DNA of 64,000 nt from Microgenomates group bacterium RBG_16_45_19. Lineage in GTDB: Bacteria > Patescibacteriota > Microgenomatia > UBA1400 > RBG-16-45-19. The notes below the pieces were generated by a model that did not search any database, was not told the origin of the DNA, and saw only the letters and a list, made by a program, of their open reading frames with translations. The translations under genes were made by a program, and so were the position numbers. Positions 1 through 64,000 of the stretch are shown here, in pieces (the stretch's first letter is position 1; the number at the start of each line of letters is the position of its first letter). The DNA lies in the NCBI GenBank assembly GCA_001803415.1, contig MHDC01000011.1, positions 4,642 to 68,641 of the forward strand, read 5' to 3'.

Positions 1-570
1 GATAGACCAACAACCCTGATGAGCCTCGATGAAGTATTAGCAATAGTTGCATTATATAGGCCAGGTGATCTAGAGCTAAAAGTTAAAATTGATGTGAAAT
101 TTATGACGCCAGAGGCGGTAGCGGGATTAGTCAATTCCATAAATAAAAGTAACTTGTCCCCGAGTCAGATATTAGTGACGTGCGGTCCGGCCGAGTATAT
201 GTGGTCAATACGGGCAATTGATGACACGATAGGTTTTGAGTTTAATACGGTTGAACCAGTCAATTTTATGTTGTCCCATGGTTTGTATTCCCGCGAAATG
301 ATAGAGGCATTTTTGGCGTATATAGTTAGGTGGGCACCATATATGAATGCTAAGCAAGTATCTTTGATGCAAGTAGCGATGAATTATTGGGGCAGGGAAG
401 TATTTCAGAATTTGGTTAAGTTTTTACACGATCAGGGTATGGGAGTACAAATATGGACTGCGAGCACTATGGCTGAGTATGACTATGATAGACAAGTGGG
501 AGTAGATTACGTTTTAATGCATGACCCAAGTCTGATCAGTGAAGTAACCCAAAACAAAGATAAAAGTTAA
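1..570 (+). CDS. 3' fragment of a hypothetical protein, weakly glycerophosphodiester-phosphodiesterase-like; 5' end outside the window
   Basis: Reading frame is open from nt 1 (first ATG at 19). C-terminal ...VQIWTASTMAEY...VGVDYVLMHDP loosely resembles the GDPD C-terminal strand motif. Lower GC than neighbours. Confidence 0.3.
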   Translation, partial: DRPTTLMSLDEVLAIVALYRPGDLELKVKIDVKFMTPEAVAGLVNSINKSNLSPSQILVTCGPAEYMWSIRAIDDTIGFEFNTVEPVNFMLSHGLYSREMIEAFLAYIVRWAPYMNAKQVSLMQVAMNYWGREVFQNLVKFLHDQGMGVQIWTASTMAEYDYDRQVGVDYVLMHDPSLISEVTQNKDKS

Positions 571-778
571 TCTTGAAAGATCAGGATTTAAGTTCTAGAT
601 AGGTAAATGTTATGGCAAGAGTGTCCGGGGTGTTAAATCTAATATTGGGTGGTAAAATCAGTTGATAAAATAGGATTTCTTATGATTAGTCCGGATCAAA
701 GATTATTGGATAATCCATAATCGGGCAAAAATCCGGACTGATAAAGGTCAAACGGGACGATTAATGGACTAGGGGTGG

Positions 779-1156
779 ATGGGTGTCCTTGAAGGTCAGA
801 AGGAAGAATTGAAACTCACAAATTTAGAGGCAAATTTTTTTGGTGAAAGTGTACTACTGACGATGAAGTTGGGGGTGGATGGCCAGATGGAAGTGATTGG
901 CTCCGATCCAGAGACTTTGGAGAGAATAAAACAAAAAGATCCAAACAAAAAGGATGTTTATATCAGCGTCAGGGTTCCACCATCAAAATACTCCAATCGC
1001 TCCTTGGCTATTGTGGTGGGGAAGCTGGATGGAACTTGCCCGGTCATGTGGGATGACGATAACGCCAATTTATTCGCTCCAGTATGGGAAACCAAAGCCA
1101 AATTGGAAATTGAATTGCTAAAAAGGCACAACAATACTGCCCGGAGGCAAAGATAG
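779..1156 (+). CDS. hypothetical protein
   Basis: 125-aa ORF with no recognisable motif, in a low-GC block of small same-strand ORFs. Confidence 0.3.
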   Translation: MGVLEGQKEELKLTNLEANFFGESVLLTMKLGVDGQMEVIGSDPETLERIKQKDPNKKDVYISVRVPPSKYSNRSLAIVVGKLDGTCPVMWDDDNANLFAPVWETKAKLEIELLKRHNNTARRQR

Positions 1157-1218
1157 CCTTAATTACCAGTCAAACAGCCGGAAATACCTGGGACGATAAA
1201 AAACCCAGTACGGCGTCA

Positions 1219-1485
1219 GTGAAATTAAATATTAGCCAGTTGGTGGTTTACGATGAGGCTGAATTGATACCCCGGGATAATAAAACCGCGTTTGATTACG
1301 GCTTTGGAGTAGAAGACAAACTCGTTAAAGAGCACGGGCCGGATTATCGTCAGATGGTTGAGACGCTCAATCAGAGTAAGTTTCCACCTCACGGCGTTTT
1401 GGAATACTTATTGAGAGAAGCAAATCGCGACTTGGGTAGACAGCCCTACGGTCGATCTGGCTTATGCACAAGCCAGAATCGCTGA
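1219..1485 (+). CDS. hypothetical protein
   Basis: 88-aa ORF, no motif. Confidence 0.25.
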   Translation: MKLNISQLVVYDEAELIPRDNKTAFDYGFGVEDKLVKEHGPDYRQMVETLNQSKFPPHGVLEYLLREANRDLGRQPYGRSGLCTSQNR

Positions 1486-1519
1486 GGTAGTAAATTTTGA
1501 AAAATACCGGACTCCGTCA

Positions 1520-1819
1520 ATGAATAAAGCACCGGTAGATTTCCTAATGCCCCCAGTGCAACCGTCATTTGGAGAAGTGCTGATGTTGGGAGATAGTGGT
1601 CAATTGTACCGATTAATTATTCCGGTACCGGGATATGCCATGGGCAATATGGAACGGTTGGGGGTAGACCTGAACCGAGATGATAATTTTCCTTGGATAA
1701 TTGAACCGGAAAAATTGTTGCTTTTTACCATGCGGTGCAACAAGATTTGGCTGCAGAATATCCGGTTTTATCGAAAGGATAATGGATTGAGAGGGAATGT
1801 AAGTACGGGTGGGGACTGA
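1520..1819 (+). CDS. hypothetical protein
   Basis: 99-aa ORF, no motif. Confidence 0.25.
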   Translation: MNKAPVDFLMPPVQPSFGEVLMLGDSGQLYRLIIPVPGYAMGNMERLGVDLNRDDNFPWIIEPEKLLLFTMRCNKIWLQNIRFYRKDNGLRGNVSTGGD

Positions 1820-1879
1820 TAGAGGCCATGGTAGAATGAGATTAATAAAAATAATTTCTGGTTAAGGGGGTGAGGGGAG

Positions 1880-2029
1880 ATGGATTGGTTATATACGATC
1901 GTGATTATATTAGTGGTGGTGTGGTTGGCCGGATTTTTACTTAAAATTGGGGGTAAATTTGTCCACTTGATCTTAATGATTGCCTTGATTTTATTTTTAC
2001 TGCGATTATTCGGCATTAATTTGTTTTAA
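1880..2029 (+). CDS. small two-helix membrane protein, lmo0937-like
   Basis: Not in the ORF track (49 aa). ATG at 1880 preceded by AAGGGGGTGAGGGGAG; TAA at 2027. Translates MDWLYTIVIILVVVWLAGFLLKIGGKFVHLILMIALILFLLRLFGINLF, matching the small hydrophobic protein family with WLxGF and GGxxxHxLLVIA motifs. Confidence 0.4.
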   Translation: MDWLYTIVIILVVVWLAGFLLKIGGKFVHLILMIALILFLLRLFGINLF

Positions 2030-2052
2030 CGATAGGACTCAAATACTGGTCT

Positions 2053-2520
2053 ATGGCTGAGCCGGGGGAGTTAGATTTACTGAAGGACGAATATTGGATT
2101 GTGGGGTGGCCGGTGTTTGCATTGCACTCGGACCGGTTCCCTTACTTGGTTTATCGGTTGGCAGGCGGGATCTATTCATTGGTAACGGTGCCGAAAAAGA
2201 TAAAGGATAAGTTAGCCATGTTGGAATGGGTACAGATGCAAAGCTTGAAGTATAAATATCAGGCTTGTTTGGTCTTTTCGGCCAAACAGGCGTACTACTT
2301 TAACGCTCCAGGCAAAATTGAAGAGACCAGGATCCCGGCTATGGGTGGGACGATTGTCAATTGGGATAAATTGAGAAGCGGTGAGATTAAGGAAAAAGTA
2401 ATGGAGGGAAAACTCAAAGTTTATGCCACCGATAATCCGAAGAGCGAGTTGCCCAATGTCACTTCGACGGGAATGAGGATTGCTTTTGAGGGGGTGGAGC
2501 CGCTGGTAGCGGCAAATTAA
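2053..2520 (+). CDS. hypothetical protein
   Basis: 155-aa ORF, no clear motif. Confidence 0.35.
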   Translation: MAEPGELDLLKDEYWIVGWPVFALHSDRFPYLVYRLAGGIYSLVTVPKKIKDKLAMLEWVQMQSLKYKYQACLVFSAKQAYYFNAPGKIEETRIPAMGGTIVNWDKLRSGEIKEKVMEGKLKVYATDNPKSELPNVTSTGMRIAFEGVEPLVAAN

Positions 2521-2539
2521 GGTCGTGGGTTAGCAAAAT

Positions 2540-2917
2540 TTAATTGGCTTTGTCGTCCATGGGGGTCATGAGTTGGAAGTAGTTGCCGTCGGGGTCAGCT
2601 AAAGTGGCGATAGTCATCCCACTTTGGTCCTGATCCATGGAGTAGGGTTCGGCAATAACGGCGGAGGCTAGGGGTTTGAGACGTTTGAATTCACCGTTAA
2701 CATCACTGGTGGTGAAATTAAGTAAGAGGCGGTGAGAGTCACGGCTTTTACCCTTGATTTTATCGTGGGACCCAATCATGAAATAAAGACCCCCGGTTTC
2801 AAAACCGGCATAACCGTCATCCTGCCAATCCGGGTCTTTGCCGAAGACCTGAGAGTAAAAAGCGACCAGTTGTTTGAGGTTGTCGGTGTTAACCATGACC
2901 GAAGAGAAGTGCAGCAT
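2540..2917 (-). CDS. VOC / glyoxalase-bleomycin resistance family protein
   Basis: 125 aa with a glyoxalase-like fold signature (FGKDPDW...GFETGGLYFMIG...ATLADPDGNYFQL). Confidence 0.6.
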   Translation of the reverse strand: MLHFSSVMVNTDNLKQLVAFYSQVFGKDPDWQDDGYAGFETGGLYFMIGSHDKIKGKSRDSHRLLLNFTTSDVNGEFKRLKPLASAVIAEPYSMDQDQSGMTIATLADPDGNYFQLMTPMDDKAN

Positions 2918-2988
2918 AGATCTCCTAGTTATTTAGTAATAGTATTAATATAGCTGATTTTTGTGGAGATGGGGTGAAGAAATGGAGA

Positions 2989-3822
2989 TTATGTCTTTAA
3001 GCGTTTGGATTTAGGGGTATAGTTGGTAGAGGAGATGACCTTAGTACCGCGGCGCTCGATGTCGCGGCGAGCGTTACCGGCGACAGCCCCACCTTCTTGG
3101 GCGTCACGAGTCAATTTGGACATGCCCTGGGCATTTCGGTCACGGGTGAGTTGGGTAGTGGTAGCTTCGCCGAGCAGGGTGAGAATGAGTTCCAGGTCAA
3201 CCATGTGATCCCGAAGGTTTTCCCGTTTAAGACTTTTTAATTTCTTATACTGCGCCACCGTAAGACCGAAAGCCCCGGTCATGATATCGTTGGTCAAGAT
3301 GGCGTAATCTAATTGTGATTTGGCCCCACGCTCACTCCACTCCTCGGTTAAGTCTTCACGAATAGCGATACCACGCATGCGTTTTTCAATCCAGCCTGAC
3401 GGATAGCCTTTAGCTTTATATAGAGCCCGGGTGCGTTTGGTACCGAGCTCTGGATCTTCGATTTCTTGAACGCGCTCATAACCAACCCGAGCCAGCCAGC
3501 GTTTAAAAGGCTCAGCTTTGAGAGAAGGAATGGATTGGATAATGCGAAAAATACCTTCAGTGTTGGCACAATCAGTGGTGTATTTTTTACCATCAGATGC
3601 CTCTAATTTCAGTCCGTGACAAAATGTCACAACCTCACTACCCTCTTCAGTTAAACGCTGCTTAAGTTTCCGCCAGTAGGCACTGGCATCGACGCTTGCT
3701 GTCAGAGCAGCACAGATATCAACAACTGAAAACCACCATTCGTATTGGAAGATAATTCGGCGGATTTGTTTCTGGCGGAAAACGGCAATCTTGGTATCTG
3801 GAATCAAGGATGAAGGGTTCAT
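2989..3822 (-). CDS. DinD-like DNA-damage-inducible protein with a Bro-N domain
   Basis: N-terminal Bro-N-like segment (IAVFRQKQIRRI...WWFSVVDICAAL). C-terminal half aligns by eye with E. coli DinD (LKxxNLRDHMxxLELxxxLLGEATTTQLTRDRN...). Confidence 0.6.
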   Translation of the reverse strand: MNPSSLIPDTKIAVFRQKQIRRIIFQYEWWFSVVDICAALTASVDASAYWRKLKQRLTEEGSEVVTFCHGLKLEASDGKKYTTDCANTEGIFRIIQSIPSLKAEPFKRWLARVGYERVQEIEDPELGTKRTRALYKAKGYPSGWIEKRMRGIAIREDLTEEWSERGAKSQLDYAILTNDIMTGAFGLTVAQYKKLKSLKRENLRDHMVDLELILTLLGEATTTQLTRDRNAQGMSKLTRDAQEGGAVAGNARRDIERRGTKVISSTNYTPKSKRLKT

Positions 3823-3881
3823 GAGTTCAATATATCACCCGAAGGATAGACGAAACAAGATATGAATATTGATTAATAACG

Positions 3882-4211
3882 TTACTCGACAACGCGAATT
3901 AAGTTCGTGCCTAAGATTATTATAAATTCAATAAAGGCAAAGAAATACCAACCAATTATTGCCCCAAAATGATATGGCTCAGACGGCTGTCCGATTACAA
4001 TAAACAACATAGTAATTACGAGGCATGCAATAACAAAGTTAAGTATGGTTAGACTAAGTACTCGAACAAGTTTCTCCCATCGTTTAGTTTTAGACTTTGA
4101 TATGTTTATACTTAATCTGACAGATGGATATAACAGGATTAATGGCAATACCAGCGAGATGATTAGTGTGAAGATGAGATAAATAATGCTTAGAAAATCT
4201 TCTCTGTACAT
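3882..4211 (-). CDS. hypothetical small membrane protein
   Basis: Hydrophobic ORF. Start moved to the ATG at 4211 because the longer form (to 4286) would run through the groESL terminator hairpin. Confidence 0.3.
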   Translation of the reverse strand: MYREDFLSIIYLIFTLIISLVLPLILLYPSVRLSINISKSKTKRWEKLVRVLSLTILNFVIACLVITMLFIVIGQPSEPYHFGAIIGWYFFAFIEFIIILGTNLIRVVE

Positions 4212-4236
4212 GTGAATTGAGTATAGCAAATAGCAA

Positions 4237-4261
4237 CAAAAAGCCGGGGGGGAGCCCCGGC
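4237..4261 (-). terminator. rho-independent terminator downstream of groEL
   Basis: Minus-strand sense reads GCCGGGG-CTCCC-CCCCGGC followed by TTTTTG, about 65 nt after the groEL stop. Confidence 0.65.
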
Positions 4262-4324
4262 TTTGAATTAAAATATGAGAAAACACCTCTGAGGATGCCA
4301 GGCGGCAACCTCCGAGGAGTTTTT

Positions 4325-5980
<1,656 letters not shown>

Positions 5981-5991
5981 TCATTACAAGT

Positions 5992-6318
5992 TTATTTAAC
6001 AATGGCTAAGATATCTTCAAACTTTAAGAATTGATATTCGATATCTAAGATTTTGACGTCGTTGCCGCCCCACTTTTTATAGACAACGGTGGCGCCTTTG
6101 TTGACCGGAGCTTTAATCTTGGCGCCTTGTTCGGTGACCCAGTCACCGCCGACGGCTAAAACGGTGCCGTGCTGGGGTTTTTCATCGTGAGAATCGGGTA
6201 AATAGATACCGGAATCGGTTTGTTTTTGGGTGGCGCTGGGTTTAACTAGGACGTATCCCGGGAGGGGATGAAGTTGGTCAATGTTCAAAGCAGATAACTT
6301 TTTGGCCTTTTTAGCCAT
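5992..6318 (-). CDS. groS: co-chaperonin GroES
   Basis: MAKKAKKLSALNIDQLHPLPGYVLVKP... Start set at the ATG at 6318, preceded by AGGAGG (read as the complement). The ORF track's longer N-terminus was rejected. Confidence 0.95.
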   Translation of the reverse strand: MAKKAKKLSALNIDQLHPLPGYVLVKPSATQKQTDSGIYLPDSHDEKPQHGTVLAVGGDWVTEQGAKIKAPVNKGATVVYKKWGGNDVKILDIEYQFLKFEDILAIVK

Positions 6319-6406
6319 ATAAATCCTCCTAATAAATAACTTAACGGTTGAACCAGCGGCAATTAGCAACTTATGCCTGCGGTTGCTATTCTATGAAGTG
6401 GATAAA

Positions 6407-6434
6407 TAGTTGTCAAGCACCTATTGTGGGGGAG
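6407..6434. promoter_or_regulatory. degenerate CIRCE-like inverted repeat upstream of groES
   Basis: tcAAGCACct-N9-gaGTGCTAA. The right half is a perfect CIRCE half-site (GAGTGCTAA); the left half is degenerate and the spacing is one off. About 100 nt upstream of groES. Confidence 0.3.
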
Positions 6435-6464
6435 TGCTAATGGTTCGACTACGATCAGGACAGG

Positions 6465-7022
6465 TTACTTGGCTTCTTTGACGGCGGAGAGGAGTACACC
6501 TTCACAGATCAGGCCTTCGTCGTTGAATTCCTGGTTAATGGCGGCTTTGAGTTGGGCTTCTAAGGCCGGACGGTTGGCTTTGACCTGGGCTAGGGTGTAA
6601 GCCGAAACAACGTTGGCCACTCGAGAACGGGAAAAGGGGCGAACGACTTTGGAGACAAAATTATCACCGATGTTTTCCCACATTTGGGGAGCTTTATGCT
6701 TATTGATGCGAAAGAGAATCGAACCCTCAATCTCGATATTATGGTTGTCTGAGGAGGTGGCTTTGATGGGAGCGTCGCCTAAGGCTTCGCGATTTTGAAA
6801 GTCAAAGCCTTCATGGATGGTGTATTCCAGAATTTGGGCATTAAACAGTTTAGCCACTTGCCAAAAGGGGATCTTGAGGTGGAGGCCGGGACCCCAGACG
6901 TGAGGCAAAACTCCGCGGCCGCGGTCATAGACGCAGGCGACATGCCCCGGCGGGACGGAAATAAAGAAGCCGCCAACGACTTCATCCACGAAAAAGCCAA
7001 CGACTAAACGGTCTAAGTCCAT
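6465..7022 (-). CDS. SPFH/band-7 (prohibitin/HflC-like) domain protein
   Basis: SPFH-like core (HVACVYDRGRGVL...NIEIEGSILFRINKHKAPQMWENIG...VRPFSRSRVANV). Confidence 0.7.
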   Translation of the reverse strand: MDLDRLVVGFFVDEVVGGFFISVPPGHVACVYDRGRGVLPHVWGPGLHLKIPFWQVAKLFNAQILEYTIHEGFDFQNREALGDAPIKATSSDNHNIEIEGSILFRINKHKAPQMWENIGDNFVSKVVRPFSRSRVANVVSAYTLAQVKANRPALEAQLKAAINQEFNDEGLICEGVLLSAVKEAK

Positions 7023-7151
7023 AAGAAAGTGACTTTAGTTAGTATATATCATCAAAGACGGAGGTATTATACCGGCTTTTAGGCTAAAGTAAATATTATA
7101 GGTTTATTCCTAACCCCAGCCTAATCTAGTAAGATAATATCTGGAGGAAAG

Positions 7152-8393
7152 ATGCCTGAAGCAGAACCAGCCAGAGAGAAACCAGCCGTGGTGACGGCGA
7201 TTCCGACGGCTCACCCGAGCCGCTTAATCCCGATTCCTCGGCTGACGACTATTTTAGCCTGGGGGTTAATCCTGTTCTTCCTGTTTGCCTTGGGCTCCCA
7301 CATGGCCTTGCGTTTTTACGCCAGCGCCTTGTTTTTGTTCTACTCGGTGGTCAGCAGTATGTGGATCGCGGTGATGCTGCTGGGGGTGTTCCAGACGATC
7401 CTGATGGTCCCCCTCAGGGTAATTAACCTGATCAAGACAGATAATATCAAGGAATTTCAGGCGAAGATTGCCGAGATCGAGACGGAAAAAGAGCAGCAGT
7501 TTGTTTTAAAAAAGAGCGTCCACAGCGGCGAACGAGTTATCCTGTTTTACGCCGTCAATTTTGTTATTCAAGCGGTCTCGTACCTGACGATCGGGCGCCT
7601 GTTTTTGATCGACTTTTACAAAAAAGCCTTAAACCCAGACTTGTTATACCGGTTTATACCCTACCCCAATTACCCGATAAAAGGCTTGATCTACCGCTTG
7701 CCCTACCCCTGGTTTACCGAGACTTATGACTTTGGCATGAAAGCGGTCTTTTGGGTGTGGATTATTGTCTCGGTCATCCAGGCGGTGATTTATGCCGTCC
7801 GCTACGTCAGCCGCGAACGGGCTAAAAAGAAAGCACCTCAGAAGACTGAAGCCTCGATTATGACCCAAGTCAAGAAATATTCGACCGGGTACTTGGTCGT
7901 GTTTTTGGTGTTGTCATATATAGTGGTCAGGCATTTCCCGATAAACTGGCAGATTTTTTACTTTACCGGCAATGTGGCCGTACCCAACCCGCGATTTAAC
8001 CTGATCACGGCGATCGTGACCTTTATCACCATTGTGTGGCTGTCGTTGTCGAAGATTAGACTCAAGGGGCGGTTAGCCGAGGCGGCCGGGATTGATCAAG
8101 AAATCATTAACGAGACCCAAAGAGGAATGTTAAAAGACACCTTGCTGGCCGCGACGCTAGTGGGCATTGCCGCCTATCTGATTACCAACCAGATACCGAG
8201 CGCCTTTGAACTGTCGATCTTTACCTTTGAGGTGATTGCCCTGTTGTCACCCTGGACCTTGGATAAATTAATTATCAACCGGAAAAAAGCCAGAGATGAA
8301 TCAGCTAAGGGAACGAAGCAGGAGGCTGGTGGAGACGGTGGGGTTAAAGCGGTGGACCACCCGGCAAGTAATCCCCAGGCGGCGGCAAATTAA
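7152..8393 (+). CDS. polytopic membrane protein, possibly a distant YidC/Oxa1-like protein
   Basis: Several predicted TM helices. The region VFQTILMVPLRVINLIKTDNIKEFQAKIAEI is reminiscent of the YidC TM2 / coiled-coil region. Weak. Confidence 0.4.
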   Translation: MPEAEPAREKPAVVTAIPTAHPSRLIPIPRLTTILAWGLILFFLFALGSHMALRFYASALFLFYSVVSSMWIAVMLLGVFQTILMVPLRVINLIKTDNIKEFQAKIAEIETEKEQQFVLKKSVHSGERVILFYAVNFVIQAVSYLTIGRLFLIDFYKKALNPDLLYRFIPYPNYPIKGLIYRLPYPWFTETYDFGMKAVFWVWIIVSVIQAVIYAVRYVSRERAKKKAPQKTEASIMTQVKKYSTGYLVVFLVLSYIVVRHFPINWQIFYFTGNVAVPNPRFNLITAIVTFITIVWLSLSKIRLKGRLAEAAGIDQEIINETQRGMLKDTLLAATLVGIAAYLITNQIPSAFELSIFTFEVIALLSPWTLDKLIINRKKARDESAKGTKQEAGGDGGVKAVDHPASNPQAAAN

Positions 8394-8768
8394 CCGCTTG
8401 TTGGCCAAGTGAGCCGTGTGGGAGGAGACGGCGTAAAGGTCGGGCTTTAAGGCGGTCATGAAGTTAATCCAGTCTTCCTGGCGGGAAAATTGCTGGGGCA
8501 ACACAAAAGCGAGGTCAACGGCGGCTAAAGCTCGCAGTTGTTCGAGGCGGATTTTGGCCGAGTTGACGGGGCGGTGGGAACCCTTAATGCGGCGGACCCG
8601 GGCGTCAGTTTCGAGGCCGACGATGAGTTTGTCACCGGCGGCTTTGGCTTTGGTTAAGAAGCGCAAGTGTTCGAGATGAAGGAGGTCAAAGACGCCAGTG
8701 GCCAGAACGACCTTGAGGCCTTGAGAATGCCAAATAGCAAGTTGTTGGACAAGCGGTTGGAGAGACAT
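8301..8768 (-). CDS. cytidylyltransferase-like nucleotidyltransferase (RfaE domain II / TagD-like)
   Basis: GVFDLLHLEHLRFL, an (H/T)xGH nucleotidyltransferase motif. The 3' end overlaps the convergent 7152-8393 ORF by about 90 nt. Confidence 0.6.
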   Translation of the reverse strand: MSLQPLVQQLAIWHSQGLKVVLATGVFDLLHLEHLRFLTKAKAAGDKLIVGLETDARVRRIKGSHRPVNSAKIRLEQLRALAAVDLAFVLPQQFSRQEDWINFMTALKPDLYAVSSHTAHLANKRLICRRLGITCRVVHRFNPTVSTSLLLRSLS

Positions 8769-8794
8769 GTATAGTATTTTAACAGGAATGATTT

Positions 8795-8989
8795 ATGTGC
8801 TTGACGGTGCCGAGACGAGTCGAAAAGGTGGAGGGGGAGAAGGCTTTACTTCAGGATGGGCGGTGGGTCAAGAGCTTGGTGGGAAAGTTGAAGCCGGGAG
8901 AGATGGTGCTGGCGCAGGCGAACTTGGTCATAGAGAAAGTGCCAGTTAAGAGAGTAGGTGAGATGAAGGAAACCCTGCTTGAATCTTGA
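8795..8989 (+). CDS. hypC: hydrogenase maturation factor HypC/HupF family
   Basis: Starts MCLTVP (the canonical MC(L/I)x(I/V)P N-terminus). 64 aa, hydrophobic GEMVLAQANLVIEKV core. Confidence 0.7.
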   Translation: MCLTVPRRVEKVEGEKALLQDGRWVKSLVGKLKPGEMVLAQANLVIEKVPVKRVGEMKETLLES

Positions 8990-8992
8990 TAG

Positions 8993-9028
8993 ATGAATAA
9001 TGAATAATGAATGATGCATGATGAGTAA
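8993..9028. repeat. heptamer tandem repeat block
   Basis: AATGAAT AATGAAT AATGAAT GATGCAT GATGAGT upstream of the EamA-like gene. Confidence 0.65.
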
Positions 9029-9950
9029 ATCACTAAACCAGGGAATAATGTTCGCGATCGGGGCGGCGGTGATTTCGGGAGTGGCTAATTATGCCAATGG
9101 TATGGTAGTGCGGGGGATAGACCCATTAGTGCATAACGTGGTCAAGAACGGCTTGGTGGGGGTGGCCATGCTGGTGATTTTATTAGTCACGGCTGAATGG
9201 CGAACACTGGGCAAGTTAAAGCCCAAACAATGGCGAAACTTGGGGCTGGTAGCCCTGATCGGGGGCAGTATTCCCTTTTGGTTGTTTTTTACCGGGGTCA
9301 AGCAAATCGGGGGGGTGGAGGGGTCAATGATCCATAAAAGTCTGATTTTTTGGGTAGCGTTGATGGCCATACCGCTGCTTAAAGAACGAGTGGGCTTAAA
9401 AATGTGGGCGGCGATTGGATTACTGTATCTATCGAATATGGCCGCTGGGTTTACCGGTTTTAAGACTTTAGGGATAGCTCATTTGATGGTGCTTAGCGCC
9501 ACCATGTTCTGGGCGGTGGAAAACATTTTAGTCAAAAAGACTTTGACGGGAGTGCCCGTGAACGTGGTGGTGACAGCCAGGATGCTGGGTGGAGCGGTGA
9601 TACTGGCCGGAATCTTGGTGGCGTCGGGCAAGGCACCATTAGTGAGCCAGTTAACTACCAGCCAGTGGTGGATGCTGATGGGGGTAGCGTTGTTACTTTT
9701 TGGTTATGTTTCAACTTGGTATCGGGCGTTGCAGTTAGCACCGGTAACGGTGGTAGCTGGCATTTTGGTGGGAGCAACGGTGGTGACCACGATGCTGGAA
9801 GCGGTTTTGAGGACCAAGACTGTGAGCCTGGGGGCGGTGGTCCAGGGGACGATGATGATTACCGGGATCTATTTGGTGGTGACGGCCGTCAAGGATTGGA
9901 AAGCTTTGGGGGATAGGGCAACCACGTTTTGGAAGCCGAAGATTTCATGA
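9018..9950 (+). CDS. EamA/DMT-superfamily transporter-like membrane protein
   Basis: About 10 predicted TM helices with duplicated EamA-like halves. Start may be the ATG at about 9048 (preceded by AGGGAATA). Confidence 0.55.
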   Translation: MMSKSLNQGIMFAIGAAVISGVANYANGMVVRGIDPLVHNVVKNGLVGVAMLVILLVTAEWRTLGKLKPKQWRNLGLVALIGGSIPFWLFFTGVKQIGGVEGSMIHKSLIFWVALMAIPLLKERVGLKMWAAIGLLYLSNMAAGFTGFKTLGIAHLMVLSATMFWAVENILVKKTLTGVPVNVVVTARMLGGAVILAGILVASGKAPLVSQLTTSQWWMLMGVALLLFGYVSTWYRALQLAPVTVVAGILVGATVVTTMLEAVLRTKTVSLGAVVQGTMMITGIYLVVTAVKDWKALGDRATTFWKPKIS

Positions 9951-10714
9951 GTTAAAGGGCGATAGTCGGTTAAGGCAAGCCAACCGTGAGGTAAGAGACG
10001 GAAAAAATGGTAGCCGGGTAAAGCGGCCAGGATGTCTTTAAAAAAGGTACGGGTGTAAGCGTGTAAATCGTTGAATTCCAATTGAACCAGAGCAATAGCT
10101 TGGCGCCGAAGCAAATGGGCGGCACCGGTTAAGACTGGTAACTCGTTACCTTCGGTGTCGATTTTGAGCCAGTCGATGGCTTTAACCGTTTGAGATTTGG
10201 CCCAAGAGTCTAGAGTCACGGTGCTAACCGGATAGCGTTTGACTGGCTGGTGGTAAAAATCGGTAATGATTTGGCGGTGAATAGAGGCTAAGGTGGCAGT
10301 GGGTTGAGTCGGTTTGAGGGGAGCCTGGTCGGCAAAATCATAGAGAAAAGTCCGGCTGACATGATCGCTGACCGCCTGCTGATAAAGGGCAATGGTGGAA
10401 ATAGATTTAAGATGATGTTGCAGCAATTTAAAAGTCTCAGGATTGGGTTCAAAACAGTGATAATGGGCTTTAGGGAAGAAAGTCATCAATTCACGGGTGT
10501 AGCCGCCTTCATTGGCACCAACATCACAGACGACCCTGACCTGAAAGTGCTTTTGGACGTGACGCATAAGCCAGCGTTCGCCGGTAGCCAGGCTGCCTTC
10601 AGCGTTTAAGACTCCTAAACCACGGAGACTGAGGTGATGGAGCCGAGTAAAGAGAGGGGCTAAAGCTGGGCGGCAGAAAAGACGTTGGTAAAGGGTAATC
10701 AGGGAGGCTTTCAT
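9869..10714 (-). CDS. FkbM-family methyltransferase
   Basis: VVCDVGANEGGYTRELMTFFPKAHYHCFEPNPETF, a SAM-binding FkbM motif. Confidence 0.65.
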   Translation of the reverse strand: MKASLITLYQRLFCRPALAPLFTRLHHLSLRGLGVLNAEGSLATGERWLMRHVQKHFQVRVVCDVGANEGGYTRELMTFFPKAHYHCFEPNPETFKLLQHHLKSISTIALYQQAVSDHVSRTFLYDFADQAPLKPTQPTATLASIHRQIITDFYHQPVKRYPVSTVTLDSWAKSQTVKAIDWLKIDTEGNELPVLTGAAHLLRRQAIALVQLEFNDLHAYTRTFFKDILAALPGYHFFRLLPHGWLALTDYRPLTHEIFGFQNVVALSPKAFQSLTAVTTK

Positions 10715-10743
10715 CAGGCTTAGTCTAACAGAAACAGTCGGTC

Positions 10744-11499
10744 ATGCTAAACTGCCTTATGGCCGAAAGCGGAGCGTTGAAGTGTGCCCGGTATGCGTTT
10801 GCGCCAAATTTGTATCATTATTGCGGGCCGGATACCGGGGGTGAGTTTGGGGAATATGTAGCGGCGGAAATGGCAGATGGGGGGTTAGTGGAACATTTGA
10901 CCAAATTTGAAACCTTGTTCCCCTATTTGCAAGTGATTGCCCAAGCCAATGGCCGAGTCGATCCCTTTGACAAACAGGTAGTGGAAGCATATTGGGTGGG
11001 CAACCGGTTGTTGGAGCAAGTGGATGAAAAAGCAACGTTTGCGGCTCTGACAACCTATCAGCATTTACCCCAGCGATTAGCCAAAAAAGAGTTAAAGTGG
11101 TTAATGCCAAAAATCGATAAACAAGCACGGCTGCATCACTCATTTCATGTCTTGAATGTATTTACCCGGACGGGACACCGGACGATTAGACACACGGTGG
11201 AGACGATGGATGAGTGTAGGATTTCCTGGGGGGAAATCCTAAGCTCAGATGTCAAAGCTCAAAACTCAAAACTAAAACTTAAAACTCAAAAACTTATCTA
11301 TTCTGGTGGTAAGCTCAAGCTAGTGCCAGGAGAGAAAGAGGTTTTAGTAGCCCAAGAATCACTGGTTAAGAGACTTAATCCGGGAGATTGGGTAAGTGTG
11401 CATTGGGGGATAGTGTGCGATAAACTAAGTCAACCAGTGGTGGAGCGATTAAAATTTTACACTGAGTATCACCTCAAATTGGCGAATGAGACAATTTAG
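10744..11499 (+). CDS. hypothetical protein
   Basis: 251 aa with no confident family. Contains an in-frame 7-bp tandem repeat (AAAACTC-like, about 6 copies) at 11254-11296. Confidence 0.4.
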   Translation: MLNCLMAESGALKCARYAFAPNLYHYCGPDTGGEFGEYVAAEMADGGLVEHLTKFETLFPYLQVIAQANGRVDPFDKQVVEAYWVGNRLLEQVDEKATFAALTTYQHLPQRLAKKELKWLMPKIDKQARLHHSFHVLNVFTRTGHRTIRHTVETMDECRISWGEILSSDVKAQNSKLKLKTQKLIYSGGKLKLVPGEKEVLVAQESLVKRLNPGDWVSVHWGIVCDKLSQPVVERLKFYTEYHLKLANETI

Positions 11500-11876
11500 G
11501 TAAAGAAGGGTTTGGCTTTGGAGACTTTGAGCATTTTCTTATCAAAAGTTGCAAGAGAGGCTGACTGGGATTTTGTTTGGGCAATAACAAGACAATCGGC
11601 CATTTCTAAGGAAGTAGTTCGATAGATCTGAATTGCTTGACCAACATAAGAGTTTAAGCGAATATTCGATCTTTCGATAAGAAACTGAAAGACTTTGTGA
11701 ATTTCTTTGCGAGTACGGTGGTATTTCTTGTCTAAGATATATTCAGTTTCCGATAAGACAACATCAGGAATGCAGAGAAGTTCTTTGGATTCGACCAAAT
11801 ACTTGACTAAAGCCGCTTGGTGTCGGTTTTTCTGGGAAAAAAGGAGAATGAGAGTGTTGGTATCAAGAACGACCAC
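11496..11876 (-). CDS. PIN-domain toxin (VapC-like)
   Basis: VVVLDTNTLILLF...LLCIPDVVLSE... PIN acidic residues. Start estimated at a GTG near 11876, overlapping the upstream antitoxin's stop. Confidence 0.55.
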   Translation of the reverse strand: MVVLDTNTLILLFSQKNRHQAALVKYLVESKELLCIPDVVLSETEYILDKKYHRTRKEIHKVFQFLIERSNIRLNSYVGQAIQIYRTTSLEMADCLVIAQTKSQSASLATFDKKMLKVSKAKPFFT

Positions 11877-12168
11877 TGCGCTTCTCCTTGGTTTCGAATT
11901 TTTCGAGCACAGCTTGATGAATGATCTGCTTTTGCTCTCTTCTAGAAATGGGTGGGGCTTTGAGGAAACCAAACATCTCCTCAACAGTGATGGTTGGTTC
12001 AATAATAACCTGTTTGGCTTTCAGCTTAATTTTAACGGTTTGCCGCGGTTTTACACCTAGAGCATCACGGTAAGCCTTGGGAATTAAGATTTGGCCTTTA
12101 CTGGTCATGGTAGTAGTGATTGTTTCCATAGTAACACTATGGTACATTGGTGTTACTTTATCTGTCAA
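11863..12168 (-). CDS. AbrB/MazE/SpoVT-family antitoxin (VapB-like)
   Basis: SKGQILIPKAYRDALGVKPRQTVKIKLKAKQVIIEP, a swapped-hairpin antitoxin motif. True start is probably an internal M. Confidence 0.55.
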   Translation of the reverse strand: MTDKVTPMYHSVTMETITTTMTSKGQILIPKAYRDALGVKPRQTVKIKLKAKQVIIEPTITVEEMFGFLKAPPISRREQKQIIHQAVLEKFETKEKRSGRS

Positions 12169-12201
12169 GTGTTACATAAAATTAGTAATGAACAGGAAAT
12201 A

Positions 12202-12600
12202 ATGAAAAAACAAATTATCACTGTTTTTGGGAATGAGACGGAAGCGAAGGATAATTTGGCAGTGAGGCTGGTACCGGACCTCCAGAGGAGGTTTCCTAAA
12301 ATTGAGTTTAGAATTAACGATCCGACGGAAAGTTTGGAGCCGCCGAGCGATCTATGGATAATCTTGGATGTGGGTCAAGGGATTAAAGAGGTGACGGTGG
12401 TCACTGAATTGAAACAATTGGATTACGTTAAAGGCTCATCAGTTCATGATTTTGATGTGTATCTGGAGTTGAAACTAAAGGAAAAGTTGGGGAAGTTGAG
12501 GAAAATCTGCTTGATTTTATTGCCACATGATATGGAAGCACAAACAGCCTACAAACAGGTGGTAAAGTTGTTAGCTACCACTACTTCAACTCGAAGGTGA
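12202..12600 (+). CDS. putative hydrogenase maturation endopeptidase (HycI/HybD-like)
   Basis: Start at the ATG at 12202 with AGGAA RBS. ITVFGNE...D (N-terminal GN + acidic), IILDVGQG (DAxD-like) and SSVHDFDV (SxH) match the three metal-ligand regions of hydrogenase maturation proteases. About 130 aa. Confidence 0.45.
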   Translation: MKKQIITVFGNETEAKDNLAVRLVPDLQRRFPKIEFRINDPTESLEPPSDLWIILDVGQGIKEVTVVTELKQLDYVKGSSVHDFDVYLELKLKEKLGKLRKICLILLPHDMEAQTAYKQVVKLLATTTSTRR

Positions 12601-12659
12601 CAGGAAGAAAGTTTTTTGGCATATTGACATATTGTCATACGATTGTATGATGTGAGTAT

Positions 12660-12893
12660 ATGAAGATGGTGAGGACGACTTTGCGAATCGAAGAAGGCTT
12701 GAAAAAACAAGTGGAGTTGAGAGCGGTTAAGGAAAGCACGACTTTCCAGGCGATAGTTAATCAAGCTTTACGAGATAACTTAACTAATGCGGCTCACAAA
12801 AGAGCGAAGTTGTTGGTGCTGCCTAAGTTCAATTTGGGAGTGCCTTTGGATAATCTGACCCGGGATGAGATTTACGGCGAACCAAAGTGGTAG
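12660..12893 (+). CDS. ribbon-helix-helix antitoxin (VapB/CopG-like)
   Basis: MKMVRTTLRIEEGLKKQVELRAVKESTTFQAIVNQALRDNL; RHH fold. Immediately upstream of a PIN gene. Confidence 0.5.
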   Translation: MKMVRTTLRIEEGLKKQVELRAVKESTTFQAIVNQALRDNLTNAAHKRAKLLVLPKFNLGVPLDNLTRDEIYGEPKW

Positions 12894-12897
12894 GGGT

Positions 12898-13323
12898 ATG
12901 CTGATTGATTCAAACGTGTTTATCTACGCCTTAAACTCGGCATCACCAAAGCATCAAGCGGCTAGATTATTCTTAAGAGCACGAGCGGGTGAAGCGGTAG
13001 TGGCACATCAGAATATTTTGGAAGTGACCAGAGTGATGTCTCATCCAGCTTTTCCGGCTAAATTAGCTTTAAAAATAGTGATTAAGGCTGTCGAACAAGT
13101 AGTCAAACCAATGAGAATAATTTATCCAAATGAAGAAACTTATTTTGTTTATCAAGAACTAATAAGAAAATATGCACTGGAGGGGAATCGGGTCTTTGAC
13201 GTGTATTTAGCAGCTACAGCCATAACCAATGGAATCCGAAAAATCGCTACGGATGATGAAAAGCATTTTCGCGTGCTTGAAGAAATCAAGGTAGTGAACC
13301 CATTTACTTCAGCTCGAAGGTGA
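12898..13323 (+). CDS. PIN-domain toxin (VapC)
   Basis: MLIDSNVFIYAL...VFDVYLAATAITNG...IATDDEKHF. Start at the internal ATG at 12898, 5 nt after the antitoxin stop. Confidence 0.6.
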   Translation: MLIDSNVFIYALNSASPKHQAARLFLRARAGEAVVAHQNILEVTRVMSHPAFPAKLALKIVIKAVEQVVKPMRIIYPNEETYFVYQELIRKYALEGNRVFDVYLAATAITNGIRKIATDDEKHFRVLEEIKVVNPFTSARR

Positions 13324-14044
13324 CGGTGAGGGATTTGTAAACCGTGCTGGTGCCGGGTTCGACCGGGGCACCGCCACCACCGCCCATGTCCCGACCGGCG
13401 GCATACATGAGCACCGGGCTTTGGGCACCAGTTTCGGTCACGTTTAAGACCTCACCCACCTTCTTGTCGGAAGCTTGGGCAATCGCCTCGGCCTTTTCTC
13501 GAGCATTTTTAATGGCTTGGTCAACCAAGTCGAGCTCAGTTTGGGCGGTATCATCAACGGTAAAGTTGGGGCCGTAGACGTTGGTGGCGCCGGAAGCGGA
13601 GAGAAGATCGGTTAACTCAGAAGTTTTCTCGATTTGTCTAAGTTTGATGGAAACGTCATTGCTCACCCGCCACTGGCCGGGTTGAGTACGCTCACGGCCA
13701 CCGACGGTGACTGGTTCTTCCTGCTGATAGATAGAGAGGTTTTGAGTTTTGATGTCGGCTTCGGGGATACCAAAGTCTTTGACCGATTGGATAAGACTCT
13801 CCACTTTTTGATTGACATCGTCAACGGCTTTTTGCTTGTCGTCGTTAACGGCGGTGACGCCAGCGGTAAAGGTGGCAATTTGAGATTGTTGTTCGGTCTT
13901 AGCTTCACCGATAACGGTGACGGTGTCAGCCGGAACCAGGGCGAATTTCCCCCAAGTAATTTGATCCCAAGGGATAAAGAAAGCCCCGGCAAAGATGACT
14001 AAAGCAAAGACTATTAAAGCCCCAGTTAAACGATCAGATTTCAT
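13304..14044 (-). CDS. SIMPL-domain (DUF541) periplasmic protein
   Basis: N-terminal TM anchor then SIMPL-like repeats. Start at the ATG at 14044, preceded by AAGGAGG. Confidence 0.6.
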   Translation of the reverse strand: MKSDRLTGALIVFALVIFAGAFFIPWDQITWGKFALVPADTVTVIGEAKTEQQSQIATFTAGVTAVNDDKQKAVDDVNQKVESLIQSVKDFGIPEADIKTQNLSIYQQEEPVTVGGRERTQPGQWRVSNDVSIKLRQIEKTSELTDLLSASGATNVYGPNFTVDDTAQTELDLVDQAIKNAREKAEAIAQASDKKVGEVLNVTETGAQSPVLMYAAGRDMGGGGGAPVEPGTSTVYKSLTVTFELK

Positions 14045-14126
14045 AGCTAACCTCCTTGTCTTCTTAATATACACTATTGAACCGGAGCTGGTAAATTAGT
14101 ACCACTAATAGTACTATGAGGGGTAT

Positions 14127-14405
14127 ATGGCAAAATTAAATGACACGCTTTTGGCAAATGAGGCACGAGCGAATTTCTACCAAATATTAGATGAAGTGAA
14201 CACCCATCTGAGGCAGTTTACCGTAACCCTTCGGGGCAAGGCTAGGGCGGTAATTATGAGCGCGGAGGAATATGAGGGGTGGCTGGAGACCTTGGAATTG
14301 ATGGCGGATCGAAAAGCAAGCATGGGAATTGAACAGGCGGTGCGTGATTTGGATGAAGGTAAGGGAATACCCTGGAAAAAAGCGAAGAAACAGCTGGGGT
14401 GGTAG
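14127..14405 (+). CDS. Phd/YefM-family antitoxin
   Basis: ANEARANFYQILDEV...AVIMSAEEYEGWLETLEL. Confidence 0.65.
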   Translation: MAKLNDTLLANEARANFYQILDEVNTHLRQFTVTLRGKARAVIMSAEEYEGWLETLELMADRKASMGIEQAVRDLDEGKGIPWKKAKKQLGW

Positions 14406-14414
14406 ACTGAATTT

Positions 14415-14663
14415 ATGGATTTAGACTTGTCGCCGAGAGCGTTAAAGCAACTGGCTAAAATCGGCAAGAAAGATCAAGACCGGTTCGAGAGAAAATTTAG
14501 CCAACTGGGTAATAATCCCTATGCCGGAAAACCACTACGAGGCAAGTTTGCCGGACAGATGAGTCTTAAGGCATGGCCATTAAGAATTATTTATCGAATT
14601 AACACGAAAAAAGTGATCGAGATTTTAGATGTGGATTACCGGGGTGGGGTGTATAAGGACTAA
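14415..14663 (+). CDS. RelE/ParE-family toxin
   Basis: 82 aa, ...AWPLRIIYRINTKKVIEILDVDYRGGVY. Directly follows the Phd/YefM gene. Confidence 0.65.
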   Translation: MDLDLSPRALKQLAKIGKKDQDRFERKFSQLGNNPYAGKPLRGKFAGQMSLKAWPLRIIYRINTKKVIEILDVDYRGGVYKD

Positions 14664-15964
14664 TGGCGGTGGAGTTTGAACTTGAGAAAGTGCGACGCAC
14701 AACTCATGCAGGGGTCGTAGGCGCGAATCAACTTCTCGCATTCGTGTGCCAGGGCGAGTTGATCCAGATCAAGGTGATTTTGAATCAGAGTCTTTAGGTC
14801 GTTTTCGATGTTGATTTGGTTTTGGCCGGTGGGAACGATGATTTCATAGCGGTCGATTTTACTGTCGACCACGTGAGCGGCGTGATAGAGGATACCACGG
14901 GGAGCTTCGATCAAACCGATACCGTCGCCGGTGGGGCGGGCGGACTTAACCGGGGCTTCCTGGACAAACTGAGTTTTTGCTAACAAAGTCAGGGTATAAT
15001 CAATGGCGTCAACTATTTCAATGGCTTGAGCCAAATTGTTGTGATAAACATTGACCGAAGGGAAGAATTTAAGCGCAGCGGCACAGTCCTTAAGAGTACG
15101 AGGTTGAAGTAAGTCTTGGTTAAGGTTGAGGCGGGCTAAGGAGCTAACCATAAAGTCGAAACCTTCGAATTGATAACCGGAAGCGTGAGAATGAGGAATG
15201 ACCACGTGCTGTAGATGCTCTCGGTATTGAGTGTCGGGCAAGAGACGATCGTCATGGGTCTTGAGGGTGCGAGACAATAGGTAATCGTAGTGATCGGCGC
15301 CGCGTAAAGCCAAAAAGCGATGATTACGCTCAAAAGTGAAGTTGACTTGAGCAAAGAGATCAACTAATTGAACCGCCAGCGGGCGGGCAGCTTGGAGTTC
15401 TTGAATGAGATTGGGGATAGACGAGGAATTAACCGGCCGGTTAAAGCCCCCGACCACAAGATCGGGAGCGTGAACGGAGCGACCACCGGCAAAAATGGAG
15501 AGGTGGTTGCCGGCGGCTTTCAGTTTAAACAGGTTTTCGAGCAAAGACCGCTGTTGGGGATTGGTTTCGTCAAAATCAAGAATGGAGTCCAGGTTATAGA
15601 CATCGGGGAGGACAAAGACAACCAGATGCAGGGCATGATCGCGAATATACATGCCGGCGTTGACTAGTTCCCGGCGGACTTGAGTGAGAGGAGTGACGGC
15701 GATGCCCAGGGCGGCTTCAACGGCTTTGAGGGAAGCCAGAATATGAGCATTACTGCAAGTACCGCAGATACGAGCGAGTAAGCTGGGGGCGGCAGCGGCC
15801 GGTTTAGCCTCGACGGCTTTAGTGTAGAAGCGTTTGAAATCGGTGATGGTAAAGCGACACTGAGTCACCGTTTTGCCTTGGACGGTCACGTCCAAAGAAG
15901 CATGACCCTCGATTTTGGTAATTTGGTTAAGGCTGAAAGAAAAGTTATCTTGATGCATAAACAA
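14660..15964 (-). CDS. [NiFe]-hydrogenase large subunit (group 3-like)
   Basis: N-terminal RICGTCSNAH (RxCGxCxxxH) and C-terminal DPCMSCASH (DPCxxCxxH) nickel-site motifs, followed by a short cleavable tail (FLKFKLHRH). The track start is a TTG; an ATG lies two codons in. Confidence 0.85.
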   Translation of the reverse strand: MFMHQDNFSFSLNQITKIEGHASLDVTVQGKTVTQCRFTITDFKRFYTKAVEAKPAAAAPSLLARICGTCSNAHILASLKAVEAALGIAVTPLTQVRRELVNAGMYIRDHALHLVVFVLPDVYNLDSILDFDETNPQQRSLLENLFKLKAAGNHLSIFAGGRSVHAPDLVVGGFNRPVNSSSIPNLIQELQAARPLAVQLVDLFAQVNFTFERNHRFLALRGADHYDYLLSRTLKTHDDRLLPDTQYREHLQHVVIPHSHASGYQFEGFDFMVSSLARLNLNQDLLQPRTLKDCAAALKFFPSVNVYHNNLAQAIEIVDAIDYTLTLLAKTQFVQEAPVKSARPTGDGIGLIEAPRGILYHAAHVVDSKIDRYEIIVPTGQNQINIENDLKTLIQNHLDLDQLALAHECEKLIRAYDPCMSCASHFLKFKLHRH

Positions 15965-15967
15965 TGA

Positions 15968-16489
15968 TCAATGGTTGATGGTTGATGATTTAGAAACGAT
16001 GGGAGCGTGGCCGAAGTCGACGAGTAACTGGTTAACGGTGGCTAAAAAGGTATCGAGATTCATGGGGCAGCCGGGGACCTGGGCGTCGACAGGAATGACT
16101 TGAGTGAGCGGTTTGATCTGATCGGGATAATTAAATTTGGTCAAGATGGGTTGAATGGCAGCGATTTGCTCGGGGGTGAAAGTGTTTCTTTGAGCCGAAG
16201 GCAGACCGGTACAGGCACAGGAGCCGATGGCCACGACTTTTTGGGCACGTTGACGTAACTTTAACATGGTGACGACGTCGTGATCGGAGTTGGCGGCACC
16301 CTCGATAAAAGCAATGTCCAGCGGTGATTGAGTGTCTCTTTTTGAGGAAAAGGTGGCGGCGTCAATAAAATTGAAATGTTTTTTGAATTCGAAAAAATAA
16401 TCGTTTAAGAGTTCAGCAAACATGATGGTTGAGTCCTCGCAGCAAGCAAAGGAATACCAAGCAATAGCCAGTTTAGGGAGGTTGGGCAT
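15968..16489 (-). CDS. [NiFe]-hydrogenase small subunit (group 3 delta-like)
   Basis: IAWYSFACCEDS, AIGSCACTG and PGCPM cysteine motifs for the proximal Fe-S cluster. Start at the ATG at 16489. Confidence 0.7.
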   Translation of the reverse strand: MPNLPKLAIAWYSFACCEDSTIMFAELLNDYFFEFKKHFNFIDAATFSSKRDTQSPLDIAFIEGAANSDHDVVTMLKLRQRAQKVVAIGSCACTGLPSAQRNTFTPEQIAAIQPILTKFNYPDQIKPLTQVIPVDAQVPGCPMNLDTFLATVNQLLVDFGHAPIVSKSSTINH

Positions 16490-16545
16490 GGATAAAGGAT
16501 ACCGGGTTGCCGGAGGAGTAGCAAGAGTGGGAGATGACTTAAGTG

Positions 16546-16583
16546 AATGAGTAATGAGTAAGAAACAATGAGTAATGTATAAT
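16546..16583. repeat. heptamer tandem repeat block (AATGAGT family)
   Basis: AATGAGT AATGAGT AAGAAAC AATGAGT AATGTAT between the hydrogenase small-subunit start and the YqeY start. Confidence 0.7.
16576..16583 (+). promoter_or_regulatory. extended -10 promoter element (TGTATAAT) for the YqeY-like gene
   Basis: TGnTATAAT at 16576-16583, 23 nt upstream of the ATG at 16606, with a GGAAAGGAG RBS in between. Confidence 0.35.
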
Positions 16584-16605
16584 CGCAATAATGGAAAGGA
16601 GAGTT

Positions 16606-17040
16606 ATGCTGAGGCAACAAATACACGATGAGATGATCGCGGCGATGAAAGCCCAGGATGTAAAAAAACTGGAAACGGTGCGCTATGTCTGGAGTGAGAT
16701 TAAGCGGGTGGAGATTGATGCCAAGCATGAATTAACGGATGAAGAAGTGATTGAATTGTTGCGCCGCGAAGTGAAAAAACGCCAGGAAGCAGTGGTGCAA
16801 ATGCGGGCGGGCGGCAGACTAGACGGAGTGGAGCACGAAGAAGCCCAGTTAAAAATTATTACCAGTTATTTACCCCAATTGATGAGCCGAGAGGAGATCG
16901 AAGGAGTGGTGGATGAAGTGATCAAGGCCGGACAACTTGACTTTGGCGCCGTGATGCGGGAGGTGATGGCTAAAGTTAAAGGCAAAGCGGACGGGAAAAT
17001 GGTGAGTGAAATCGTGAGGGAAAAACTTAGTTTGACTTAG
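16606..17040 (+). CDS. GatB/YqeY-domain protein
   Basis: MLRQQIHDEMIAAMKAQDVKKLETVRYVWSEIK... is a typical YqeY protein. Start at the second ATG, which has a strong RBS. Confidence 0.7.
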   Translation: MLRQQIHDEMIAAMKAQDVKKLETVRYVWSEIKRVEIDAKHELTDEEVIELLRREVKKRQEAVVQMRAGGRLDGVEHEEAQLKIITSYLPQLMSREEIEGVVDEVIKAGQLDFGAVMREVMAKVKGKADGKMVSEIVREKLSLT

Positions 17041-17241
17041 GTTGGTAAGAAGCTTTATTCTGATTATAGACATGCAGGACTCATCTAATTTCCTGGTATC
17101 AGCCAGTCTTTGGAAGAAGTTGATCATCGCCCTGCCCATCATTATCGTTTTAGCTTGGTTAAACTTGATGGGAGTGTGAAGAGGGAAGACTATTTAGGCC
17201 AGACCCTTCGGCAAGCTCAGGATTAGGGCTATCAGTGGGAT

Positions 17242-17856
17242 TTATTTAGGCCAGACTTTTTCGCCGGTTTCGGTGTCGATAACTTCAATAGCTAAGGTGG
17301 GACAACTCTGAGCCGCAAGCAAGAGATTCTCGTCGGTTTCTTCTTTGACGGTGGCTAAAACTTCAGCAATCTGTTGGTCATTCAAGCGAAAGGCTTTGGG
17401 AGCGACAGCGACGCAAGAAGCGGCGCCGATACACTTACTGGCAATGACCCGGACCTGATATTTGCCGGCACCGCGGCCTTCGGTGTCACCGGCAGCGGCG
17501 TTAGGAACAGCAGGCGGAGTAGCATCAGCCTTAATCACCGGCGTAGGGATTTGGACCGGTGGTGGGATGACGGGGGTGGGTTCAGAGATCGAGGGTGGCG
17601 GAGAGGGGGGGGTTAGTGGAGTTGGCGGTACGATTGGTGGCGGCTCGGGCGGCTCGACCTCAGGTTCGGGGGCGGGAACCGGTGGGGTATTCAGCGGCGG
17701 GAGCGGGGCAGGGGGTGAGGGCGGGGTGATTGGCGGAGTGAGAGGCTCGGGGGGCGCGGGTGGAGTGATATTGCCCAAGGGAGGTGGGGGGAAGGAAGAT
17801 GTCAGTGGAGTTGGCGGCTCTGAGACACCAGTTAAGGGATTTTTTTGATCGTCCAT
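17242..17856 (-). CDS. single-cluster ferredoxin with a long proline-rich N-terminal extension
   Basis: The C-terminal 70 aa align with Pyrococcus-type ferredoxin (KCIGAASCVAVAP...SCPTLAIEV; CxxAxxC...CP). The N-terminal 130 aa is PxxP-rich low complexity. Confidence 0.6.
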   Translation of the reverse strand: MDDQKNPLTGVSEPPTPLTSSFPPPPLGNITPPAPPEPLTPPITPPSPPAPLPPLNTPPVPAPEPEVEPPEPPPIVPPTPLTPPSPPPSISEPTPVIPPPVQIPTPVIKADATPPAVPNAAAGDTEGRGAGKYQVRVIASKCIGAASCVAVAPKAFRLNDQQIAEVLATVKEETDENLLLAAQSCPTLAIEVIDTETGEKVWPK

Positions 17857-17940
17857 AAAAGCTCCTTTAGATGATTGCTGACGAAACTGTAATCAGGATA
17901 GCGAAAATGAAGGATAGAAGCAAGGATAAATACGACCGGG

Positions 17941-18651
17941 CTAGTAGAACTGCTCGTGATGGATGTGAGTCTCGGACACACCTTGAGAGAGAAGGTATTG
18001 ACTGACATCTTCTATCATCGGTTTGTTGCCACAGAGATAAAAGCCGGTGTTGGCCAATGACTGATAGTGTTTTTTTAAACAATCGGTGACCCGGCCGGAA
18101 CAAAGAGGCCAGTTTTCCGGTGGACGAGACAAGACCAGATCAAAAGTAAAATTAGAAAAACTCTCATGGAGAAGGAAAAAATCCTGCTCCCAAAAAATAT
18201 CTTGGGGATAACGCAAACCCCAGTGAAGCGACAGGGGGCGGAGGTCATGTTGAGTATGCAATAAATTTAAGATTATCGAACGGACCGCCGAAATGCCGGA
18301 ACCGGTGGCCACAAAGACTAATTTTGGCTCGGTGGGGTCAGGAGCTAAGACAAACCGACCGATAGGAGCCATGAAAGAGATGGTCTCACCGGGATTTAAT
18401 GACTGCAGGTAAAGCGAGCCATCACCCTGAGGAGAAACATCAACTAAAATTTCAACTTTGTAATTTTCGGCGGGGTTGGAAGCGATGGAATAGCTTTTTT
18501 TGGCGGCCATACCGGGGACATTCATCATCAGGTACTGACCGGCTTGAAAGTTTAAAGTTTGGGGTTCAATTAACTCGAAAGTGACATACTGGAATTTGTC
18601 CTTGATCAGAGTGTGGTCGGAAACTTTGGCGGTAAAGGTTTGGACAGGCAT
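17941..18651 (-). CDS. FNR-family FAD/NAD(P)-binding oxidoreductase
   Basis: KKSYSIAS (RxYS FAD motif), VATGSGISAV (NAD(P)-binding GxGxxP-like) and a C-terminal aromatic ...EQFY. Start at the internal ATG at 18651. Confidence 0.65.
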   Translation of the reverse strand: MPVQTFTAKVSDHTLIKDKFQYVTFELIEPQTLNFQAGQYLMMNVPGMAAKKSYSIASNPAENYKVEILVDVSPQGDGSLYLQSLNPGETISFMAPIGRFVLAPDPTEPKLVFVATGSGISAVRSIILNLLHTQHDLRPLSLHWGLRYPQDIFWEQDFFLLHESFSNFTFDLVLSRPPENWPLCSGRVTDCLKKHYQSLANTGFYLCGNKPMIEDVSQYLLSQGVSETHIHHEQFY

Positions 18652-18729
18652 AAGAATTACTACCTTACACGAGGAGGGCAGCAAAGACAAGTGTACTAGA
18701 AGCAGAAGTGGGAGGGTAGGGGTCTTGAT

Positions 18730-19317
18730 TCATAATTTAATCGCTTTTAGAAAATGTTTCATGAGGACTCGGGCGATAAGGCGGTGGCCGAGAGTGTTGG
18801 GGTGGAGGTAATCAGGCTCCGGTTGACTGGTAAATTCTAAAGTGTAAGTGAAGATTCTAGATAAATCCTGATGCTTAAAAACGTGCCAAAGATCCACCAG
18901 GTGGCAATTTTTTTCGAGGGTAACAGTTTTGATGGCGGTTAAATAGGGGAGATACTGCTTGGCAATGGAGTAATGGTCAATTTGGTTAGGAGTTAACAGC
19001 CAAAGATGACTAAGGTGGCGTTGGGTTAGAGAATGGATAATTTTACGGAGGTAATCAGTGAAAACATCAACCGAAGTTAGGTAATGAGCATCATTGTGGC
19101 CAAACATGACAGTTACTAGATCGGGTTGATGAGAGAGGACGTCTCGATCCAGACGATAATAGCCACCCTGGGCCGTGTCGCCGTTGACGCCGGTGGAGAT
19201 AACTTTGACCTTACCGGAGCCGTATTTTTGATTTAAAAGTATCTGCCAATAGGTGGGATATTTGGGTTCGTCCCGCTCATAGGTGATAGAGTCGCCGAGA
19301 CAGACAAGGGTAAACAT
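18730..19317 (-). CDS. SGNH/GDSL hydrolase family protein
   Basis: LGDSITYE (GDS(L) block I) and GHNDA block. Confidence 0.65.
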   Translation of the reverse strand: MFTLVCLGDSITYERDEPKYPTYWQILLNQKYGSGKVKVISTGVNGDTAQGGYYRLDRDVLSHQPDLVTVMFGHNDAHYLTSVDVFTDYLRKIIHSLTQRHLSHLWLLTPNQIDHYSIAKQYLPYLTAIKTVTLEKNCHLVDLWHVFKHQDLSRIFTYTLEFTSQPEPDYLHPNTLGHRLIARVLMKHFLKAIKL

Positions 19318-19337
19318 GATGGTTAATGGTTAATGAT

Positions 19338-20003
19338 TTAAATTTTGTCAAAATTGAAACCTTTTTGGCAGGCCAAGGTTTGGATTTGGGGATTAGCGGC
19401 AAGGTTTTGGAGACGTTGGTCAAAGAGTGCTAGCGAGTAGTCAAAGTGGAATTTGGGGCGGAGGATTTGAAGCCACTTGAAGCCGGTATCAAGATAGGCA
19501 TCAAGCGTACTTTGAGACATTTGGCCTGATACAACGGCATTTTGAGAGGTGAGCCAGCGATCGAGATTAAGCACTTCGAGCTTGTCGGCGTCCCAAAGGA
19601 TTTGGCCTTCAAGATTAACCGGGGTATCTTCAAATTGGTGGTATCGAACAGCTTTGATTGAAGTAGTGATAAAGGCAGAGTCAAAGTGAAATTCTTGCAG
19701 ACGAGCTTCAAGAAAAGAGGCAGTATCGGCAACATTATGACCGGCGCTATGAAGTTCATCTCGAGGTTTAACCACGACGTCGTGCCAGAAACAGGCGAGC
19801 TTGAGAGCATTAAGATCAACGATAGCAGATCCCGAATCTGTCTGACGCTTAGATCCGGGATCTAAAACTATGTGCTTGGATATATCCTGGGCGGTGGCCC
19901 AAACGGCTTCAGCGTGGGCTAGGTCGTGGCCGGCATCAAAAGGATTATCGGTTAAGAATTGACGGGCTTGGGTGAGAAGGGAGTCCATTTGTGAGAGTGA
20001 CAT
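19338..20003 (-). CDS. HD-domain phosphohydrolase-like protein
   Basis: GHDLAHAE ... FWHDVV ... LWDADKLE, an H..HD..D pattern. Confidence 0.55.
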   Translation of the reverse strand: MSLSQMDSLLTQARQFLTDNPFDAGHDLAHAEAVWATAQDISKHIVLDPGSKRQTDSGSAIVDLNALKLACFWHDVVVKPRDELHSAGHNVADTASFLEARLQEFHFDSAFITTSIKAVRYHQFEDTPVNLEGQILWDADKLEVLNLDRWLTSQNAVVSGQMSQSTLDAYLDTGFKWLQILRPKFHFDYSLALFDQRLQNLAANPQIQTLACQKGFNFDKI

Positions 20004-20045
20004 AAACCAATTTTACCTTATAGGGAGTGGTAAAATTGGGGATAT

Positions 20046-20630
20046 ATGGCAGTGAGAGAGACGGTGCAAGTTGGGGATTTAAAGTTGAAGGCGAAAAATG
20101 CGCCGGTAACGGATTTTGATAGTAGAAAAGTCAAAAAGGTAATCGCGGATTTAATCGAGACGATGAGGTCGGAACAATTAATTGGGATGGCGGCACCGCA
20201 AATCGGAGAGAATTTCCAGATTTTTGCAACGGAACCAAGAAAGACGATTTTTCGATCCGGGGTGTTTGATCCGTTGAGGATATTTATCAATCCCAAAATA
20301 GTTGATTCATCAAAAGAATTAGTAGTGGCTTATGAAGGTTGTGGCAGCGTGGTACGAGCTCAGTTGTTTGGACCGGTTAGACGATCCCGAGTGATAACGG
20401 TTAAGGCACTTGACGAAAAAGGGCAAGGTTTTAAGTTGACTGGGGACGGAATTTTAGCTCGAGTAATCCAGCATGAGTATGACCACCTACAGGGGATCGA
20501 GTTTACCGAAAAAATCGATGACTATCGGAAATTGGTAAGTACTGAGATTTACCGGGAAAAAATTAGAAATTCACCAAAGCAACTTAAAGCGGCGGAAATC
20601 ACGGTATGTAAGGTGGAGCGACTTAGTTAG
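20046..20630 (+). CDS. def: peptide deformylase
   Basis: GMAAPQIG, EGCGS and QHEYDHLQG (HExxH) motifs. Confidence 0.85.
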   Translation: MAVRETVQVGDLKLKAKNAPVTDFDSRKVKKVIADLIETMRSEQLIGMAAPQIGENFQIFATEPRKTIFRSGVFDPLRIFINPKIVDSSKELVVAYEGCGSVVRAQLFGPVRRSRVITVKALDEKGQGFKLTGDGILARVIQHEYDHLQGIEFTEKIDDYRKLVSTEIYREKIRNSPKQLKAAEITVCKVERLS

Positions 20631-21477
20631 GGTAATCTTTAAGAATTTGCTGGCTGATGGTGAGATAACCAGTGATGGCTTTGGGGGAGTGGTGGCGGAT
20701 GGACCAGTCTAATTGGCGCAGGATCATATGGGCGTAATAGAGGCGGAGAGTGTCCTTGGAAATGTGTTTCAAGACTTCGGCTTCGACCGGCTGGCGGAGG
20801 GAGGAGTCTAGATAGTAATAATAGACGAGGGTGGTGAGATCAAAGAACCGGTCGCCAAGACAAGCACCGGCCCAATCGATGACGCCCGAAAGCTGGCCAT
20901 TAACCGCAAAAATATTACCGCCATGGAAATCAAAGTGAACCAGGTCGTTTTGAGCACAAGTAAGGTGGGTTGAGGCTGGAGCGATAGCTTTAAGCTGGCT
21001 GAGGATTTGGCGGGTAGTTGCCGAGTAATTAGTTAAACTGGAATGGAGACAATAACTGTGACCACCAGAGAAAAGCGTGTCAATAAGAACCTTAGGCCAG
21101 TCGCTGGGAGTGGCAATAAGCTTGGCTTGAAGCTGGTTTAGGGCCAAGATTTGAGGAAGAAAGTTAGGAGTAAGCGGTTCCAAAGGCTCACCGGGGACAA
21201 ATTCTTGAAGGACAACGGTGAAGTGATCTTGGCTTTTCAAGGTAATGATTTGGGGGGCGGGATAACCTCGAGACTTGAGGTGAGTGAGATAATCGCGCAC
21301 GAGAGGCAGGTCGACGGCCGCTTCAGGGTAGTCATAGATTTTAAGGCTGTAGCAGATCTGATGGTCATCGATAACTTGGTAGGCGCCAGTTTCACCTCCG
21401 GTAAATTTGCCTTGAAGAGTGAGGGGAGAAGGAAATTGAGCTTGAACAAGGGCGAGAGCTGATTCAGGAGTGATCAT
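20623..21477 (-). CDS. phosphotransferase-family protein (APH / choline-kinase-like)
   Basis: HFDFHGGNIF...VIDWAGACLGDRFFDL, the kinase Brenner motif plus DxxxxD. Confidence 0.65.
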   Translation of the reverse strand: MITPESALALVQAQFPSPLTLQGKFTGGETGAYQVIDDHQICYSLKIYDYPEAAVDLPLVRDYLTHLKSRGYPAPQIITLKSQDHFTVVLQEFVPGEPLEPLTPNFLPQILALNQLQAKLIATPSDWPKVLIDTLFSGGHSYCLHSSLTNYSATTRQILSQLKAIAPASTHLTCAQNDLVHFDFHGGNIFAVNGQLSGVIDWAGACLGDRFFDLTTLVYYYYLDSSLRQPVEAEVLKHISKDTLRLYYAHMILRQLDWSIRHHSPKAITGYLTISQQILKDYPN

Positions 21478-21914
21478 TTGAAGTAATTATACTGATACGG
21501 TCTAATGGTTGGGGGGGGAAGGCGCTAGGGGAAAAGCAGGTGATAGGGAATATTTGATTGATTTAGCCGTCTATTTAATTTGGAATAGTGGGGTAGGGAG
21601 TTTAAAAGTTGATCAAACCGATTTGACGATAAAATTTGATTTAAGCCGATCTAGCGGCTTATCTTGATTTAAAAGCGATAGTGAAGCGAGGTGACCGAAG
21701 TCGGGAGAGCAGGCTGGAGGCTGACTTGATGGTCGTCTCCCCTTGCGTCGTACAATATTAGTGGTAATTTGGAATTCGAAGCTGATAAAAATAGATATTA
21801 CTCTGGTGAGTTCGGCTTTTTTAGGCCTCCCCCGAAATGTCGCCGTATTGTTGGTCTCCCCTGCTCTACCCTATCTCCAGAGGTAGAAAAAGGGGGGATT
21901 GTTATAATACGTAT

Positions 21915-22994
21915 ATGAAAATTATACCGTTTAAAAGCCCGACCAGCAGGGAAATTGACGAGGCCGCGGACACCCTAAAAAACGGCGGGTTGGTGGGGTT
22001 ACCGACTGAAACTTGCTACGGCATGGGGGTAGACGCCACGAATGCCGCGGCAGTGGCAAGACTCCTGAAGTTTAAAGGCGGACGGGAGAATAAAGCCATT
22101 AGTATCGCGGTGGCCGATAAAACGATGGCGGAACGATACGTAGACTTAACGGAAACGGCGGAAAATTTGTATCAAACGTTGCTCCCGGGGCCGGTGACGG
22201 TAATTAGCCAGAGCCAAGGCCATGTTGTCAAGGCATTGGAGTCAGAAGATGGGACATTGGGGATTAGAATACCTAATTATCCGGCGGTGTTAGAGTTGAT
22301 AAAGAAGTTGGGTAAACCGATCACGGCGACTTCGGCCAATACCAGCGGGAAGAAGCCGCCGTACAGCTTGGCTGAATGGCAACGGTACACCTCAATTAAG
22401 AAACAACAATTGGTAGCTTTGTGGTTGGATGCCGGCCGGCTAGCGCATCAGCTCCCGTCTACGTTAGTAGACACACGGCTAAACGATTTAACGGTGTTGC
22501 GGCAAGGTGAAGTTGAAATTCCCAAAGCCTCTTACCAATTCGGGTCTTTTACGGAAGCTGAGACCCAAAGGCTAGGTGAACAAATAATGAGTTCATATAG
22601 GCATGAATTGGCTTTTAGACCAGTGATTATAGCTTTACAAGGTGAATTGGGAACTGGAAAGACCCAGATGGCCAAAGGAGTAGCCCGGGCTTTGGGGATC
22701 AAAACCACTATCCCCTCGCCCACCTATACAATTGTCAGGGAATACCCGCACAAAAAGAGGCAATTGCAGGGACGAATGTACCATATTGATACTTGGCGCT
22801 TACCGGACACCGAGGAGCTATGGACATTAGGTTTAGAGTCGATGATGCAACCGGGCAACGTGATCGTAATTGAGTGGGTCCAAAAAATGAGCCAGTTAGT
22901 TAAGAAATTGAAGCATCGAGCGAGAGTAATTTGGGTCGATATTCAAACCAAGACTCCACAAACACGAACCATCCGTTGGTGGACAAATAATTAA
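21915..22994 (+). CDS. tsaC/tsaE: fused L-threonylcarbamoyladenylate synthase (TsaC/YrdC domain) and tRNA t6A ATPase TsaE
   Basis: N-terminus is a YrdC fold (LVGLPTETCYGMGVDA...TATSANTSG). The C-terminal 150 aa is TsaE (LQGELGTGKTQMAKGVARALGI, SPTYTIVREYP, YHIDTWRL). Start at the ATG at 21915, directly downstream of a TATAAT. Confidence 0.8.
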   Translation: MKIIPFKSPTSREIDEAADTLKNGGLVGLPTETCYGMGVDATNAAAVARLLKFKGGRENKAISIAVADKTMAERYVDLTETAENLYQTLLPGPVTVISQSQGHVVKALESEDGTLGIRIPNYPAVLELIKKLGKPITATSANTSGKKPPYSLAEWQRYTSIKKQQLVALWLDAGRLAHQLPSTLVDTRLNDLTVLRQGEVEIPKASYQFGSFTEAETQRLGEQIMSSYRHELAFRPVIIALQGELGTGKTQMAKGVARALGIKTTIPSPTYTIVREYPHKKRQLQGRMYHIDTWRLPDTEELWTLGLESMMQPGNVIVIEWVQKMSQLVKKLKHRARVIWVDIQTKTPQTRTIRWWTNN

Positions 22995-23341
22995 GGTAGC
23001 TGGAGCTTTTGGTGAAGGTCCTCAAGAGAAAGTGAGATGGCGGTAGTTTGCGGTAAAAGATGTAAGTGAGCGTGGGAGACGATCTCCCCTTTAACGCCAG
23101 CATAGATTAAATCGGTGGTAAGGACCGTTTGATAGTGGCGGACAATGATTTGAGCAAAATTGATCAAAGCACCAGGATCAGGTAAATCCCAAAAATGACG
23201 ATAGTGAATTTTAGGAATGACCAAAGTGTGACCGGCAACCTGCGGGTGAATGTCTAAAAAAGCGAGAAAGTGGTCATCGGCGTGGATTTGGTAACACGGT
23301 TGCTCCCCGCTGACAATTTGGCAAAAAATGCAGTTGAGCAT
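22991..23341 (-). CDS. HIT-family (histidine triad) protein
   Basis: CIFCQI...HTLVIPK...HAHLHLLP, HxHxHxx. Confidence 0.75.
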   Translation of the reverse strand: MLNCIFCQIVSGEQPCYQIHADDHFLAFLDIHPQVAGHTLVIPKIHYRHFWDLPDPGALINFAQIIVRHYQTVLTTDLIYAGVKGEIVSHAHLHLLPQTTAISLSLEDLHQKLQLP

Positions 23342-23367
23342 GGGGTTAGTATATACTATGGCGCTGT

Positions 23368-24462
23368 ATGACTAGATTGAAAGCCAATTACACCATTTTG
23401 GCAATCGAAACGAGTTTGGACGATACCTGTGCGGCGGTAACGGTCGATGACCGAGTGGTGAGTAACGTGGTGGCGTCACAAGTGAAATTCCACGAAGAAT
23501 ATGGGGGAACGGTGCCGCATATAGCCAAGCGGAAGCACCGAGAGTGGATCGATAGAACCATTGATGAAGCCCTTCGACTTCGCTCAGGGCGACATCAGAA
23601 AATAACTGATGTCGACGCGGTGGCGGTGACGTATGGGCCGGGGCTGGCGCCGTGTTTGGAAGTGGGAATTGCCAAAGCCAAAGAATTGGCGCGGGAATGG
23701 CAGAAGCCGTTAATCGCCGTGAACCATATGGAAGGGCATTTACTGTCGAGTTTGGCTAAAAACCGACAAGGCAAGAATAAGATCCAGGATCTCCCGGAGA
23801 TCCGGGATCAAATGCCAGTTCTTGGTTTTTTAATATCCGGAGGGCATACGGAGCTGGTGTTAATGAGGGGGTTGGGCAAATATGAATTGCTGGGGGAAAC
23901 TTTAGATGATGCGGCCGGTGAAGCCTACGACAAAGTGGCTCGGATGCTGAATTTGGGTTACCCGGGCGGGCCGATACTATCAGAATTGGCAAAAGAGGGA
24001 GACCCCAGTCGTTATCCCCTACCCGAGCCAATGAAACACCGACAAGACTTGAATTTTAGTTTTTCGGGGATTAAAACGGCGGCGTTGTATAAGTTGAGAG
24101 ATTTATATCAGATCCGGGATCTAAATAATCGTCAATTCGTGGCTGATTTTGCGGCGTCATTTCAACAAGCGGTATTGAAAATGCTAAGGCGGAAGTTTAA
24201 ACGAGCCTTGGAAATGTACCAGCCGAAAATGGTACTTCTAGGCGGAGGGGTGGTGAGTAACGTGGCCATCCGAACCGAGGCGCGGAAAGTGGCTAATAAG
24301 TTTGGGGTGCCGGTAGTTATCCCCTACTCGCCCAAACTTTTTACCGACAACGCAGCCATGATCGGGGTCTGTGCGTGGTACCAAGCGCAGAGGGGTGAAT
24401 TTGTCGAAGACCTGGGGCAGTTAGACCGCCAGCCGAATTTGAGTTTTAGGACTAAGTCTTAG
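23368..24462 (+). CDS. tsaD: tRNA t6A synthase TsaD (Kae1/Gcp)
   Basis: LAIETSLDDTCAAV..., HMEGHLL, GGGVVSNVAIR. Confidence 0.9.
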   Translation: MTRLKANYTILAIETSLDDTCAAVTVDDRVVSNVVASQVKFHEEYGGTVPHIAKRKHREWIDRTIDEALRLRSGRHQKITDVDAVAVTYGPGLAPCLEVGIAKAKELAREWQKPLIAVNHMEGHLLSSLAKNRQGKNKIQDLPEIRDQMPVLGFLISGGHTELVLMRGLGKYELLGETLDDAAGEAYDKVARMLNLGYPGGPILSELAKEGDPSRYPLPEPMKHRQDLNFSFSGIKTAALYKLRDLYQIRDLNNRQFVADFAASFQQAVLKMLRRKFKRALEMYQPKMVLLGGGVVSNVAIRTEARKVANKFGVPVVIPYSPKLFTDNAAMIGVCAWYQAQRGEFVEDLGQLDRQPNLSFRTKS

Positions 24463-24493
24463 CCAAGATACTACGTGTAAGTTGAATTATTGA

Positions 24494-24751
24494 TCAACGG
24501 TAGAGGTGGTGGGTGCCGATGTCTAAGAAAGTGACACTACCGTCCGGTTCGAATTTGATAAGGATACGATAGTGATAGTCTATAGAAAAAGCAGCTAAGC
24601 CTGTAAGTTTTCCCTTGAGATAGTGTGTTTTTAGACTAAGATCTTCGGGGTTACGCTTAAAGATAGCTTCTTGCTGGGCAGTTTCGATTTGTAAACGATG
24701 CGGTATACGCTCAAAATGTTTGACAAATTGAGTGGCGTAATAGATTTTCAT
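24494..24751 (-). CDS. RelE/ParE-family toxin
   Basis: 85 aa, YRILIKFEPDGSVTFLDIGTHH. Overlaps the upstream antitoxin by 4 nt. Confidence 0.6.
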   Translation of the reverse strand: MKIYYATQFVKHFERIPHRLQIETAQQEAIFKRNPEDLSLKTHYLKGKLTGLAAFSIDYHYRILIKFEPDGSVTFLDIGTHHLYR

Positions 24752-25032
24752 TTTTTAGGCTTAATCAGATCTAAAACTGATTCCGCTTCTATCAGTCTAC
24801 CCTCTTTTTTATCCTTTTTGTATTCTTGAACGATTCTGAGAACATCATGTAATTCCAGTTCTTCAAGTTGTGATTTCATGGCATCCAGCTCTTGGGCGTC
24901 AATAATAGCCACATCAGGTTTGTTGTTGGTAAGAACCACCACTGGCTGTTTGGTTTTTTTGGCCAAGTCAAAAACCCGGCGGTAGTTGCGTTGGATATCT
25001 TTGGCGGAGACGGTTTGGGGCATTAAACTCAT
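24748..25032 (-). CDS. Phd/YefM-family antitoxin
   Basis: AKDIQRNYRRVFDLAKKTKQPVVVLTNNKPDVAIID. Confidence 0.6.
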   Translation of the reverse strand: MSLMPQTVSAKDIQRNYRRVFDLAKKTKQPVVVLTNNKPDVAIIDAQELDAMKSQLEELELHDVLRIVQEYKKDKKEGRLIEAESVLDLIKPKK

Positions 25033-25065
25033 ATTCTTATATATTATTGTATGTATAATTAGATG

Positions 25066-25437
25066 TCAATGGGGCTGGATTTGACTTAAGGCCTTAACCG
25101 GAAGCATGAGACAGTTGAGGCGGAGGGGGGTGATGGTGGCGCCGATAAGCTGCTGCATGAATTCGGGGGTAAGATTAGCAAGGGCGGTGACTGGTTTACC
25201 TTTAAGGTGAGAGGTTAAGAGTGAACAAGCGGCGGTGGAGACGGCGCAACCGGTACCGGTAAACTTCAAATCCTTAATGGTTAATGATTGATGATTAATT
25301 AGCACGTAGAAGATAAAGCTGTCGCCGCAGGAGGCGTTGGTTTCCTTGATGACCCGGTCGGCGGATTTGAGACGGCCATAGTTGTCAGGGTGGCGATAGT
25401 GATCGAGAATTTCTTGGTGATAAAGGTCGTCGGACAT
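25066..25437 (-). CDS. sufU: SUF-system Fe-S assembly scaffold, NifU/SufU family
   Basis: LYHQEILDHYRHPDNYG, NASCGD and GTGCAVSTAA cysteine ligand motifs. Confidence 0.7.
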   Translation of the reverse strand: MSDDLYHQEILDHYRHPDNYGRLKSADRVIKETNASCGDSFIFYVLINHQSLTIKDLKFTGTGCAVSTAACSLLTSHLKGKPVTALANLTPEFMQQLIGATITPLRLNCLMLPVKALSQIQPH

Positions 25438-25459
25438 AGAAATGAGTAATGATTAGAAT

Positions 25460-26428
25460 TTATGCCCTAATAAGTTTTTCTAGCCAAGGTATAGGCTGAT
25501 TTTTTCTTTGCCACCAGAGGTCTTCCCAGAGATAATGAATTACCAACTGCTTGTATGGACCAAAGCGATTGAAATAGCTAAATAGTTTTCTAACTGTAAC
25601 TGGATGATTCGGATCTTGGTCAAAAATTAGCTTGGAGTAGATTTTTTGTTCCCAGGGAGAAATGTGATCGAGGTAATCCCAGTGATGAAAAACATCAAAG
25701 AGTAAATAACCAACCGTGGCGGGTCCGATGCCATAAAGATTTAGAAGTTTAGTCTTTTGAGTATCCAAGTCTTGTTGTCTGAGTTCATTCTCATTTACAA
25801 CACCTTTGGCAAATGAGTCATCTGTTTTCTTGATTGATTTAGCGCGGTATCCCAGTTTTAAGGATCTCAATTCAGCTTCGGGAACAGTTTTTAAGTCTCC
25901 CAGATCCCAAAAACACCAAAATTGCTTACCGGCAAATTCTAGGAGAGTACCATAGTGTTCAAATAAAATCTGCATCATTTGGATTGAGCGACGGACAGTG
26001 CAATTTTGTAAAACGATACCAATGATTAAATACTCATAGAGGGAATCTTGATGTCCAGGGCGTAAGCCCCTCATTTTCTTAATAACTGGTCCCACCTTTG
26101 TATCGCTGGCGAAATGTTGGTAGAAATGATTGAGGTCAAAATTTAGGTTATAGCGGTATTGAATCTCTTGGATAAATTCGGCAACTAAATCGTTGGCTAA
26201 TGGTCTGGATGAATAAATCTCCACCTCAATCTTTGGTATTTCGACGGAGCCGGTATTTCTAAAAATCACACCAAGATATTTACCAAGAAAGCGAAAAGTT
26301 TGCCATCTGATGCCGGACTCCCAGTAGTTATCCCCGGAGGTGAAATGGGCCGGTTTATGAAAGGTGGTATCAAAATGGAAAGGAGCTGATGGTTTAATCT
26401 CAACAATAGTAACCGATTCCAGGATCAT
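25460..26428 (-). CDS. HhH-GPD superfamily DNA glycosylase-like protein
   Basis: LYGIGPATVGYLL helix-hairpin-helix / Gly-Pro-Asp region. Low-GC gene. Confidence 0.5.
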   Translation of the reverse strand: MILESVTIVEIKPSAPFHFDTTFHKPAHFTSGDNYWESGIRWQTFRFLGKYLGVIFRNTGSVEIPKIEVEIYSSRPLANDLVAEFIQEIQYRYNLNFDLNHFYQHFASDTKVGPVIKKMRGLRPGHQDSLYEYLIIGIVLQNCTVRRSIQMMQILFEHYGTLLEFAGKQFWCFWDLGDLKTVPEAELRSLKLGYRAKSIKKTDDSFAKGVVNENELRQQDLDTQKTKLLNLYGIGPATVGYLLFDVFHHWDYLDHISPWEQKIYSKLIFDQDPNHPVTVRKLFSYFNRFGPYKQLVIHYLWEDLWWQRKNQPIPWLEKLIRA

Positions 26429-26958
26429 AAAATTTTACCTAAGATTTCTTCGCAAATTTTGAAGCCATTCAGGTTGTTACGATATTTGACACCATCGAAA
26501 AGCGTTTGTTTGCGAGTTAGGATTTTAAGGCGAGTCGAGGGATCGGCTTGGAGTTTGGACTGGATGATAGGAATGGCTTGAATGGCTTTAATTGACGACT
26601 CGGCAGTATACCAGACGTCAAATTTCCAGATAATATTCGGTTTAATTACTTTTAACTCCCAGTAACAACCGCGCCAGTTACTGGGAAAGGGAAAGTCTAA
26701 ATGATTAGCAAAGCCGATGGTTTGAAAGAGTTTGGTATCTAGCAACTCTTTGGTTTTAATTATCGCTTTGTCCAGATCACAAGATTTTAAGGTAATGAAG
26801 ATATCAATATCGGGGCGAAACATTAAATCAAGGGCGTAACTGCTAACAACATGCACTTGGCCAAGATCAGAGAAGTGTTTTTCAAGATTTACTTTTAGTA
26901 GTAATTCATCTGCTTCAGATTTAAGCTGGTCTGCTTGCTTAAGTAGATTTTCGGACAT
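26425..26958 (-). CDS. hypothetical protein, possible minimal nucleotidyltransferase fold
   Basis: SSYALDLMFRPDIDIFI resembles the GS...DxD nucleotidyltransferase motif. Weak. Confidence 0.3.
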   Translation of the reverse strand: MSENLLKQADQLKSEADELLLKVNLEKHFSDLGQVHVVSSYALDLMFRPDIDIFITLKSCDLDKAIIKTKELLDTKLFQTIGFANHLDFPFPSNWRGCYWELKVIKPNIIWKFDVWYTAESSIKAIQAIPIIQSKLQADPSTRLKILTRKQTLFDGVKYRNNLNGFKICEEILGKIL

Positions 26959-26971
26959 AAGTGAATGACAG

Positions 26972-27298
26972 TTAACTCATTTCCCCCACAAGCCAGTCAT
27001 AATATTTTTTCGCAACGTGTTTAACGGGAATGGCAAAAATACAAGGAGTGTCGTAAGTGTGAACTTTAGCCACTTCGACTTCAAGGTGTGGGTATTTTGA
27101 CTCGACTGTCTTGGCAATTAAGACAACTTCTCTACTTTCATCAATAATCCCTGTTTTGGGTGGCCAAAAAAACATGGGGTGCATCTCGGGGAAAATATTG
27201 ACACAGGCGCAGAGCTTCTTGGTCATTAGGTGCTTGCTGATTTTCTTCGCTTGGTCAACGCTATCGCAGGTAATATAGACAAGCAACATATCAGCCAT
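26972..27298 (-). CDS. cutA: divalent-cation tolerance protein CutA
   Basis: Start at the ATG at 27298 (AGGAG RBS). LLVYITCDS...KLCACVNIFP...HPYDTP-like CutA signature. The longer track ORF overlapping ridA was rejected. Confidence 0.7.
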   Translation of the reverse strand: MADMLLVYITCDSVDQAKKISKHLMTKKLCACVNIFPEMHPMFFWPPKTGIIDESREVVLIAKTVESKYPHLEVEVAKVHTYDTPCIFAIPVKHVAKKYYDWLVGEMS

Positions 27299-27314
27299 GT
27301 TTTTTCTCCTGTCA

Positions 27315-27734
27315 TTATTTACATTGGTCGCAGCAGTCGCCGCCGCAGCAGGTGTCGCTGGGGTCGACAGCAACCAAGCTGATTTCGACGGTGGCTCCCA
27401 GGGGTAACGCTTTAACACAAATAACTTCGCGGGCGGGAAAAGGATCCTTGAAGTAAGAACCATAGACTTCATTGATATCGCCATAGACGGACATATCGGT
27501 CACATAAATGGTGGTTTTGACCACATCGGCAAAAGTGACATCGGCGGCTTTTAAGACAGCTTGGAGATTCTTCATGATTTGATGGATTTGGTCTTTAAGC
27601 GTCCCGGCTAACAATTTCCCCTCTTTGGTGAGACCGATTTGACCGGAAGTAAAGATTAGGCCGTTGGCTCTGACGGCATGGGAAAAAGGACCGGAAGCGG
27701 CGGGCGCATTTTTGGCAGTGACTTTGGTTTTCAT
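27315..27734 (-). CDS. ridA: RidA/YjgF-family reactive-intermediate deaminase with a C-terminal Cys-rich tail
   Basis: GPFSHAVRANGLIFTSGQIG...IYVTDM is a RidA core. It carries an unusual 11-aa tail, CCGGDCCDQCK. Confidence 0.8.
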   Translation of the reverse strand: MKTKVTAKNAPAASGPFSHAVRANGLIFTSGQIGLTKEGKLLAGTLKDQIHQIMKNLQAVLKAADVTFADVVKTTIYVTDMSVYGDINEVYGSYFKDPFPAREVICVKALPLGATVEISLVAVDPSDTCCGGDCCDQCK

Positions 27735-27747
27735 ACAGCTCCTCTTT

Positions 27748-28995
27748 TTAGGTTAATTTAAAGACTTTTCTGACTAGGTGGAGGCCGTTGATCAGGGCAT
27801 CGATTTCGTCACGGGTATTGTAGAGGTAAAAGCTGGCGCGGACGGTAGCGGGAACATCCAACTTTTCCATCAAGGGTTGGTTGCAATGGTGACCGGAACG
27901 GACGGCGATGCCGCACTCACGGTCCAAGATTTGAGCGACATCATGAGCATGGACGCCAGTGAGATTGAAGGTAAAGATGGCGGCGCGCTTGTTCGGGTCA
28001 CGCAGGCCATAGAGAGTGACGAGCCCCTGCTTTTCCATCTCGACAAAGCGTTGGAGGGCATAAGTAGTTAAGTCTTGTTCGTGGTCACGGATATTTTGAA
28101 GGCCGTGCTGTTGGAGATAATCGCTAGCCACGGACAGGCCAATAGCCCCAGCGACGTTGGGGGTGCCGGCTTCAAAGCGGTCGGGTAAATCAGCCCACTC
28201 GGCAGAATCTGGTTTGACCTGGCTAATCATACCGCCACCGACTAAGAAGGGTTCCATGGTTTCTAAAATGGCCTTTTTAGCCCACAAGACACCAATACCC
28301 ATGGGACCGAGCATTTTATGACCGGAAAAACAGAAGAAGTCGACATGCAAATCTTTAACATGGATGGGTAGATGCGGGGTGGATTGGGCGCCGTCGGCTA
28401 AAAGACAAACATGGGGAGCAGAATGTTTAAGATCGCGGGCTAAATGTTGTATGTCGATAATGGTACCGAGGACATTGGAAACGTGACTGAAAGCGACTAA
28501 CTTAACTCGTTGGCCGACTAAGCTCTTGAGGTAAGAGAAAGCTAGGTCGCCATTGTTGTCGAGTGGTAAGTGCAGGAGCTTAGCGCCGGTTTGACGACAG
28601 AGACGCTGCCAGGGCAAGAGGTTGGAGTGATGCTCGAGTTCGGTAACAATGATTTCATCATCTGGTTTAAGATGAGCCAGACCCCAGGAAAAAGCGACCA
28701 GATTAATAGCCTCGGTGGTATTTCTGACAAAGACAATCTCATTAGGATCGGAGGCACCGATGAAGCGAGCCAAGTTAGCCCGGGCGGCTTGATAGAGTTG
28801 GGTGGCTTCGTCACCTAAAGTGTGGATGCCGCGATGAACATTGGCGTTATGGTTTTGGTAAAAATCCACCAGAGCGTTGATAACCACCTGAGGTTTCTGG
28901 CTGGTAGCGGCGTTGTCCAAGTAGATTAGGGGGTGGCCGTTGATTTGACGCTTGAAGATGGGAAAGTCGGCGCGGATTTTGTCAGTAGCTAACAT
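27748..28995 (-). CDS. sufS: cysteine desulfurase SufS
   Basis: ADFPIF...IYLDNAATSQKP... class V aminotransferase, with the SGHK PLP-lysine region and a C-terminal RSGHHCNQPL catalytic-Cys loop. Confidence 0.9.
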   Translation of the reverse strand: MLATDKIRADFPIFKRQINGHPLIYLDNAATSQKPQVVINALVDFYQNHNANVHRGIHTLGDEATQLYQAARANLARFIGASDPNEIVFVRNTTEAINLVAFSWGLAHLKPDDEIIVTELEHHSNLLPWQRLCRQTGAKLLHLPLDNNGDLAFSYLKSLVGQRVKLVAFSHVSNVLGTIIDIQHLARDLKHSAPHVCLLADGAQSTPHLPIHVKDLHVDFFCFSGHKMLGPMGIGVLWAKKAILETMEPFLVGGGMISQVKPDSAEWADLPDRFEAGTPNVAGAIGLSVASDYLQQHGLQNIRDHEQDLTTYALQRFVEMEKQGLVTLYGLRDPNKRAAIFTFNLTGVHAHDVAQILDRECGIAVRSGHHCNQPLMEKLDVPATVRASFYLYNTRDEIDALINGLHLVRKVFKLT

Positions 28996-29056
28996 CTCCC
29001 CTATTGTACCCCATCATAATTGACACTGATAATGTAACATGTTACTATGATGAGGT

Positions 29057-29308
29057 ATGTTGACTCACCGAACGAACGTGTTATTTGAGCACGACGACTA
29101 TATCCAATTAGTAAACCTGTCGAAGAACCGAGGAGTGACGATGGGTAATTTAATCAGAACGGCGGTAAGGGAAAAATATGGTTTTAAAGATAGCAAAGAT
29201 TACAGAAAACAGTTGGTAAAGAGGATACAAGAAGGCAGAAAGTATTTAAAAAATCCTGAAATACCAATAGATTATAAAGAGTGGATCAATGCCGGGCGAC
29301 GCTTTTAA
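29057..29308 (+). CDS. putative RHH/CopG-like antitoxin
   Basis: 83 aa. Overlaps the downstream PIN gene by 20 nt. Confidence 0.45.
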   Translation: MLTHRTNVLFEHDDYIQLVNLSKNRGVTMGNLIRTAVREKYGFKDSKDYRKQLVKRIQEGRKYLKNPEIPIDYKEWINAGRRF

Positions 29309-29708
29309 GTCATTCATCATTGATGCTTCGTGGGTGTTGTCTTATTTGGTGACTGATGAAATTACGTCAAAATTGGTAGTGTCGAAAACTAATCGAATCC
29401 TCAATAATCCTAATCTGACGATGACCGCGCCAGCGATACTGCCATTTGAAGTGGGAAATGGCCTGCGAATGGGATGGGCGAGGCAAAGATTGTCAATTGA
29501 AGATGTGGGGCGATATTCTCAAGAATATGGGGAACTACCAATTAAGTTAAGTGAAATTGATTTTGGAGAAAGTATGACGCTAGCAATGGAAAATAAGCTG
29601 ACTTTTTATGACGCGGCGTATGTGTGGCTGGCTGTGGAGAAAAAGGCAGAGTTATTAACCTTAGACGAGAAGATGAAACGGGTGTGGCAAAAGTTGAGAG
29701 AAAGTTAG
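29289..29708 (+). CDS. PIN-domain toxin (VapC-like)
   Basis: FIIDASWVLSYL...YDAAYVWLA...LLTLDEKM. Confidence 0.55.
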   Translation: MPGDAFKSFIIDASWVLSYLVTDEITSKLVVSKTNRILNNPNLTMTAPAILPFEVGNGLRMGWARQRLSIEDVGRYSQEYGELPIKLSEIDFGESMTLAMENKLTFYDAAYVWLAVEKKAELLTLDEKMKRVWQKLRES

Positions 29709-30160
29709 GTATCCAAAAATCCTTGAGCGAGGAGGTGGGTGGCGCGAGGGCGGGACAGACCGCGGGACATGAGATAGAAGAGCTGATCGGCATCGATTTG
29801 GCCGATTGCGGCGGCATGAGAGCATTTAACGTCAGCGCTCATAATTTCCAGATTAGGAATGGCATTAGCTCGGGCTTTTTCTGAAAGCAAGAGCACCCGT
29901 TCTTCTAAGAAAGAGTTAGTTTGGGAAGCGCCGGGCTTAACGATAATGGTGCCATTAAAATTAACCACTCCTCGACCGGCGACGACGGCTTTAAGAGAAG
30001 TAGTGGCCGAGGTCCGGGGGGCAGCGTGAATGATGGTTAAGTGGAGATCAAGCTGGTCTTGGCCTTTGAGCCAAAAGCGGCCGATGACGGCGAGTTCACT
30101 CCCCGCCTGGGAGAGAGTGTAAGTGTAGCTGCCGGAGTGGGTTAAGGTTATGGTTTTCAT
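29705..30160 (-). CDS. sufD: short SufD-family protein (C-terminal beta-helix domain only)
   Basis: 151 aa resembling the SufB/SufD C-terminal region (...IDADQLFYLMSRGLSRPRATHLL). Overlaps the sufB stop by 4 nt. Confidence 0.55.
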   Translation of the reverse strand: MKTITLTHSGSYTYTLSQAGSELAVIGRFWLKGQDQLDLHLTIIHAAPRTSATTSLKAVVAGRGVVNFNGTIIVKPGASQTNSFLEERVLLLSEKARANAIPNLEIMSADVKCSHAAAIGQIDADQLFYLMSRGLSRPRATHLLAQGFLDT

Positions 30161-31581
30161 CCGATGGAACCCTCCATTTCCAGATCGATGAGCCGATTCA
30201 TCTCGACGGCATACTCCAGCGGGAGTTTTTTCACCAGAGGGGCGACAAAGCCAGATACGATTAACTTACTGGCAGCTTCTTCAGTTAAACCCCGGGACAT
30301 GAGGTAGAAGAGCTGTTCGGCACCGATTTTACTGACGGTAGCTTCGTGTTCCAGAGAAACCTGGTGATTAAAGATACGGTTGGTGGGATAAGTATCCGAG
30401 CGGGACAACTCATCTAGAAGCAGGGCGTCGCAGACGACCTTGCTCTTGGAATGGTGAGCCTGAGGCCCAATATTAACCAAGCCGCGGTAACTGGTGCGGC
30501 CACCACCTTTAGAGATGGATTTACTAATAATAGTGGAGGTGGTGTAGGGGGCTAAGTGAACCGCCTTGGAACCAGTGTCCTGGTGCTGATCCGGACCGGC
30601 GAGAGCCAGGGATAAGGTTTCACCACGGGCACCTTTTCCGGCAAGGATGTAGCCGGGGTACTTCATGCTCAGTTTGCTGCCCATATTAAAGTCGGTCCAA
30701 ATCATTTCGCCCTCGGTTTCAACCCGAGCCCGTTTGGTAACCAGGTTATAGACGGTTTTATACCAATTTTGGATGGTCGTATATTGAACCCGGGCCCCCG
30801 GCCCGACAAAAATCTCGACTACGGCGGAATGGAGCGAAGCCGACGAAAAAGCCGGAGCCGTACAACCCTCGACGTAATGAACCTGACTCCCCGCTTCGGC
30901 GATGATAAGAGTCCGTTCAAACTGACCGGCTTGGGGGGCGTTGATTCGAAAATAGGCTTGGAGGGGTAGGGTGACGGTCACGCCGGCAGGAACGTAAACA
31001 AACGAACCCCCACTCCAGACAGCGGTATTTAAGGCGGCAAACTTGTTGTCACCGGCGGGAATTAAAGTCCCAAAATACTGCTTAAACAGGTCTGGATACT
31101 TTTTGACGGCTTCATCCGTAGAAATAAAGATAACTCCCTGGTCCGAAAGCATTTTTTTAATAGAACCGTAAATGACTTCGGAGTCATATTGGGCCTTAAC
31201 ACCGGCCAAAACCGCTCGTTCGGCTTGGGGAATACCGAGGCGGTCAAAGGTAATTTTAATCTCGGGGGGGACCTCAGCCCAAGACTTGGTTTCGGCAGCG
31301 GTTGGCTTTAAATAGTAATGAATGGCATCATAGTCAATCTGACTTAAATCACCCCCCCAAGTGGGAATAGGTTTGGCGGTAAAAAGTTTATAGGCAGCCA
31401 GACGCGAGTGGCGCAGCCACGGGGGTTCGGTTTTATAGGCGGAAATGGCTTCAACCACTTTAGAGGAAAGACCGGGTTGAGAAATAAAAGCATAGTTGGT
31501 GGTGGGGCTGGAATAACCATGCTCGTAAGTCTGAGGCTGGAGATCCTGCCGGGTGGTGTGTTTGGGGGCAAAACGGGACAT
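30157..31581 (-). CDS. sufB: Fe-S cluster assembly protein SufB
   Basis: Conserved SufB core (GSQVHYVEGCTAP..., LFYLMSRG, C-terminal EGSIG). Start moved to the ATG at 31581. Confidence 0.9.
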   Translation of the reverse strand: MSRFAPKHTTRQDLQPQTYEHGYSSPTTNYAFISQPGLSSKVVEAISAYKTEPPWLRHSRLAAYKLFTAKPIPTWGGDLSQIDYDAIHYYLKPTAAETKSWAEVPPEIKITFDRLGIPQAERAVLAGVKAQYDSEVIYGSIKKMLSDQGVIFISTDEAVKKYPDLFKQYFGTLIPAGDNKFAALNTAVWSGGSFVYVPAGVTVTLPLQAYFRINAPQAGQFERTLIIAEAGSQVHYVEGCTAPAFSSASLHSAVVEIFVGPGARVQYTTIQNWYKTVYNLVTKRARVETEGEMIWTDFNMGSKLSMKYPGYILAGKGARGETLSLALAGPDQHQDTGSKAVHLAPYTTSTIISKSISKGGGRTSYRGLVNIGPQAHHSKSKVVCDALLLDELSRSDTYPTNRIFNHQVSLEHEATVSKIGAEQLFYLMSRGLTEEAASKLIVSGFVAPLVKKLPLEYAVEMNRLIDLEMEGSIG

Positions 31582-31582
31582 A

Positions 31583-31620
31583 AATAATGAGCAATGAGCA
31601 AGAAACAATGAGTAATAAGC
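31583..31620. repeat. heptamer tandem repeat block (AATGAGC family)
   Basis: AATGAGC AATGAGC AAGAAAC AATGAGT AATAAGC in the sufC-sufB spacer. Confidence 0.7.
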
Positions 31621-32373
31621 TTATAAAAACTGGCGGTAGCCGGATTGGTCGAGGCGAGAGATTAATTTGGGGCCATCGGTAGCGACAATTTGACCTTTAA
31701 CCATGACTGAAACCTGAGTCGGCCGTAGGTGTTGGAGGAGACGGGGGTAATGAGTAATCACCAGTAAACCAACTTGATCTTGCCGGGCAGCCAGCTTGGC
31801 GGCGTGAGCCACCAACTTAAGGGCGTCAATATCCAAACCAGAGTCGGTTTCGTCGAGAATGGCAATTTTGGGTTTAAGCGTGAGAAGAGTCAGCATCTCC
31901 AGGCGCTTTTTTTCGCCGCCGGAAAAACCATCATGAAGAGCGCGGGTCATAAAAGAGGGGTGGATGGCTAAAATTTGGGCGTGGTGCTGGAGTTGCTGCC
32001 GGAATTCGGTGACCGAAAGTTTGGGGCAGTGATCATGAAGGTGACAGCCGGTACAATGAATGGCTTCGTAAGCAGTTTTCAAGGCGTTTTGAACCGAGAC
32101 GCCAGGAATGGCCACCGGGTGCTGAAAAGCTAAAAACAAGCCTAAATGAGCCCGTTCATCGGGAGATTTATCCAAGAGCGAGTCCCCGTTGAGAGTGGTG
32201 GTGCCAGCGGTAACGTGATAGTCGGGGTGGCCCATCAAAGCATAGGCCAGTGAAGATTTACCGGAACCATTAGGCCCCATTAAGGCGTGAATAGCCCCCG
32301 CTTTAAGATTCAGGTCAAGCGGGCCAACCACCGACCGGTCAGCCACGGTGACAGCCAAACGGCGAACTTGAAG
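31621..32373 (-). CDS. sufC: Fe-S cluster assembly ATPase SufC
   Basis: GPNGSGKSSL Walker A and LSGGEKKR signature, ending HYPRLL. The ORF is open far upstream over the Rrf2 gene. The true start is probably a non-ATG codon just after the Rrf2 stop; the coordinate is approximate. Confidence 0.8.
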   Translation of the reverse strand, partial: LQVRRLAVTVADRSVVGPLDLNLKAGAIHALMGPNGSGKSSLAYALMGHPDYHVTAGTTTLNGDSLLDKSPDERAHLGLFLAFQHPVAIPGVSVQNALKTAYEAIHCTGCHLHDHCPKLSVTEFRQQLQHHAQILAIHPSFMTRALHDGFSGGEKKRLEMLTLLTLKPKIAILDETDSGLDIDALKLVAHAAKLAARQDQVGLLVITHYPRLLQHLRPTQVSVMVKGQIVATDGPKLISRLDQSGYRQFL

Positions 32374-32389
32374 GAGAGCCGAAGCAGAG

Positions 32390-32788
32390 CTAGTGGGTGA
32401 GGTCTTTGAGGGTATAGGAGTGTAAAGTGTGATTAATAGACTGGGATAACTTAAGGATGACGCGGGAATGAAGACAAACATCCTGAAAGGGACAACTTTT
32501 GCCGTGAAAGCAAGAGGTGGGGCTGGGCAAAGCGTTAAAGACTTTAAGAATATCGGCAATAGTAATGCGTTGGGCGGGGTACGCCAGCTGATAACCACCA
32601 CCCATTCCCTCTTTACTGTTAACCAAGCGGGCGTGTTTGAGTTCGATGGCAATTTGGCTTAAAAATTTATAGGGCAGACGATATTCCCGGGCAATACGAC
32701 TTAAGGGGGTATAAGCTTTATTGGGAGTAGTGGCTAAATAAGTCATGAATAACAGACCATAATCATCTTTTTTGGTGATGGAAAGCAT
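32390..32788 (-). CDS. Rrf2-family transcriptional regulator (IscR/SufR-like)
   Basis: N-terminal wHTH (DYGLLFMTYLA...) and a Cys pair (C..C...C) in the C-terminal half. Heads the suf operon. Confidence 0.75.
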   Translation of the reverse strand: MLSITKKDDYGLLFMTYLATTPNKAYTPLSRIAREYRLPYKFLSQIAIELKHARLVNSKEGMGGGYQLAYPAQRITIADILKVFNALPSPTSCFHGKSCPFQDVCLHSRVILKLSQSINHTLHSYTLKDLTH

Positions 32789-32845
32789 ATGACTCCTATA
32801 GCTGTAAGGGTAGTTTAGCGTTTCGACGGGCTCAACGCAAGATCC

Positions 32846-33439
32846 CTAAACCAAACTCAGCTGGGTGCCATTCGACCGGGGGCTGAAATTAAAATTAACC
32901 GGGAGTTCAACCGGATTATTCCAGTGATTGAGAAATTTGACATACCCATGGCGACGACCGAAATCATAAAGATCACGAGTAATTTCGACGTCTTTGAGGC
33001 AATAGGCGGCCAAACTGGCCAAGTCACTCTGCTGGTAATACTTGATGGCATCCAGGCCAACGCCGCTTTTATGAACCCCTAAAGTTTGAGAAGCCACAGC
33101 GTCTAAACTAACTCGACGACCGGCTTGATTTTTAATCTCGAGAAATAAATCGAGGATGGGGAGCGTGTCCAGATCAAGCTGACCATAGACACTTAAGGCG
33201 GGGAGGTCAAAGCCCAGCAGATTGTAGCCGACAATCAGATCAGCTTGATTGAGTAGCGGGAAAAAATGTGACAGGTCCGATTCAAAAAATTGATGGCGGG
33301 TTTCGGTGACGGGGCCGGCTTCCGGCAAACCAAGACGTTCAATAGCGCCGAGAAAACTGACCCCTAATTTTTCAGGATAGTATCCGCCGACATCGGTAAA
33401 TATTTGCTTGGTTTCGAGGTCAAAAATGATTTGACGCAT
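32846..33439 (-). CDS. DEDD-family 3'-5' exonuclease-like protein
   Basis: IIFDLETKQ (Exo I D-x-E) and LIVGYNLLGFDLP (Exo II). Confidence 0.5.
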   Translation of the reverse strand: MRQIIFDLETKQIFTDVGGYYPEKLGVSFLGAIERLGLPEAGPVTETRHQFFESDLSHFFPLLNQADLIVGYNLLGFDLPALSVYGQLDLDTLPILDLFLEIKNQAGRRVSLDAVASQTLGVHKSGVGLDAIKYYQQSDLASLAAYCLKDVEITRDLYDFGRRHGYVKFLNHWNNPVELPVNFNFSPRSNGTQLSLV

Positions 33440-33453
33440 GGCTAAACGACAGA

Positions 33454-34368
33454 TTAAGGATGAAAAGCGGTGACCGGTTTGGCATGAGCCACAACCAGAG
33501 CGGCTAGAGCTTTAAGCCGAGTCCGACCGGTGGTCTGTAAAAAGGTTTTGATCGCGGCTAAAGACTCCTGGTCGGAAGGAGACCGGGTGGCCAAGTCGCC
33601 GATTTCCTGCCAAACTGCCCGGCCGACGGCAATACCGGAAGCACCATGAGTACAAGCTACCTGAGTTAAGAGTTTGAAATGAGAATAAGCCATACCCCGG
33701 GATAACAACACCCAGGGAACGGTGGCATGGCGAGAGATTGCCTGGCTGGCTTTAACCCATTCAGGTTGAGACGACTGCGGTAGATTTAGGGGAAATTCCA
33801 GTTTTAAGATATCCACTAAGGGGCAGAATTGGTCAATCATCTTAAGGGTGAGGGAGAGTTTATCTTTTTGACTAAATTGACCGAGGCCATGAAGGATCGG
33901 TTCCAAGAGAAAAATCACTTTAAGGCGACGGCATTGCCGGGAAATCTGCTTAACCAGATCAAATTGGACTGGGGCAGCGGGAGCATGGGGATGATAATAC
34001 AAGAGCAATTTGGCCGCGGCGTGACGAGCTTTGATGTCGGCCACGCCCCAATGCGGCAACAGCTGGGTCGGCTGGTTCTGATCGGTATCGGTATAACTCG
34101 AAGCTTCCAAGGCAAACAGCAAGCCGGTACCGGCAGGCACTTCTTTGTCCAGATCGAGACCATAATCTAAACCATAAATGGGGTCGATGAGCATGGCGGA
34201 AACTAGGCCACTAAATGATTCGATAAAGAGACGTTTGACGGCAACCAGGCAAGCCGCCGGGACCGCTTGAGGATCTTGGGGATTTAAAAAAGCCGCCAAG
34301 GAACTGCGGTGGTCAAAAGCGGCAATGACCAAATGACCTGATGGCGTAGTTAAGGCATGAAGATTCAT
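33454..34368 (-). CDS. LacD-family class I aldolase (tagatose-1,6-bisphosphate-aldolase-like)
   Basis: Blocks conserved with LacD: AAFDHRSSL, LIDPIYGL, KLLLYYHP, LKLEFPLNL and VGRAVW. Confidence 0.6.
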   Translation of the reverse strand: MNLHALTTPSGHLVIAAFDHRSSLAAFLNPQDPQAVPAACLVAVKRLFIESFSGLVSAMLIDPIYGLDYGLDLDKEVPAGTGLLFALEASSYTDTDQNQPTQLLPHWGVADIKARHAAAKLLLYYHPHAPAAPVQFDLVKQISRQCRRLKVIFLLEPILHGLGQFSQKDKLSLTLKMIDQFCPLVDILKLEFPLNLPQSSQPEWVKASQAISRHATVPWVLLSRGMAYSHFKLLTQVACTHGASGIAVGRAVWQEIGDLATRSPSDQESLAAIKTFLQTTGRTRLKALAALVVAHAKPVTAFHP

Positions 34369-35696
34369 CGGCGTTTAATTTTGGCCGGATTAAGTAAAGC
34401 CTGAATCCCCTCTTCGGTGTCGACTAAGACTTCACTGGCCGGTTCACCGGTGAGGACCTCGTTGACGGCGGTTTGATAGAGAGAGATGACTTGTTGGTTA
34501 AGGTCAGATTCGGCGGTAGAGGAATTTAAATACCAGGTTTGGGCGGTGGGTGCCTGCTGGATAAAAGCACCGACATACTGGTCCTCAATGAGTTGGTCGG
34601 CCATATCCAGGCGGGGAAAGGGCATGCCGACAAGTTGGCTGGCACTAGCAGCCGTATAAAGCATTCTTAAGGTGTCGGCTTGACTTAAATATTGGAGCCA
34701 TAACCAGGCAGCTTGACGTCTATCTTTAGAAATCGAGGCGGAGACCCCCTCGACCCAGTAATTGGCCCAGGTTTGATCGCGTTGAGGTAATTGAGGTAAG
34801 GGAGCGACGGCAAAAGGAAGGTCAGGATTGAGTTGTTTAACTTGAGGAACACGCCAAGAAGGAGCCACCATCATGGCGGCTTTACCGGTGGCAAAGGCAT
34901 AAGTCGAGGGTGGTAAGGTATCGTTCCAAACCTGGTCTTCGGTGGCAAAAAGAGTGTAATAAGTTAAGGCCCCCTGACCTTCAGGCGTATTGGGCTGAGC
35001 CAAATCGGCCCCATTCTGAAGAAAGCTGAAGGCTAAAAAGTCAGACCAATGCTCGACATTTTTGGTAGTACCCAGGGCAATGCCGGCGCGTTGAATCTGA
35101 TTATCAACGGTGAGAGTGAGTAATTTGGCGGTGGATCGGAGTTCGTTGGGAGTTTGAGGCGGTTGAATACCGGCGGCGGCCAGAATGGCAGTGTTGTAAT
35201 AAAGACCCAAGCCGTCCACCTCCAAGGGTAGCCCAAGATATCCTCTTTTAGTCTTCAGCCAAGCTTGGTTAGCCGGATAGAAAATGGCTTCATACTCAGC
35301 CGTCGAGTAAACTGAAGCCGGCATGGGAGCCAGCTGTTTTAATAACTGAGGCGCCCAAGTCAGATGATAACGAAACAGATCGGGGCCGCGGTCAGAGGCC
35401 AGGGCAGTTTGCAACCGGGACCAATAATCGGCTTCGGATTGAACAAGGTAATTGATTTTAATATGGGCATTTAGAGCTTCAAAGTCGGCAATTGCCTGAG
35501 TGAAGGTAGAGGTGGGTTGGCGTAAACCCCAATGGACTAAAGTAATGGTTGGAGCGGATTCAGGCGAGAGGCGCTGTCTGATTCGGGGAAGGATAAAGGC
35601 CAAAAATATCAATAACCCAAGCCCAAGACCGAGGCTAAAGAGAACCGGTTTGGTCGGCTTAAAACCGGCGGGTAAACGTAGGGAAAGCTGTTTCAT
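34365..35696 (-). CDS. extracellular solute-binding protein (ABC-type SBP family 1-like), membrane anchored
   Basis: N-terminal TM helix then an SBP-like fold. No adjacent permease or ATPase genes. Confidence 0.55.
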   Translation of the reverse strand: MKQLSLRLPAGFKPTKPVLFSLGLGLGLLIFLAFILPRIRQRLSPESAPTITLVHWGLRQPTSTFTQAIADFEALNAHIKINYLVQSEADYWSRLQTALASDRGPDLFRYHLTWAPQLLKQLAPMPASVYSTAEYEAIFYPANQAWLKTKRGYLGLPLEVDGLGLYYNTAILAAAGIQPPQTPNELRSTAKLLTLTVDNQIQRAGIALGTTKNVEHWSDFLAFSFLQNGADLAQPNTPEGQGALTYYTLFATEDQVWNDTLPPSTYAFATGKAAMMVAPSWRVPQVKQLNPDLPFAVAPLPQLPQRDQTWANYWVEGVSASISKDRRQAAWLWLQYLSQADTLRMLYTAASASQLVGMPFPRLDMADQLIEDQYVGAFIQQAPTAQTWYLNSSTAESDLNQQVISLYQTAVNEVLTGEPASEVLVDTEEGIQALLNPAKIKRR

Positions 35697-35754
35697 AACA
35701 CCCGTTCATCCTACCACTGATCGAGAGAGCAGAGAATGGGGTAGAATGTAAGGC

Positions 35755-37569
35755 ATGGTTAAAGGATTTAAGCTGAAAAAATTGAAACCAAAACAGAAAC
35801 AGCGAATTAAGCTCTTGAGTCTTGGAGCCTTGCTGGTCTTAATAATGGTGCCGCTGGTCGGCTACCTAACTTATCGGGGGTTATACTACCGGAAATTTTT
35901 TCCGGTGCAGGTCGGACCGGTCAAATTAACCCAATTAACCCAGGCTCAAGCGCAAGCCAGGTTGAACCAAGAAGCAGAGAAGTTTTTAGGGCAAAAGCAA
36001 TTGGAATTGCAGTACGAGGATCAGCTCTGGACACTGAGTTTTGAAGCACTGAACTTAAAATATGACTTGGGCGCGACCACGGCTCAAGCTTACGCCATTG
36101 GCCGGAGGGAACCAATAAGGGAACACTTAACCACCCATTGGCGGTTAATGCAGGTACCAGCCAGGATACCGCTGGTATACCGACTGGATGAATCAGCCTG
36201 GAAGGTACTAATAGCAACCATGGCGGCAGTGATCGATCAGCCGGTGATCAAACCAGCGGTCAAGCTGACCAGGACAACTAGAACCAGCCCGGCTGAAATA
36301 GTCATTGAGCCTGGACAAAACGGTAGACAGCTGCAGACGGCAGCCTTAACCGAGATGATAAGCCAACAACTAGGTTGGTTAGAAACCGGACCGATCACAG
36401 TGCCAACGCAGCCGGTGGTAGTGGTGGCGGATGAAGTCAGTTTTATTCAAGCCAAAGCCAAAGCCGAGAAATTATTAGGTAAAAGTTTGATTTTAACCTT
36501 AAAAGCGGATGATCTGGATCAAAGCTGGACGTTAACGGATGAGGAAATGATTAAGTTGATGGAGGTCGGGCGCACTTTTGACGACGAGCTGTTGTCACTT
36601 TATTTAACTCAAAAAGCCCAAGAAATAAACCGACCGGCGCAAGACGCGGTCTTCAGGTTTAATGAGGTCAGTGGCCGCGTCGAAGAGTTTACTCCGGCTA
36701 AGGAAGGCTTGGCCGTTGACCTCACAACGACCAAAACCCAATTAGACCAGGCATTAAAGCAATTGATTAACAACGACAGCGTGGAAGCGGTAGAGCTGGC
36801 AGTGATGAAAACGGCGCCAGCGGTAACTTTGGCCAAAGTCAATACTTTAGGCATCAGCGAGTTAATTGGCCGGGGTACAAGTACCTACCAAGGTTCAATC
36901 CCATCAAGAGTCCATAATGTGGCTTTGGCTGCCGAGCACATTAGCGGAGCGTTGATTAAACCAGGTGAGGTATTTGATTTTAATCAAGTGATTGGTGATG
37001 TCTCGGCCAAAACCGGTTATCAACAAGCCTACATTATTATCAACGGTCGGACCGAATTAGGCGATGGTGGGGGGGTGTGCCAAGTGAGCACTACCACCTT
37101 TAGAGCCGCTTTAGATGCCGGTTTACCAATCGTGGAACGACAAGCGCACGCTTACCGGGTAGGTTACTATGAACAAGATACCAAAGCGGGTATCGATGCC
37201 ACGGTTTATGCCCCGTCACCTAACCTAAAATTCTTAAATGATACCCCGGCGCATATTTTAGTTCAGGCGACGGCCGAGACACCCAAGCGGGCGTTAACAG
37301 TTGATATTTACGGGACCAGCGACGGCCGAGTGACCACGATTACTAATCATGCAGTCTGGGACATCACTCCCCCACCGCCGGATCTGATAGTTGATGATCC
37401 AACTTTGCCGGCCGGGACGATGAAGCAGGTAGACTGGAAAGCTAGTGGGGCTAAAGCCAAATTTGATTACACGGTGGAACGAGGTGGCTCAGTAATCCTA
37501 GAAAAAACCTTTTACTCGGCATATAAACCGTGGGCATCAGTATTTATGAAGGGAACCGGACCGATTTAG
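35755..37569 (+). CDS. VanW-family protein
   Basis: N-terminal TM helix and a C-terminal VanW domain (GGGVCQVSTTTFRAALDAGLPI). Confidence 0.7.
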   Translation: MVKGFKLKKLKPKQKQRIKLLSLGALLVLIMVPLVGYLTYRGLYYRKFFPVQVGPVKLTQLTQAQAQARLNQEAEKFLGQKQLELQYEDQLWTLSFEALNLKYDLGATTAQAYAIGRREPIREHLTTHWRLMQVPARIPLVYRLDESAWKVLIATMAAVIDQPVIKPAVKLTRTTRTSPAEIVIEPGQNGRQLQTAALTEMISQQLGWLETGPITVPTQPVVVVADEVSFIQAKAKAEKLLGKSLILTLKADDLDQSWTLTDEEMIKLMEVGRTFDDELLSLYLTQKAQEINRPAQDAVFRFNEVSGRVEEFTPAKEGLAVDLTTTKTQLDQALKQLINNDSVEAVELAVMKTAPAVTLAKVNTLGISELIGRGTSTYQGSIPSRVHNVALAAEHISGALIKPGEVFDFNQVIGDVSAKTGYQQAYIIINGRTELGDGGGVCQVSTTTFRAALDAGLPIVERQAHAYRVGYYEQDTKAGIDATVYAPSPNLKFLNDTPAHILVQATAETPKRALTVDIYGTSDGRVTTITNHAVWDITPPPPDLIVDDPTLPAGTMKQVDWKASGAKAKFDYTVERGGSVILEKTFYSAYKPWASVFMKGTGPI

Positions 37570-37586
37570 AGTGACCAGACCAAGCC

Positions 37587-39863
37587 ATGGTAAAATCCAA
37601 AGGTATGGAGAAACGGTACGAACACCAGCGGTATGAAGAGAAAATTTACCGCAATTGGAAAAAGAGCGGTCGGTTCACTCCCCCACCCTACCATCCCGGT
37701 GAAAAAACTTTCACCATCATCATGCCGCCGCCAAATGCCAATAACCCCTTGCATGTGGGGCATGCTTGTTTTGTGACCATTGAAGACATCCTGATCCGTT
37801 ACCACCGGATGCTTCAAGAAGCAACCTTGTGGTTACCAGGCACAGACCACGCCGGCATCGAGACCCAATACGTGTTTGAGCAGAAATTAAAGGCCAAGGG
37901 AAAAAGCCGATTCGATTTTGACCGACAAGCTTTATATCAGATGATATGGGACTATGTTAAAGAAAATTCCCAAACGGCCATCATGCAGATGAAACGATTG
38001 GGGGCGAGTGCCGACTGGTCGCGGTTAAGATTCACTTTAGAGCCGGATATTGTCAAAGACGTGGTTGAGACTTTTATTAAAATGCAGACCGACGGTTTAA
38101 TTTATCGAGATTTAAGATTGGTCAATTATTGCCCCAGGTGCGGAACCAGTTATTCAGAGTTAGAGGTAGTCCATCAGGAGCAAAACGATCCTCTTTATTT
38201 TATAAAATACGGCCCGTTTGAGTTGGCGACAGTCCGTCCGGAGACAAAATTCGGAGATACGGCGGTAGCCGTGCACCCCAAGGATCAGCGCTATAGTCAG
38301 TGGGTGGGCAAAGAGATTGAAGTAGTTGGATTGCTGGGAAAATTCAACTTGACCGTTATAGCCGACGAGTTGGTCGATCCAGAGTTTGGTACCGGGGTGG
38401 TTAAAGTGACGCCAGCACACGATCCCAACGACTTTGAGATAGGTCAACGCCATGGCCTGGAGTTAAAACAGATTATCGGTTTTGACGGCAAGTTAACGGA
38501 TCTGACCGGACCGTATCAGGGTTTAACGGTTAAAGCAGCCCGAGAGAAGGTGGTAGATGATTTAAAAGCACGGGGCTTGATGACCCAAGTGGACGAAAAC
38601 TACCGACACACCGTCGCCAAGTGCTACCGCTGTGGCACGATACTGGAACCCCTCCCCCGTCCCCAATTTTTTATCAAAGTCAAAAGCCTAACCCAGCTGG
38701 CTCTTAAAGCATTAGCTAAGGGCGAAACGCAAATCTATGGTGCCGGGCACGATAAAATCTTAATTCATTGGCTAAAAAACCTAAAAGACTGGAATATTAG
38801 CCGGCAGATTGTCTGGGGTATCAGAATTCCTGTCTGGTACCGGATAGATACAAGCCACAAGACACAAGCGACAAGTATAAATAACCAAATAATAGTAGGG
38901 TTTTTAGATAAAGAGAAGAAATTAGTGAAAGGTGAAATCGGAAAACTATTGGAGAGTTATAGCTTTGAAGAAATTGAAACCGGTTTGCAAATGTTAATGG
39001 CTCCACCAGAGGCAGAATATAAAGTTGCTAGGGCTAAACCCGGAGCTAATTATCTTCAGGAAACGGATACCTTTGACACTTGGTTTTCCTCGAGCCAGTG
39101 GCCGGTAGTCACGCTACAAGCGCCAGGCAACAAGCAACAAGATAAATCAAAGGTGACAGATTTCGAGAGGTTTTACCCAACCAGCGTGATGGAAACAGCT
39201 TACGATATTCTCCCCTTCTGGGTGATGCGAATGATGATGATGGGCTGTTATTTAACCGGTAAAACTCCCTTTACCAAGGTTTACTTTCACGGCTTGGTCA
39301 GAGATGAGCAAGGACATAAGATGAGTAAGAGCCGAGGCAATGTGGTTAATCCCCTCCTCTTGGTTGAGACCTACGGAGCCGACGCTTTACGGATGGCTTT
39401 GGTGATGAGTACGACCGCCGGGCATGATAGCAATGTGGGTGAAACTAAAGTTAAGGGGATGAGGAATTTTTCAAATAAGATATGGAATGGCGCCCGTTTT
39501 ATTAAAATAAATCGAGAGGAAACAGGAAACAAGAAACAAGAAACAAGTTTAAAAACAAAAAAATACATAAAACATTTAAATCAGGTGGTTAAGCTAGTGA
39601 CAAAGCAACTCAATGAATTAAAAATTGGGTTGGCGGCGGAAACGGTCCATAACCAGTTCTGGCATTGGTGGTGCGATGAAGTCTTAGAGGCAAATAAGCG
39701 ACTCGAGGTTAGCGACGCGTGGTTAGAGGAGGGGATGAAGACCTGGCTGAAATTACTACAGCCATTTGTGCCGTTTGTGACTGAAGCCGTTTGGCAAGAG
39801 CTGTATCCCCAAGAAGAACTACTGATGGGGCAAGTCTGGCCAGCAATGGAGAAGAAAGTGTAA
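37587..39863 (+). CDS. valS: valine--tRNA ligase (short form)
   Basis: PPPNANNPLHVGHA (HIGH), WLPGTDHAGIETQ and KMSKSRGN (KMSKS). At 758 aa it lacks the C-terminal coiled coil. Confidence 0.88.
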   Translation: MVKSKGMEKRYEHQRYEEKIYRNWKKSGRFTPPPYHPGEKTFTIIMPPPNANNPLHVGHACFVTIEDILIRYHRMLQEATLWLPGTDHAGIETQYVFEQKLKAKGKSRFDFDRQALYQMIWDYVKENSQTAIMQMKRLGASADWSRLRFTLEPDIVKDVVETFIKMQTDGLIYRDLRLVNYCPRCGTSYSELEVVHQEQNDPLYFIKYGPFELATVRPETKFGDTAVAVHPKDQRYSQWVGKEIEVVGLLGKFNLTVIADELVDPEFGTGVVKVTPAHDPNDFEIGQRHGLELKQIIGFDGKLTDLTGPYQGLTVKAAREKVVDDLKARGLMTQVDENYRHTVAKCYRCGTILEPLPRPQFFIKVKSLTQLALKALAKGETQIYGAGHDKILIHWLKNLKDWNISRQIVWGIRIPVWYRIDTSHKTQATSINNQIIVGFLDKEKKLVKGEIGKLLESYSFEEIETGLQMLMAPPEAEYKVARAKPGANYLQETDTFDTWFSSSQWPVVTLQAPGNKQQDKSKVTDFERFYPTSVMETAYDILPFWVMRMMMMGCYLTGKTPFTKVYFHGLVRDEQGHKMSKSRGNVVNPLLLVETYGADALRMALVMSTTAGHDSNVGETKVKGMRNFSNKIWNGARFIKINREETGNKKQETSLKTKKYIKHLNQVVKLVTKQLNELKIGLAAETVHNQFWHWWCDEVLEANKRLEVSDAWLEEGMKTWLKLLQPFVPFVTEAVWQELYPQEELLMGQVWPAMEKKV

Positions 39864-39872
39864 GGATAGAAG

Positions 39873-40565
39873 TTATTCAGCGGCTTTTTTGGCTTCAGGT
39901 TTAGATTCAGGAGTTTCAGTTTTGGCTTCAGCTTCCGGTTTAGATTCAGGAGTTTCAGCTTCAGCTTTGGGCTCCACTGGAGCCTCTTCAACTTTTTCTT
40001 CTTCCTGAGGTTTAATGGTGACTAACATTTCCTCGGGTGTCAAAGCTAGAGTCACCAGTTTCCGATCAAACTTCAGATCCTTGACGAATAAAGAAGCTCC
40101 AATCTCAGCTAAAGAGGAAATGTCGAGAACAAATTTGTCCGGCAAGTAGGCGGGTAAGGCTTCAACTTCAAGTTCGTTATGGATTATAACCAAAACCCCA
40201 TTAAGATCTTTGACGGCCGGACTGTCACCAGTGGTTTCAAAGGCAATGTTGGCGGTAACTTTTTCGGTGAGAGACACCTCGCGAAAATCAACATGCAAGG
40301 GAAGACTAGTAACCGGATGGGTTTGAACGTTAGTGATTAAAACCGGATGAGTTTTTTGGCTACCGGTTACCGCCAAATTAATCAAACCGGTGGCACCGCT
40401 TTGGGAGTAGACCAAAGAAAAGTCAGCGTGTTTGACTTGGACGGCAAAGGATTTAGTTTTGGTTCCGTAAACATTAGCGGGAATAAAACCCTGTCGACGT
40501 AAATCTCTGACCTCACGGCCGATAATTGTACGGGGTGCAGCGTTTAATCTAATTTGGGTTGCCAT
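39873..40565 (-). CDS. rplY: 50S ribosomal protein L25 / general stress protein Ctc
   Basis: Start at the ATG at 40565 (MATQIRLNAAPRTIIGREVRDLRRQGFIPANVYG). The C-terminal acidic tail has a tandem TPESKPEA repeat. Confidence 0.85.
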   Translation of the reverse strand: MATQIRLNAAPRTIIGREVRDLRRQGFIPANVYGTKTKSFAVQVKHADFSLVYSQSGATGLINLAVTGSQKTHPVLITNVQTHPVTSLPLHVDFREVSLTEKVTANIAFETTGDSPAVKDLNGVLVIIHNELEVEALPAYLPDKFVLDISSLAEIGASLFVKDLKFDRKLVTLALTPEEMLVTIKPQEEEKVEEAPVEPKAEAETPESKPEAEAKTETPESKPEAKKAAE

Positions 40566-40743
40566 AAAGTGTAACTGGTTATTATCAACAGCGTATAGTA
40601 ACAAATCAATTGAGGAAAGGCAAACCCAGATAAATAGTCCAGACCGCCTTTTCTGCATCCACTTTTGTCTGGTATAAAGGTAGATTAATGCAGTCCCACG
40701 TCTTGACGTGGTTCACGTGCTGGTACATAAAAAAAGAAGACGA

Positions 40744-42555
40744 TTAGCCTTGCGCTTGTCTGATTTTCTCTTGGGGATTGGTGGTGACTAAAACGTGTTC
40801 TTCTTTGGAAGCAACCACTCTTAAGGCGACATGGTTTTGACCGGCAAAGAAAATACCTTCGCCAATCTCCGAAGACATTAATAGCCGCTTCTCACCCTCG
40901 GACAAATAGAAAGTCTTGGCCACTTGGTCAATGGCCGCGGGCGACTGCTTCATTAAAAATTGAATCGATGAATTGGTGACTATGGCTTTACCTTGGTCAG
41001 TGGTAAGGAAATCAGACACATCCTGAGTAATGGTAGTCACTCCCAAGAAATATTTACGGGCCCGTTTGGCCATACTAAAGAGGAAGCTGGCCGATTCGGG
41101 ATATTTCATTAAATACCAGGCTTCGTCGACGACTAAGATTCTTTTCTTTAGATTTTTTTTAATCCGAGTCCAAATAAAGTCCAGAATGAGGAACATGGCG
41201 ATGGGCCGGAGGGCGTCTTCCATTTCCTTAATCCCAAAAACAGTAAACTTGTTGTGAATATCCAGGTTGGATTGCTGGTCAAAAATACCCCGGAAAGAGC
41301 CTTTGATAAATTTCTCTAAGCGGTTGGCTAAAGTTAAAGAATCAGCCGACTCCATGCCGATTAATTGTTTGTAGAGATCTTCCATTAAGGGTGGCTGTAG
41401 TTTCTGAGTTTCGGGTTCAGGGGTAATGCCTTTGGCTTGATAGGCAGCCACCAAGGCTCGATCGAGGACGGCTTCCTCATTGGCCGACATTTGGCCAAGC
41501 ATGATCTTCATTAAGGTATGGAGGGAGATGATTTTCAAGCCTAATTCATTTTCTTCGGGGTCATAGAGGGCGGATAAATCAAAGGGATTAATTTTAAAGG
41601 CCGCGTTGAAGGTGAAGTCGAGATATTCGCCATTAACGGCGGCGGTCATATCTTTGTATTCACCTTCCGGGTCGATAATGATGATTTCGGTATCAAACAT
41701 TAAAGAGCGGAGACATTCAAGTTTGACGGAATAGGATTTACCAGAGCCGGATTTGGCAAAAATAACCATGTTGGCATTCTCCATGGAGAAGCGGTCAAAA
41801 ATAACCAAAGAGTCGTTGTGCTCGTTAATACCATACATGATGCCGATATCTTGAGTTAATTCCGAGGAAGTAAAGGGGAAGGTGGTCGCTAAGGAGGTCG
41901 TATCCATGTTGCGTAAAACGTTGAGTTTATCGGTGCCTTGGGGAAGAGTGGTTTTGAAGCCCGGCTCCATTTGCAGGGAAGCCTTCTTGGAAACGATCAA
42001 CAAAGCGCCGAGCATACTTTGAATCTGCTTACTGACGGTGGTTAATTCTTCCAGAGACGGGGAGCTAATAGTGAGGTAGAGACCGAATTGAAAAAAGCGC
42101 TCTTCGCCTTTGGCCAATTGTTCTTGAAGGATACGAGCATCTTCGAGTTTGACCTGTGTGTCAATATTCGGTAGACGGCCGCGCTTGAGATCACTCTGGA
42201 TTTCGGCTTCCATTTCGGTGATCTTACGGCGCAATTCGTCCATGATGGTCTTGCCATCAACGGGAAAGATATGCATGGAAATATCCAGGGAATAATTAAA
42301 ATTAATCAGAGGTGACAGCCAGTTGGCGGAGACAAAGCGGGGATAGCCGGCGACAAAGAAGGTTTGGATATAGTAATTGCCGATCTTGAGGTGGTTGAAT
42401 TCAACGTCGATAGCTTCGGGGGCAATGACGTCTTGGATGGTAACCAGGCCTTGAACGAACAGCTCTTTAGCATCGGGTTTAGCGGCTGTAGCCGCCGGCG
42501 GGGACGGGATAACCTTTTTTTTCTTAAACGGTAGGGCGAGCAGCTTCATAGACAA
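40744..42555 (-). CDS. VirB4/TrbE-family T4SS ATPase, Gram-positive PrgJ/TcpF-like
   Basis: Walker A SGSGKSYS, IIDPEGEY, Walker B ILVVDEAWYL and RKYFLGVTTITQ. The N-terminal domain has the APEAIDV...YIQTFFVAGYP pattern. Confidence 0.7.
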   Translation of the reverse strand: MSMKLLALPFKKKKVIPSPPAATAAKPDAKELFVQGLVTIQDVIAPEAIDVEFNHLKIGNYYIQTFFVAGYPRFVSANWLSPLINFNYSLDISMHIFPVDGKTIMDELRRKITEMEAEIQSDLKRGRLPNIDTQVKLEDARILQEQLAKGEERFFQFGLYLTISSPSLEELTTVSKQIQSMLGALLIVSKKASLQMEPGFKTTLPQGTDKLNVLRNMDTTSLATTFPFTSSELTQDIGIMYGINEHNDSLVIFDRFSMENANMVIFAKSGSGKSYSVKLECLRSLMFDTEIIIIDPEGEYKDMTAAVNGEYLDFTFNAAFKINPFDLSALYDPEENELGLKIISLHTLMKIMLGQMSANEEAVLDRALVAAYQAKGITPEPETQKLQPPLMEDLYKQLIGMESADSLTLANRLEKFIKGSFRGIFDQQSNLDIHNKFTVFGIKEMEDALRPIAMFLILDFIWTRIKKNLKKRILVVDEAWYLMKYPESASFLFSMAKRARKYFLGVTTITQDVSDFLTTDQGKAIVTNSSIQFLMKQSPAAIDQVAKTFYLSEGEKRLLMSSEIGEGIFFAGQNHVALRVVASKEEHVLVTTNPQEKIRQAQG

Positions 42556-42588
42556 AGTGAGACTGGATTAATTATACCAAGAAATTGC

Positions 42589-43023
42589 CTAAAGGGAGGG
42601 TTGATCAAGGATGCGATTAACCAAAGCGTCAGCCGCCGCATTTTGAGTTCGGGGGATAGCCGTAAAAGTGGGGGTGAGGTGAAGAAACTGTATCTTCTGG
42701 TGGACAATTAAGACCAAGTCCTTGAGGTGAGGTTGTTTGATTTTAAATCGACCGGCTAATTGGTTAACGATAAGCTGGGAATCGGAATAAAAGTTAACCG
42801 TAAAAACTGTCTGGGGAGATTCGGGAACAAACGGAGTGAGGGCGTCTAAGGCTAGAATAACGCCTTGGTATTCGGCTTCGTTGTTGGTCTGATGACCGAG
42901 AAAGCGACCACCCTGCTCGAGTATAACCCGAGTAGCGTCATAGATGAGAAAGGCGGCGGCGGCAGGACCGGGATTACTGCGAGCGGCACCGTCGGTATAA
43001 ACCGATAAAGGATAGTTAATCAT
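42589..43023 (-). CDS. rnhA: ribonuclease HI
   Basis: VYTDGAARSNPGPAAAAF...TNNEAEYQGVILAL. Confidence 0.85.
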   Translation of the reverse strand: MINYPLSVYTDGAARSNPGPAAAAFLIYDATRVILEQGGRFLGHQTNNEAEYQGVILALDALTPFVPESPQTVFTVNFYSDSQLIVNQLAGRFKIKQPHLKDLVLIVHQKIQFLHLTPTFTAIPRTQNAAADALVNRILDQPSL

Positions 43024-43481
43024 GAAGCGGTTTTAATTCCCTTGGGACTGACAATTAGGCGACGTTCCCTGGCTTCACCTTCAGAATAAGTGCTAACCCG
43101 AGGATCAGTTTGAAGTTTGAGGTGAACTTGGCGGCGTTCAAAGGCAGATAAGGGTGGAAGGATGATTTCCCGGCCAGATTCAACGGACTGATCGGCTGCC
43201 CGAGTGGCCAGCGCTTCGACTTGAGTTAAACGGAGTTGGCGATAAGCGTTGATATCCACCAGCACCGGTTTAAAGGTGGCTTGGCCCTGATTAGCCATCA
43301 AGTTAACCATTAATTGGAGGGCATCGATAGTCTCACCGTGGTAACCAATCAGAATACCAGAGTCGGCTTCGGCGACGGTGAGTCGAACTTCTTGACGATC
43401 AGCGACAGTTTTAGCCGTCAGCTTGACCGGTTCGATGGCAAAAAATTTCAAGAGTGACTTTAAAGCTTTAGTCGCGGTCAT
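43020..43481 (-). CDS. jag: Jag/KhpB (KH + R3H RNA-binding protein)
   Basis: KH-like LIGYHGETIDALQ and R3H ...LSAFERRQVHLKL. Immediately downstream of yidC. Confidence 0.8.
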   Translation of the reverse strand: MTATKALKSLLKFFAIEPVKLTAKTVADRQEVRLTVAEADSGILIGYHGETIDALQLMVNLMANQGQATFKPVLVDINAYRQLRLTQVEALATRAADQSVESGREIILPPLSAFERRQVHLKLQTDPRVSTYSEGEARERRLIVSPKGIKTAS

Positions 43482-43484
43482 AAA

Positions 43485-44237
43485 TTAAACATGGCTAGGC
43501 TGGAATCGTTTCAAGTAAATTTTAACTCGATTTAGGCCGCCCCAACCAGAGACCAAATACTGCTGAATAATACTAACGACGGTGGATACAATCCAGTAGA
43601 GGGCTAAACCGGAGGGAAAGCGGAGGGTAAAGAGGACGGTCATTAAGGGCATCATGAGGACCATCTGGTTTTGCATGGTGGTGGCCATGTCAGCCATTTG
43701 ATCGGCCTTTTGATCATCAGTTTTGGTGGGGGTAGCCAAAGCCTGGACTCTAGCGGCACTGGGGTCGGCTGCCGGTAAAACCATAAGGCTTAAAAGCAGT
43801 TGAGATAGACCAGCAATGATGGGCAAAATATAGTAGTTGTCAGGTTTAGTCAGGTCAAACCAGAGGAAGGTAGGGTCAATGCCGGTGGTACCGCCGTTAA
43901 GGTAAGTGATAAAGACCCGATAAAGAGCAATGAGGATAATAAATTGAAGCAAATAGGGGAGACAGCCGGCGGCCGGATTGATTTGATGAGTTTTGAAGAG
44001 GGCCATTTGGGCTTGCTGTAGGCCTTTGGGATCACCCTTATACTTGGCTTTTAAAGCGTCGATCTCGGGTTTTAAATCGCGCATTTTGATGGCCGAACGC
44101 ATGGCCGGCAGAGTTAAGGGAATGAGGACCGCTTTGATGCCGACAGTCAGGAGAATAATAGCCCAGCCTAAACTGCCGGTAAGGGTAGTCAGCCAAGTGA
44201 GTAGTTGGGCCAGGGGGGCGGTCAGAAAATCAAACAT
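43485..44237 (-). CDS. yidC: membrane protein insertase YidC/Oxa1 (short form)
   Basis: KMRDLKPEIDALKAKYKGDPKGLQQAQMALFK...NPAAGCLPYLLQFIILIALY. Confidence 0.9.
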   Translation of the reverse strand: MFDFLTAPLAQLLTWLTTLTGSLGWAIILLTVGIKAVLIPLTLPAMRSAIKMRDLKPEIDALKAKYKGDPKGLQQAQMALFKTHQINPAAGCLPYLLQFIILIALYRVFITYLNGGTTGIDPTFLWFDLTKPDNYYILPIIAGLSQLLLSLMVLPAADPSAARVQALATPTKTDDQKADQMADMATTMQNQMVLMMPLMTVLFTLRFPSGLALYWIVSTVVSIIQQYLVSGWGGLNRVKIYLKRFQPSHV

Positions 44238-44254
44238 ACCTAAAATAGGATCGA

Positions 44255-44283
44255 GTATTTAGTATTTAGGATTTAGGATTCAG
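44255..44283. repeat. heptamer tandem repeat block
   Basis: AGTATTT AGTATTT AGGATTT AGGATTC immediately upstream of yidC, followed by a 7-bp-stem inverted repeat (TCAGGGT-caaaaca-ACCCTGA). Confidence 0.65.
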
Positions 44284-44361
44284 GGTCAAAACAACCCTGA
44301 TTGAATCAGGCCAGACTGCAGTATAACATGGAGGACTCAAGGGGTTAATCGGGTAATCGCG

Positions 44362-45303
44362 TTAAGGTAAGGGGTCGGGCCAACCCAACTCGCTTCTGAT
44401 AACTGCCAAGGCGTGAGGATATTGGTCTGGGGTAAGTTGGTTATTTAAGACACAAGACTGTTTATTTTTTAGGCCAACACAGCCAAAACAGTCAGTACAA
44501 TTAGATAGACCGGAACTGTAATAGCAGTTGGTACATAAGCTACAGTACTCTAAAAAGGCAGAGTGATAATTACTACTGCCACCACAGATTTCGTAACATA
44601 ACTCCTGCCAGGTACCGCTGAGCATAGCTTGCAAATTTGATCCCGAAGCCGATCCACCACCAAATGAGGTGTCCCAGGAATCACGAGCCATGCCACTATC
44701 GTAGATATAACCGGAATTCTCAACATAATAAGAGTTAAAACCCCAATACATATCTTTACAGTTAGTAATATAGTCACCATACGGACAGTTTTCCGTTTGA
44801 CGCTGCATGCTCTGGGGGACCGGGGTAGACTGCTTGAGCAAAGTAAATTGAGACAAGATTTGATCAAGCGATTGTTGCTTGACGAGCTCAAGTTGTTGAT
44901 GATAGTCAGCCTGACTGAGTTGCCGATTAAAGAGACAGTATTTTTTATTAGACAGGGCGACACAGCCAAAACACGAGTCACAATTAAAACATTGATAACA
45001 ATAATGGCAATCACGACATTTGGTGCAATCTTGAGAATAGGTTAGGCGATAGCAATCGAGACATTCGATGGACTCATAACAAAGTTCAGACATGCCGCAG
45101 TAAAGGCAATCAACAAGGTGCTTTCCGTTACAAAGAAAGCAATAGCTACAAGCTTGGCTACTGAGACATAAAATACAATAATGACAATTTTGGCTATAAT
45201 GGGTGTAATCACAATATTCACATGCTTCAGGATTAGTGAGGCGTAGGGCTGGAACGGGGATTGATTGACGCAGTTGATGGTAACTGTCTAAAAATTTGGC
45301 CAT
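44362..45303 (-). CDS. extremely cysteine-rich protein with an internal duplication (unknown family)
   Basis: 313 aa with about 50 Cys in repeated CxxC(xx)C units. Two homologous halves each end C(F/T)(N/D)C(D/T)xCFGCVxLxNKxxCxxNxQL. Start codon abuts the upstream zinc-ribbon gene stop. Confidence 0.5.
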   Translation of the reverse strand: MAKFLDSYHQLRQSIPVPALRLTNPEACEYCDYTHYSQNCHYCILCLSSQACSYCFLCNGKHLVDCLYCGMSELCYESIECLDCYRLTYSQDCTKCRDCHYCYQCFNCDSCFGCVALSNKKYCLFNRQLSQADYHQQLELVKQQSLDQILSQFTLLKQSTPVPQSMQRQTENCPYGDYITNCKDMYWGFNSYYVENSGYIYDSGMARDSWDTSFGGGSASGSNLQAMLSGTWQELCYEICGGSSNYHSAFLEYCSLCTNCYYSSGLSNCTDCFGCVGLKNKQSCVLNNQLTPDQYPHALAVIRSELGWPDPLP

Positions 45304-45585
45304 TTAGACAACTTTGGTTAGATCAACCTGACTACGGAACTCTTCATAACATTTGAGACAATAGACAATCATGCCTTTGTCGGGATTAACTGTAGTCACC
45401 ATGCTCTGACCACATTTAGCGCATAGATATTTATAGAATTGGCGCTCATTTCTCAAACTAAGACGACGCTGATGACGACAGTCAGGACAATTAGTCGGCA
45501 GAGGTAAACCCATTCTCTTATAGAAAGCTAATTCCTGAGTAATGAGCTTAAACGCTTTAGAACAAGTTTGACATTTTTGCGGCAT
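45304..45585 (-). CDS. zinc-ribbon protein (two CxxC pairs x2)
   Basis: CQTC...CPDC and CAKC...CLKC. Confidence 0.5.
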   Translation of the reverse strand: MPQKCQTCSKAFKLITQELAFYKRMGLPLPTNCPDCRHQRRLSLRNERQFYKYLCAKCGQSMVTTVNPDKGMIVYCLKCYEEFRSQVDLTKVV

Positions 45586-45600
45586 ACTTAATGAGTATGA

Positions 45601-47901
45601 TTATACTATGGGTTCTTCAAAAGTGGGTTTTGAGGGTGGTTTAGGCAATCGCTGGCTGGAAATCAAATCAACCACCGGACCGGCTTGTTGAAGATATTGG
45701 GCAATTTCGGCCGGTGATTTGCCATAGCGTTGACGTGATAAGGTTTTGATCTGGGCGGCCAAATTTTTAGCGCTTGGTTTAACGGTTAAGGTGGTCGCTG
45801 AGAATGGTTCAGTGGTTTTACCGACGACAGAAAGCTTGGCGTAAACTTCACGGATATTAAGGTTGATTAAATCCGCCTGATTGACGCCGGGAGTGAATTC
45901 TTTGGCTAAAAAGGCCGCATCTTCGGGGCCGGTCCGAAAGGTGATAAAGGAGCCGACGTTACCGAAAACAGTTTTGCGAATGGCGGGAGTAAGCTGGTCG
46001 AGGTATTGATGAGCGATGGTAATGGCGAGATTAAATTTACGGGCTTCGGATAAGAGCTGGTTAAAGGAGTCGGTAGCAAAATGCTGAAATTCATCGACAT
46101 ATAAATAAAATTCCGGTCTTTGGTCTTCCGGTTGGTTAACCCGGGCCATAGTGGCTTCTTGAATCTTGGTAAGAATCATGGAGCCTAATAGAGCGGTGTT
46201 TTCTTCACCGAGTTTCCCTTTAGCAATGTTGATAACAATAATTTTGGCTTCATTCATGGCAGTGGAAAAGTCAAACGCCGACTGAGGTTGACTGACAACA
46301 TGACGGATATAATCGTTGGAGATAAATTGACCTACTTGATTAATCAGGGGAATAATGGCTTCGTTGTCGAATTTCTCGTTCCAGGCAGTAAATTCGTGGG
46401 TCCAAAAATTTTTAACCACCGGGTCTTCGAGTTGAGCAATGAGTTGATGACGATAGTCAGTTTCGGTTAATAAACGGACAATATCGATGACGGTGGTGTT
46501 TCCGACTTCAACTAGAGCCAGAACGATAAAGCGGAGGACGTGTTCGAGACGACTATTCCATTGAGCCCCAAACAATTTTTTAAAAATAGCAATAAAACCG
46601 GTCACCACTTGATATTTAGCCTCAGGGGTTTCGCAGGTGAGCGGATTAAATCCCAAGGGGTGGGTAGTATCGGAGGGATTGAAATAGATAACATCATTAA
46701 CGCGTTTTGGGGGAATATGGGAGAGAATATTTTCGGCCAAGTCACCATGAGGATCGATAACACAAAAGCCCTTATCAAAAAAGATATCGGAAAGGATGAG
46801 AAGTTCGATAAGTTTACTCTTACCCATGCCGGTTTTACCGACGATATAGGCGTGGCGGTTACGATCCCGGCGGTCCAAGCCGAATTCGAGGCTGGTTTCC
46901 CGATATAAAGTTTTACCAAAAATAGAGTGGTGGGGTTGGTCTAAAAATTGACCTTTTGGCAGATTCTGAGGCGGCGGGAGATAATTGGCGGCGACGTGTT
47001 CCAGGTTAGTAATATGTAATGAGGAATCGGGAAAATGGAAAATGGCGGCCAGTTCACGGGAATTTAAGATAAAGGGATTAGGAGAGAGGCTGCGGGCCAT
47101 AAAGCGCTGTTTGATGGCTTCAGGTTGGGATGGAGACACCACTAGGGCATTAATGTCACTCAGACTGAGTTTATCCAGGGCTTTACTGACTAAGCCAAGA
47201 TTTTCGTTGACTTCGGTAGTTGAGGGAGCAGATATGGCGACGCGAAGGTTGGCATAAAATAGTTTTGAGTCAAACTTCTGTTTGACAACTTGATAATAGT
47301 TAATCGCTTCTTTTTCAAGAAAGGGATGATGAAGAAAGCGATTCAGGTTATTTAAGGCGCCAATAATAAATGAGAATTTTTCTCGGAGAAATTGGCGCGA
47401 CCAGGATTCAGAAGTAGGTTTAAGGAGTATTTGCAGACATACCCCCTCTTCATAATGTTCGAGTTTGTTAAGGACAGCAGCCAGCATCAGATAGGGGTCT
47501 GACTGAGAGGTAAAACTAGTTTTGAGGGGGAAAAATGACGATCTTTCTAAGGTGAATTCGGTAAAGACTTGTTTTTGACCATGGACTTTAATCTCCACCG
47601 CCGCTTGAGTAATTTCGACGCGATTAAATTTAGTGTAAATTAAAGGAGTAATGACCGCGGCCAATGGCTGGGGGGCAACAATTTGAAAGCTAAAATAGTT
47701 TTCCTGTAACCAGACTTCGCAACTGATAGTGTCGGTCGGCTGATGCGGATTAAGTCGAGTCTTAGCCAACTTATGTAAATCTTCAAAAAAAGCGGTGAAG
47801 ATGGCGACGGAATTTTCAAGATCGAGGGGTGCTTTAAGGCGGAGCACCTGTTTCGGTTGGATCATGACGGTTTGGCCACCCCAGGTGGCATACGTAGCCA
47901 T
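45601..47901 (-). CDS. TraD/VirD4-like (T4CP / DUF87 HerA-FtsK-like) ATPase, no N-terminal TM
   Basis: Walker A GKTGMGKS, IDPHGDL, Walker B FYLYVDEFQHF and RKFNLAITIAHQYLDQL. Confidence 0.65.
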   Translation of the reverse strand: MATYATWGGQTVMIQPKQVLRLKAPLDLENSVAIFTAFFEDLHKLAKTRLNPHQPTDTISCEVWLQENYFSFQIVAPQPLAAVITPLIYTKFNRVEITQAAVEIKVHGQKQVFTEFTLERSSFFPLKTSFTSQSDPYLMLAAVLNKLEHYEEGVCLQILLKPTSESWSRQFLREKFSFIIGALNNLNRFLHHPFLEKEAINYYQVVKQKFDSKLFYANLRVAISAPSTTEVNENLGLVSKALDKLSLSDINALVVSPSQPEAIKQRFMARSLSPNPFILNSRELAAIFHFPDSSLHITNLEHVAANYLPPPQNLPKGQFLDQPHHSIFGKTLYRETSLEFGLDRRDRNRHAYIVGKTGMGKSKLIELLILSDIFFDKGFCVIDPHGDLAENILSHIPPKRVNDVIYFNPSDTTHPLGFNPLTCETPEAKYQVVTGFIAIFKKLFGAQWNSRLEHVLRFIVLALVEVGNTTVIDIVRLLTETDYRHQLIAQLEDPVVKNFWTHEFTAWNEKFDNEAIIPLINQVGQFISNDYIRHVVSQPQSAFDFSTAMNEAKIIVINIAKGKLGEENTALLGSMILTKIQEATMARVNQPEDQRPEFYLYVDEFQHFATDSFNQLLSEARKFNLAITIAHQYLDQLTPAIRKTVFGNVGSFITFRTGPEDAAFLAKEFTPGVNQADLINLNIREVYAKLSVVGKTTEPFSATTLTVKPSAKNLAAQIKTLSRQRYGKSPAEIAQYLQQAGPVVDLISSQRLPKPPSKPTFEEPIV

Positions 47902-47925
47902 ATTGTAACAGATCAGGGGAAAAAC

Positions 47926-48141
47926 TTAGGGCAAGAGGTCGGGGCCGGGGGCAACGCCGGGGCGGCAGCGGCTGACACGTTTAAGGCAGAGCCAACCACC
48001 CTTAATCAAACCGTAGCGTCTAAAGGCTTGGTCACAGTAATGGCTGCAACTGGGGGTAAAGCGACAACTATTGGGCGGCAGACCAAAACTTAAAAGCAGG
48101 GCCAGAAAAATGGATTTGAAAGCACGATAGAGATGAAACAT
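47926..48141 (-). CDS. yidD: membrane protein insertion efficiency factor YidD
   Basis: [19 protein letters not shown]...RCRPG. Confidence 0.85.
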
Positions 48142-48144
48142 AGG

Positions 48145-48456
48145 CTAGGGAGAAGAGGAGAGGGATTTTAAATAGTCGGTAAAGGCAGCCGGGTCGATAA
48201 CGTCAGAGGCAACCACTAACAACATGTCTTGAGCCGGCAAACCGGAGGCAAAGCGAATAAAACAACCGTGAAGTTGGCGTTTGAGGCGGTTGCGGGCTAC
48301 GGCCGATTTGAGGACCCGGTTGGGAATGATCACGGCCAAGCGCGGCCGAGCCAAGGGATTGGGACGAGTAATCAAGGTAAAGCCAGGAAAACGCTGGGTA
48401 GCGCCGGTAAAACGAGCCGCTGGTTTGAGAGGTAAACGATTGGCCCGGGGAAGCAT
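48145..48456 (-). CDS. rnpA: RNase P protein component
   Basis: VARNRLKRQL (RNR motif). Confidence 0.85.
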   Translation of the reverse strand: MLPRANRLPLKPAARFTGATQRFPGFTLITRPNPLARPRLAVIIPNRVLKSAVARNRLKRQLHGCFIRFASGLPAQDMLLVVASDVIDPAAFTDYLKSLSSSP

Positions 48457-48470
48457 GAGGCCATTATAGC

Positions 48471-48605
48471 TTAAGCCGCCAGGCGCCGACGACTCTTAAG
48501 GCGACGGTGGTGTAAGACGGACCGACCGGGTTTGGTCTTTTGGCGAGCTCTAAAGCCATGAGTTTTTTGGTAATGGCGTTTTTTGGGTTGATAAGTACGC
48601 TTCAT
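48471..48605 (-). CDS. rpmH: 50S ribosomal protein L34
   Basis: Absent from the ORF track (44 aa). Translated by hand: [44 protein letters not shown]. Confidence 0.9.
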
Positions 48606-48610
48606 AAATA

Positions 48611-48650
48611 TAATGAGCAAGGAACAAGGAACAATGAGTAATAAGTAGTA
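48611..48650. repeat. heptamer tandem repeat block
   Basis: AATGAGC AAGGAAC AAGGAAC AATGAGT AATAAGT in the rpmH-dnaA divergent spacer. Confidence 0.7.
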
Positions 48651-48713
48651 TATAGGGAGAAGCAGAGGAGAACAAGAAGGCTATATGGTTCGGGTTTTTT
48701 GGGGATTGAATAA

Positions 48714-48722
48714 TGTGGATAA
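48714..48722. promoter_or_regulatory. perfect DnaA box (TGTGGATAA = TTATCCACA) upstream of dnaA
   Basis: Exact 9-mer in the rpmH-dnaA divergent spacer. Confidence 0.5.
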
Positions 48723-48798
48723 CTTTATTAGGCTGTGTTTCACTTGCCTTTGGTTCATCCCTGGTATTGTGGTTATAACTGCCTTAAAGGATAGGGTT

Positions 48799-50184
48799 AT
48801 GGAAGTGAAGCAGATGTGGAAAATTGTATTTGAGGATTTACAAGTGTCGATGTCGAGCGCCACTTTTTCCAGTTGGATCAAACCGTTAAGTTTACAGGCG
48901 ATGGCGGCAGTCGGGGAATCGCGACTGATTGCGGACATCGTTTGCCCATCCCCGTTTCACATTAATATTGTGGAGCAACGCTATTACGCTCAGATCAAAG
49001 ATGCTTTTGATCGGGCGACAGACAAACAAACGGAACTACGCTTTAGCGTGGGCGCTACCCCAGTCAAGACAACCATCAAAACCCCCTTAGGACCACTGTT
49101 TAAAACAGCAGGTCCGAATAACGGGCTACCGACTATGGCCATGCGTCGAGTGGGGTTGCGTAAAGATTTCAATTTTGATTCCTTTGCGGTGTCCACCACC
49201 AACGAAATGGCGCATGCGGCCGCCAAGGCTGTCAAAGATCATTTTGGGGCGGCGTATAACCCCCTGTTTATTTACGGTGGGGTGGGCGTGGGTAAAACCC
49301 ACTTGATGCAAGCGATTGCCCAAGCCAGACTATATGACAAGCCACAGACAACCATGATTTATTGTATGGGGGAAGAATTTACCAATGAAATCATTGACGC
49401 CATCCAGCAAAAGACAACTCGGGACTTTAAAAAGCGTTATCGGCTAGTCAAGGGCTTGTTTATTGATGATATCCAATTTATTGCCGGGAAAACGACGGTC
49501 CAGGAAGAATTTTTTCATACCTTTAATGCCATTTTGAAGGGGGGCGGCCAAGTGGTGTTAACCAGTGACAAACCACCGCAAGAAATCCCGCAGTTGGAAG
49601 CCAGACTAAAATCCCGATTTGAAGCTGGGCTGATTGTGGATATCGGCGAACCAGACTTTGAATTGAGGACGGCGATCACTTTGATCAAAGCCAAACAGCG
49701 GCAAATCCCGATCGGGATGGCAGAGGCACAACTAATCGCCGGCAACATTGAAAGCGCCCGAAAAATCGAGGGTTTTTTAGTCAAGTTGGCAACCGAAGCC
49801 CAGATTAGAAAACACGCCGTCGACAACGCCATGATTCAAGGTATGCTGGGGAAAGAGTCCCGGCCGACCGAGGGGTCAATTCCCCCGCTAAGGCCAAATG
49901 AAATTATCCGGGGGGTAGCTAAGTATTTCGATCTACCGGCCAAAGAAATTACCGGCAGTGGGCGGGCGGCGCGGTTGGTCTTGTCCAGGCACACAGCCAT
50001 GTACCTAATGCGGATTGATTACAACTTACCGTTAACGGAAATCGGTTATTTGTTTTCTAATCGCGATCACACGACGGTAATGCACGCGGTGAATAAAATT
50101 ACCCTGGAGTTAAAAAATTCCAGTCTGATGCGAACGACTATTGGCGACTTACGGCAGCAGCTGTATGCCAGCTATAAAGCATAA
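48799..50184 (+). CDS. dnaA: chromosomal replication initiator DnaA
   Basis: AAA+ region (YNPLFIYGGVGVGKTHLMQAIA) and a C-terminal DnaA box-binding domain. Start at the ATG at 48799 (AAAGGA RBS). Confidence 0.92.
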   Translation: MEVKQMWKIVFEDLQVSMSSATFSSWIKPLSLQAMAAVGESRLIADIVCPSPFHINIVEQRYYAQIKDAFDRATDKQTELRFSVGATPVKTTIKTPLGPLFKTAGPNNGLPTMAMRRVGLRKDFNFDSFAVSTTNEMAHAAAKAVKDHFGAAYNPLFIYGGVGVGKTHLMQAIAQARLYDKPQTTMIYCMGEEFTNEIIDAIQQKTTRDFKKRYRLVKGLFIDDIQFIAGKTTVQEEFFHTFNAILKGGGQVVLTSDKPPQEIPQLEARLKSRFEAGLIVDIGEPDFELRTAITLIKAKQRQIPIGMAEAQLIAGNIESARKIEGFLVKLATEAQIRKHAVDNAMIQGMLGKESRPTEGSIPPLRPNEIIRGVAKYFDLPAKEITGSGRAARLVLSRHTAMYLMRIDYNLPLTEIGYLFSNRDHTTVMHAVNKITLELKNSSLMRTTIGDLRQQLYASYKA

Positions 50185-50402
50185 ACCGTGGAGAAACCGG
50201 GGGAAAGTAGTTGAGAGAGAGTTTAACAAGTGAATAAATTGGAGGCGGCGGCGGATAAGTGAAGAACTGTCCACCATCGTCAACCCGAGTTTTCCAGGGG
50301 CTTCAACACACCAAAACAACCCGATATAGTTGAGAGCGAAAGCGGCGATTGTCCACCTATCCACAAGACTACTACTATAGACTACTAAAATAATATAAAG
50401 AA
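50185..50402. promoter_or_regulatory. putative oriC (dnaA-dnaN intergenic)
   Basis: DnaA-box-like 9-mers cTATCCACA (50357-50365), TTGTCCACC and TGTCCACCA, followed by an AT-rich stretch (ACTACTACTATAGACTACTAAAATAATATAAAG) just before dnaN. Confidence 0.45.
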
Positions 50403-51533
50403 ATGGAGAAAAGTATGGAAATACAAGTTTTGAAAGAAAACCTGCTAAGAGCCTTAACGATTGCGGTTAAGTTTAGCGCTCAGAAAGCCCAGTTGCCGGT
50501 GTTAGCTCACGTCTTATTGGAAGCGACCAAAACCGGCATTTACCTCGCGGCGACCGACTTGGATACCGGGATTCGGTTGAGATTTGCCGGGAAAGTGGTC
50601 ATGCCAGGGTCGGTGGCCGCGCCAGCTAGGTTATTGAATGAGTACATCGGCGTGTTGCCGCTGGGGGTGGTTGAGATCAGCAGTCAAAAAGAGAAGCTGA
50701 CCGTCAAAGCCAAGGGGTCGCGGGCAACAATGCAAATTCTGGCAGACAGCGAGTTCCCTACATTTAGCCAGGCGACACCAGCAGCAAAATTGGGGGAAAT
50801 TAAGATGGTGGATTGGCTAGGGAGCTGGCAAAAGCTGGAAACAGCGGTGTCAAAAGACTTAACCAGGCCAGTCTTAACCGGAGTCTTGTGGGAGATGGGG
50901 GAGGGGCGACTGGTGGCAACCGACGGTTACCGCTTAAGCCTGGTGGAGAGGGAGGCGTTTAATTTTGAGGGGGCGAAAGAAAAGATCGTGGTTAACGGCA
51001 GTTTCTGGGGCATGTCGGCGAAAACCATGGCCGATTTACAGGTAGATACAGCCGAAATCTATTGGTTGAAACAAGAGAAGCAACTGCTGTTAAAAACCGA
51101 CGACGTGATGATGGTGGGGAGACTGGTTGAGGGAGAATTCCCTCAGTATCAAGCCATTTTACCAAAAGGTAAAAACGTGGTGGTGACCGTGGAGCGGGAA
51201 AGTTTTTTGCAGGCGGTGCGTGGGGCAATGATTTTTGCCCGTGACAGCGCTCAAATTGTGAAATTAACCATCACCAAGCAAGCGTTAATGGTGGCAGCAG
51301 CAGCCCAGAGCGGTGGGGCGGAAACGGTGCTGGCGGCTGAGCAGGAGGGGGGCGAGTTGACGACGGCCTTTAACGGCAAGTTTTTGAGTGATTTTTTAAG
51401 CCGAGGACAAAGTGAGCAGGTGACGATGGCTTTGGATGAAGCGTTAAAACCGGGAATGTTTACCGAAGTGGGGGAGAAGCAGTATCGGCACGTGATTATG
51501 CCGATTAGGCTGCGGGAGCCGGCGGCGGGCTAA
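50403..51533 (+). CDS. dnaN: DNA polymerase III beta sliding clamp
   Basis: Three-domain beta-clamp pattern. Follows dnaA. Confidence 0.9.
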   Translation: MEKSMEIQVLKENLLRALTIAVKFSAQKAQLPVLAHVLLEATKTGIYLAATDLDTGIRLRFAGKVVMPGSVAAPARLLNEYIGVLPLGVVEISSQKEKLTVKAKGSRATMQILADSEFPTFSQATPAAKLGEIKMVDWLGSWQKLETAVSKDLTRPVLTGVLWEMGEGRLVATDGYRLSLVEREAFNFEGAKEKIVVNGSFWGMSAKTMADLQVDTAEIYWLKQEKQLLLKTDDVMMVGRLVEGEFPQYQAILPKGKNVVVTVERESFLQAVRGAMIFARDSAQIVKLTITKQALMVAAAAQSGGAETVLAAEQEGGELTTAFNGKFLSDFLSRGQSEQVTMALDEALKPGMFTEVGEKQYRHVIMPIRLREPAAG

Positions 51534-52257
51534 AAGGTGGGGGGGTCGGGGGGGGGGGGGGGGGGGCTTTGAGCGAGGCCACGGCTTGAGTCAGGGGGGA
51601 GGCATAATCGTTGGCCGAGGAGAGGCTGGCGGATTCACCGGCGTCAGGATTGTAGGCGACATAGAAGAGATGAATCAGTTCCTGGGTGGTGAGTTGGCGG
51701 GCGGAAAGATTCAGGTGAGTCAGTTGACGCAGGAGGTGGTCGCGCTTGGGCTCGAGAGAGCTTAAAGCTTTTTGGATGATATAGGTTTTATCATAGGGCA
51801 GTTTTTTGGGTTTGGAACTGGTGGGTAAGGGTAAGGCAGACTTGGAGGTTAAGCCGAGTTCGATGGCTGAGAAAGGAATGACAATATAGAATTTTTTGTC
51901 GAGGACGTTGCGTTCCTTGACGATGATCTCGACGAATTGGCGGTATTGTTCGATGCGAGCCCGAAGAACAGGGCTTAACTGGCGGACCTCCTGAGCCTTG
52001 AGTAGTTTCAAGTAATTGGTAATGTCTTTGCGCTGAGAGCGGATGAGGATTTGAATGGGGAAGGAGAGAGAATTTAAGAGGCCGGCGTAGACGTAGATCA
52101 AGCCGTCTTGTTCTTCTTCGGAGAGAAGATTAAAGTTGATGGCGCTAACTTTGAGGACCATGCAGGCCGAACCGTCGCGGAGAAGAACCAGATTAGAAAC
52201 AACATCTTCAATATCCAGATTTTCTTGAGTGGTGGAGCGAATGGGGGTGACGGGCAT
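51505..52257 (-). CDS. hypothetical protein with a polyproline C-terminus; weak resemblance to a VirB4/TraC N-terminal domain
   Basis: The N-terminal region (IEDVVSNLVLLRDGSACMVLKVSAINFNLLSEEEQDGL) resembles the first domain of VirB4/TrbE proteins. The C-terminus (APPPPPPTPPPFSPPP) is encoded by the C19 run and overlaps the dnaN 3' end by 29 nt. Confidence 0.35.
   Translation of the reverse strand: MPVTPIRSTTQENLDIEDVVSNLVLLRDGSACMVLKVSAINFNLLSEEEQDGLIYVYAGLLNSLSFPIQILIRSQRKDITNYLKLLKAQEVRQLSPVLRARIEQYRQFVEIIVKERNVLDKKFYIVIPFSAIELGLTSKSALPLPTSSKPKKLPYDKTYIIQKALSSLEPKRDHLLRQLTHLNLSARQLTTQELIHLFYVAYNPDAGESASLSSANDYASPLTQAVASLKAPPPPPPTPPPFSPPPAPAA
51539..51566. repeat. G7-TC-G19 homopolymer tract
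   Basis: Read directly: 7 G, then TC, then 19 consecutive G, immediately after the dnaN stop and inside the 3' end of the minus-strand ORF (poly-Pro codons). Confidence 0.9.
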
Positions 52258-52364
52258 GGTTAGCAACGAGCGACTAGGGCTTCGCAACTAGAAATCGATT
52301 TAATGATACTAATATACTGATTGGATTAGTGGTTTGCGAGTCGCTAGTTGCAAGTCGCGAATCA

Positions 52365-53381
52365 CTAGCTTTGGGCTTGGATCTTAAGCGGTTGGATGAC
52401 TTGTCCCCTGAGATCCAACTTGATTATAGCAAAGGTGTGGCCAGGAGCGTCGATTTCCAATTCATAAGTGCCGTTTTTTAAGGGAGTGTTGGAGGCAAAT
52501 TGCCCCAGGCGGTTGGTTTTGGTGGCGCGGACCGGGAGGCCGTCGCTGGAGCGGATTTCAATGATGGCGTTTTCAACCAAGCGGCCGACCGGATCAAGCA
52601 CCATGCCGATAATGGTGTTAGGGATGGTTGGCAGAGAGGGGAAAGGCAAATCGCGGCTTTCGGTGGGGGCGACGCCGGTGCTAGCGGCTGTTTGTTTGAC
52701 CAAAGTGTGGAGGGGTTTTGGGGGAGCGGGGTAGAGGGTTTGGGGCCGCGGTGCCGGAGCGGGAGCAGGGTGAGTGGTTTTGGTGACGGCGGTAGGAGCG
52801 GCGGCGGGGACGACGACCATTTTGGGGACGCCGTTGGCAGGGGGAGCCACGGGGACCTCGAGGGGCTTAAGAGTCAGTGGGGGGGTGGGGGCAGTTGAGA
52901 AAAGTTTTATGGAACGAGTAATTTGATCGGCTTCAGCTTGGTCAAGAGGAGAAACCGCGCTGTCGCTTAAGGTTTGCAGATAACTGGAGAGACCGAGACG
53001 TTTTTTGGTAATGGCCATTTCGGAGAGAGTTTTCATTTCGTCGACGGTGAGGACCGAGGCGTGAGGCACAAAGGAAAAATATTGGGGTAATTCATGACCT
53101 TTACCCCAAAGATATTGGGTGGGAGCATAGATGGCTTTAAGGAAGGCATTGAGCCATTGCTCCAGCGGGCGTTCTTGAATGGGGAGGAAGGCGGCGGCAA
53201 AGCCGGAGAAGACGGCCAGAAAAATGAGAGGCCACTTTAGGAGGAAGAAGAGGTTGGTTTTGAAGAGAGCGATAGCGATACCCAAGCCGACGACAATTTG
53301 GAGGAATTGCTTTAAGGTCATATCGCCAATGAGGCGGAATTGGTAGGTAGAGATGTTTTGAGGAATAGGGTGTTGGTTCAT
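52365..53381 (-). CDS. PrgI/VirB3-like membrane protein with a C-terminal carboxypeptidase-regulatory-like beta-sandwich domain
   Basis: N-terminus YQFRLIGDMTLKQFLQIVVGLGIAIALF plus a second TM helix (PrgI-like). A Pro-rich linker follows, then IIGMVLDPVGRLVENAIIEIRSSDG...GTYELEI. Confidence 0.4.
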   Translation of the reverse strand: MNQHPIPQNISTYQFRLIGDMTLKQFLQIVVGLGIAIALFKTNLFFLLKWPLIFLAVFSGFAAAFLPIQERPLEQWLNAFLKAIYAPTQYLWGKGHELPQYFSFVPHASVLTVDEMKTLSEMAITKKRLGLSSYLQTLSDSAVSPLDQAEADQITRSIKLFSTAPTPPLTLKPLEVPVAPPANGVPKMVVVPAAAPTAVTKTTHPAPAPAPRPQTLYPAPPKPLHTLVKQTAASTGVAPTESRDLPFPSLPTIPNTIIGMVLDPVGRLVENAIIEIRSSDGLPVRATKTNRLGQFASNTPLKNGTYELEIDAPGHTFAIIKLDLRGQVIQPLKIQAQS

Positions 53382-53387
53382 AGGGGG

Positions 53388-54314
53388 TTAGATGGCAGGG
53401 ACGATTAATTCAACCGCTACCTGAGTATCATCTGTTAATATACCGTTACCATAAAAATGGTAATAGGGGATGATTTTAGTGCCAGCTTTATCTTGGCGGT
53501 ATTCCCACCCACCTTGAGATAGATCAAGAGATTGGAATTGAGATAAGGTAGCCTGGGGAGCGGCCGTATCGCGAACGAATAAGGCTTCGGGATGAAGATA
53601 GACATTTGGTAGAGCTAAAGTAGGGGACTTTGTGGGGACGTTGCCTAAATTAGAAGTCTGGGAGGGTGGAGGAGAAAAACTTATCTTAAGGGGTTGATTT
53701 TGGCTGTTAAGAATGATATTCATATCACCTTGAAGTTGGTGATGGTAATATACGGGGATGTCGTTGAGTTGAAAGTGGAAGGGGATAATAATTCTTTGGG
53801 CAGATTGGGGTGGTAAATTGTCCTGAGGACTAAGATTAATATAATCGGGAACATTGGAAGTTAAGAGGATGTTTTCTTGATCAAGAGTAACATTATTCAG
53901 ACCGAGATCGACAGCCAGTTGTTGGGCGGCAGTAATAGCGGCAGAGACGTCGATGCCGGGTTGACTGATTAGGGGTCGAAAGTAGGAAATGGCTAAGGTG
54001 TGGTTGGCGGGGATGAGGTTTAAACTAACCTCGTTTTTAGTCCAAAGGGAGCTTGATTGGGGGTGGGGATCTAAATTGAGAGTGGTAGCCAGTTGTTGGC
54101 CAAAGAGAGAGAGGTCGGTAGGAATGATCTGGTAGGTGGGTAAGTAGGGGGGGATAGGGATGGTTGGACCAGAATAGGTAATGGTGGGTGTTTGAGTACT
54201 GGGGGTAGGAGTAGCAGGTGGGAGAGCTGGTTCCTTGGGGGTGAGGAGATAAAAAATTAAACCAATAAGGATTACTATTCCGGTGATAAAAAGAGGAAAG
54301 TATTTTTTTAGCAT
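53388..54314 (-). CDS. N-terminally anchored extracytoplasmic hypothetical protein
   Basis: Single N-terminal TM helix followed by a Pro/Thr-rich segment. Operonic with the M23 protein and the PrgI-like gene. Confidence 0.4.
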   Translation of the reverse strand: MLKKYFPLFITGIVILIGLIFYLLTPKEPALPPATPTPSTQTPTITYSGPTIPIPPYLPTYQIIPTDLSLFGQQLATTLNLDPHPQSSSLWTKNEVSLNLIPANHTLAISYFRPLISQPGIDVSAAITAAQQLAVDLGLNNVTLDQENILLTSNVPDYINLSPQDNLPPQSAQRIIIPFHFQLNDIPVYYHHQLQGDMNIILNSQNQPLKISFSPPPSQTSNLGNVPTKSPTLALPNVYLHPEALFVRDTAAPQATLSQFQSLDLSQGGWEYRQDKAGTKIIPYYHFYGNGILTDDTQVAVELIVPAI

Positions 54315-54317
54315 AAG

Positions 54318-57041
54318 TTAGGGAATAATGGGTACACTGGTAGCACCAGTAGCGGCATCATAACATTCAAGATCGATACATTGGCCGTATTGGACATTGG
54401 TCATATTTCCGGGGAAGAGACTACGAATGTCCGGGCGGCCACCGTCACAACGGACTTCGTAGTGTAAGTGGGGGCCAGAGCTATTGCCAGTGTTACCAGA
54501 TAAGCCTAATTGGGTACCGGCAGCCAGGCTAGCCCCAGCCGCTGTACCTTCAGGAATAGTGATTTGCGACATATGAGCAAAGTATAAACGGCAATTGGAT
54601 AAATTGCCGGAATTGGGGGGAGTGCCGATGTTGACGATGGCGAGGTTGCCGTAACCTTGGTTGTTCCAGCCGGCTGAGACGAGAGTCCCGGCGAAAGGTA
54701 AGATGACGGGGGCGCCTTCAGGCAGATCGATATCAATGGCCGAACCACCATTGGCATCGGTGGAAGGGTGACTTTCGGGCATATAACCATTGAAACAGAC
54801 CCGACCAATGACCGGCCAGCAAACCATCCCTTGGACATTAAAAGAGACGAGTGGACCGGTATAGGCTGGACCGGGGCCACCGTGACCCGGACCGGAAACA
54901 GCATCGGGAATGCCGTCGCCATTAGTGTCAATATATTCGGCATCAATGCCATAGCTACTCAAAGAGATGGTTTGGGCGGAGGTGAGTTTGAAGGTATGAA
55001 AATGGCGCCAGACGGACAAACCAATGATAGCACCAGTGGCGGAGACGGCTATCCAGATAGCAGCGGTACCAATGGCAGCGGCGGCAATCAGACCGACTTC
55101 AGGCAAACTGAGACCGATAGCGGCTAAGCCGGAACCGGCTTTAGCGGCCAGACCTTTAAGAGCACCACCGATAGAAGTGAGTAGGGGACGGAGAGCCGTC
55201 CCGATCTGAGTAAATGCAGCTCGAACTGTCGGTAACATTTTTTCAAAGCCAACCTTGATGACGGAAAAACCGTTTTGAATAGCCGAACCTAAAGCCCTGA
55301 ACTTGGCCGGTAATTGAGCCGCAGCGGTTTTATAGCCACCGGAGAAAAAAGTGCGAGTGGATTGGAAGGTTTGGGAAAGAAAACCACGAGTATTGGCCAA
55401 GAAACCGCCTGAGGGCTTGAGTGTAGGGAGGCCAAGCTGAGTTCGAACGTAGCGGAAAACGCCGGAGGGAGAAGCTTCGGGGATGTTTTCAAAGACTTTG
55501 GGAAAAAGGCGGCGAGCCCAGCTGTTTTTGGCCAGGATTTGCTGAGCGAGTTGAGGGAAATGCTGTTGGCGTTGATGGACGTCTGCTTGATAATAATGGA
55601 TGGCCTCGGGACTGGTTAGGGTGTGGATTAGGTCTCGGTGGTTGATTTTACCCTCGGCAAGAGCTTGAGTAATGACCGTTTGTGCTTCGGGTCTGAGGCC
55701 ATGACTGACAATATAATAAGTAGCGGTAGTAATGGAGGTGTCATCCATGGCGGCCAGATTTAGTCCATAGGGTTCGAGAAGTTGATGATGGGGAGTAAGA
55801 TTTTTAGTAACCGGTCGATGATGCTGTGGTTCCCCGCTGGTGATTAGAGACAAGCTAACGGCATGGGCGACAATGGGTTCAGCCACGGCCGCATGACGGA
55901 GGGGTGGAGGGGAATGGGTGGGGAGACTGGACTGAATGACCTGAGTAACCTCATAAGCACTCAAGGATTTAAAGGCGGATTGGGTATTAATTTCGGTTTC
56001 GATGCGGGCGGCGGTAACCGAATCGAGACCTTTTTGAATGAGGGCGTCGTAAAAAGAAGAATGATGGCTATCGAGAGTGTCAATGGCTTGAATGATAGTT
56101 TTTTGAGGGTGGCCAGAACGGAGCTGATCCTGGAGATATTTAATGGTGGTTAAGGTGTCTGAAGAGGCAGTAGGCACCAAGTGCTCCAATTGGTCGGCAG
56201 CGCCGTTAGGGTCGCCTTGGGCAATTTCGGCTCTAACTTGGTTAAGAACGGCTCTTTGGGGATAGACAGCGGTTTCAAGCTCTTGCATCAGGGTACTCTG
56301 GTGAGTCAGGTTTTCACGAGCTTTTTTAACCGCTTGATTTTCGATAAGGTCTTGAGTGATGGCGGTTAGGCTTTTTTCTAACAACTGGGGATTGTTTTTT
56401 TGAGCAAAGCGAAGAGCAGTGTTTAAACGAGTGGGGCTAGCTTCAAGAATCTTGACGGTAAACTGAGTGAGAGTTTCGGGAGTCAAAGGGAGACCATGAA
56501 GAGTGAGAGCTTGACTAATAACAGAGGCAATTTCATCTTTATTAATGTAAAGATCGGGACGAGCCAGACCAGCATTAGCAGCATTGGCAATGAGAAGGGC
56601 TTGAGCTTTTTCAGCTGCGGCAATGGCAGCGGCATTGAGTTTAGCTAGAGATTCAGCGGCGTGACGTTGAGCCTCGAGGTATTTTTGGACTTGGATGGCG
56701 GCTGGACCCTTAGTTTTAGCAGCGGCTTTGGCTAAATGAGGGACAACGGCAGTAGCTTCGCCTTTTTTGGGGGCAATTTTAAGGGTTAATTGCTGGATAG
56801 AATTGAGGAGAACTGAAGCTTCGGTAGGATTAGTCAGCGAAGCTAAGTTGACTTGGAGATGTTGAGTTAGGGGATTGGAGCGAAGATTGGCGACGAAGGC
56901 TTTAGCCAGTTCTTGCCGTAGAGTGAAGGGGATGTCGATGTCGGGATCGGCTAAGAAAGCAGCTTGCTTGAGGAGGTTGGAGTAGGTATTATCGAGCTTG
57001 ATTAGTTGATTAAGTTGAGTGTCTAAGTCAACGTCGGGCAT
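54318..57041 (-). CDS. large membrane protein with a C-terminal M23 (LytM) peptidase domain
   Basis: 907 aa: alpha-helical N-terminal 600 aa, two TM helices (GLAAKAGSGLAAIGLSLPEVGLIAAAAIGTAAIWIAVSATGAIIGL), then an M23 domain (HPSTD..., GYGNLAIV, GPHLHYEV). Confidence 0.7.
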   Translation of the reverse strand: MPDVDLDTQLNQLIKLDNTYSNLLKQAAFLADPDIDIPFTLRQELAKAFVANLRSNPLTQHLQVNLASLTNPTEASVLLNSIQQLTLKIAPKKGEATAVVPHLAKAAAKTKGPAAIQVQKYLEAQRHAAESLAKLNAAAIAAAEKAQALLIANAANAGLARPDLYINKDEIASVISQALTLHGLPLTPETLTQFTVKILEASPTRLNTALRFAQKNNPQLLEKSLTAITQDLIENQAVKKARENLTHQSTLMQELETAVYPQRAVLNQVRAEIAQGDPNGAADQLEHLVPTASSDTLTTIKYLQDQLRSGHPQKTIIQAIDTLDSHHSSFYDALIQKGLDSVTAARIETEINTQSAFKSLSAYEVTQVIQSSLPTHSPPPLRHAAVAEPIVAHAVSLSLITSGEPQHHRPVTKNLTPHHQLLEPYGLNLAAMDDTSITTATYYIVSHGLRPEAQTVITQALAEGKINHRDLIHTLTSPEAIHYYQADVHQRQQHFPQLAQQILAKNSWARRLFPKVFENIPEASPSGVFRYVRTQLGLPTLKPSGGFLANTRGFLSQTFQSTRTFFSGGYKTAAAQLPAKFRALGSAIQNGFSVIKVGFEKMLPTVRAAFTQIGTALRPLLTSIGGALKGLAAKAGSGLAAIGLSLPEVGLIAAAAIGTAAIWIAVSATGAIIGLSVWRHFHTFKLTSAQTISLSSYGIDAEYIDTNGDGIPDAVSGPGHGGPGPAYTGPLVSFNVQGMVCWPVIGRVCFNGYMPESHPSTDANGGSAIDIDLPEGAPVILPFAGTLVSAGWNNQGYGNLAIVNIGTPPNSGNLSNCRLYFAHMSQITIPEGTAAGASLAAGTQLGLSGNTGNSSGPHLHYEVRCDGGRPDIRSLFPGNMTNVQYGQCIDLECYDAATGATSVPIIP

Positions 57042-57246
57042 AAGTCAATCATACCAGAGGTTGATGGCATGAGGGGCTCAAGTTTTGGTATGATGAAAAG
57101 AGGTTGTGAGTTGGGGACAGAGAAGATATAATATAGTTATAGGTTATTATGACTAGAATGGTCAAGGAACAAGTTGAATGGGATGATATGGTGCGAGACG
57201 CGACAATCCAACGGTTTGAATATACCTTGTTCAAAACTTAACGCAT

Positions 57247-57711
57247 ATGAATGACGCCATAAGCCATAAGCCATTAGCTATAAGCCAAAAGTCTGATCCT
57301 TTCTTAGCGGATGAGTTGGATGAGAGGAGGATTGGAGTGATGGTAAAGTTTTGGGTCGAGGGGGCAGAGGAGGCGTGGGAGATTGCACAAGCATTGGATA
57401 AAAACAAAAAGTACAGTTATGCCTTGTTTTTCTGTCATTTGGCTTTGGAAAAGCAGATTAAAGCGGTGGTGGTGCGAGTGGTCAGAAAACCGCCGATTCC
57501 GTCCCACGATCTGGTGCGACTGCTCAAGATGTTGGGAATTGAATTGAACGATAGCCAAAAGGCAGAACTTAAAGAAGTTAATTCATTTAACCTTGAGGCA
57601 AGGTATGATGATTATAAGAGGCAGTTTTACTTAAAAGCAACGAAAGAGTACACAGAGAAATGGATGAAGAAGTGCGAGGAGTATTTAATATGGCTAAAAG
57701 AAAAGATATAG
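57247..57711 (+). CDS. HEPN-domain protein (HepT-like toxin)
   Basis: ALFFCHLALEKQIKA... is a HEPN helix pattern. The true start may be the ATG at 57340, which has a perfect AGGAGG RBS 9 nt upstream. In that case the upstream 93 nt, including CCATAAG-like heptamer repeats, is leader. Confidence 0.55.
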   Translation: MNDAISHKPLAISQKSDPFLADELDERRIGVMVKFWVEGAEEAWEIAQALDKNKKYSYALFFCHLALEKQIKAVVVRVVRKPPIPSHDLVRLLKMLGIELNDSQKAELKEVNSFNLEARYDDYKRQFYLKATKEYTEKWMKKCEEYLIWLKEKI

Positions 57712-58016
57712 ACCAGGAACTGCTGGTAATGATGAAGCGCTATAAAAAAGTATTGGTGACGGCGAACATTAGGCCGGAGTTTATGGCGGTGTTTGGGTCG
57801 CAAGTTAAGGGGACCGCCAAACCATATTCAGATATTGATGTTTGTATTGTGTCGAAGGATTTGTCAGCCGACCCGGTGGATGATTACGTTAGATTGTCGA
57901 TGTTGGCCGATAAGGTTGATGACCGGATCGAGCCTCACGGATTTCTACCGGAGGATTTTGACCCAACAATGGATTCACTGGCTTATGAGGTAAAGCGAAC
58001 TGGGGTAGTGATATAG
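57690..58016 (+). CDS. minimal nucleotidyltransferase (MntA-like antitoxin)
   Basis: VFGSQVKGTAKPYSDIDVCIV (GS-x9-13-DxD). Overlaps the HEPN gene by 22 nt. Confidence 0.6.
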   Translation: MAKRKDIDQELLVMMKRYKKVLVTANIRPEFMAVFGSQVKGTAKPYSDIDVCIVSKDLSADPVDDYVRLSMLADKVDDRIEPHGFLPEDFDPTMDSLAYEVKRTGVVI

Positions 58017-58028
58017 AGCCAAATATTT

Positions 58029-58472
58029 ATGAATGACCAGAAAAACCATCAACCATCAAATACTAACCAACCTCAACCCCATGACCCCTTTTTAGCCGAT
58101 GAGCTGGATGTGCTGGAGGCAGTGGCGAAGTTGGAGCAGAAGTACGGGAAAAAGATTTTAACCGAGGAGCAGAGGGGAAAACTTTTACAAGCCAGGAGGG
58201 GTGAAGGTGGGCAAACTGCTGAAGTCAGTGTAACAAAGATTAATCAATTAAAATCAATAGGTGGTATTGGACAGAAAGAAGCAGAGTGGTTGGTGGCAGC
58301 TTTAAGGGCTAAATTGAAGAATGACATTAGTAATAATTTAGGGAAATATAGCTGGGATAGTTTTAGTGAGAAACAAAAGCAATATGTGATTTCGTGTTAT
58401 TTCCAATTAGTTTACGGGACATCGGAGTACCATTTGGCGGAATTGTTGGCTGGAGGAGGCAAGAATGCCTGA
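58029..58472 (+). CDS. small protein with a helix-hairpin-helix motif
   Basis: INQLKSIGGIGQKEAEWLVAAL is HhH-like. The N-terminus shares MND...DPFLADELD with the HEPN ORF. Confidence 0.4.
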   Translation: MNDQKNHQPSNTNQPQPHDPFLADELDVLEAVAKLEQKYGKKILTEEQRGKLLQARRGEGGQTAEVSVTKINQLKSIGGIGQKEAEWLVAALRAKLKNDISNNLGKYSWDSFSEKQKQYVISCYFQLVYGTSEYHLAELLAGGGKNA

Positions 58473-61400
58473 AAGATCTGAGTTGGAAGTTTTAGTACCT
58501 CAAATGAGGCGGGTGTTGCCGCCAGAATATATGGTGGGGCCGATTGGGGAGGCGATCTTGAAACCTGATTATCGAGACTTAGATCTATTTACTCCGGAGG
58601 AATCAGCAAAAATTGTGGCAGGGATGGAAAAGTATGCCGGTGGAGATATCCGTGATTTTGATTTTTTAACAGAGAAGGTGGATGTATTGGGTGATTCGAA
58701 GGTATTAACGCCGCGTATGCCCCATTTGTTATCTGATTTAGGAGTAAGCGAATTATTAACTGGATTAGCAGACCGTAAAATTAATATTGAGCAAGTAGAT
58801 GTTGAGGATAAGCGTTTTAAGAGATTGTCTGGATTGTTAGTCGAGTTAGATAATTTTTTACGAAGCTCTGGAGGGCGTGGCGATTTACGTGATGAATTAA
58901 GTGGATTAAGCCTGGAAGATTTAAAGGAAATTGCGAGAATTGAATTAGTCGGAGCTGATGAACAGGCGGGGCGATTAAATTTTCAGGATCCAGAACGTGG
59001 AGCTCAAGATGTGCGGGAAGCGATTGAAAAATGGAGAGCAAGGAAAAACTTACATCGGGTGGTGACGATTCCGGCAGATTACTATCAGGCTGAAAGTGGT
59101 TTACCCGGGGGGCAGTTAATAGTGCCTGATGACATGTTTGTTCCAGGAACGCGGGTGATTAAACCCAATTTATTAGATCGACCAGTGATTGTGCGTCAGG
59201 TAAACGGAGGAGGGTTTGCAGTGGTGCCAATGGCGGAGAGACCACTGGTTAACATAAAAGATGATAAGCTTGGATACCGACGGGTAGTGGAACGGTTTCA
59301 AGTAATAGAGTTTGTCAAAAGATTAGCGCACGGCGAGGGCGATGAGCAACAGTTCTTAAGAGTATTGCAATTAGCTTTCAAGGCTGAGGGGTTAGATCAA
59401 GGGACGTTAATTAAAGCGTATCTACCAGGGATGAAAAAAGCGATTGAGTTTTATGATTACGCAACGAAGGCAACGGAAAAAGATGACATACGTGGGGCGA
59501 AGCAGTTTGTGATGAGTCCAATCGAACAGGCATCCTTGTTAGCAGTACCAGAATCAACGTTGTTATTTGATTTTGGTAAAGATAAGGCAGGGAATGAAAG
59601 GTTAGCCCCCTTTTATATTGGGGTGAATAGGGTGGTGGATTCGTTGTGGGGGGATTATGGCCGGTGGAAGAAACAGGAAGGGGAATGGTTGTTTATTCAC
59701 CCATATAGTCCTAATGAACCGAAGGTACTCTCAGCCTTTCGACCTGAGTTGAGGGGGATGTTACGTCCGGTATATGTACCGGAAGAAGACCCGATGAGAA
59801 TAGGTCGCACAATTGCGGCCCAAGAAATGTATACGATGCAGCCAATGATGCGGGAAGAATTGGGGGGGATTAGTTGGTATGAGCAAACCACAAATGAAAT
59901 GAAAGCTTTTGTTGCCGAGAGGAATTGGAGTTTTGATGAGTTGGTGGGGATTCGGGGGGTTTTATTTGACAATGGGAGACCTTTAGTGATTTCCTCTAAG
60001 AAAATACAGGAGAAAATAGCGGAGGCGGGCGGAAACGTTAGTGCTGGAATTGAAATGATGTTGCAAACACCAATGTTTGCAACACACGTTGAAGAATTAG
60101 TAGCTGGTTGGGGATTGTCAGCTCTCTTTCAGAGAGAACGGAGGGGAGATTTGTTACTGGCGTCTGATTTTGTCAGTGAATTAGCAATAAATATGGGGAT
60201 GAGGGATGCCCATACAAAGAAATATTTACTTTTACCACCTGAAACAATCCGGATGGTGCGGAATTGGCATAAAGAATTTGAATTTTGGAAAAAGGAATAT
60301 GTTGATTGGATGATAATAGCCTTGAAAAGCAAGAAGGGATTTAGGGCAACTTTTAGAAATGTATTAAATCCGGATAACTCGCCAGAAATTGCCCCGATTT
60401 GTTTTAGGAATGAAACAAATGCAGACGGTAGCCTGAAAAGTATTGCACAGAAAATTGGCGAATTAGAGAGTAAAAATAAGATTGGGGAGTTAAGCGATGA
60501 AGAACTGATTTTGTGGAATAATTTAAAGAATGGAACGACATTGGTGGAGGCATTGTTGTATGGGCGAAATGAGTGGGGGTTTTCGACTGTTTTTCGTAAT
60601 ATGGCAAATGGACTGGTGGATTTAAGTAATAAGGCTAAAGAAGCGCGGAAGGATGGTAAAACTGGTAAAGCCGAAGGGCTAGAAAAGTTAGCTAGGGACT
60701 TAAAGGTTAAGGCATTTAAGACCTATGTGCTGGGATATAGTGATTTAGCGCCTAATGCTTTTAGACGCGGACAACAGCAGATAGGCCCGCTTTTACAGAC
60801 GGTGCAGGAAGATCAGGAAATGATGGAATGGCTTGCGGATTTTAATTTTGGGCCTTTATTAGATTCAGTGGGAGACCAATCTGGGGTGAAGGATCCGATC
60901 GGGCGAACGTCTTTAACAGGATTTTCACTATGTATGAAGATGCGAGGTTCGCGCAATATTATGGTGGGTGAAGTAGATAAGCCAGGGAAATATATTACCA
61001 AATATCCTTATGTAGCGGCGGAGTTGGGATCAAGTATGTTAGCGGCGGTACCGACGTTAAATAATGCCATAAACTCAATGATTATGAATTTAGCTTTTGG
61101 GAAACCGGACCGTTTAGAGGCAATGAGTGCGGACCAATTTGGAGAGGCTTTGGCCAAGATGGTGGTGGACTGGTTATTTGTAGGAATGCGGTCACAATCA
61201 GAGACTTCACAACTATTAAAGGAAGGGATTGAGGCGTTTGTAGATAAAGCTTTGATAAATACTGCTCACCTGTCGGCTTTGGAGGGGGAAGAACTAGTAG
61301 CTAATACTTTTAGGGAAATTCATCGAGTATCTCAAGGGATGATTGACACGGCACTGATTTACCAAAAATCGTTTAGGCGTGAAAGCGTGGAAGAAAGTAA

Positions 61401-61926
61401 GGTTGACTTGGCTACTAAGAGAGCTGGGGTTCAATATCTATCATTTGATGGGAACGACCCGTTGGCGGTTGAAGTAATAAGAGGTGCGGGATTTGATACA
61501 AATTATCCGTCTGAGATCGCTGGCAAGAAACCGTATGTGTCGTTGGGTGATGAAGCGTTGGATTTAGCGAGCGTAGAGGTGATTGCAGGTTTTGTGGAGG
61601 GGGGTGTGAATGTGAAAGAAGTATTAAGAAAAGTATCTAGTTTTAGCGCGTATGGACACCGGGGGGCGGAAGCGTTGACAGTGATAATTATGTCAATGTT
61701 TGCACGAGATAAGCTGTTGTATTCTAAAGAGCGAGAGGATCTTTTATTATCAACTCTAAAGATTGATAGAAGTTTTTTTGAAAGAATTAAGTATATCGCA
61801 GCGGTGAAATTACTAGAAATTGAAGAAGCTGAAGGAGGTGAAGTTGTACAAGTATCTAAAGATAATGAAGAGAGTGAGGCTCCATCAGCGACTAAAGAGA
61901 ATGAAGGTGGCGAGATTCCAGATTAG
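58465..61926 (+). CDS. 1153-aa orphan protein with no recognisable domain
   Basis: Long uninterrupted ORF overlapping the upstream gene by 8 nt. About 43% GC with TTA/AAA/AAT-rich codon use, unlike the rest of the window. No TM segments or catalytic motifs recognised. Acidic C-terminus. Confidence 0.6.
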   Translation: MPERSELEVLVPQMRRVLPPEYMVGPIGEAILKPDYRDLDLFTPEESAKIVAGMEKYAGGDIRDFDFLTEKVDVLGDSKVLTPRMPHLLSDLGVSELLTGLADRKINIEQVDVEDKRFKRLSGLLVELDNFLRSSGGRGDLRDELSGLSLEDLKEIARIELVGADEQAGRLNFQDPERGAQDVREAIEKWRARKNLHRVVTIPADYYQAESGLPGGQLIVPDDMFVPGTRVIKPNLLDRPVIVRQVNGGGFAVVPMAERPLVNIKDDKLGYRRVVERFQVIEFVKRLAHGEGDEQQFLRVLQLAFKAEGLDQGTLIKAYLPGMKKAIEFYDYATKATEKDDIRGAKQFVMSPIEQASLLAVPESTLLFDFGKDKAGNERLAPFYIGVNRVVDSLWGDYGRWKKQEGEWLFIHPYSPNEPKVLSAFRPELRGMLRPVYVPEEDPMRIGRTIAAQEMYTMQPMMREELGGISWYEQTTNEMKAFVAERNWSFDELVGIRGVLFDNGRPLVISSKKIQEKIAEAGGNVSAGIEMMLQTPMFATHVEELVAGWGLSALFQRERRGDLLLASDFVSELAINMGMRDAHTKKYLLLPPETIRMVRNWHKEFEFWKKEYVDWMIIALKSKKGFRATFRNVLNPDNSPEIAPICFRNETNADGSLKSIAQKIGELESKNKIGELSDEELILWNNLKNGTTLVEALLYGRNEWGFSTVFRNMANGLVDLSNKAKEARKDGKTGKAEGLEKLARDLKVKAFKTYVLGYSDLAPNAFRRGQQQIGPLLQTVQEDQEMMEWLADFNFGPLLDSVGDQSGVKDPIGRTSLTGFSLCMKMRGSRNIMVGEVDKPGKYITKYPYVAAELGSSMLAAVPTLNNAINSMIMNLAFGKPDRLEAMSADQFGEALAKMVVDWLFVGMRSQSETSQLLKEGIEAFVDKALINTAHLSALEGEELVANTFREIHRVSQGMIDTALIYQKSFRRESVEESKVDLATKRAGVQYLSFDGNDPLAVEVIRGAGFDTNYPSEIAGKKPYVSLGDEALDLASVEVIAGFVEGGVNVKEVLRKVSSFSAYGHRGAEALTVIIMSMFARDKLLYSKEREDLLLSTLKIDRSFFERIKYIAAVKLLEIEEAEGGEVVQVSKDNEESEAPSATKENEGGEIPD

Positions 61927-61942
61927 GGAGTAGGTGAATTGG

Positions 61943-63604
61943 TTAAGATACTTCAGACGAAGGCTTCTGTTCCTTACCAGTGGTTCCAATGTTGACGGGT
62001 GTAGATCTACCAAGATTGCGGAGTCTATTGTACTGGGTATGAGTCATACGTTCCCCGGTGGTACTAACGTCACTACTGGCGGCGGCATCTTTACTAACTG
62101 CTCTGCCAGCTTTGTATTTTTGCCACCAACCACCGATATTCTGGGCGGTATACGATAAGCCAACTTGAGTGGCCGCGCCACCAACCATAGCAAATGGAGC
62201 TCTGATGACCCCATAACCGCGTTTGGCGTTTTCGAAGGCCTGAGCGCCGTATTTGTCTTCTTCCACTTTTAGGAATCCCTTGACTATTTTAACCACTTCG
62301 GGTAGTAACATTATAAACCCGAGGCCAATGATGGCCTGGATGGTGCGGGGGCCAAACTCTTCAGTTTCACCTTGGTTGACCCAGGTTATACCCCTGGAGG
62401 TGATGAGGGGAGGGACGAAGCCAGTGTAGTCGGTGCCTCCACCTTCACCAAAGCCAAAACCAGCCCGTTGTTCCCCAGAAGGGGTGATGCCCATACTGGC
62501 AACTGAGTCACCTCCAGCCAGGAAAGCGCCAATGACTACCATGATGATGACGGCCGGGAAAACAGCAGCGTTGGAAATGAGATTTTTTATCCAGGAGCTA
62601 AAAGTACTGGAACCGGGGAAGGCGTTGGTGAGGAGTTGAATGGGAGCGAAGATAACACCGACAATGATACCAATGTAGGCGGAGAGGAGGCCGAAAAAGG
62701 TGCGAAACATGGCGATAAAGATGGCAATGGCGATAGCCAGGTAGAAGACGGAGTCGAGAATCCAATCAAATATACCACCGGGAAGACCAACGAGTCCTTG
62801 AACCATAGCGGAAACAGCATTAGCCGTATCGCCGGCCACTTCCATAGGGGAAATAAAATACTTAATGCCGATGCGGAAGATGCTTAAGCCAAAGAGAGCA
62901 TTAGCAGCAGTGGTGAGGTCGCTGATGATGCCGGCGGCTTCCAGGATGCTTAAAGCCCCCATGCCAACGAGATAGATAAGATCAACGACAAAGCCGGCGA
63001 TGGCATAGGAAAAGGTGATCAGGATAAGGGTGATGATTAGCTTGGGTAAGGCTGCCTGAATGGTGACCACGGTCTGTTGGTCGATTTGAGCCCGAAACAT
63101 AATCATGAAACCGACGACTATAAAGACAATGATAAAGAGGAAATAAGAGACATTGCGAAAAGCTTTCCAGACTTGAAGGATGGGGGAAAGGGAGGAGAAA
63201 CCAAGACCTTGGGCGTAAGCCTGGGGAACTAAATGAGTGTTTTTAAGGACATCAGCCAGATATTCGCCAGTAGTAGCAGGAGGAACAACGGCGATGTAAC
63301 TAATACCTTGGGCTAAGACGGCCACCGCCCCTCCGTAGTGATAATTAAAAGTACCGTCGGTGTTTTCGGTGGCCTCAATGGAATAGAAAGATTGACCGAC
63401 ATTGGTGGTGTCGGCTCCCCAACCTTCTTTGGAGAATTTAGCCATATTGAGAGGCTGGTCATCTTCGGCGGCCTTGATGAAATCTTTCATGTTTCGAGCT
63501 TGGATTTGAGAGAGATGAGGGAAGAAGTTGGGAATGATGAGGAGAGAAATCCCGATGAGGTAGAGAATTAAATGAGAATGAGGCAGAAGTTTAGAGAGGG
63601 ACAT
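61943..63604 (-). CDS. VirB6/TrbL-like polytopic membrane protein
   Basis: 553 aa with at least six strongly hydrophobic helices, a Gly-rich extracytoplasmic loop and a hydrophilic C-terminal tail. This is the architecture of VirB6 / PrgH-TcpH-like proteins. Confidence 0.45.
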   Translation of the reverse strand: MSLSKLLPHSHLILYLIGISLLIIPNFFPHLSQIQARNMKDFIKAAEDDQPLNMAKFSKEGWGADTTNVGQSFYSIEATENTDGTFNYHYGGAVAVLAQGISYIAVVPPATTGEYLADVLKNTHLVPQAYAQGLGFSSLSPILQVWKAFRNVSYFLFIIVFIVVGFMIMFRAQIDQQTVVTIQAALPKLIITLILITFSYAIAGFVVDLIYLVGMGALSILEAAGIISDLTTAANALFGLSIFRIGIKYFISPMEVAGDTANAVSAMVQGLVGLPGGIFDWILDSVFYLAIAIAIFIAMFRTFFGLLSAYIGIIVGVIFAPIQLLTNAFPGSSTFSSWIKNLISNAAVFPAVIIMVVIGAFLAGGDSVASMGITPSGEQRAGFGFGEGGGTDYTGFVPPLITSRGITWVNQGETEEFGPRTIQAIIGLGFIMLLPEVVKIVKGFLKVEEDKYGAQAFENAKRGYGVIRAPFAMVGGAATQVGLSYTAQNIGGWWQKYKAGRAVSKDAAASSDVSTTGERMTHTQYNRLRNLGRSTPVNIGTTGKEQKPSSEVS

Positions 63605-63660
63605 AGGGTTAAGATTTATTGTACTTTGGATTAGTCGAGCGGTGCAAGCTTAAGGATGGT

Positions 63661-63984
63661 TTAGGGTTGGCAATTGGCGGGGAGGGTGGGGGTAAAGATG
63701 TCAAGCCAGAGGCGGATGCCGTCGGGGAAGTTGGAGGGGAAAGGTGGGCAAGTGCCATAGCCGACTTTCCAGCGGCAGAGGAGCTGCTCCAGGTCGCCGC
63801 CGACGGTATTTAGAGTGTTGGCCAGCTGTTGGATTTGGCTGGCCATGGAGCCACCACCGCGAGCGCCCAAATAGTCGCGGGATATAGCGCCAAAAGCTGA
63901 CTCGTGAGCGGCCAAGGCCATGACTAAGGCGGGATTGAGACCTGCCTGTACGGCTAGATTCTGCAGTTGTTGCCAGTCGCTCAT
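63661..63984 (-). CDS. small hypothetical protein, weakly lytic-transglycosylase-like
   Basis: ALVMALAAHESAFGAISRDYLGARG weakly resembles the SLT catalytic ES..G...S..GA.G motif. 107 aa. Confidence 0.25.
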   Translation of the reverse strand: MSDWQQLQNLAVQAGLNPALVMALAAHESAFGAISRDYLGARGGGSMASQIQQLANTLNTVGGDLEQLLCRWKVGYGTCPPFPSNFPDGIRLWLDIFTPTLPANCQP

Positions 63985-64000
63985 AAAGTTGTCAAAAGCT

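Follow-up and report, generated by a model that had tools for sequence, protein, structure and literature searches.

The TAACTGA repeats of marine Beggiatoaceae, found in some Cyanobacteria and Bacteroidetes too, form sets that end one or a few nucleotides before start codons and are rarely accompanied by a ribosome-binding site (MacGregor 2015, PMC4679880). Their function is unproven, and roles in translation initiation and in the binding of S1, Csp and CsrA have been proposed (PMC4679880). Heptameric simple-sequence repeats in general are over-represented in many bacteria, possibly by way of polymerase slippage, and further examples are the cyanobacterial STRR heptanucleotides and the GGGAATC and GGGGAYT repeats of Xanthomonas and Nostoc (Rehm 2015, PMC4692102, citing Mazel 1990 and Mrazek 2007). 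In Haemophilus influenzae, the phase-variable heptanucleotide (ATCTTTC)n is located in the hmw1 and hmw2 promoters (PMC8262952, PMC12721329). Finally, Borg tandem repeats are described as creating disordered protein regions and as residing on archaeal extrachromosomal elements while being virtually absent from host genomes (PMC9879509).

We analysed a stretch of 64,000 nucleotides (the window) from Microgenomates group bacterium RBG_16_45_19, a groundwater candidate-phyla-radiation (CPR) bacterium. The closest known case to its repeats is that of the Beggiatoaceae. Both have a heptamer with two to six copies in each set and frequent interruption by a related 7-mer, one unit shared by many dispersed loci, and most sets directed at a start codon one or a few nucleotides downstream; essential genes, those for ribosomal proteins among them, follow some of the sets, and a minority of sets lies in ORFs. 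In contrast to the exact heptamer of the TAACTGA sets, the family described here is degenerate (AATGRKT plus AAGRAAC), it occurs in a CPR bacterium whose genome is tiny, and the corresponding leaders of sister species carry different units, which has not been reported for TAACTGA. TAACTGA itself never occurs in tandem in the window. With the STRR and GGGAATC repeats the arrays share tandem, dispersed and mainly intergenic heptamers, variation in length and sequence at the same intergenic sites between related species, and an excess that is specific to period 7 and attributed to polymerase slippage. However, those repeats are G-rich, G-quadruplex-capable and often present in many copies, whereas the arrays here lack G runs, comprise two to six copies and are tightly start-proximal. 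None of the STRR heptanucleotide units CCCCAGT, TTGGTCA and CAACAGT was found in tandem in the window. Borg repeats are likewise fast-evolving and located both between genes and within ORFs, to which they contribute hydrophilic segments of low complexity; in contrast, the present arrays lie on a bacterial chromosome. The present arrays are strictly of period 7.

Period-7 arrays and their position

The dispersed family of heptamer tandem repeats proposed by the initial annotation was confirmed by two scans. Tandem Repeats Finder returned 16 period-7 rows in the window compared to 1.4 in 30 dinucleotide-preserving shuffles, and 11 arrays of at least three copies compared to 0.1. An independent lag-7 scan yielded 14 arrays where 0.45 were expected. 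The final count was 15 (14–16 depending on the scan, against approximately 0.5–1.4 in shuffles). At periods 4–6, 8 and 10–12 the lag scan gave counts at shuffle level, and the mild rise at period 9 (5 versus 0.55) is expected of coding sequence; no enrichment was found in the window at any non-coding period other than 7, and no lag-7 signal was left there outside the called arrays, in coding or non-coding DNA. All 13 loci listed previously were recovered, with coordinates exact or a few bases off, and two arrays were added (38850–38875 in valS and 47030–47045 in a DUF87/TrwB-like ORF). The three to six imperfect copies ascribed to each locus are real as arrays, but mostly just two or three copies are perfect and the rest are degenerate.

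Non-coding DNA makes up 7.6% of the window and holds eight of the 15 arrays, in agreement with the reported concentration of repeats in short spacers right before start codons; the remaining seven lie in ORFs. Five arrays fill whole co-directional stop-to-start junctions and end 0–5 nt from the ATG, and in three larger spacers the distance between array and start codon is 5, 7 and 16 nt. An array of approximately 4.4 ATGAATA units (8993..9023, + strand), previously placed upstream of the EamA gene, was located precisely to a junction of 28 nt, which it fills, from the hypC stop codon (8989) to the EamA ATG (9018). The hydS/hydL array (15962..15990, − strand; sense AATCATC AACCATC AACCATT GATCATT G) had been assigned to the hydrogenase spacer; it also takes in the final hydS codons together with their stop, and 3 nt separate it from the hydL ATG (15958). 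In front of the SGNH hydrolase gene, the array at 19318..19340 (− strand; sense ATCATTA ACCATTA ACCATC) abuts the ATG (19317) and fills a 20-nt junction, while the sufU leader array (25441..25460, − strand; sense AATTCTA ATCATTA CTCATT) fills the 22-nt junction following the HhH-GPD gene, leaving 3 nt to the sufU ATG (25437). The yidC leader array (44254..44284, − strand; sense CCTGAAT CCTAAAT CCTAAAT ACTAAAT ACT) is located within a spacer of 124 nt, at a distance of 16 nt from the downstream yidC ATG (44237), with a promoter-like site and a hairpin both upstream of the array.

A 36-nt composite is common to the leaders of hydS, sufB and rpmH (16544, 31584 and 48610; identity 81–92%). It is the top dispersed repeat of the entire window, and its 17-mer core has three exact occurrences. 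The reference copy (31583..31620, − strand; sense GCTTATT ACTCATT GTTTCTT GCTCATT GCTCATT ATTT-ATG) fills the 39-nt sufC-sufB junction. The rpmH copy (48611..48650, − strand; sense ACTTATT ACTCATT GTTCCTT GTTCCTT GCTCATT ATATTT-ATG; rpmH start at 48605) is 92% identical to the sufB copy. The hydS/YqeY copy (16546..16583, − strand; sense ATACATT ACTCATT GTTTCTT ACTCATT ACTCATT) has the hydS ATG (16489) 57 nt downstream and, on the opposite strand, continues into a TATAAT, from whose end it is 7 nt to the YqeY ATG (16591). A single unit family, with the top-strand consensus AATGRKT or A[A/C][C/T]CAT[T/C] in mRNA sense and interspersed GTTYCTT, spans 9–11 loci: 21–22 unit pairs differ by at most one mismatch, compared to 1.4–2.4 for random 7-mers, a level reached by none of 500 random sets. 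Several unrelated units (TCAAAAC, ACAAGCC, GTATTTA and GGAAAAT) are present as well. All eight intergenic arrays have G>C on the top strand, as does the whole window, so that an effect of the chromosome strand cannot be told apart from one of the gene strand. Nor is the orientation entirely uniform, as the EamA array, the only leader array with the G-containing AATGAAT form in mRNA sense, and the hydS/YqeY array relative to YqeY have the opposite sense.

The composite upstream of hydS, sufB and rpmH, together with its overlap with the TATAAT before YqeY and an Rrf2-family regulator gene upstream of sufC in relatives, would fit a role at the DNA level, with the heptamers binding a transcription factor (such as an iron or Fe-S regulator common to the suf and hydrogenase genes) or forming promoter spacers. 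However, most arrays are intra-operonic and separate a stop codon from the next start (hydS-hydL, sufC-sufB, HhH-sufU and orf221-SGNH), where an operator is implausible, consensus promoter scans revealed nothing consistent at the arrays, and the units differ between species although regulator and target genes are conserved. We therefore consider such a role very unlikely.

Composition and folding of the array-bearing leaders

None of the eight array-bearing leaders has a Shine-Dalgarno 4-mer, compared to 16 of 72 genes overall, which supports the proposal that the repeats sit where a Shine-Dalgarno sequence would be. The region from −40 to +20 is predicted to fold more weakly in array leaders (−3.7 versus −8.2 kcal/mol; Mann-Whitney p = 0.0015), a difference due in part to the lower G+C content of these start regions (28% versus 41%). 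Shine-Dalgarno sequences are scarce throughout the window, and the last CAT of the array lies at −7 to −10 for sufB, rpmH, hydL and sufU, the usual Shine-Dalgarno distance. Both observations would suit a replacement of the Shine-Dalgarno sequence by pairing of this CAUU core with a non-canonical 3′ tail of the 16S rRNA. We regard this as extremely improbable: a few genes have good AGGAG/GGAGG motifs, which argue for a normal anti-Shine-Dalgarno sequence, and the sister species has other units at the same leaders. No rRNA gene was present in the window or in the other loci examined.

Conservation, stability and arrays within ORFs

In a sister species (L095; SufB 82% identical), eight period-7 arrays occur in 20 kb, and arrays are found at four orthologous places, namely in the leaders of sufB and sufU, the sufU loop and the valS linker. 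The units differ, however: the sufU internal site has CAAAAAA x2.9, and at the SGNH hydrolase start L095 reads ...TTTAAATC-ATG, without AACCATT units. The conserved leader motif considered as an alternative by the initial annotation is partly supported, by the composite in three leaders and by arrays at the orthologous leaders of the sister, although these have other unit sequences. The sufC-sufB spacers of L095 and two further relatives (L096 and L097) have a lag-7 identity of 0.50–0.61 compared to approximately 0.3 at other lags. Since identity at third codon positions is as low as 0.44 between the window and the sister species, L096 and L097 retain about as much periodicity as neutral decay would leave of an initially perfect array. 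TAGGGTA x4.4 precedes rpmH in a relative whose DnaA is 62% identical. In a more distant, array-poor relative (L098/L088), stop-to-start junctions measure 0–7 nt, whereas the equivalent junctions here measure 20–40 nt and are made of arrays. The array-free junctions of L098 likewise lack Shine-Dalgarno sequences, which, together with the scarcity of these sequences genome-wide, indicates that the arrays are not needed to translate these genes.

The seven ORF arrays are located in variable loops, linkers or N-termini. In the DUF6390 gene, approximately 5.9 TCAAAAC/AAAACTC units (11252..11291, + strand) encode VKAQNSKLKLKTQK in frame (residues 170–183), and the sufU internal array (25274..25296, − strand; sense AATCATC AATCATT AACCATT AA) corresponds to residues 48–55 in a variable hairpin. 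Within valS, an ACAAGCC-type array (38850..38875, + strand) encodes TSHKTQATS, nine residues that face a gap in the L088 and L095 orthologues, consistent with a lineage-specific insertion. The second valS array, 4.1 GGAAACA/AAGAAAC units in a variable linker (39517..39547, + strand), is the purest of all, and its unit is identical to the interspersed AAGAAAC of the leader composite. A short GGAAAAT array (x2.3; 47030..47045, − strand) covers residues 286–291 of the DUF87/TrwB-like ORF. A GCCATAA array (57256..57285, + strand) occupies codons 4–13 of the HEPN ORF, flanked by MND and DPFLADELD, both conserved, and an AACCATC array (58044..58059, + strand) occupies codons 6–11 of ORF 58029, in phase with the HEPN array when aligned. 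The earlier designation of ORF 58029 as an HhH ORF was not upheld, as it had no Pfam match and only its first 27 codons are common with the HEPN ORF.

A period of 7 is no multiple of 3, and the arrays lie in leaders or 5′ ends of ORFs, where frequent slippage could shift promoter-to-start spacing or reading frame and switch genes on and off, as suggested initially and as known for hmw (PMC8262952). In hmw, too, a 7-nt unit is found downstream of the promoter and ahead of the start codon, with part of it in the 5′ UTR, and within-species homogenisation of units indicates that slippage has occurred over evolutionary time. However, the hmw repeats tune an adhesin and comprise 11–24 perfect copies, varying from one clonal isolate to another, whereas the arrays here are interrupted, contain at most 3.1 perfect copies and accompany core housekeeping genes (sufB, sufU, rpmH, yidC, hydrogenase) rather than surface or restriction-modification genes. 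In 11 array observations from five other assemblies or samples of the same species, no indel or substitution was found although SNPs were present in the flanks; these are consensus assemblies at 99.5–100% identity, in which rare within-population length variants would be missed. ORF arrays are in frame and fixed, encoding ordinary loops. Phase variation is therefore not supported and, at consensus level, already largely refuted; that the arrays are contingency loci is very unlikely. Copy counts are thus invariant, yet the positional enrichment is real.

Alternatively, the arrays may be neutral debris of a slippage bias for 7-nt units, surviving where harmless (junctions, 5′ UTRs, loops) with no role in expression. 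This is possible, if doubtful. It would account for arrays in variable parts of ORFs as well as in spacers, including the valS residues opposite a gap, for degenerate arrays and coexisting unrelated units, and for array-free relatives whose 0–7-nt junctions work anyway; the decay seen in L096 and L097 fits too, heptamers are over-represented in bacteria generally (PMC4692102), and, with 92% of the genome coding, almost all non-coding DNA lies right before a start codon. Independent slippage on random local sequence, however, predicts neither one unit family at 9–11 loci nor a 92%-identical composite in two unlinked leaders. Furthermore, even in larger spacers the arrays stay close to a start codon, and four orthologous places keep arrays in the sister species despite the deletion bias that would be expected of a streamlined genome.

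A possible Shine-Dalgarno-independent leader

With moderate confidence, we favour a lineage-specific dispersed heptanucleotide simple-sequence family in a CPR genome that persists as a weakly folding, Shine-Dalgarno-independent leader. Slipped-strand events would have duplicated 7-nt units into arrays, and arrays may occasionally have been copied between loci, as suggested by the 92% identity of the sufB and rpmH leaders over 36 nt. Array mRNA before the ATG would be an A/U/C-rich stretch with few G that hardly folds, and may persist for this reason; it could permit Shine-Dalgarno-independent initiation, or re-initiation within operons. Conceivably, a protein that binds single-stranded RNA and covers approximately 7 nt (cold-shock domain or S1) is involved in initiation; Bs-CspB prefers the heptanucleotide GTCTTTG/T (PMC1904285). 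Judged by position, composition and predicted folding, the arrays probably serve as, or are at least tolerated as, an unstructured leader of this type, a function that leaves the seven ORF arrays unexplained. In the best reading, they are of the same general kind as the cyanobacterial STRR and Beggiatoaceae TAACTGA repeats, start-proximal heptamer arrays of this kind having already been described in a few other bacteria.

Abundance and placement of the heptamer arrays

All heptamer loci listed in the initial annotation are present in the window, and the observation of a dispersed heptamer family as a whole was upheld there by both Tandem Repeats Finder and a lag-7 scan, each compared with shuffled sequence. 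The proposed period-7 tandem repeat scan, run on the window, returned 16 Tandem Repeats Finder rows as opposed to 1.4 in shuffled sequence; for arrays of at least 3 copies, the corresponding numbers were 11 and 0.1 (dinucleotide shuffles). The lag-7 scan yielded 14 arrays where 0.45 were expected. In our own scan the remaining periods occurred at shuffle level, with period 9 slightly raised and coding-related. No extra lag-7 identity was observed beyond the called arrays in either the non-coding or the coding DNA of the window, indicating that the arrays are discrete objects. Two arrays were added to those already listed, at 38850 in valS and at 47030 in a DUF87/TrwB-like ORF, giving a total of 15.

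The window has a G+C content of 44–50% and a coding fraction of 92.4%, with 74 genes, 47 of which are on the minus strand. Eight of the 15 arrays are located in non-coding DNA, which amounts to 7.6% of the window, and five of these eight occupy a whole co-directional stop-to-start junction, namely those from the putative hypC to the EamA gene (28 nt), from hydS to hydL (with the hydS stop codon inside the array), from orf221 to the SGNH hydrolase gene (20 nt), from an HhH-GPD gene to sufU (22 nt), and from sufC to sufB (39 nt). The others occur in larger spacers, where the rpmH array lies 5 nt and the yidC array 16 nt from the ATG, and the hydS/YqeY array lies 7 nt from the YqeY ATG and, on the other strand, 57 nt from that of hydS. 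The distance from array to ATG is 0–5 nt for hydL, the SGNH hydrolase gene, sufU, sufB, and rpmH. Convergent spacers contain no arrays, which is uninformative as they total only 276 nt.

The seven arrays within ORFs are all positioned at variable or terminal segments, and the encoded peptides are hydrophilic and of low complexity. Nine ValS residues encoded by the array at 38850 face a gap when aligned with two orthologues, which suggests an insertion in the lineage of the window. The second valS array, at 39517, is located in a variable linker, and the internal sufU array in a hairpin that differs among species. In the HEPN ORF and ORF 58029, two plus-strand ORFs with arrays in their first codons (at 57256 and 58044), the arrays are in phase with each other when aligned and are flanked by a conserved MND on one side and DPFLADELD on the other. 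The HEPN ORF and the unannotated 147-aa ORF have only their first 27 codons in common (57247–57330 and 58029–58110) and nothing downstream, so that a duplicated 27-codon 5' module is present on two different genes; these flank a nucleotidyltransferase gene in a toxin-antitoxin-like cluster.

Several other features were noted alongside the arrays. Immediately before the EamA array, a 64-aa ORF (8795–8989) starting with MCL is by motif a putative HypC, a hydrogenase maturation chaperone; a pair of hydrogenase large and small subunit genes follows this HypC-like ORF at 14660–16489. Three genes are situated between yidD and yidC (44362–47901), encoding a 313-aa ORF, a 93-aa zinc-finger-like ORF, and a 766-aa DUF87/TrwB-like ATPase, while rnpA, yidD, and yidC are contiguous in the relatives L088–L090. 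TraG/VirB4-like, TraC-like, and PrgI-like genes occur near these three, and the surroundings of dnaA look like type-IV-secretion or competence-like modules. Two longer tandem duplications inside minus-strand ORFs, at 39887–39958 (period 39, 2 copies, 84% matching) and 13804–13852 (period 24, 2 copies), are unrelated to the heptamer family.

Unit family and relation to known heptamer systems

Among the consensus units of the 15 arrays, 21–22 pairs are within one mismatch of each other, compared to 1.4–2.4 expected for random 7-mers of the window, and none of 500 random sets reached this number. The unit AATGRKT occurs on the top strand in eight arrays (as AATGAGT/C, AATGATT, RATGGTT, or AATGAAT), the unit of array 58044 is of the same type in reverse, and the valS unit AAGAAAC is the 7-mer that interrupts leader arrays. 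A 36-nt composite ranks first among the dispersed repeats of the window; its copies at 16544, 31584, and 48610, in the leaders of hydS, sufB, and rpmH, are 81–92% identical and share an exact 17-base core, AAGRAACAATGAGTAAT, that occurs three times in the window. The leaders of sufB and rpmH have the mRNA-sense sequence CTTATT ACTCATT GTTYCTT (GTTCCTT) GCTCATT A(TA)TTT ATG. Local slippage on random sequence does not yield such a composite, which implies that it was copied from one locus to another or is under a common constraint. The arrays are one family rather than independent accidents. The 17-mer core was absent from the fetched relatives; of all fetched loci, it was matched solely in L085, another assembly of the source strain. 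A search of JGI metagenome contigs with AATGAGYN{0,7}AAGRAACAATGAGTAAT gave four matches in unrelated contigs that have no similarity to the window, as many as chance would give; that collection evidently lacks the source genome.

When each array is read along the closest downstream gene, or along the gene that encloses it, C exceeds G in 12 of the 15, and several arrays are devoid of any G. All eight intergenic arrays have more G than C on the top strand, as has the whole window, and the genes are mostly on the minus strand. As there are only three plus-strand cases, of which the HEPN ORF and ORF 58029 follow the gene and the EamA array follows the chromosome strand, orientation by gene strand and by replication strand are inseparable in the window. 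The top-strand GC skew is strongly positive throughout, ranging from +0.03 to +0.34 in each 4-kb bin with a constant sign across rpmH-dnaA-dnaN, and the C-rich strand bears 47 of the 74 genes. In relatives, the sign is likewise identical on either side of dnaA. The replication origin may be located away from dnaA, or the skew may have another cause.

Cyanobacterial STRR sequences form long arrays of units such as CCCCAGT, TTGGTCA, and CAACAGT. In contrast to strict STRR, these units never occur in tandem in the window. The closest description is that of the TAACTGA repeats (MacGregor 2015, PMC4679880). These come as 2–6 copies, in many cases interrupted by a related 7-mer, and most sets stop one or a few nt short of a start codon; some precede ribosomal protein genes, and a few are located in ORFs. 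The same study proposed S1, Csp, or CsrA as the proteins that bind them (PMC4679880). The likeness is one of arrangement only, in that the window arrays also point to the start codon and end a few nt upstream without a ribosome-binding site; unlike in that family, TAACTGA itself is present in the window as four single copies with no tandem pair. As the window has no tandem copies of the units of the named families, its arrays fall outside every one of them, and because scans of the window detected neither tRNA genes nor Rfam families, they also lie outside any known RNA family. Over-representation of period 7 in bacteria has been attributed to polymerase slippage, and the Xanthomonas heptamer repeats found at a given intergenic site differ from one related species to another, both in length and in sequence (PMC4692102). 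The window combines an excess of 7-nt tandem repeats, dispersed loci with a common unit family, and a mainly intergenic position; its arrays are of the same kind as the known heptamer families, with other units. No description of heptamer arrays in CPR bacteria was found in the literature searched. An Amesbacteria contig, another Patescibacteria contig, and an Oscillatoriales cyanobacterium were also rich in heptamer arrays, while most of 80 control loci had none or one. Arrays of the heptamer ATTTAGT / TAGTATT / GTATTTA occur in three CPR genomes (L087, 1–34; L007, 4575–4605; window, 44254–44284). The L087 contig terminates within its array, which suggests that assemblies break at heptamer arrays.

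Copy number among strains and turnover among relatives

The initial annotation had raised the possibility of phase variation by copy-number slippage. Tract purity, strain invariance, and gene content all argue against it. The number of perfect copies per array is 3.1 at maximum and mostly 2.3–2.4; by comparison, the hmw promoters of Haemophilus have a phase-variable heptamer tract with 11–24 perfect copies that differs between clonal isolates (PMC8262952). Exact-protein look-ups identified six contigs that are 99.5–100% identical to the window; they come from five other samples, namely ERZ28563958, ERZ4902961, ERZ27254738, ERZ505139, and SRR4030067. Between them the contigs cover six arrays: that at 19318 four times, those at 44254 and at 47030 twice, and those at 38850, at 39517, and at 48611 once. 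The expected variation of copy number among strains did not appear: in these 11 array observations from five other samples, all consensus assemblies of a very similar population in which rare variants would escape, no change in length or sequence occurred. The contigs differ from the window at 1–15 positions each, all outside arrays. Look-ups with SufU, HydS, and HydL, for the arrays at 15962, 16546, and 25441, returned no record, probably due to differing called starts. The array-bearing genes comprise core housekeeping genes (sufB, sufU, rpmH, yidC, NiFe hydrogenase, and valS) plus the SGNH hydrolase gene and do not correspond to the surface, restriction-modification, or niche-adaptive genes typical of contingency loci; the arrays within ORFs are fixed and in frame. 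With no long uninterrupted tract, no strain variation, and no niche-adaptive genes, we rejected contingency loci as an explanation. Functional or neutral alike, the arrays should not be labelled as phase-variation switches in annotation. At 51537–51567, where dnaN (stop at 51533) and a TraC-like gene converge, there is an exceptionally long G tract (GGTGGGGGGGTCG and then 20 G); the L085 contig, from another sample, stops at 51476, just short of it. The tract may be a genuine homopolymer, and then a stronger candidate for slippage than the heptamers, or it may be an assembly problem.

DnaA and SufB of the window are 100% identical to their counterparts in Microgenomates group bacterium RBG_16_45_19, which places the window in a CPR bacterium of the Rifle aquifer study. 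The DnaA of the nearest genome in a species collection is 61% identical to that of the window, and that of the next Patescibacteria about 43%. Synteny is kept across the family. The sister species L095 (from SRR21359568; SufB 82% identical) resembles the window in array richness, with 8 period-7 rows in 20 kb, and carries other units at the same sites: GCTATTG GCTAATT ACTAATG GCTAAAC in the sufB leader (window, RCTCATT), TCACTAG / CCACGAA in the sufU leader (ATCATTA CTCATT), CAAAAAA in the sufU hairpin (AATCATC AATCATT AACCATT), and ATCAAAT in the sense of the valS linker (AAGAAAC). Position 4 of the sufB-leader unit is A in all units of L095 and usually C, sometimes T, in the window. The idea of a conserved leader motif is partly supported: the 36-nt composite recurs in three leaders of the window, and the orthologous leaders of the sister species also have arrays, with other units. 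In L095 and the relatives L096 and L097, the sufC-sufB spacers are 43–53 nt long and have a lag-7 identity of 0.50–0.61, compared to about 0.3 at other lags (p<0.0005 to 0.015). The more distant, array-free relative (L088/L098) has a sufC-sufB junction of 7 nt, overlapping sufS and sufU, and a hydS-hydL junction of 0 nt. In front of rpmH, a relative with 62% DnaA identity carries 4.4 copies of TAGGGTA followed by AAGGAA, and no array precedes rpmH in a 78% relative and two others. From these comparisons, once-minimal junctions appear to have been expanded by arrays in one sub-lineage, and the arrays have since been homogenised within each species. At third codon positions these species are only 0.44 identical to the window, so that under neutral decay they would be expected to retain roughly the lag-7 periodicity still seen in L096 and L097; periodicity in the sister species was accordingly rejected as proof of selection.

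Start regions and a possible role in translation initiation

Shine-Dalgarno sequences are infrequent in the window, with a 4-mer in 16 and a 5-mer in 7 of 72 genes. The claim that array genes lack this element was borne out, as none of the eight array leaders has a 4-mer. Predicted folding of the region from −40 to +20 is weaker for array-bearing genes than for others (−3.7 versus −8.2 kcal/mol; Mann-Whitney p = 0.0015), partly due to lower G+C, and the predicted values for array-bearing start regions range from −1.7 to −6.4 kcal/mol. A REP or MITE-like element was rejected, since the arrays have no inverted repeat or stable hairpin, few G in the sense reading, and weaker folding than other genes. 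TAnAAT ending 6–9 nt before the ATG was found at eight genes, mostly operon heads, compared to 0.56 expected (starts at 8768−, 16591+, 20003−, 20046+, 21477−, 28995−, 35755+, and 48456−). This excess close to the ATG suggests that many operon-first genes may be transcribed as leaderless mRNAs. The arrays were rejected as sigma-70 promoters of leaderless genes, as their hexamers at the right distance are unlike TAnnnT and consensus scans remained at shuffle level; only the hydS/YqeY array copy ends in TATAAT. The window has three classes of start: canonical Shine-Dalgarno sites at a few genes, a −10 box 6–9 nt ahead of the ATG at many operon-first genes, and junctions of heptamer arrays at operon-internal genes. 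Upstream of dnaA, at 48690–48725, lies a conserved non-coding element, GGGTTTTTTGGGGATTGAATAATGTGGATAAC, with a DnaA-box-like TGTGGATAA. It also occurs in L001 (about 9885–9920), L087, L088, and L089 and is kept down to 61% DnaA identity. A mechanical ORF call from 48685 spans the element, while the deposited DnaA start is at 48799.

In our best reading, the arrays would be simple-sequence DNA made by slippage and copying that acts on the mRNA as an open leader. At the DNA level, slippage and copying would generate the arrays; at the mRNA level, a G-poor open stretch before the ATG would allow Shine-Dalgarno-independent initiation or re-initiation. The leader-motif interpretation is thus plausible only as a proposal. 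The main rival, to which we assign a slightly lower probability, is pure neutrality, that is, arrays without a role; it is favored by the relatives, whose genes function without arrays, and by the compactness of the genome, in which nearly all non-coding DNA adjoins a start codon. A more specific proposal, which we regard as improbable, is a genome-specific leader code in which tandem 7-nt mRNA units would be recognised by a protein that binds single-stranded RNA with a footprint of 7 nt, in place of the Shine-Dalgarno interaction. The candidate binder, a cold-shock-domain, S1, or KH protein, would keep the start region accessible and bring in ribosomes or hand them on at operon-internal genes. 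Unit and binder would co-evolve, as with RCTCATT in the sufB leader here and GCTAATK in the sister species, and new leaders would arise from a 36-nt cassette copied between genes, as for sufB and rpmH. A cold-shock domain binds about 7 nucleotides. Bs-CspB prefers the heptanucleotide GTCTTTG/T, which GTTYCTT and GCTCATT resemble in sequence likeness only (PMC1904285). A Csp- or S1-type binder would thus be an attractive, though speculative, explanation for the period of 7; no csp gene was found in the window.

CPR bacteria have very small genomes, and their translation start is little understood. If the arrays help initiation, they would represent a second, independent instance of the unexplained TAACTGA phenomenon, and the many metagenomes together with sister species with differing units would provide a natural comparative handle. 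If they are neutral, a streamlined genome would still gather and retain period-7 slippage products, and the arrays would be usable as strain or species markers.

What the first reader, a model, noticed from the sequence alone, without database searches (positions are those of the whole stretch)
14660..18651. NiFe-hydrogenase dimer paired with a stand-alone FNR-type flavoprotein and a ferredoxin instead of canonical group-3 beta/gamma subunits
The minus-strand order is FNR-like flavoprotein (with terminal Tyr), ferredoxin, then, after the divergent YqeY-like gene, hydrogenase small subunit and large subunit. The large subunit has a maturation-type cleavable tail. No FeS-rich beta subunit and no 2Fe-2S gamma subunit is present. 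This suggests an electron path NAD(P)H to FNR to ferredoxin to hydrogenase (or the reverse), built from separate small modules. hypC and a HycI-like protease are 3-6 kb away; no hypABDEF genes are in the window.
Basis: partly seen in the sequence, partly recalled or inferred. Interest (0 to 1): 0.6.

Follow-up and report, generated by a model that had tools for sequence, protein, structure and literature searches.

The report
Minimal CPR hydrogenase beside housekeeping ferredoxin pair
This is the already described two-subunit "hyd2" nickel-iron hydrogenase of Candidate Phyla Radiation bacteria, and the neighbouring flavoprotein and ferredoxin are a real redox couple that belongs to a conserved iron-sulfur-assembly gene block beside which the hydrogenase cluster lies in this lineage only.

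Summary
In detail: large subunit, short small subunit, divergent YqeY, ferredoxin and a stand-alone FNR-type flavoprotein lie at the stated coordinates. HypC and a divergent HycI-like protease are nearby, and no beta/gamma or hypABDEF genes were found in the window.

The enzyme is the CPR "hyd2" group-3b-related hydrogenase of Jaffe et al. 2020. Their dataset includes this genome (Microgenomates RBG_16_45_19).

Across 87 hyd2 loci the conserved unit is small>large> converging on <protease<DUF6390<EamA<hypC. FNR-type hits occur in 5 of 87, adjacent only in one subclade.

FNR and the ferredoxin are true partners: adjacent elsewhere and fused through a proline-rich linker in some genomes. Their conserved neighbours are SUF, TsaDE and YqeY. 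In this subclade the 7.8-kb hyd2 cluster lies between YqeY and a cytidylyltransferase-like gene, where relatives have 0.9 kb.

In Parcubacteria, the same ferredoxin family plus a non-homologous BphA4-type ferredoxin reductase sits inside hyd2 operons. A ferredoxin-mediated link to NAD(P)H is therefore plausible, but not as a dedicated FNR complex.

Details I did not find in the literature searched: a tandem-Cys (CCEDS) proximal-cluster motif, and a hyd2-linked EamA/DUF6390 module whose C-terminal domain is HypC-like.

The parts
14660..15964 (-). [NiFe]-hydrogenase large subunit of the CPR hyd2 type, group-3b-related. The true start is probably the ATG at 15958, giving 432 aa.
   Evidence: PF00374 at 3.6e-28. 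Best solved relatives are P. furiosus SHI alpha (1.3e-56) and the T. kodakarensis cytosolic enzyme (9.4e-54); MvhA scores 2e-36 and HoxH 1.5e-24. E19, RICGTCSNAH, EAPRG and DPCMSCASHFLK are invariant in 14 homologues. NCBIfam sulfhyd_HydA gives 205 bits against a cut-off of 880.
15968..16489 (-). Truncated small subunit, 173 aa, with a proximal cluster only and the tandem-cysteine motif CCEDS
   Evidence: PF01058. It aligns only to residues 1-160 of the 261-aa SHI delta. In 85 homologues only four Cys are near-invariant: C16, C17, C91 and C141. C17 aligns with the first Cys of the SHI CYGC motif, and S20 replaces the second.
16591..17040 (+). YqeY-like gene on the opposite strand. It is part of the conserved backbone, not of the hydrogenase.
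   Evidence: PF09424 at 1.2e-38. It is adjacent to the FNR in L092 and L094, where no hydrogenase is nearby.
17242..17856 (-). Single-cluster ferredoxin (three-Cys motif CxxAxxC...CP) with a roughly 125-aa proline-rich N-terminal tether
   Evidence: Fer4_13 at 6e-10. It has its own AAGGAG Shine-Dalgarno sequence and ATG, and two in-frame stops separate it from the FNR. The Pro-rich part corresponds to the linker of the fused FNR-Fd proteins P0286 and P0288. All 18 family members share the three-Cys motif.
17941..18651 (-). Stand-alone FNR-type flavoprotein, 236 aa, ending in Tyr; a probable NAD(P)H:ferredoxin reductase
   Evidence: PF00970 + PF00175. Best solved relatives are NqrF, MMOR, BenC and Fre. 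[quoted passage not shown] It lies next to the ferredoxin in L087-L090 and L093.
12202..12600 (+). Divergent HycI/HybD-type hydrogenase maturation endopeptidase
   Evidence: Present in 82 of 87 hyd2 loci, typically about 0.8 kb from the large subunit (centre to centre) on the opposite strand, and in 36 of 36 complete loci. 8 of 19 members hit PF01750. D18, D57 and H83 are invariant.
10744..11499 (+). DUF6390 protein: a helical Cys/His-rich N-terminal domain plus a HypC-like OB-fold C-terminal domain
   Evidence: PF19927 at 2.8e-55. Present in 60 of 87 hyd2 loci and 28 of 36 complete ones. C14, C27, H131, H132, H135, C158, H220 and C225 are invariant. The AF2 model has pLDDT 86.6. Foldseek matched only the C-terminal OB-fold domain (ribosomal S17, HypC 2z1c_B at rank 5, E 1.3e-2) and found no significant match covering the helical domain. 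Both reverse look-ups landed next to hyd2.
9018..9950 (+). EamA-family (DMT) membrane transporter, co-operonic with DUF6390 and hypC in canonical loci
   Evidence: Annotated PF00892 in homologous loci. Present in 48 of 87 loci. Fused to DUF6390 in a single ORF in L036 (559 aa) and L013.
8795..8989 (+). HypC-family chaperone (N-terminal MCL...)
   Evidence: PF01455 at 29.7 bits, cut-off 28.5. TIGR00074 gives only 21.2 bits against a cut-off of 48. Found in 31 of 87 loci at the head of the converging operon.
13304..14074 (-). SIMPL/DUF541 protein immediately downstream of the large subunit; it recurs next to hyd2 in a few lineages
   Evidence: PF04402 at 3.9e-42. Found next to hyd2 in 6 of 87 loci.
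11496..14663 (.). Three toxin-antitoxin pairs interspersed in the cluster. Together with the FkbM methyltransferase at 9869-10714, they stretch the normally compact locus.
   Evidence: MazE/AbrB + PIN at 11496-12168 (-), unassigned ORF + PIN at 12660-13323 (+), and Phd/YefM + ParE at 14127-14663 (+). FkbM is PF05050. Centre-to-centre spacing from the large subunit is 0.8/1.4/2.2/2.8 kb in canonical loci and 3.0/4.2/5.8/6.4 kb here.

Best explanation
The locus encodes the CPR-specific "hyd2" enzyme, a minimal cytoplasmic [NiFe]-hydrogenase related to group 3b. It consists of the catalytic large subunit and a short small subunit. The small subunit keeps only the proximal Fe-S cluster, probably held by a tandem Cys-Cys pair plus two further Cys.

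Maturation (inferred) uses a dedicated converging gene set: hypC, an EamA transporter, DUF6390 and a divergent HycI-like protease that would remove the 9-residue tail.

The enzyme has no built-in diaphorase. The most likely mechanism is direct electron exchange between the exposed proximal cluster and a small soluble ferredoxin of the CxxAxxC...CP family.

The neighbouring FNR and Pro-rich-tethered ferredoxin form a real NAD(P)H:ferredoxin oxidoreductase couple. They belong to a conserved SUF/TsaDE/YqeY housekeeping block, and their primary role may be electron supply to Fe-S assembly. In this one lineage the hyd2 cluster lies next to that block.

Through the shared ferredoxin, electrons could pass NAD(P)H <-> FNR <-> Fd <-> hydrogenase, or 2-oxoacid:ferredoxin oxidoreductase -> Fd -> H2. 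This would be a loose, pool-mediated link rather than a dedicated complex replacing beta/gamma.

Shown here: gene content, motif conservation, synteny and fusions. Inferred: cluster ligation, the ferredoxin as redox partner, and the direction of electron flow.
For: - **Identity.** Closest to group 3b by sequence, with catalytic motifs invariant. All homologous loci come from CPR lineages, and 339 species genomes carry a relative. The locus matches the published hyd2 description: truncated small subunit, hypC nearby, no beta/gamma. This genome is in that dataset.
- **Conserved architecture.** Over 87 loci: small subunit 85, protease 82, DUF6390 60, EamA 48, HypC 31, ferredoxin 16, FNR 5. Over the 36 complete loci: 36, 36, 28, 27, 20, 7 and 3.
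- **FNR-Fd as a couple.** Adjacent in L087-L090 and L093, and fused in P0286 and P0288.
- **Backbone synteny.** SufCBDS-NifU-TsaD-TsaE-FNR-YqeY-[0.9 kb]-CTP_transf-Band7-GroES-GroEL is collinear in L092 and L094. The window has 7.8 kb holding the hyd2 cluster at that gap. On the contig that holds L092, hyd2 (L002) lies about 180 kb away.
- **Ferredoxin as partner.** Fd plus a BphA4-type reductase lies inside hyd2 operons in at least 9 loci, in three different arrangements. 2-oxoacid:ferredoxin oxidoreductase alpha/beta lies next to hyd2 in 4 loci.
Against: - No biochemical data exist for any hyd2 enzyme.
- No ferredoxin was found within 10 kb in 71 of 87 loci.
- Fd-reductase pairs also follow NifS-NifU or SUF genes. 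Their presence near hyd2 could therefore reflect a hyd2/Fe-S-assembly neighbourhood rather than redox partnership.
- A three-Cys (3Fe-4S-type) ferredoxin may have too positive a potential for H2 evolution.
- Whether the rest of this genome encodes beta/gamma-like subunits or another partner could not be checked.
- The tandem-Cys ligation is inferred from alignment only.
Confidence: 0.55

Rival explanations
1. FNR and the ferredoxin are dedicated functional replacements of the group-3b gamma and beta subunits. With the hydrogenase dimer they form a modular H2:NAD(P)+ oxidoreductase, and selection maintains their adjacency to the hydrogenase.
For: - FNR and Fd are a true couple.
- The adjacency is kept in the three or four sister loci: window, L001, L006 and L007.
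- An analogous Fd plus non-homologous ferredoxin reductase is operonic with hyd2 in Parcubacteria. This looks like non-orthologous displacement of the same function.
Against: - An FNR-type hit lies within 10 kb in only 5 of 87 loci and 3 of 36 complete loci.
- YqeY on the other strand separates the pair from the hydrogenase genes.
- FNR keeps its SUF/TsaDE/YqeY neighbourhood when hyd2 is 180-400 kb away.
- In L092 and L094 the FNR has no adjacent ferredoxin at all.
Confidence: 0.22
2. The adjacency has no functional meaning. FNR-Fd serves only Fe-S cluster biogenesis or other housekeeping, as ISC ferredoxin and its reductase do. hyd2 would then use an unidentified partner or acceptor, such as another carrier, polysulfide or a host-derived molecule.
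For: - The FNR (with the ferredoxin in L093) directly follows SufCBDS-NifU.
- In Parcubacteria the order is NifS-NifU-Fd-FdR.
- Most hyd2 loci have no redox partner gene nearby.
Against: - In L039, L053 and L095 a ferredoxin-reductase gene abuts or overlaps the small-subunit gene, and in L033 the ferredoxin gene does.
- In L024, L032 and L067, Fd-FdR heads the EamA-DUF6390-protease operon. That is hard to explain without a link to the hydrogenase.
- OFOR lies beside hyd2 in 4 loci.
Confidence: 0.18
3. hyd2 is a decaying or non-catalytic hydrogenase relic, as proposed for the CPR Ehr-like group-4 proteins that have lost their metal ligands.
For: - No hypABDEF genes were found in the window.
- Only one of 87 loci (L022) has hypDEF within 10 kb.
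- The small subunit is truncated.
Against: - All four Ni-Fe cysteines, the EGH Glu and the APRG Arg are invariant at 48-78% overall identity.
- A dedicated protease, HypC and a cleavable tail are retained in nearly all loci.
- The four small-subunit cysteines are near-invariant.
- L022 shows that canonical HypDEF can accompany hyd2.
Confidence: 0.04

Closest known systems
CPR 'hyd2' group-3b-related [NiFe]-hydrogenase (Jaffe et al. 2020, BMC Biol 18:69, PMC7304191)
   Same: CPR-restricted relatives. Small subunit truncated to about 164-173 aa. A hypC-like gene nearby. No beta/gamma. NAD-binding and Fe-S proteins near only a subset. This very genome (Microgenomates RBG_16_45_19) is in their dataset.
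   Different: Nothing essential. That paper leaves the function open. In the text and supplements I read or searched I found no mention of the tandem-Cys motif, the protease/DUF6390/EamA operon, or the SUF-linked origin of the FNR-Fd pair.
Pyrococcus furiosus sulfhydrogenase I and the Thermococcus kodakarensis cytosolic NiFe hydrogenase (group 3b; PDB 9nez, 9e15, 5yxy)
   Same: Closest solved large subunit (E 1e-56, full-length alignment) and small subunit. Short C-terminal tail after DPCxxCxxH.
   Different: Those enzymes are heterotetramers. Their delta subunit is 261 aa and, to my knowledge, carries three clusters. Their beta subunit carries Fe-S clusters, and gamma carries FAD, NAD(P) and 2Fe-2S. 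Here the small subunit stops after the proximal-cluster domain, the CxxC is replaced by CC..S, and no beta/gamma is present. NCBIfam scores are far below the equivalog cut-offs.
Single-cluster small subunits HoxY (group 3d, PDB 5xf9_C, 189 aa) and HydS of the HydABCSL complex (PDB 7t2r_E, 179 aa)
   Same: Comparable length to the small subunit here. That they carry only the proximal cluster is my own knowledge.
   Different: Those subunits dock permanently onto HoxU/HoxF-type Fe-S/flavin subunits encoded in the same operon (my knowledge). hyd2 loci encode no such partner.
Cluster N2 of respiratory complex I (NuoB/PSST/NDUFS7)
   Same: A homologous fold (PF01058). [quoted passage not shown]
   Different: hyd2 is closest to group-3 small subunits (SHI delta 4.6e-22 against NuoB 1.7e-3 or weaker), is soluble and is paired with a true Ni-Fe large subunit. 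The resemblance is therefore probably convergent. Ligation and potential are untested.
FNR-like reductase modules of BenC, MmoC, AntC and NqrF, and the flavin reductase Fre
   Same: The same two-domain FAD_binding_6 + NAD_binding_1 fold, and the best sequence matches.
   Different: Those reductases (except Fre) carry a fused plant-type 2Fe-2S domain (my knowledge). Here the flavoprotein stands alone, or is fused C-terminally through a Pro-rich linker to a Fer4_13 ferredoxin.
Ferredoxin/ferredoxin-reductase electron supply to Fe-S cluster assembly (ISC Fdx with Fpr, or adrenodoxin reductase; my own knowledge)
   Same: A small ferredoxin plus an NAD(P)H-dependent flavoprotein encoded directly after cysteine desulfurase/scaffold genes.
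   Different: The known ISC ferredoxin is a 2Fe-2S protein. Here the partner is a three-Cys Fer4_13 ferredoxin next to SUF or NifSU genes. This role is inferred from synteny only.

Membership tests
[NiFe]-hydrogenase (large subunit superfamily) | N-terminal RxCGxCxxxH and C-terminal DPCxxCxxH motifs that supply the four Ni-Fe cysteines | tested here: met
   RICGTCSNAH and DPCMSCASH are invariant in 14 homologues. PF00374 matches.
Group 3b (NADP-coupled / sulfhydrogenase) | The large subunit is most similar to characterised 3b enzymes | tested here: met
   SHI alpha 1.3e-56, against MvhA (3c) 2e-36, HoxH (3d) 1.5e-24 and FrhA (3a) 1.5e-24. However, it scores 205 bits against a cut-off of 880 for NCBIfam sulfhyd_HydA. 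No tree with HydDB references was built.
Group 3b (NADP-coupled / sulfhydrogenase) | Delta small subunit of about 250-260 aa with proximal, medial and distal clusters | tested here: not met
   The subunit is 173 aa and aligns only to residues 1-160 of the 261-aa SHI delta. Only four Cys are conserved.
Group 3b (NADP-coupled / sulfhydrogenase) | Beta (Fe-S, AsrA-like) and gamma (FAD/NAD(P) + 2Fe-2S, AsrB-like) subunits encoded with the hydrogenase | tested here: not met
   Neither was found in the window or in the six annotated homologous loci L001-L006. The FNR scores only 38 bits against sulfhyd_HydG (cut-off 650) and lacks the 2Fe-2S domain. The rest of the genome was not searchable.
CPR hyd2 clade (Jaffe et al. 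2020) | Truncated small subunit (mean 164 aa), a hypC-like neighbour, no beta/gamma, CPR host | tested here: met
   173 aa here and a median of 168 aa in 83 loci. hypC at 8795-8989. All 80 genome loci come from CPR lineages. This genome is listed in their supplement. Placement in their tree was not re-derived.
Plant-type FNR superfamily | FAD_binding_6 + NAD_binding_1 domains, with a C-terminal aromatic residue | tested here: met
   PF00970 at 2.3e-14 and PF00175 at 5.5e-15. The protein ends ...HHEQFY. Nucleotide specificity was not tested.
HycI/HybD hydrogenase maturation endopeptidase | PF01750 fold with an acidic/Asp/His metal-binding triad | tested here: inconclusive
   8 of 19 members hit PF01750, best E 2.6e-4; the window protein itself does not. 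D18, D57 and H83 are invariant. There is no PDB sequence hit. The single-sequence AF2 model is unusable (pLDDT 48.8).
HypC/HupF chaperone | N-terminal Met-Cys, about 65-90 aa, OB fold | tested here: met
   The sequence starts MCLTVP... PF01455 gives 29.7 bits against a cut-off of 28.5. TIGR00074 is below its cut-off, 21 against 48.
Complex I NuoB / cluster N2 type | Tandem Cys-Cys ligation of the single [4Fe-4S] cluster | not testable with these tools
   The CC motif is conserved (C16 in 81 of 81 aligned sequences, C17 in 76 of 81) and the second Cys of the canonical CxxC is replaced by Ser. Actual ligation needs a structure or spectroscopy. By sequence it is a group-3 small subunit, not NuoB.

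The most novel reading that the evidence does not exclude
Most hyd2 hydrogenases may be matured by a module not described in the literature I searched. It would consist of an EamA-family membrane transporter working with DUF6390. DUF6390 is a cytoplasmic protein with an invariant Cys/His-rich helical domain that has no significant match among solved structures, plus a HypC-like OB domain. It is fused to the transporter in two lineages.

This module could deliver a metal or cofactor precursor to the large subunit, replacing part of the canonical Hyp machinery (HypA/B, or even HypD/E/F). In addition, the enzyme's only Fe-S cluster may be a complex-I-N2-like tandem-cysteine cluster tuned for direct ferredoxin docking.
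Probability: 0.3. Interest if true: 0.7.

Novelty: already known. Interest (0 to 1): 0.38.

Why it matters
hyd2 occurs in at least 339 species-level CPR genomes. It is one of the few redox enzymes in these reduced, probably symbiotic bacteria, and its partner and physiological direction are unknown.

If a soluble ferredoxin is the partner, as the comparative evidence suggests but does not prove, this would be among the simplest [NiFe]-hydrogenase systems I know of. It would link H2 to fermentation, to NAD(P)H and possibly to Fe-S assembly in CPR.

The finding itself repeats what Jaffe et al. 2020 described. Its specific claim, a dedicated FNR partner, is largely explained by where the hyd2 cluster happens to lie in this lineage.

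What this analysis adds is testable: which ferredoxin and which reductases to reconstitute, a tandem-Cys cluster to examine, and DUF6390/EamA as candidate maturation factors.

Tried and rejected
- **Gamma-subunit hypothesis for the FNR.** Rejected: only 38 bits against HydG, no 2Fe-2S domain, and the best matches are BenC, MmoC, NqrF and Fre.
- **A single interrupted FNR-Fd gene (read-through or sequencing error).** Rejected: two in-frame stops separate the ORFs, and the ferredoxin has its own AAGGAG + ATG.
- **Promoter/terminator scan of 14400-19000.** Fewer sites than in shuffled sequence, so uninformative.
- **Protease identity.** The PDB profile search gave no hit. The single-sequence model was unusable at pLDDT 48.8. 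Only weak Pfam and hhalign support remains.
- **Metagenome scan with the FNR.** Only 5 loci came back, but they sufficed to show FNR-Fd adjacency.
- **Searches for hypA/B/D/E/F.** None was found in the window ORFs scanned. HypDEF lies within 10 kb of hyd2 only in L022. Whole genomes could not be scanned, so absence is not established.
- **Literature.** No paper mentions DUF6390. None combines hypD/E/F with Parcubacteria.

Full report
**1. Observation**

- On the minus strand: an FNR-type flavoprotein (17941-18651; FAD_binding_6 + NAD_binding_1; ends HHEQFY), a single-cluster ferredoxin (17242-17856), a short small subunit (15968-16489; PF01058 only) and a [NiFe] large subunit (14660-15964; PF00374).
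- On the plus strand, between the ferredoxin and the small subunit: a YqeY gene (16591-17040).

The large subunit carries RICGTCSNAH and DPCMSCASH followed by a 9-residue tail.

hypC lies at 8795-8989. The ORF at 12202-12600 belongs to a family of which 8 of 19 members hit Pfam HycI. Its invariant D18, D57 and H83 align with the HybD metal triad.

Pfam scans of about 40 window ORFs and a motif scan of all window ORFs found no beta or gamma subunit and no hypA/B/D/E/F. [quoted passage not shown]

**2. What the hydrogenase is**

The large subunit is closest to solved group-3b enzymes:

| Reference | Group | E-value |
|---|---|---|
| P. furiosus SHI alpha | 3b | 1.3e-56 |
| T. kodakarensis cytosolic | 3b | 9.4e-54 |
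| MvhA | 3c | 2e-36 |
| HoxH | 3d | 1.5e-24 |
| FrhA | 3a | 1.5e-24 |

It nevertheless scores far below the NCBIfam equivalog cut-off, 205 against 880 bits.

In 14 homologues at 48-78% identity, the EGH glutamate, both CxxC motifs, the APRG arginine and the first residues of the tail (FLK) are invariant or nearly so. The enzyme is therefore under selection as a catalyst.

Thousands of homologues exist. Every homologue that carries a source name is from the CPR. 339 GTDB species genomes encode a relative, and all 80 loci retrieved are from CPR lineages.

Jaffe et al. 2020 (PMC7304191) already defined this clade as "hyd2". Their description is a CPR-specific, long-branch relative of group 3b, with a small subunit truncated to a mean of 164 aa and a hypC-like neighbour. 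They found no co-located beta/gamma, and NAD-binding (PF07992) and Fe-S families near only a subset. They concluded that "its function remains uncertain". Their genome table lists this very genome. The core of the finding is therefore published.

**3. Small subunit**

The 173-aa protein aligns only with residues 1-160 of the 261-aa SHI delta subunit. It lacks the C-terminal portion which, to my knowledge, carries the medial and distal clusters.

In 85 homologues exactly four cysteines are near-invariant: C16, C17, C91 and C141. In the profile alignment, C17 matches the first Cys of the SHI motif S-C-Y-G-C, and the second Cys of that motif is replaced by a conserved Ser. C16 is an extra Cys directly before it, giving the motif CCEDS(T).

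A tandem Cys-Cys plus two distant Cys is the ligand pattern of complex I cluster N2. There it is described as strained and associated with a high, pH-dependent potential (PMC8042128). By sequence the protein is a group-3 small subunit, not NuoB. I read the resemblance as convergent. It is an inference from sequence.

**4. Conserved genomic architecture**

I called ORFs in 87 loci (the window, L001-L006 and the 80 genome loci) and searched them with the window proteins by jackhmmer.

| Gene | All 87 loci | 36 complete ±10 kb loci | Typical centre-to-centre distance from the large subunit, strand |
|---|---|---|---|
| Small subunit | 85 | 36 | directly upstream, same strand |
| Protease | 82 | 36 | +0.8 kb, opposite |
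| DUF6390 | 60 | 28 | +1.4 kb, opposite |
| EamA | 48 | 27 | +2.2 kb, opposite |
| HypC | 31 | 20 | +2.8 kb, opposite |
| Ferredoxin | 16 | 7 | variable |
| FNR | 5 | 3 | variable |
| YqeY | 5 | 3 | variable |
| SIMPL | 6 | 3 | variable |

The canonical locus is therefore small>large> converging on <protease<DUF6390<EamA<hypC.

The window has the same genes in the same order, stretched to 3.0/4.2/5.8/6.4 kb. The extra sequence consists of three toxin-antitoxin pairs, a SIMPL gene and an FkbM methyltransferase.

**5. The FNR and the ferredoxin**

The FNR's best relatives are the reductase modules of NqrF, MMOR, BenC and AntC, and the flavin reductase Fre. SHI gamma is a distant hit at 3e-10 (38 bits in NCBIfam).

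FNR and the ferredoxin are partners of each other:
- In four metagenome contigs with 43-50% identical FNRs, the ferredoxin gene follows on the same strand. In three of them it abuts or overlaps the FNR gene; in L088 it lies about 0.7 kb downstream.
- In P0286 and P0288 the two are fused as FNR / Pro-rich linker / ferredoxin.

The window ferredoxin's proline-rich N-terminus corresponds to that linker. It is translated from its own AAGGAG + ATG, with two stops separating it from the FNR. All 18 family members share CxxAxxC...CP, a three-Cys motif typical (to my knowledge) of 3Fe-4S ferredoxins.

**6. Why they lie next to the hydrogenase here**

An FNR-type hit lies within 10 kb of hyd2 only in the window, L001 and L006, plus two distant opposite-strand cases (L074 and a partial hit at the end of L084). 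L007 shares the window's arrangement but is truncated at the ferredoxin.

Two genomes place hyd2 elsewhere:
- **The contig that holds L002.** hyd2 is about 180 kb from the FNR. The FNR sits in SufC-SufB-SufD-SufS-NifU-TsaD-TsaE-FNR-YqeY-orf-CTP_transf-Band7-GroES-GroEL (L092).
- **The Chisholmbacteria contig that holds L020.** hyd2 is about 400 kb from SufCBDS-NifU-Sua5-FNR-Fd (L093).

L094 shows the same block.

Reciprocal BLAST shows that the window is collinear with this block on both sides. Between YqeY and the cytidylyltransferase-like gene, L092 has 0.9 kb. The window has 7.8 kb that contain the whole hyd2 cluster.

The simplest reading is that the hyd2 cluster was placed into a conserved housekeeping block in the ancestor of this subclade. 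The FNR-Fd pair's own conserved association is with Fe-S assembly genes. YqeY on the opposite strand also makes FNR-Fd and small-large separate transcription units.

**7. Evidence that still favours a ferredoxin link**

At least nine loci from unrelated Parcubacteria-type lineages carry the same ferredoxin family plus a 410-420-aa Pyr_redox_2 protein inside the hyd2 cluster. Three arrangements occur:
- NifS-NifU-Fd-FdR-small-large, with overlapping genes (L039). L026, L053 and L051 are similar. L095 has FdR-small-large.
- Fd-FdR-EamA-DUF6390-protease, converging on the hydrogenase (L024, L032, L067).
- Split arrangements (L036, L076).

The best solved relatives of the Pyr_redox_2 protein include ferredoxin-NAD+ reductases such as BphA4, putidaredoxin reductase and TodA, at 1e-33 to 1e-38; the single best hit is a monodehydroascorbate reductase at 1.3e-38.

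L033 has Fd-small-large directly. Four loci have 2-oxoacid:ferredoxin oxidoreductase alpha/beta next to hyd2.

Two non-homologous NAD(P)H:ferredoxin reductases thus recur with one ferredoxin family near hyd2. This fits a ferredoxin-mediated connection. These pairs also follow NifS-NifU, however, so a shared Fe-S-assembly neighbourhood is an alternative reading. Cysteine desulfurase plus NifU occur in 12 of 86 loci.

**8. Maturation genes**

- **DUF6390.** It has invariant C14, C27 (YCGP), H131, H132, H135 (HHSFH), C158, H220, C225 and a C-terminal LANETI. A confident AF2 model (pLDDT 86.6, pTM 0.87) shows a helical N-terminal domain, then a beta-barrel and a terminal helix.
- **Fold comparison.** Foldseek against the PDB matches only the barrel: ribosomal S17, and HypC of T. 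kodakarensis at rank 5 (TMt 0.62). All matches are weak, with E above 1e-3, and none covers the helical domain. One homologue carries a precomputed HypC Pfam hit, and JGI labels several "hydrogenase maturation factor".
- **Link to hyd2.** Both DUF6390 homologues looked up in reverse sit next to hyd2.
- **Fusions.** In L036 and L013, EamA and DUF6390 form a single ORF.
- **Canonical Hyp genes.** Only L022 (Moraniibacteriota) has HypD-HypE and HypF beside hyd2, and that locus lacks DUF6390 and EamA.
- **Open question.** Whether genomes that carry DUF6390 lack HypDEF could not be tested. No paper mentions DUF6390.

**9. Verdict**

- **Observation:** confirmed.
- **Identity:** the published CPR hyd2 enzyme, in a genome that was already analysed.
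- **Interpretation:** partly supported. The enzyme lacks beta/gamma, the FNR-Fd pair is a real NAD(P)H:ferredoxin couple, and a ferredoxin-mediated path is plausible. The specific adjacency, however, is a lineage-specific placement next to a SUF-linked housekeeping block, not a conserved modular complex.
- **Best mechanism (confidence about 0.55):** a minimal heterodimer that exchanges electrons with the soluble ferredoxin pool. The direction of electron flow is unresolved.
- **Details I did not find in the literature searched:** the tandem-Cys motif and the EamA/DUF6390/HycI-like/hypC operon.

Noticed in passing
window 10744-11499 (DUF6390) and 9018-9950 (EamA); L036:11726-13405; L013:3524-4798: DUF6390 is an uncharacterised Pfam family. 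It has an invariant Cys/His set, a helical domain with no significant match among solved structures, and a HypC-like OB domain. It is tightly linked to hyd2 (60 of 87 loci, and both reverse look-ups). In two lineages it is fused to the EamA transporter in a single ORF. It is a candidate new hydrogenase maturation or metal-delivery module.
   Followed up: partly
window 15968-16489 (residues 16-20 of the small subunit): The proximal-cluster motif is CCEDS(T) instead of the canonical CxxC. This tandem cysteine pair resembles complex I cluster N2. C16 is present in 81 of 81 aligned sequences and C17 in 76 of 81; the other five have Ser at position 17.
   Followed up: partly
window 17479-17856 (N-terminal about 125 aa of the ferredoxin); P0286, P0288: The ferredoxin carries a long proline-rich extension, about 40% Pro. 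In other genomes the equivalent stretch is the linker of a fused FNR-ferredoxin protein. The window thus holds a split version that keeps the tether.
   Followed up: yes
window 11496-12168, 12660-13323, 14127-14663 and 24494-25032: Three type II toxin-antitoxin pairs (MazE/AbrB-PIN, unassigned ORF-PIN, Phd/YefM-ParE) are interspersed within the hyd2 cluster. A further Phd-type antitoxin with a partner ORF (no Pfam match) lies near NifU. Together with an FkbM methyltransferase at 9869-10714, they account for most of the extra length compared with canonical loci.
   Followed up: partly
L022:16-3725: This is the only hyd2 locus with canonical HypD-HypE and HypF directly adjacent. It lacks DUF6390, EamA and HypC within 10 kb, which hints at mutually exclusive maturation gene sets.
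   Followed up: partly
L022, L024, L034, L044, L050, L054, L062, L064, L070, L075, L095: A P1B-type heavy-metal ATPase with an HMA domain lies within 10 kb of hyd2 in 10 of 86 loci, and also in L095. In L022 it is accompanied by a CsoR-like metal-sensing repressor. This may bear on metal supply or be coincidental.
   Followed up: no
window 13304-14074: A SIMPL/DUF541 protein (weakly YggE-like, annotated as an oxidative stress defense protein) sits directly next to the hydrogenase genes here and in five other loci (L001, L004, L005, L006, L007).
   Followed up: no
window 44362-45303: A 313-aa ORF with four CxxC pairs matched a HypF-zinc-finger-like pattern but no Pfam family. It lies among type-IV-secretion-like genes (TraG- and TrwB-like ATPases at 40744-42555 and 45601-47901).
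   Followed up: no
whole window: GC skew is positive in every 2-kb bin but one across all 64 kb, so cumulative skew rises almost monotonically to 6.6. I saw no skew switch that would mark an origin or terminus, although dnaN lies at 50403-51533.
   Followed up: no

Follow-up and report, generated by a model that had tools for sequence, protein, structure and literature searches.

Six of the seven T4SS-like genes on the minus strand of the analysed window, a 64,000-nucleotide stretch of the genome of Microgenomates group bacterium RBG_16_45_19, very probably (at a probability of roughly 0.85) constitute the known chromosomal T4SS of the Patescibacteria (CPR), from which virB4 has been split off by a local rearrangement. 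All seven had been pointed out in a first-pass annotation and were recovered in place (Table 1). That annotation also took them for a chromosomal apparatus and not for a conjugative element, a reading that holds: the sequence data argue for a vertically inherited system of the CPR/Patescibacteria type and do not favour a conjugative one, because relaxase, integrase and bounding repeats were not found, virB4 is linked to dnaA in 69 of 80 relatives, and VirB4 is well conserved. When the ca 57 open reading frames of the window were scanned against Pfam, no relaxase, integrase or pilin family was detected, in agreement with what had been noticed before, and no bounding repeats were found around the region in the window. 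The VirB4 and T4CP-like ATPases, the PrgI/VirB3-like protein and the M23 hydrolase all score above the curated thresholds of their families.

Table 1. Features of the T4SS region and its surroundings (window coordinates).
Coordinates	Strand	Feature	Basis
40744-42555	-	VirB4-type ATPase (CD1110/MPF_FATA-like)	Pfam, NCBIfam, PDB profile
44362-47901	-	Three-gene module between yidD and yidC	Pfam, NCBIfam
44362-45303	-	313-aa Cys-rich protein	module member
45304-45585	-	93-aa treble-clef zinc-finger protein	module member
45601-47901	-	T4CP-like ATPase, DUF8128 + TrwB_AAD_bind	Pfam; precomputed DUF8128
48471-51533	mixed	rpmH (-), dnaA (+), dnaN (+), putative oriC spacer	Pfam; rpmH by translation
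51505-52257	-	TrsD-like protein, free-standing VirB4 N-terminal domain with poly-Pro tail, 250 aa	profile matches, homologues, synteny
52365-53381	-	PrgI/VirB3-like membrane protein with C-terminal CarboxypepD_reg-like beta-sandwich domain	Pfam
53388-54314	-	p308, bitopic membrane protein, 308 aa	N-terminal TM anchor, conserved position
54318-57041	-	907-aa membrane protein with C-terminal M23 peptidoglycan endopeptidase domain	Pfam
57247-58016	+	HEPN / MNT-type nucleotidyltransferase pair, toxin-antitoxin-like	Pfam HEPN 1.4e-16, NTP_transf_2 5.7e-9
58029-61926	+	p147 (small, conserved) and p1153 (large, acidic, soluble, hypervariable) gene pair	synteny
61943-63604	-	VirB6-like polytopic membrane protein, 553 aa	TM count, fold match, synteny
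63661-64000	-	C-terminal fragment of a larger ORF leaving the window	frame open to window end

The VirB4-like ATPase is confirmed as such by a score of 383.6 bits against the NCBIfam model conju_CD1110 (NF045971, cutoff 325), in which positions 179-734 of 752 are covered, and by a PDB profile match to VirB4 (4AG5, 1.7e-41); the Pfam families P-loop_TraG (3e-27), AAA_10 and DUF87 are matched as well. Its Walker A motif, AKSGSGKS, was read from the translation, and the Walker B motif, ILVVDE, was located by a pattern search. The protein is without the N-terminal domain, the free-standing form of which is the TrsD-like protein, taken here as the ATG-start version of ORF 51505-52287. The latter had been described as a VirB4-N-like polyPro protein, and this assignment stands: the matches to the NCBIfam models VirB4_plasma (positions 113-233, 5e-8) and TrsD (4e-6) are both below the curated cutoffs, while homologues with 65% identity carry PF26593 (TraC-like). 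The 3' end of trsD overlaps the convergent dnaN by 29 nt.

The PrgI/VirB3-like protein, also assigned correctly before, has two TM segments and matches PrgI (PF12666; 31.6 bits, cutoff 27) and PF13620 (5e-7); the same fusion to a CarboxypepD_reg-like domain is present in the relatives L166 and L167. Equally, the protein described earlier as an M23 hydrolase in the membrane has a Peptidase_M23 domain (PF01551, 2.9e-15) with the HxxxD, His and HxH motifs intact (HPSTD, AHM and HLH) and one or more TM segments at ca residues 638-678. An M23 protein is found at the equivalent cluster position in 28 loci, and the present one is a candidate for the cell-wall hydrolase of the T4SS. Between these two genes lies p308, which had been called an anchored exoprotein of the system. 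The N-terminal anchor and the position, kept in at least 25 relatives, agree with this, but a family match is absent, as searches of Pfam and PDB profiles gave none. The syntenic homologues are 19-27% identical in 25 loci, the homologues as a whole amount to ca 217 cluster representatives, and the single-sequence structure model (pLDDT 43) is unusable. A VirB8-like role for p308 would be a guess only.

For the protein designated VirB6-like, the sequence-profile search gave no match, and none of its 692 homologues carries a Pfam family. The designation draws instead on at least six TM segments and on a weak but specific fold match: with the AlphaFold model (pLDDT 78) as query, the top five Foldseek hits in the PDB are all TrwI/VirB6 of R388, the best one with E=0.05, a probability of 0.97 and a target-normalised TM-score of 0.42. 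The corresponding gene is found upstream of the cluster also in relatives. Beyond it, the frame of ORF 63661-63984 is still open at the window end, and the fragment has no direct match in family searches. At this location, L165-L167 have a gene of 770-834 aa, for which L167 shows a faint SLT match; 6-7 T4SS_pilin genes come before this gene, the number being seven in L166 and L167, the two closest relatives. The fragment is thus probably the counterpart of the ca 800-aa SLT-like protein, and, judging from these relatives, a pilin array and the SLT-like hydrolase would probably be located just past the window end. The earlier remark that there is no pilin gene is correct for the window itself; since an ORF is open at the edge and in close relatives this place, upstream of the VirB6-like gene, holds seven pilin genes in tandem, the absence is probably an edge effect.

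The view that the T4SS genes are dispersed has to be revised. The virB4 neighbourhoods of 80 species-level relatives usually show a compact M23–p308–PrgI–TrsD–VirB4 arrangement: TrsD immediately precedes virB4 in 68 of them, and in 69 dnaA is no more than 10 kb away from virB4 (median ca 1 kb). The synteny comparison across the lineage that had been proposed earlier gives a compact cluster, adjoining dnaA/dnaN in 69 of the 80. In the window, trsD and virB4 are instead ca 9 kb apart, with dnaN, dnaA and the string from rpmH to rnhA between them; virB4 has moved across the dnaN-to-rnhA block to a site between rnhA and rplY. This order is seen only in the closest relatives (L001-L004, L010, L166 and L167), whose VirB4 proteins are 74-78% identical to the present one, so that the apparent dispersal is a rearrangement that is recent and specific to the clade. 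In L166 and L167 the cluster is complete, the seven pilin genes included, and TrsD abuts dnaN. From dnaN to valS, independent assemblies agree at 100% identity, so an assembly error does not account for the gene order.

The interleaving with rplY, rnhA, jag, yidC, yidD, rnpA, rpmH, dnaA and dnaN was confirmed for every one of these genes, dnaA and dnaN being on the plus strand. It has two causes, one being the old, lineage-wide position of the cluster next to dnaA/dnaN and the other the recent rearrangement in the subclade, by which virB4 came to follow rnhA in the rpmH-rnpA-yidD-yidC-jag-rnhA string. On the basis of a 33-bp spacing, virB4 may be co-transcribed with this string; a promoter and terminator scan gave counts close to those from shuffled sequence. 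The proposal that this is the replication-origin neighbourhood agrees with the dnaA/dnaN synteny and with one perfect DnaA box at 48714-48722, from which we infer an origin near dnaA, but the GC skew, although it rises stepwise at dnaA, is positive on both sides and does not change sign.

Two gene pairs inside the cluster are on the opposite strand. The HEPN/MNT pair lies in the divergent spacer, is missing there in L166 and L167, and is an insertion outside the T4SS. The p147/p1153 pair has equal position and orientation in L008, L009 and L165-L167, and L033 has a comparable opposite-strand ORF of 1102 aa, known as an ORF only. Identity between p147 and its counterparts is 30-59%. Between L166 and L167, the large protein has 25% identity, compared to 89% for VirB4. 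Family and PDB searches gave no match for either protein.

The seventh gene, the T4CP-like ATPase, has to be treated separately. That it encodes such an ATPase was annotated correctly (TrwB_AAD_bind, 36.1 bits, cutoff 20.5), but its membership of the conserved system was not borne out. Gene neighbourhoods indicate that it is part of a separate module with the zinc-finger and Cys-rich proteins. The module is absent from all 80 virB4 neighbourhoods (10 kb), in which yidD and yidC are adjacent, and conversely none of 80 metagenomic T4CP loci contains virB4 (within 10 kb), dnaA or yidC. L081 and L083-L088 keep it between differing neighbours, which in L084 are housekeeping genes, and only in this species has it landed in the housekeeping string. 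One could argue that the protein is nevertheless a true coupling protein, and that its arrival by yidC and virB4 is a functional consolidation in one transcription unit. It shares a co-directional string with virB4, with gaps of 15-124 bp, it has intact Walker A and B motifs, the TrwB_AAD_bind score is above the cutoff, and the best PDB matches of the family profile are TrwB and DotL. Against this stand the missing linkage to virB4, the conserved partners, which are two Cys-rich/zinc-finger proteins and not T4SS parts, the TM prediction, in which no N-terminal membrane anchor was found, and the non-essentiality of the T4CP homologue in S. epibionticum (PMC12102498). We regard this option as unlikely.

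Another option considered was that the locus is a decayed ICE remnant with an MPF_FATA T4SS, whose relaxase and integrase were lost and whose genes were scattered by rearrangement. The CD1110 family, the cutoff of which VirB4 exceeds, is named for ICE/CTn conjugation ATPases, and the region also has a T4CP-like gene and toxin-antitoxin-like genes. However, the scenario is contradicted by the synteny, that is, by a gene order and a position next to dnaA that are kept in 69/80 relatives, and VirB4, with its motifs intact, surpasses DnaA and YidC in conservation (median identity 68% for VirB4, compared to 44% for DnaA, 46% for YidC and 31% for DnaN, over identical loci and genome pairs). Integrase, relaxase and bounding repeats are also missing from the window, and the T4CP module stands among housekeeping genes in other genomes, making a remnant extremely improbable. 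An import apparatus for host DNA or nucleotides, similar to the archaeal Ced or the Helicobacter ComB systems and supplying an organism unable to make nucleotides, is quite unlikely. VirB4 matches CedB at 6e-13 and the T4CP-like protein matches CedD at 2.5e-5, but these weak scores, far below the curated cutoffs, are generic ATPase-core matches. No relaxase was found, the T4CP-like gene is unlinked to virB4 in relatives, and in the class ABY1 the T4SS is co-located with comF, recG and radA (PMC12102498), all of which is compatible with import; the window sequence, however, fits import and export alike. According to a passage of PMC12857230 that cites Wang 2023, loss of comEC in S. epibionticum abolishes competence with viability kept, whereas the T4SS is essential, so that ComEC-dependent DNA uptake does not account for this essentiality.

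The chromosomal Patescibacteria T4SS remains the preferred reading. With that clade the locus shares the MPF_FATA-type VirB4, the TrsD-like partner, the PrgI/VirB3 and VirB6-like proteins, hydrolases of M23/lysozyme type, the lack of a relaxase, the chromosomal position adjoining dnaA, dnaN, rnpA and rpmH, and, in close relatives, tandem VirB2-like pilin arrays. It differs in the ca 9 kb between virB4 and trsD, in the T4CP-like module inserted in the rpmH-to-rnhA string, and in the hypervariable opposite-strand gene pair that this subclade has inside the cluster. The Gram-positive conjugative systems (pCF10 Prg/Pcf, pIP501 Tra and the CTn2 CD1110 type) likewise have a VirB4/PrgJ-like ATPase, a PrgI-like VirB3, a polytopic PrgH/VirB6-like protein and a dedicated cell-wall hydrolase, and lack outer-membrane core components. 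In contrast to them, the present locus is without relaxase, oriT context and PrgB-type adhesin, its hydrolase domain is M23 and not CHAP, its VirB4 is split, pilins are expected, and it is chromosomal and vertically inherited instead of being on a mobile element. The dispersed Rickettsia rvh T4SS, likewise cited in PMC12102498, is of the diderm VirB/D (MPF_T) kind, and its duplicated components are spread over several islands. It is similar in being chromosomal, in a host-dependent bacterium with a reduced genome, with components at more than one location and without conjugative context, but in the present case only a single gene has left a cluster of monoderm type that is otherwise compact.

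The locus is real, yet largely explained already, as the Patescibacteria T4SS, chromosomal, relaxase-less and dnaA-linked, was in print in 2023 and 2025. The clade has been described as of MPF_FATA ancestry, with TrsD and pilin arrays and without a relaxase (PMC12102498), and as located near dnaA/dnaN/rnpA/rpmH, Microgenomatia included (PMC12102498, Quinonero-Coronel et al. 2025). Tn-seq in one Saccharibacterium, S. epibionticum, found its T4SS (SEML1_0006-0019) to be essential (PMC10633639, Wang et al. 2023). The machine encoded here would consist of a split VirB4 motor (TrsD-like N-domain protein and ATPase), a PrgI/VirB3-like anchor, a VirB6-like channel protein, the bitopic p308 and the membrane-bound M23 hydrolase; an SLT-like hydrolase and a VirB2-like pilin array probably follow just past the window end. 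A VirB4 hexamer would drive pilus assembly and the passage of substrates over the single membrane, with the hydrolases opening the cell wall. By analogy with the Saccharibacterium, which belongs to the class Saccharimonadia, the system may be used for contact-dependent exchange with a host cell and not for conjugation.

All seven genes that the first-pass annotation had described as T4SS-like and assigned to the minus strand were reproduced in the ORF list, and the housekeeping genes named along with them were all recovered by Pfam, except for rpmH, which can be recognised from its visible translation (see table). The gene order from dnaN to valS, including the positions of virB4 and of the gene for a coupling-protein (T4CP)-like ATPase, is identical in four independent ENA assemblies and is therefore not a mis-assembly. 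The 3′ ends of the convergent dnaN and TrsD-like genes overlap by 29 nt (51505-51533); one independent ENA contig stops 18 codons ahead of the dnaN stop, short of this junction.

Features of the T4SS-bearing region (window positions) and counterparts of the opposite-strand gene pair in relatives (positions in the respective loci)
Feature	Coordinates	Strand	Basis
rplY	39873-40658		Pfam
VirB4, monoderm/CD1110 type	40744-42555	-	NCBIfam, Pfam, PDB
RNase H (rnhA)	42589-43023		Pfam
Jag/KhpB	43020-43481		Pfam
YidC	43485-44237		Pfam
Module of T4CP-like ATPase, 93-aa treble-clef zinc-finger protein and Cys-rich protein	44362-47901	-	
T4CP-like ATPase	45601-47901	-	TrwB_AAD_bind, DUF8128
YidD	47926-48141		Pfam
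RnpA	48145-48456		Pfam
rpmH	~48471-48605		seen in translation
DnaA	48685-50184	+	Pfam
DnaN	50403-51533	+	Pfam
TrsD-like protein, 250 aa	51505-52257	-	VirB4 N-region and TrsD matches
PrgI-like membrane protein	52365-53381	-	Pfam PF12666
p308, 308 aa	53388-54314	-	N-terminal anchor
M23 membrane protein, 907 aa	54318-57041	-	C-terminal M23 domain
Opposite-strand pair p147 and p1153	58029-61926	+	
VirB6-like polytopic protein, 553 aa	61943-63604	-	fold match
C-terminal ORF fragment, listed as 107 aa	63661-64000	-	no upstream stop before window end
Pair counterpart, L166	11494-15374		
Pair counterpart, L167	7985-11177		
Pair counterpart, L165	11732-15780		
Pair counterpart, L009	1720-4836		
Pair counterpart, L008	1433-4675		

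The motor genes are the most readily assigned. VirB4 matches the NCBIfam model NF045971, "VirB4-like conjugal transfer ATPase, CD1110 family", with 383.6 bits (cutoff 325), as well as Pfam P-loop_TraG (3e-27) and the solved structure of a Gram-positive VirB4 (PDB 4AG5, 1.7e-41), and it has thousands of homologues in Patescibacteria at identities of at least 68%. These matches identify it as the VirB4 ATPase of the MPF_FATA-derived T4SS of the Patescibacteria clade. The alignment to NF045971 covers model positions 179-734 of 752 only, and the missing N-terminal domain is probably supplied by the TrsD-like protein. The latter matches the VirB4_plasma N-region (5e-8) and TrsD (4e-6) models of NCBIfam, both under the curated cutoffs, and PF26593 (TraC-like) is recorded on its 65%-identical homologues. 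By this homology to the VirB4 N-terminus it corresponds to the TrsD-like component of the clade.

The PrgI-like protein, with two TM segments and a score of 31.6 bits against PF12666 (cutoff 27), is the VirB3/PrgI-like component. It carries a CarboxypepD_reg-like domain at its C-terminus, a fusion that recurs in relatives. In the M23 protein, the C-terminal domain shows the motifs HPSTD, AHM and HLH, and the TM segment or segments lie at about residues 638-678. The bitopic protein p308 belongs to no recognisable family: searches of PDB and Pfam with profiles of 25 and 150 homologues were negative, a word-indexed homologue search returned the self-match alone, and AlphaFold run on the single sequence gave a model too poor to use (pLDDT 43). 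Its conserved position is the one link between p308 and the T4SS; a VirB8-like role would be no more than a guess.

For the VirB6-like protein, which has at least six TM segments and a position that is kept among relatives, sequence-profile searches of Pfam, NCBIfam and PDB were all negative, and none of its 692 homologues carries a Pfam family. From 121 sequences, AlphaFold produced a model (pLDDT 78) that was compared by Foldseek with 350,542 PDB chains, and the top five matches are all TrwI/VirB6 of plasmid R388, the best with E=0.05, a probability of 0.97 and a TM-score of 0.42. The fold match is specific but, at this E-value, statistically weak, and the predicted VirB6 assignment is not firm.

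Next to this gene, the frame of the ORF fragment at the window end is open to base 63999. The fragment has an AHESAF motif, and its position matches that of an approximately 800-aa protein of the relatives. In three relatives (L165-L167), the gene ahead of the VirB6-like one codes for 770-834 aa, with a faint SLT match in L167, and it is preceded by a divergent ECF sigma factor and by 6-7 T4SS_pilin genes (PF18895) in tandem; the two closest relatives, L166 and L167, have seven. The statement of the first-pass annotation that no pilin gene is seen thus holds within the window itself; however, since the cluster runs past the window end and the relatives carry their pilins beyond the equivalent of position 64000, comparison with these loci indicates that the absence is most likely an edge effect.

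We now turn to the gene order. A synteny scan based on VirB4 alignment, with one genome per species and flanks of up to 10 kb per side, yielded 80 loci, all from Patescibacteria and chiefly from Microgenomates-group lineages. (Among the species-representative records, many bear the title "uncultured Pseudomonadales bacterium" or "Gammaproteobacteria bacterium", one is named Limisphaerales and another Nevskiaceae; such titles seem to be placeholders or taxonomically wrong.) In 68 of the 80 relatives the gene immediately upstream of virB4 is TrsD, and PrgI, p308 and an M23 protein come before TrsD, an order shared with the window. The gene dnaA is found within 10 kb of virB4 in 69 of them, with a median spacing of about 1 kb, and the string continues with rpmH, rnpA, yidD, yidC, jag and rnhA and then, after a gap, rplY. 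A compact cluster adjoining dnaA/dnaN is the common arrangement. The description of the T4SS genes as dispersed in the first-pass annotation applies to the interleaved virB4 of the window and not to the typical locus.

In the window, it is TrsD that abuts dnaN, while virB4 is located between rnhA and rplY, across the block from dnaN and dnaA through rpmH to rnhA, at a distance of 6 kb from dnaA. This order was found in only five of the 80 loci, those nearest to the window in VirB4 identity (L001-L004 and L010; 74-78%), and also in the metagenomic contigs L166 and L167, the VirB4 of which is 78% identical to that of the window. Its confinement to the closest relatives shows that the interleaving arose recently in a small clade, when a single gene was translocated and stayed on the same strand. 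As TrsD and VirB4 can be genetically unlinked, they would be separate subunits rather than a translationally coupled pair. At its new location virB4 is only 33 bp downstream of rnhA, which makes co-transcription with the housekeeping string plausible. A promoter/terminator scan gave counts close to those of shuffled sequence and is uninformative on operon structure.

The possibility that the genes belong to a mobile element has to be considered. No relaxase, integrase or transposase families were found when the approximately 57 window ORFs were scanned against Pfam, and the repeats around virB4 or the T4CP-like module are short, chance-like matches only. An integrative conjugative element, which should come with such genes or with meaningful flanking repeats, is thus rejected, all the more so as neither the presence of the cluster nor its insertion site is patchy: both the cluster and its dnaA-adjacent position recur in Woese-, Beckwith-, Collier-, Chisholm-, Pace- and Cerribacteria loci. 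A reading of the genes as the remnant of such an element is rejected on synteny and conservation. In matched genome pairs VirB4 has a median identity of 68% and TrsD one of 50%, compared to 44% for DnaA, 46% for YidC, 55% for L34 and 31% for DnaN, a contrast between VirB4 and the housekeeping proteins that is somewhat inflated because the loci were picked by VirB4 similarity. Despite this inflation, VirB4 is conserved in the manner of a core gene under strong constraint. The system is relaxase-less, chromosomal and near dnaA/dnaN, as in the T4SS of the Patescibacteria clade, and the reading of the locus as chromosomal and not conjugative stands.

The T4CP-like ATPase, previously counted as a TraD/VirD4-like part of the T4SS, requires a different interpretation. 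The protein scores 36.1 bits against Pfam TrwB_AAD_bind (cutoff 20.5), with GKTGMGKS as Walker A and YLYVDE as Walker B, and has the nucleotide-binding and all-alpha domains of the TrwB type. The best PDB matches of the family profile are TrwB (8e-5) and DotL (2.6e-4), in alignments that cover the Walker A region only. There is no hydrophobic segment in the first 340 residues, a region that corresponds to DUF8128, and the protein thus has no N-terminal anchor. Homologues of this ATPase, of the 93-aa zinc-finger protein and of the 313-aa Cys-rich protein are found in none of the 80 virB4 loci, where yidD adjoins yidC. Conversely, when metagenomes were scanned with the T4CP-like protein, 80 loci were obtained, none of which contains virB4, dnaA or yidC. 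In the closest seven or eight of these (L081, L083-L088) the trio is intact, with a Cys-rich member of about 300 aa across loci, while the flanks vary, those in L084 being housekeeping genes (PfkB kinase, DeoC, ribulose-phosphate epimerase and penicillin-binding proteins).

The protein does not fit a canonical VirD4/TrwB coupling protein, as it has no N-terminal anchor and, in the loci scanned, no genetic linkage to a T4SS or relaxase. The conserved trio, with its variable flanks and its absence from the virB4 loci, is instead a self-contained chromosomal module that is inserted between yidD and yidC in the window species and whose location on CPR chromosomes shifts independently of the T4SS. 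A published remark is in line with this: T4CP homologues in Patescibacteria are mostly far from virB4 and may serve other functions (PMC12102498). The widespread CPR "T4CP" forms a module of its own with zinc-finger and Cys-rich partners, and hence should not be assigned to the T4SS by default.

Regarding the replication origin, the linkage to dnaA and one perfect DnaA box in the rpmH-dnaA spacer are in favour of the earlier designation as origin neighbourhood, but a convincing cluster of boxes was not found, and the GC skew rises at dnaA from 0.19 to 0.31 without a change of sign. The plus strand is G-rich throughout the window, at third codon positions, in genes of both strands and on either side of dnaA. 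Among the 49 relatives with sufficient flank, the skew steps up across dnaA in all, changes sign there, as expected, in 29 and is positive on both sides, as in the window, in six, the complete Beckwithbacteria genome among these. For the window genome, we thus infer the origin neighbourhood from synteny.

Some other features of the window can be mentioned. Four toxin-antitoxin-like or phage-associated loci, at 24494-25032 (-), 11496-12002 (-), 29289-29708 (+) and 2989-3822 (-), comprise a Phd/YefM antitoxin with a weak ParE/YafQ-like partner, two PIN-domain proteins and a Bro-N domain protein. Genes resembling those for the large and small subunits of [NiFe]-hydrogenase, together with a ferredoxin-like protein and an FAD/NAD-binding oxidoreductase, are located at 14660-18690 (-); in this reduced genome they resemble a hydrogenase module of the cytoplasmic kind. 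Within the T4SS region, a HEPN domain protein and an MNT-type nucleotidyltransferase, toxin-antitoxin-like and overlapping by 52 nt, occupy 57247-58016 (+), in the divergent spacer from the M23 gene to p147; they are absent there in close relatives.

Between the VirB6-like and M23 genes, the opposite strand encodes the pair p147 and p1153. The small member is conserved (30-59% identity), while the large one is acidic, soluble and hypervariable: between two relatives with 89% identity in VirB4, the large proteins share only 25%. Pfam, NCBIfam and PDB gave no match for p1153. An HMM of the p147 family found L009 alone among the 80 virB4 loci, which means that the pair is restricted to a subclade. 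One can speculate about an effector or host-specificity role. A more elaborate proposal would be that the pair provides a T4SS without relaxase with an adaptor and its cognate secreted effector, or with a factor for host specificity, and that the relocation of virB4 into the rpmH-rnpA-yidC-jag-rnhA string ties expression of the ATPase to a membrane-insertion/RNA-processing operon; we consider this unlikely, with a probability of roughly one in five. The available text of the published surveys makes no mention of the pair or of the virB4 relocation.

The phenomenon as a whole is already known. The Patescibacteria survey of Quinonero-Coronel et al. (2025, PMC12102498) describes a monophyletic VirB4 clade related to MPF_FATA and covers TrsD, PrgI and M23-containing hydrolases, with relaxases nearly absent; in Microgenomatia VirB6 is scarce and VirB2 arrays are abundant. 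It also reports virB4 near dnaA, dnaN, rnpA and rpmH in Paceibacteria and Microgenomatia, and a gene-dosage hypothesis has been proposed (PMC12102498). According to Wang et al. (2023, PMC10633639), the unusual Gram-positive-like T4SS of the Saccharibacterium S. epibionticum (locus tags 0006-0019) has pilins, is without a recognisable coupling protein or relaxase, and is essential for epibiotic growth by Tn-seq, the only source from which a need for a T4SS in host-dependent growth is known. A 2025 review restates the findings of both studies (PMC12857230). The first-pass interpretation is essentially the published one; its observation is confirmed and its main thrust is right, with corrections to the dispersal, the T4CP-like gene, the pilins and the origin.

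For the general picture, the window brings nothing fundamentally new. What may be modestly new, at most, is that TrsD and VirB4 genes are unlinked within one subclade, that the T4CP-like trio is defined as an independent module, and that the subclade carries the opposite-strand pair. Before that of the Patescibacteria, no T4SS had been reported as essential to the survival of its own carrier bacterium. The hypervariable gene inside the cluster is a testable candidate substrate.
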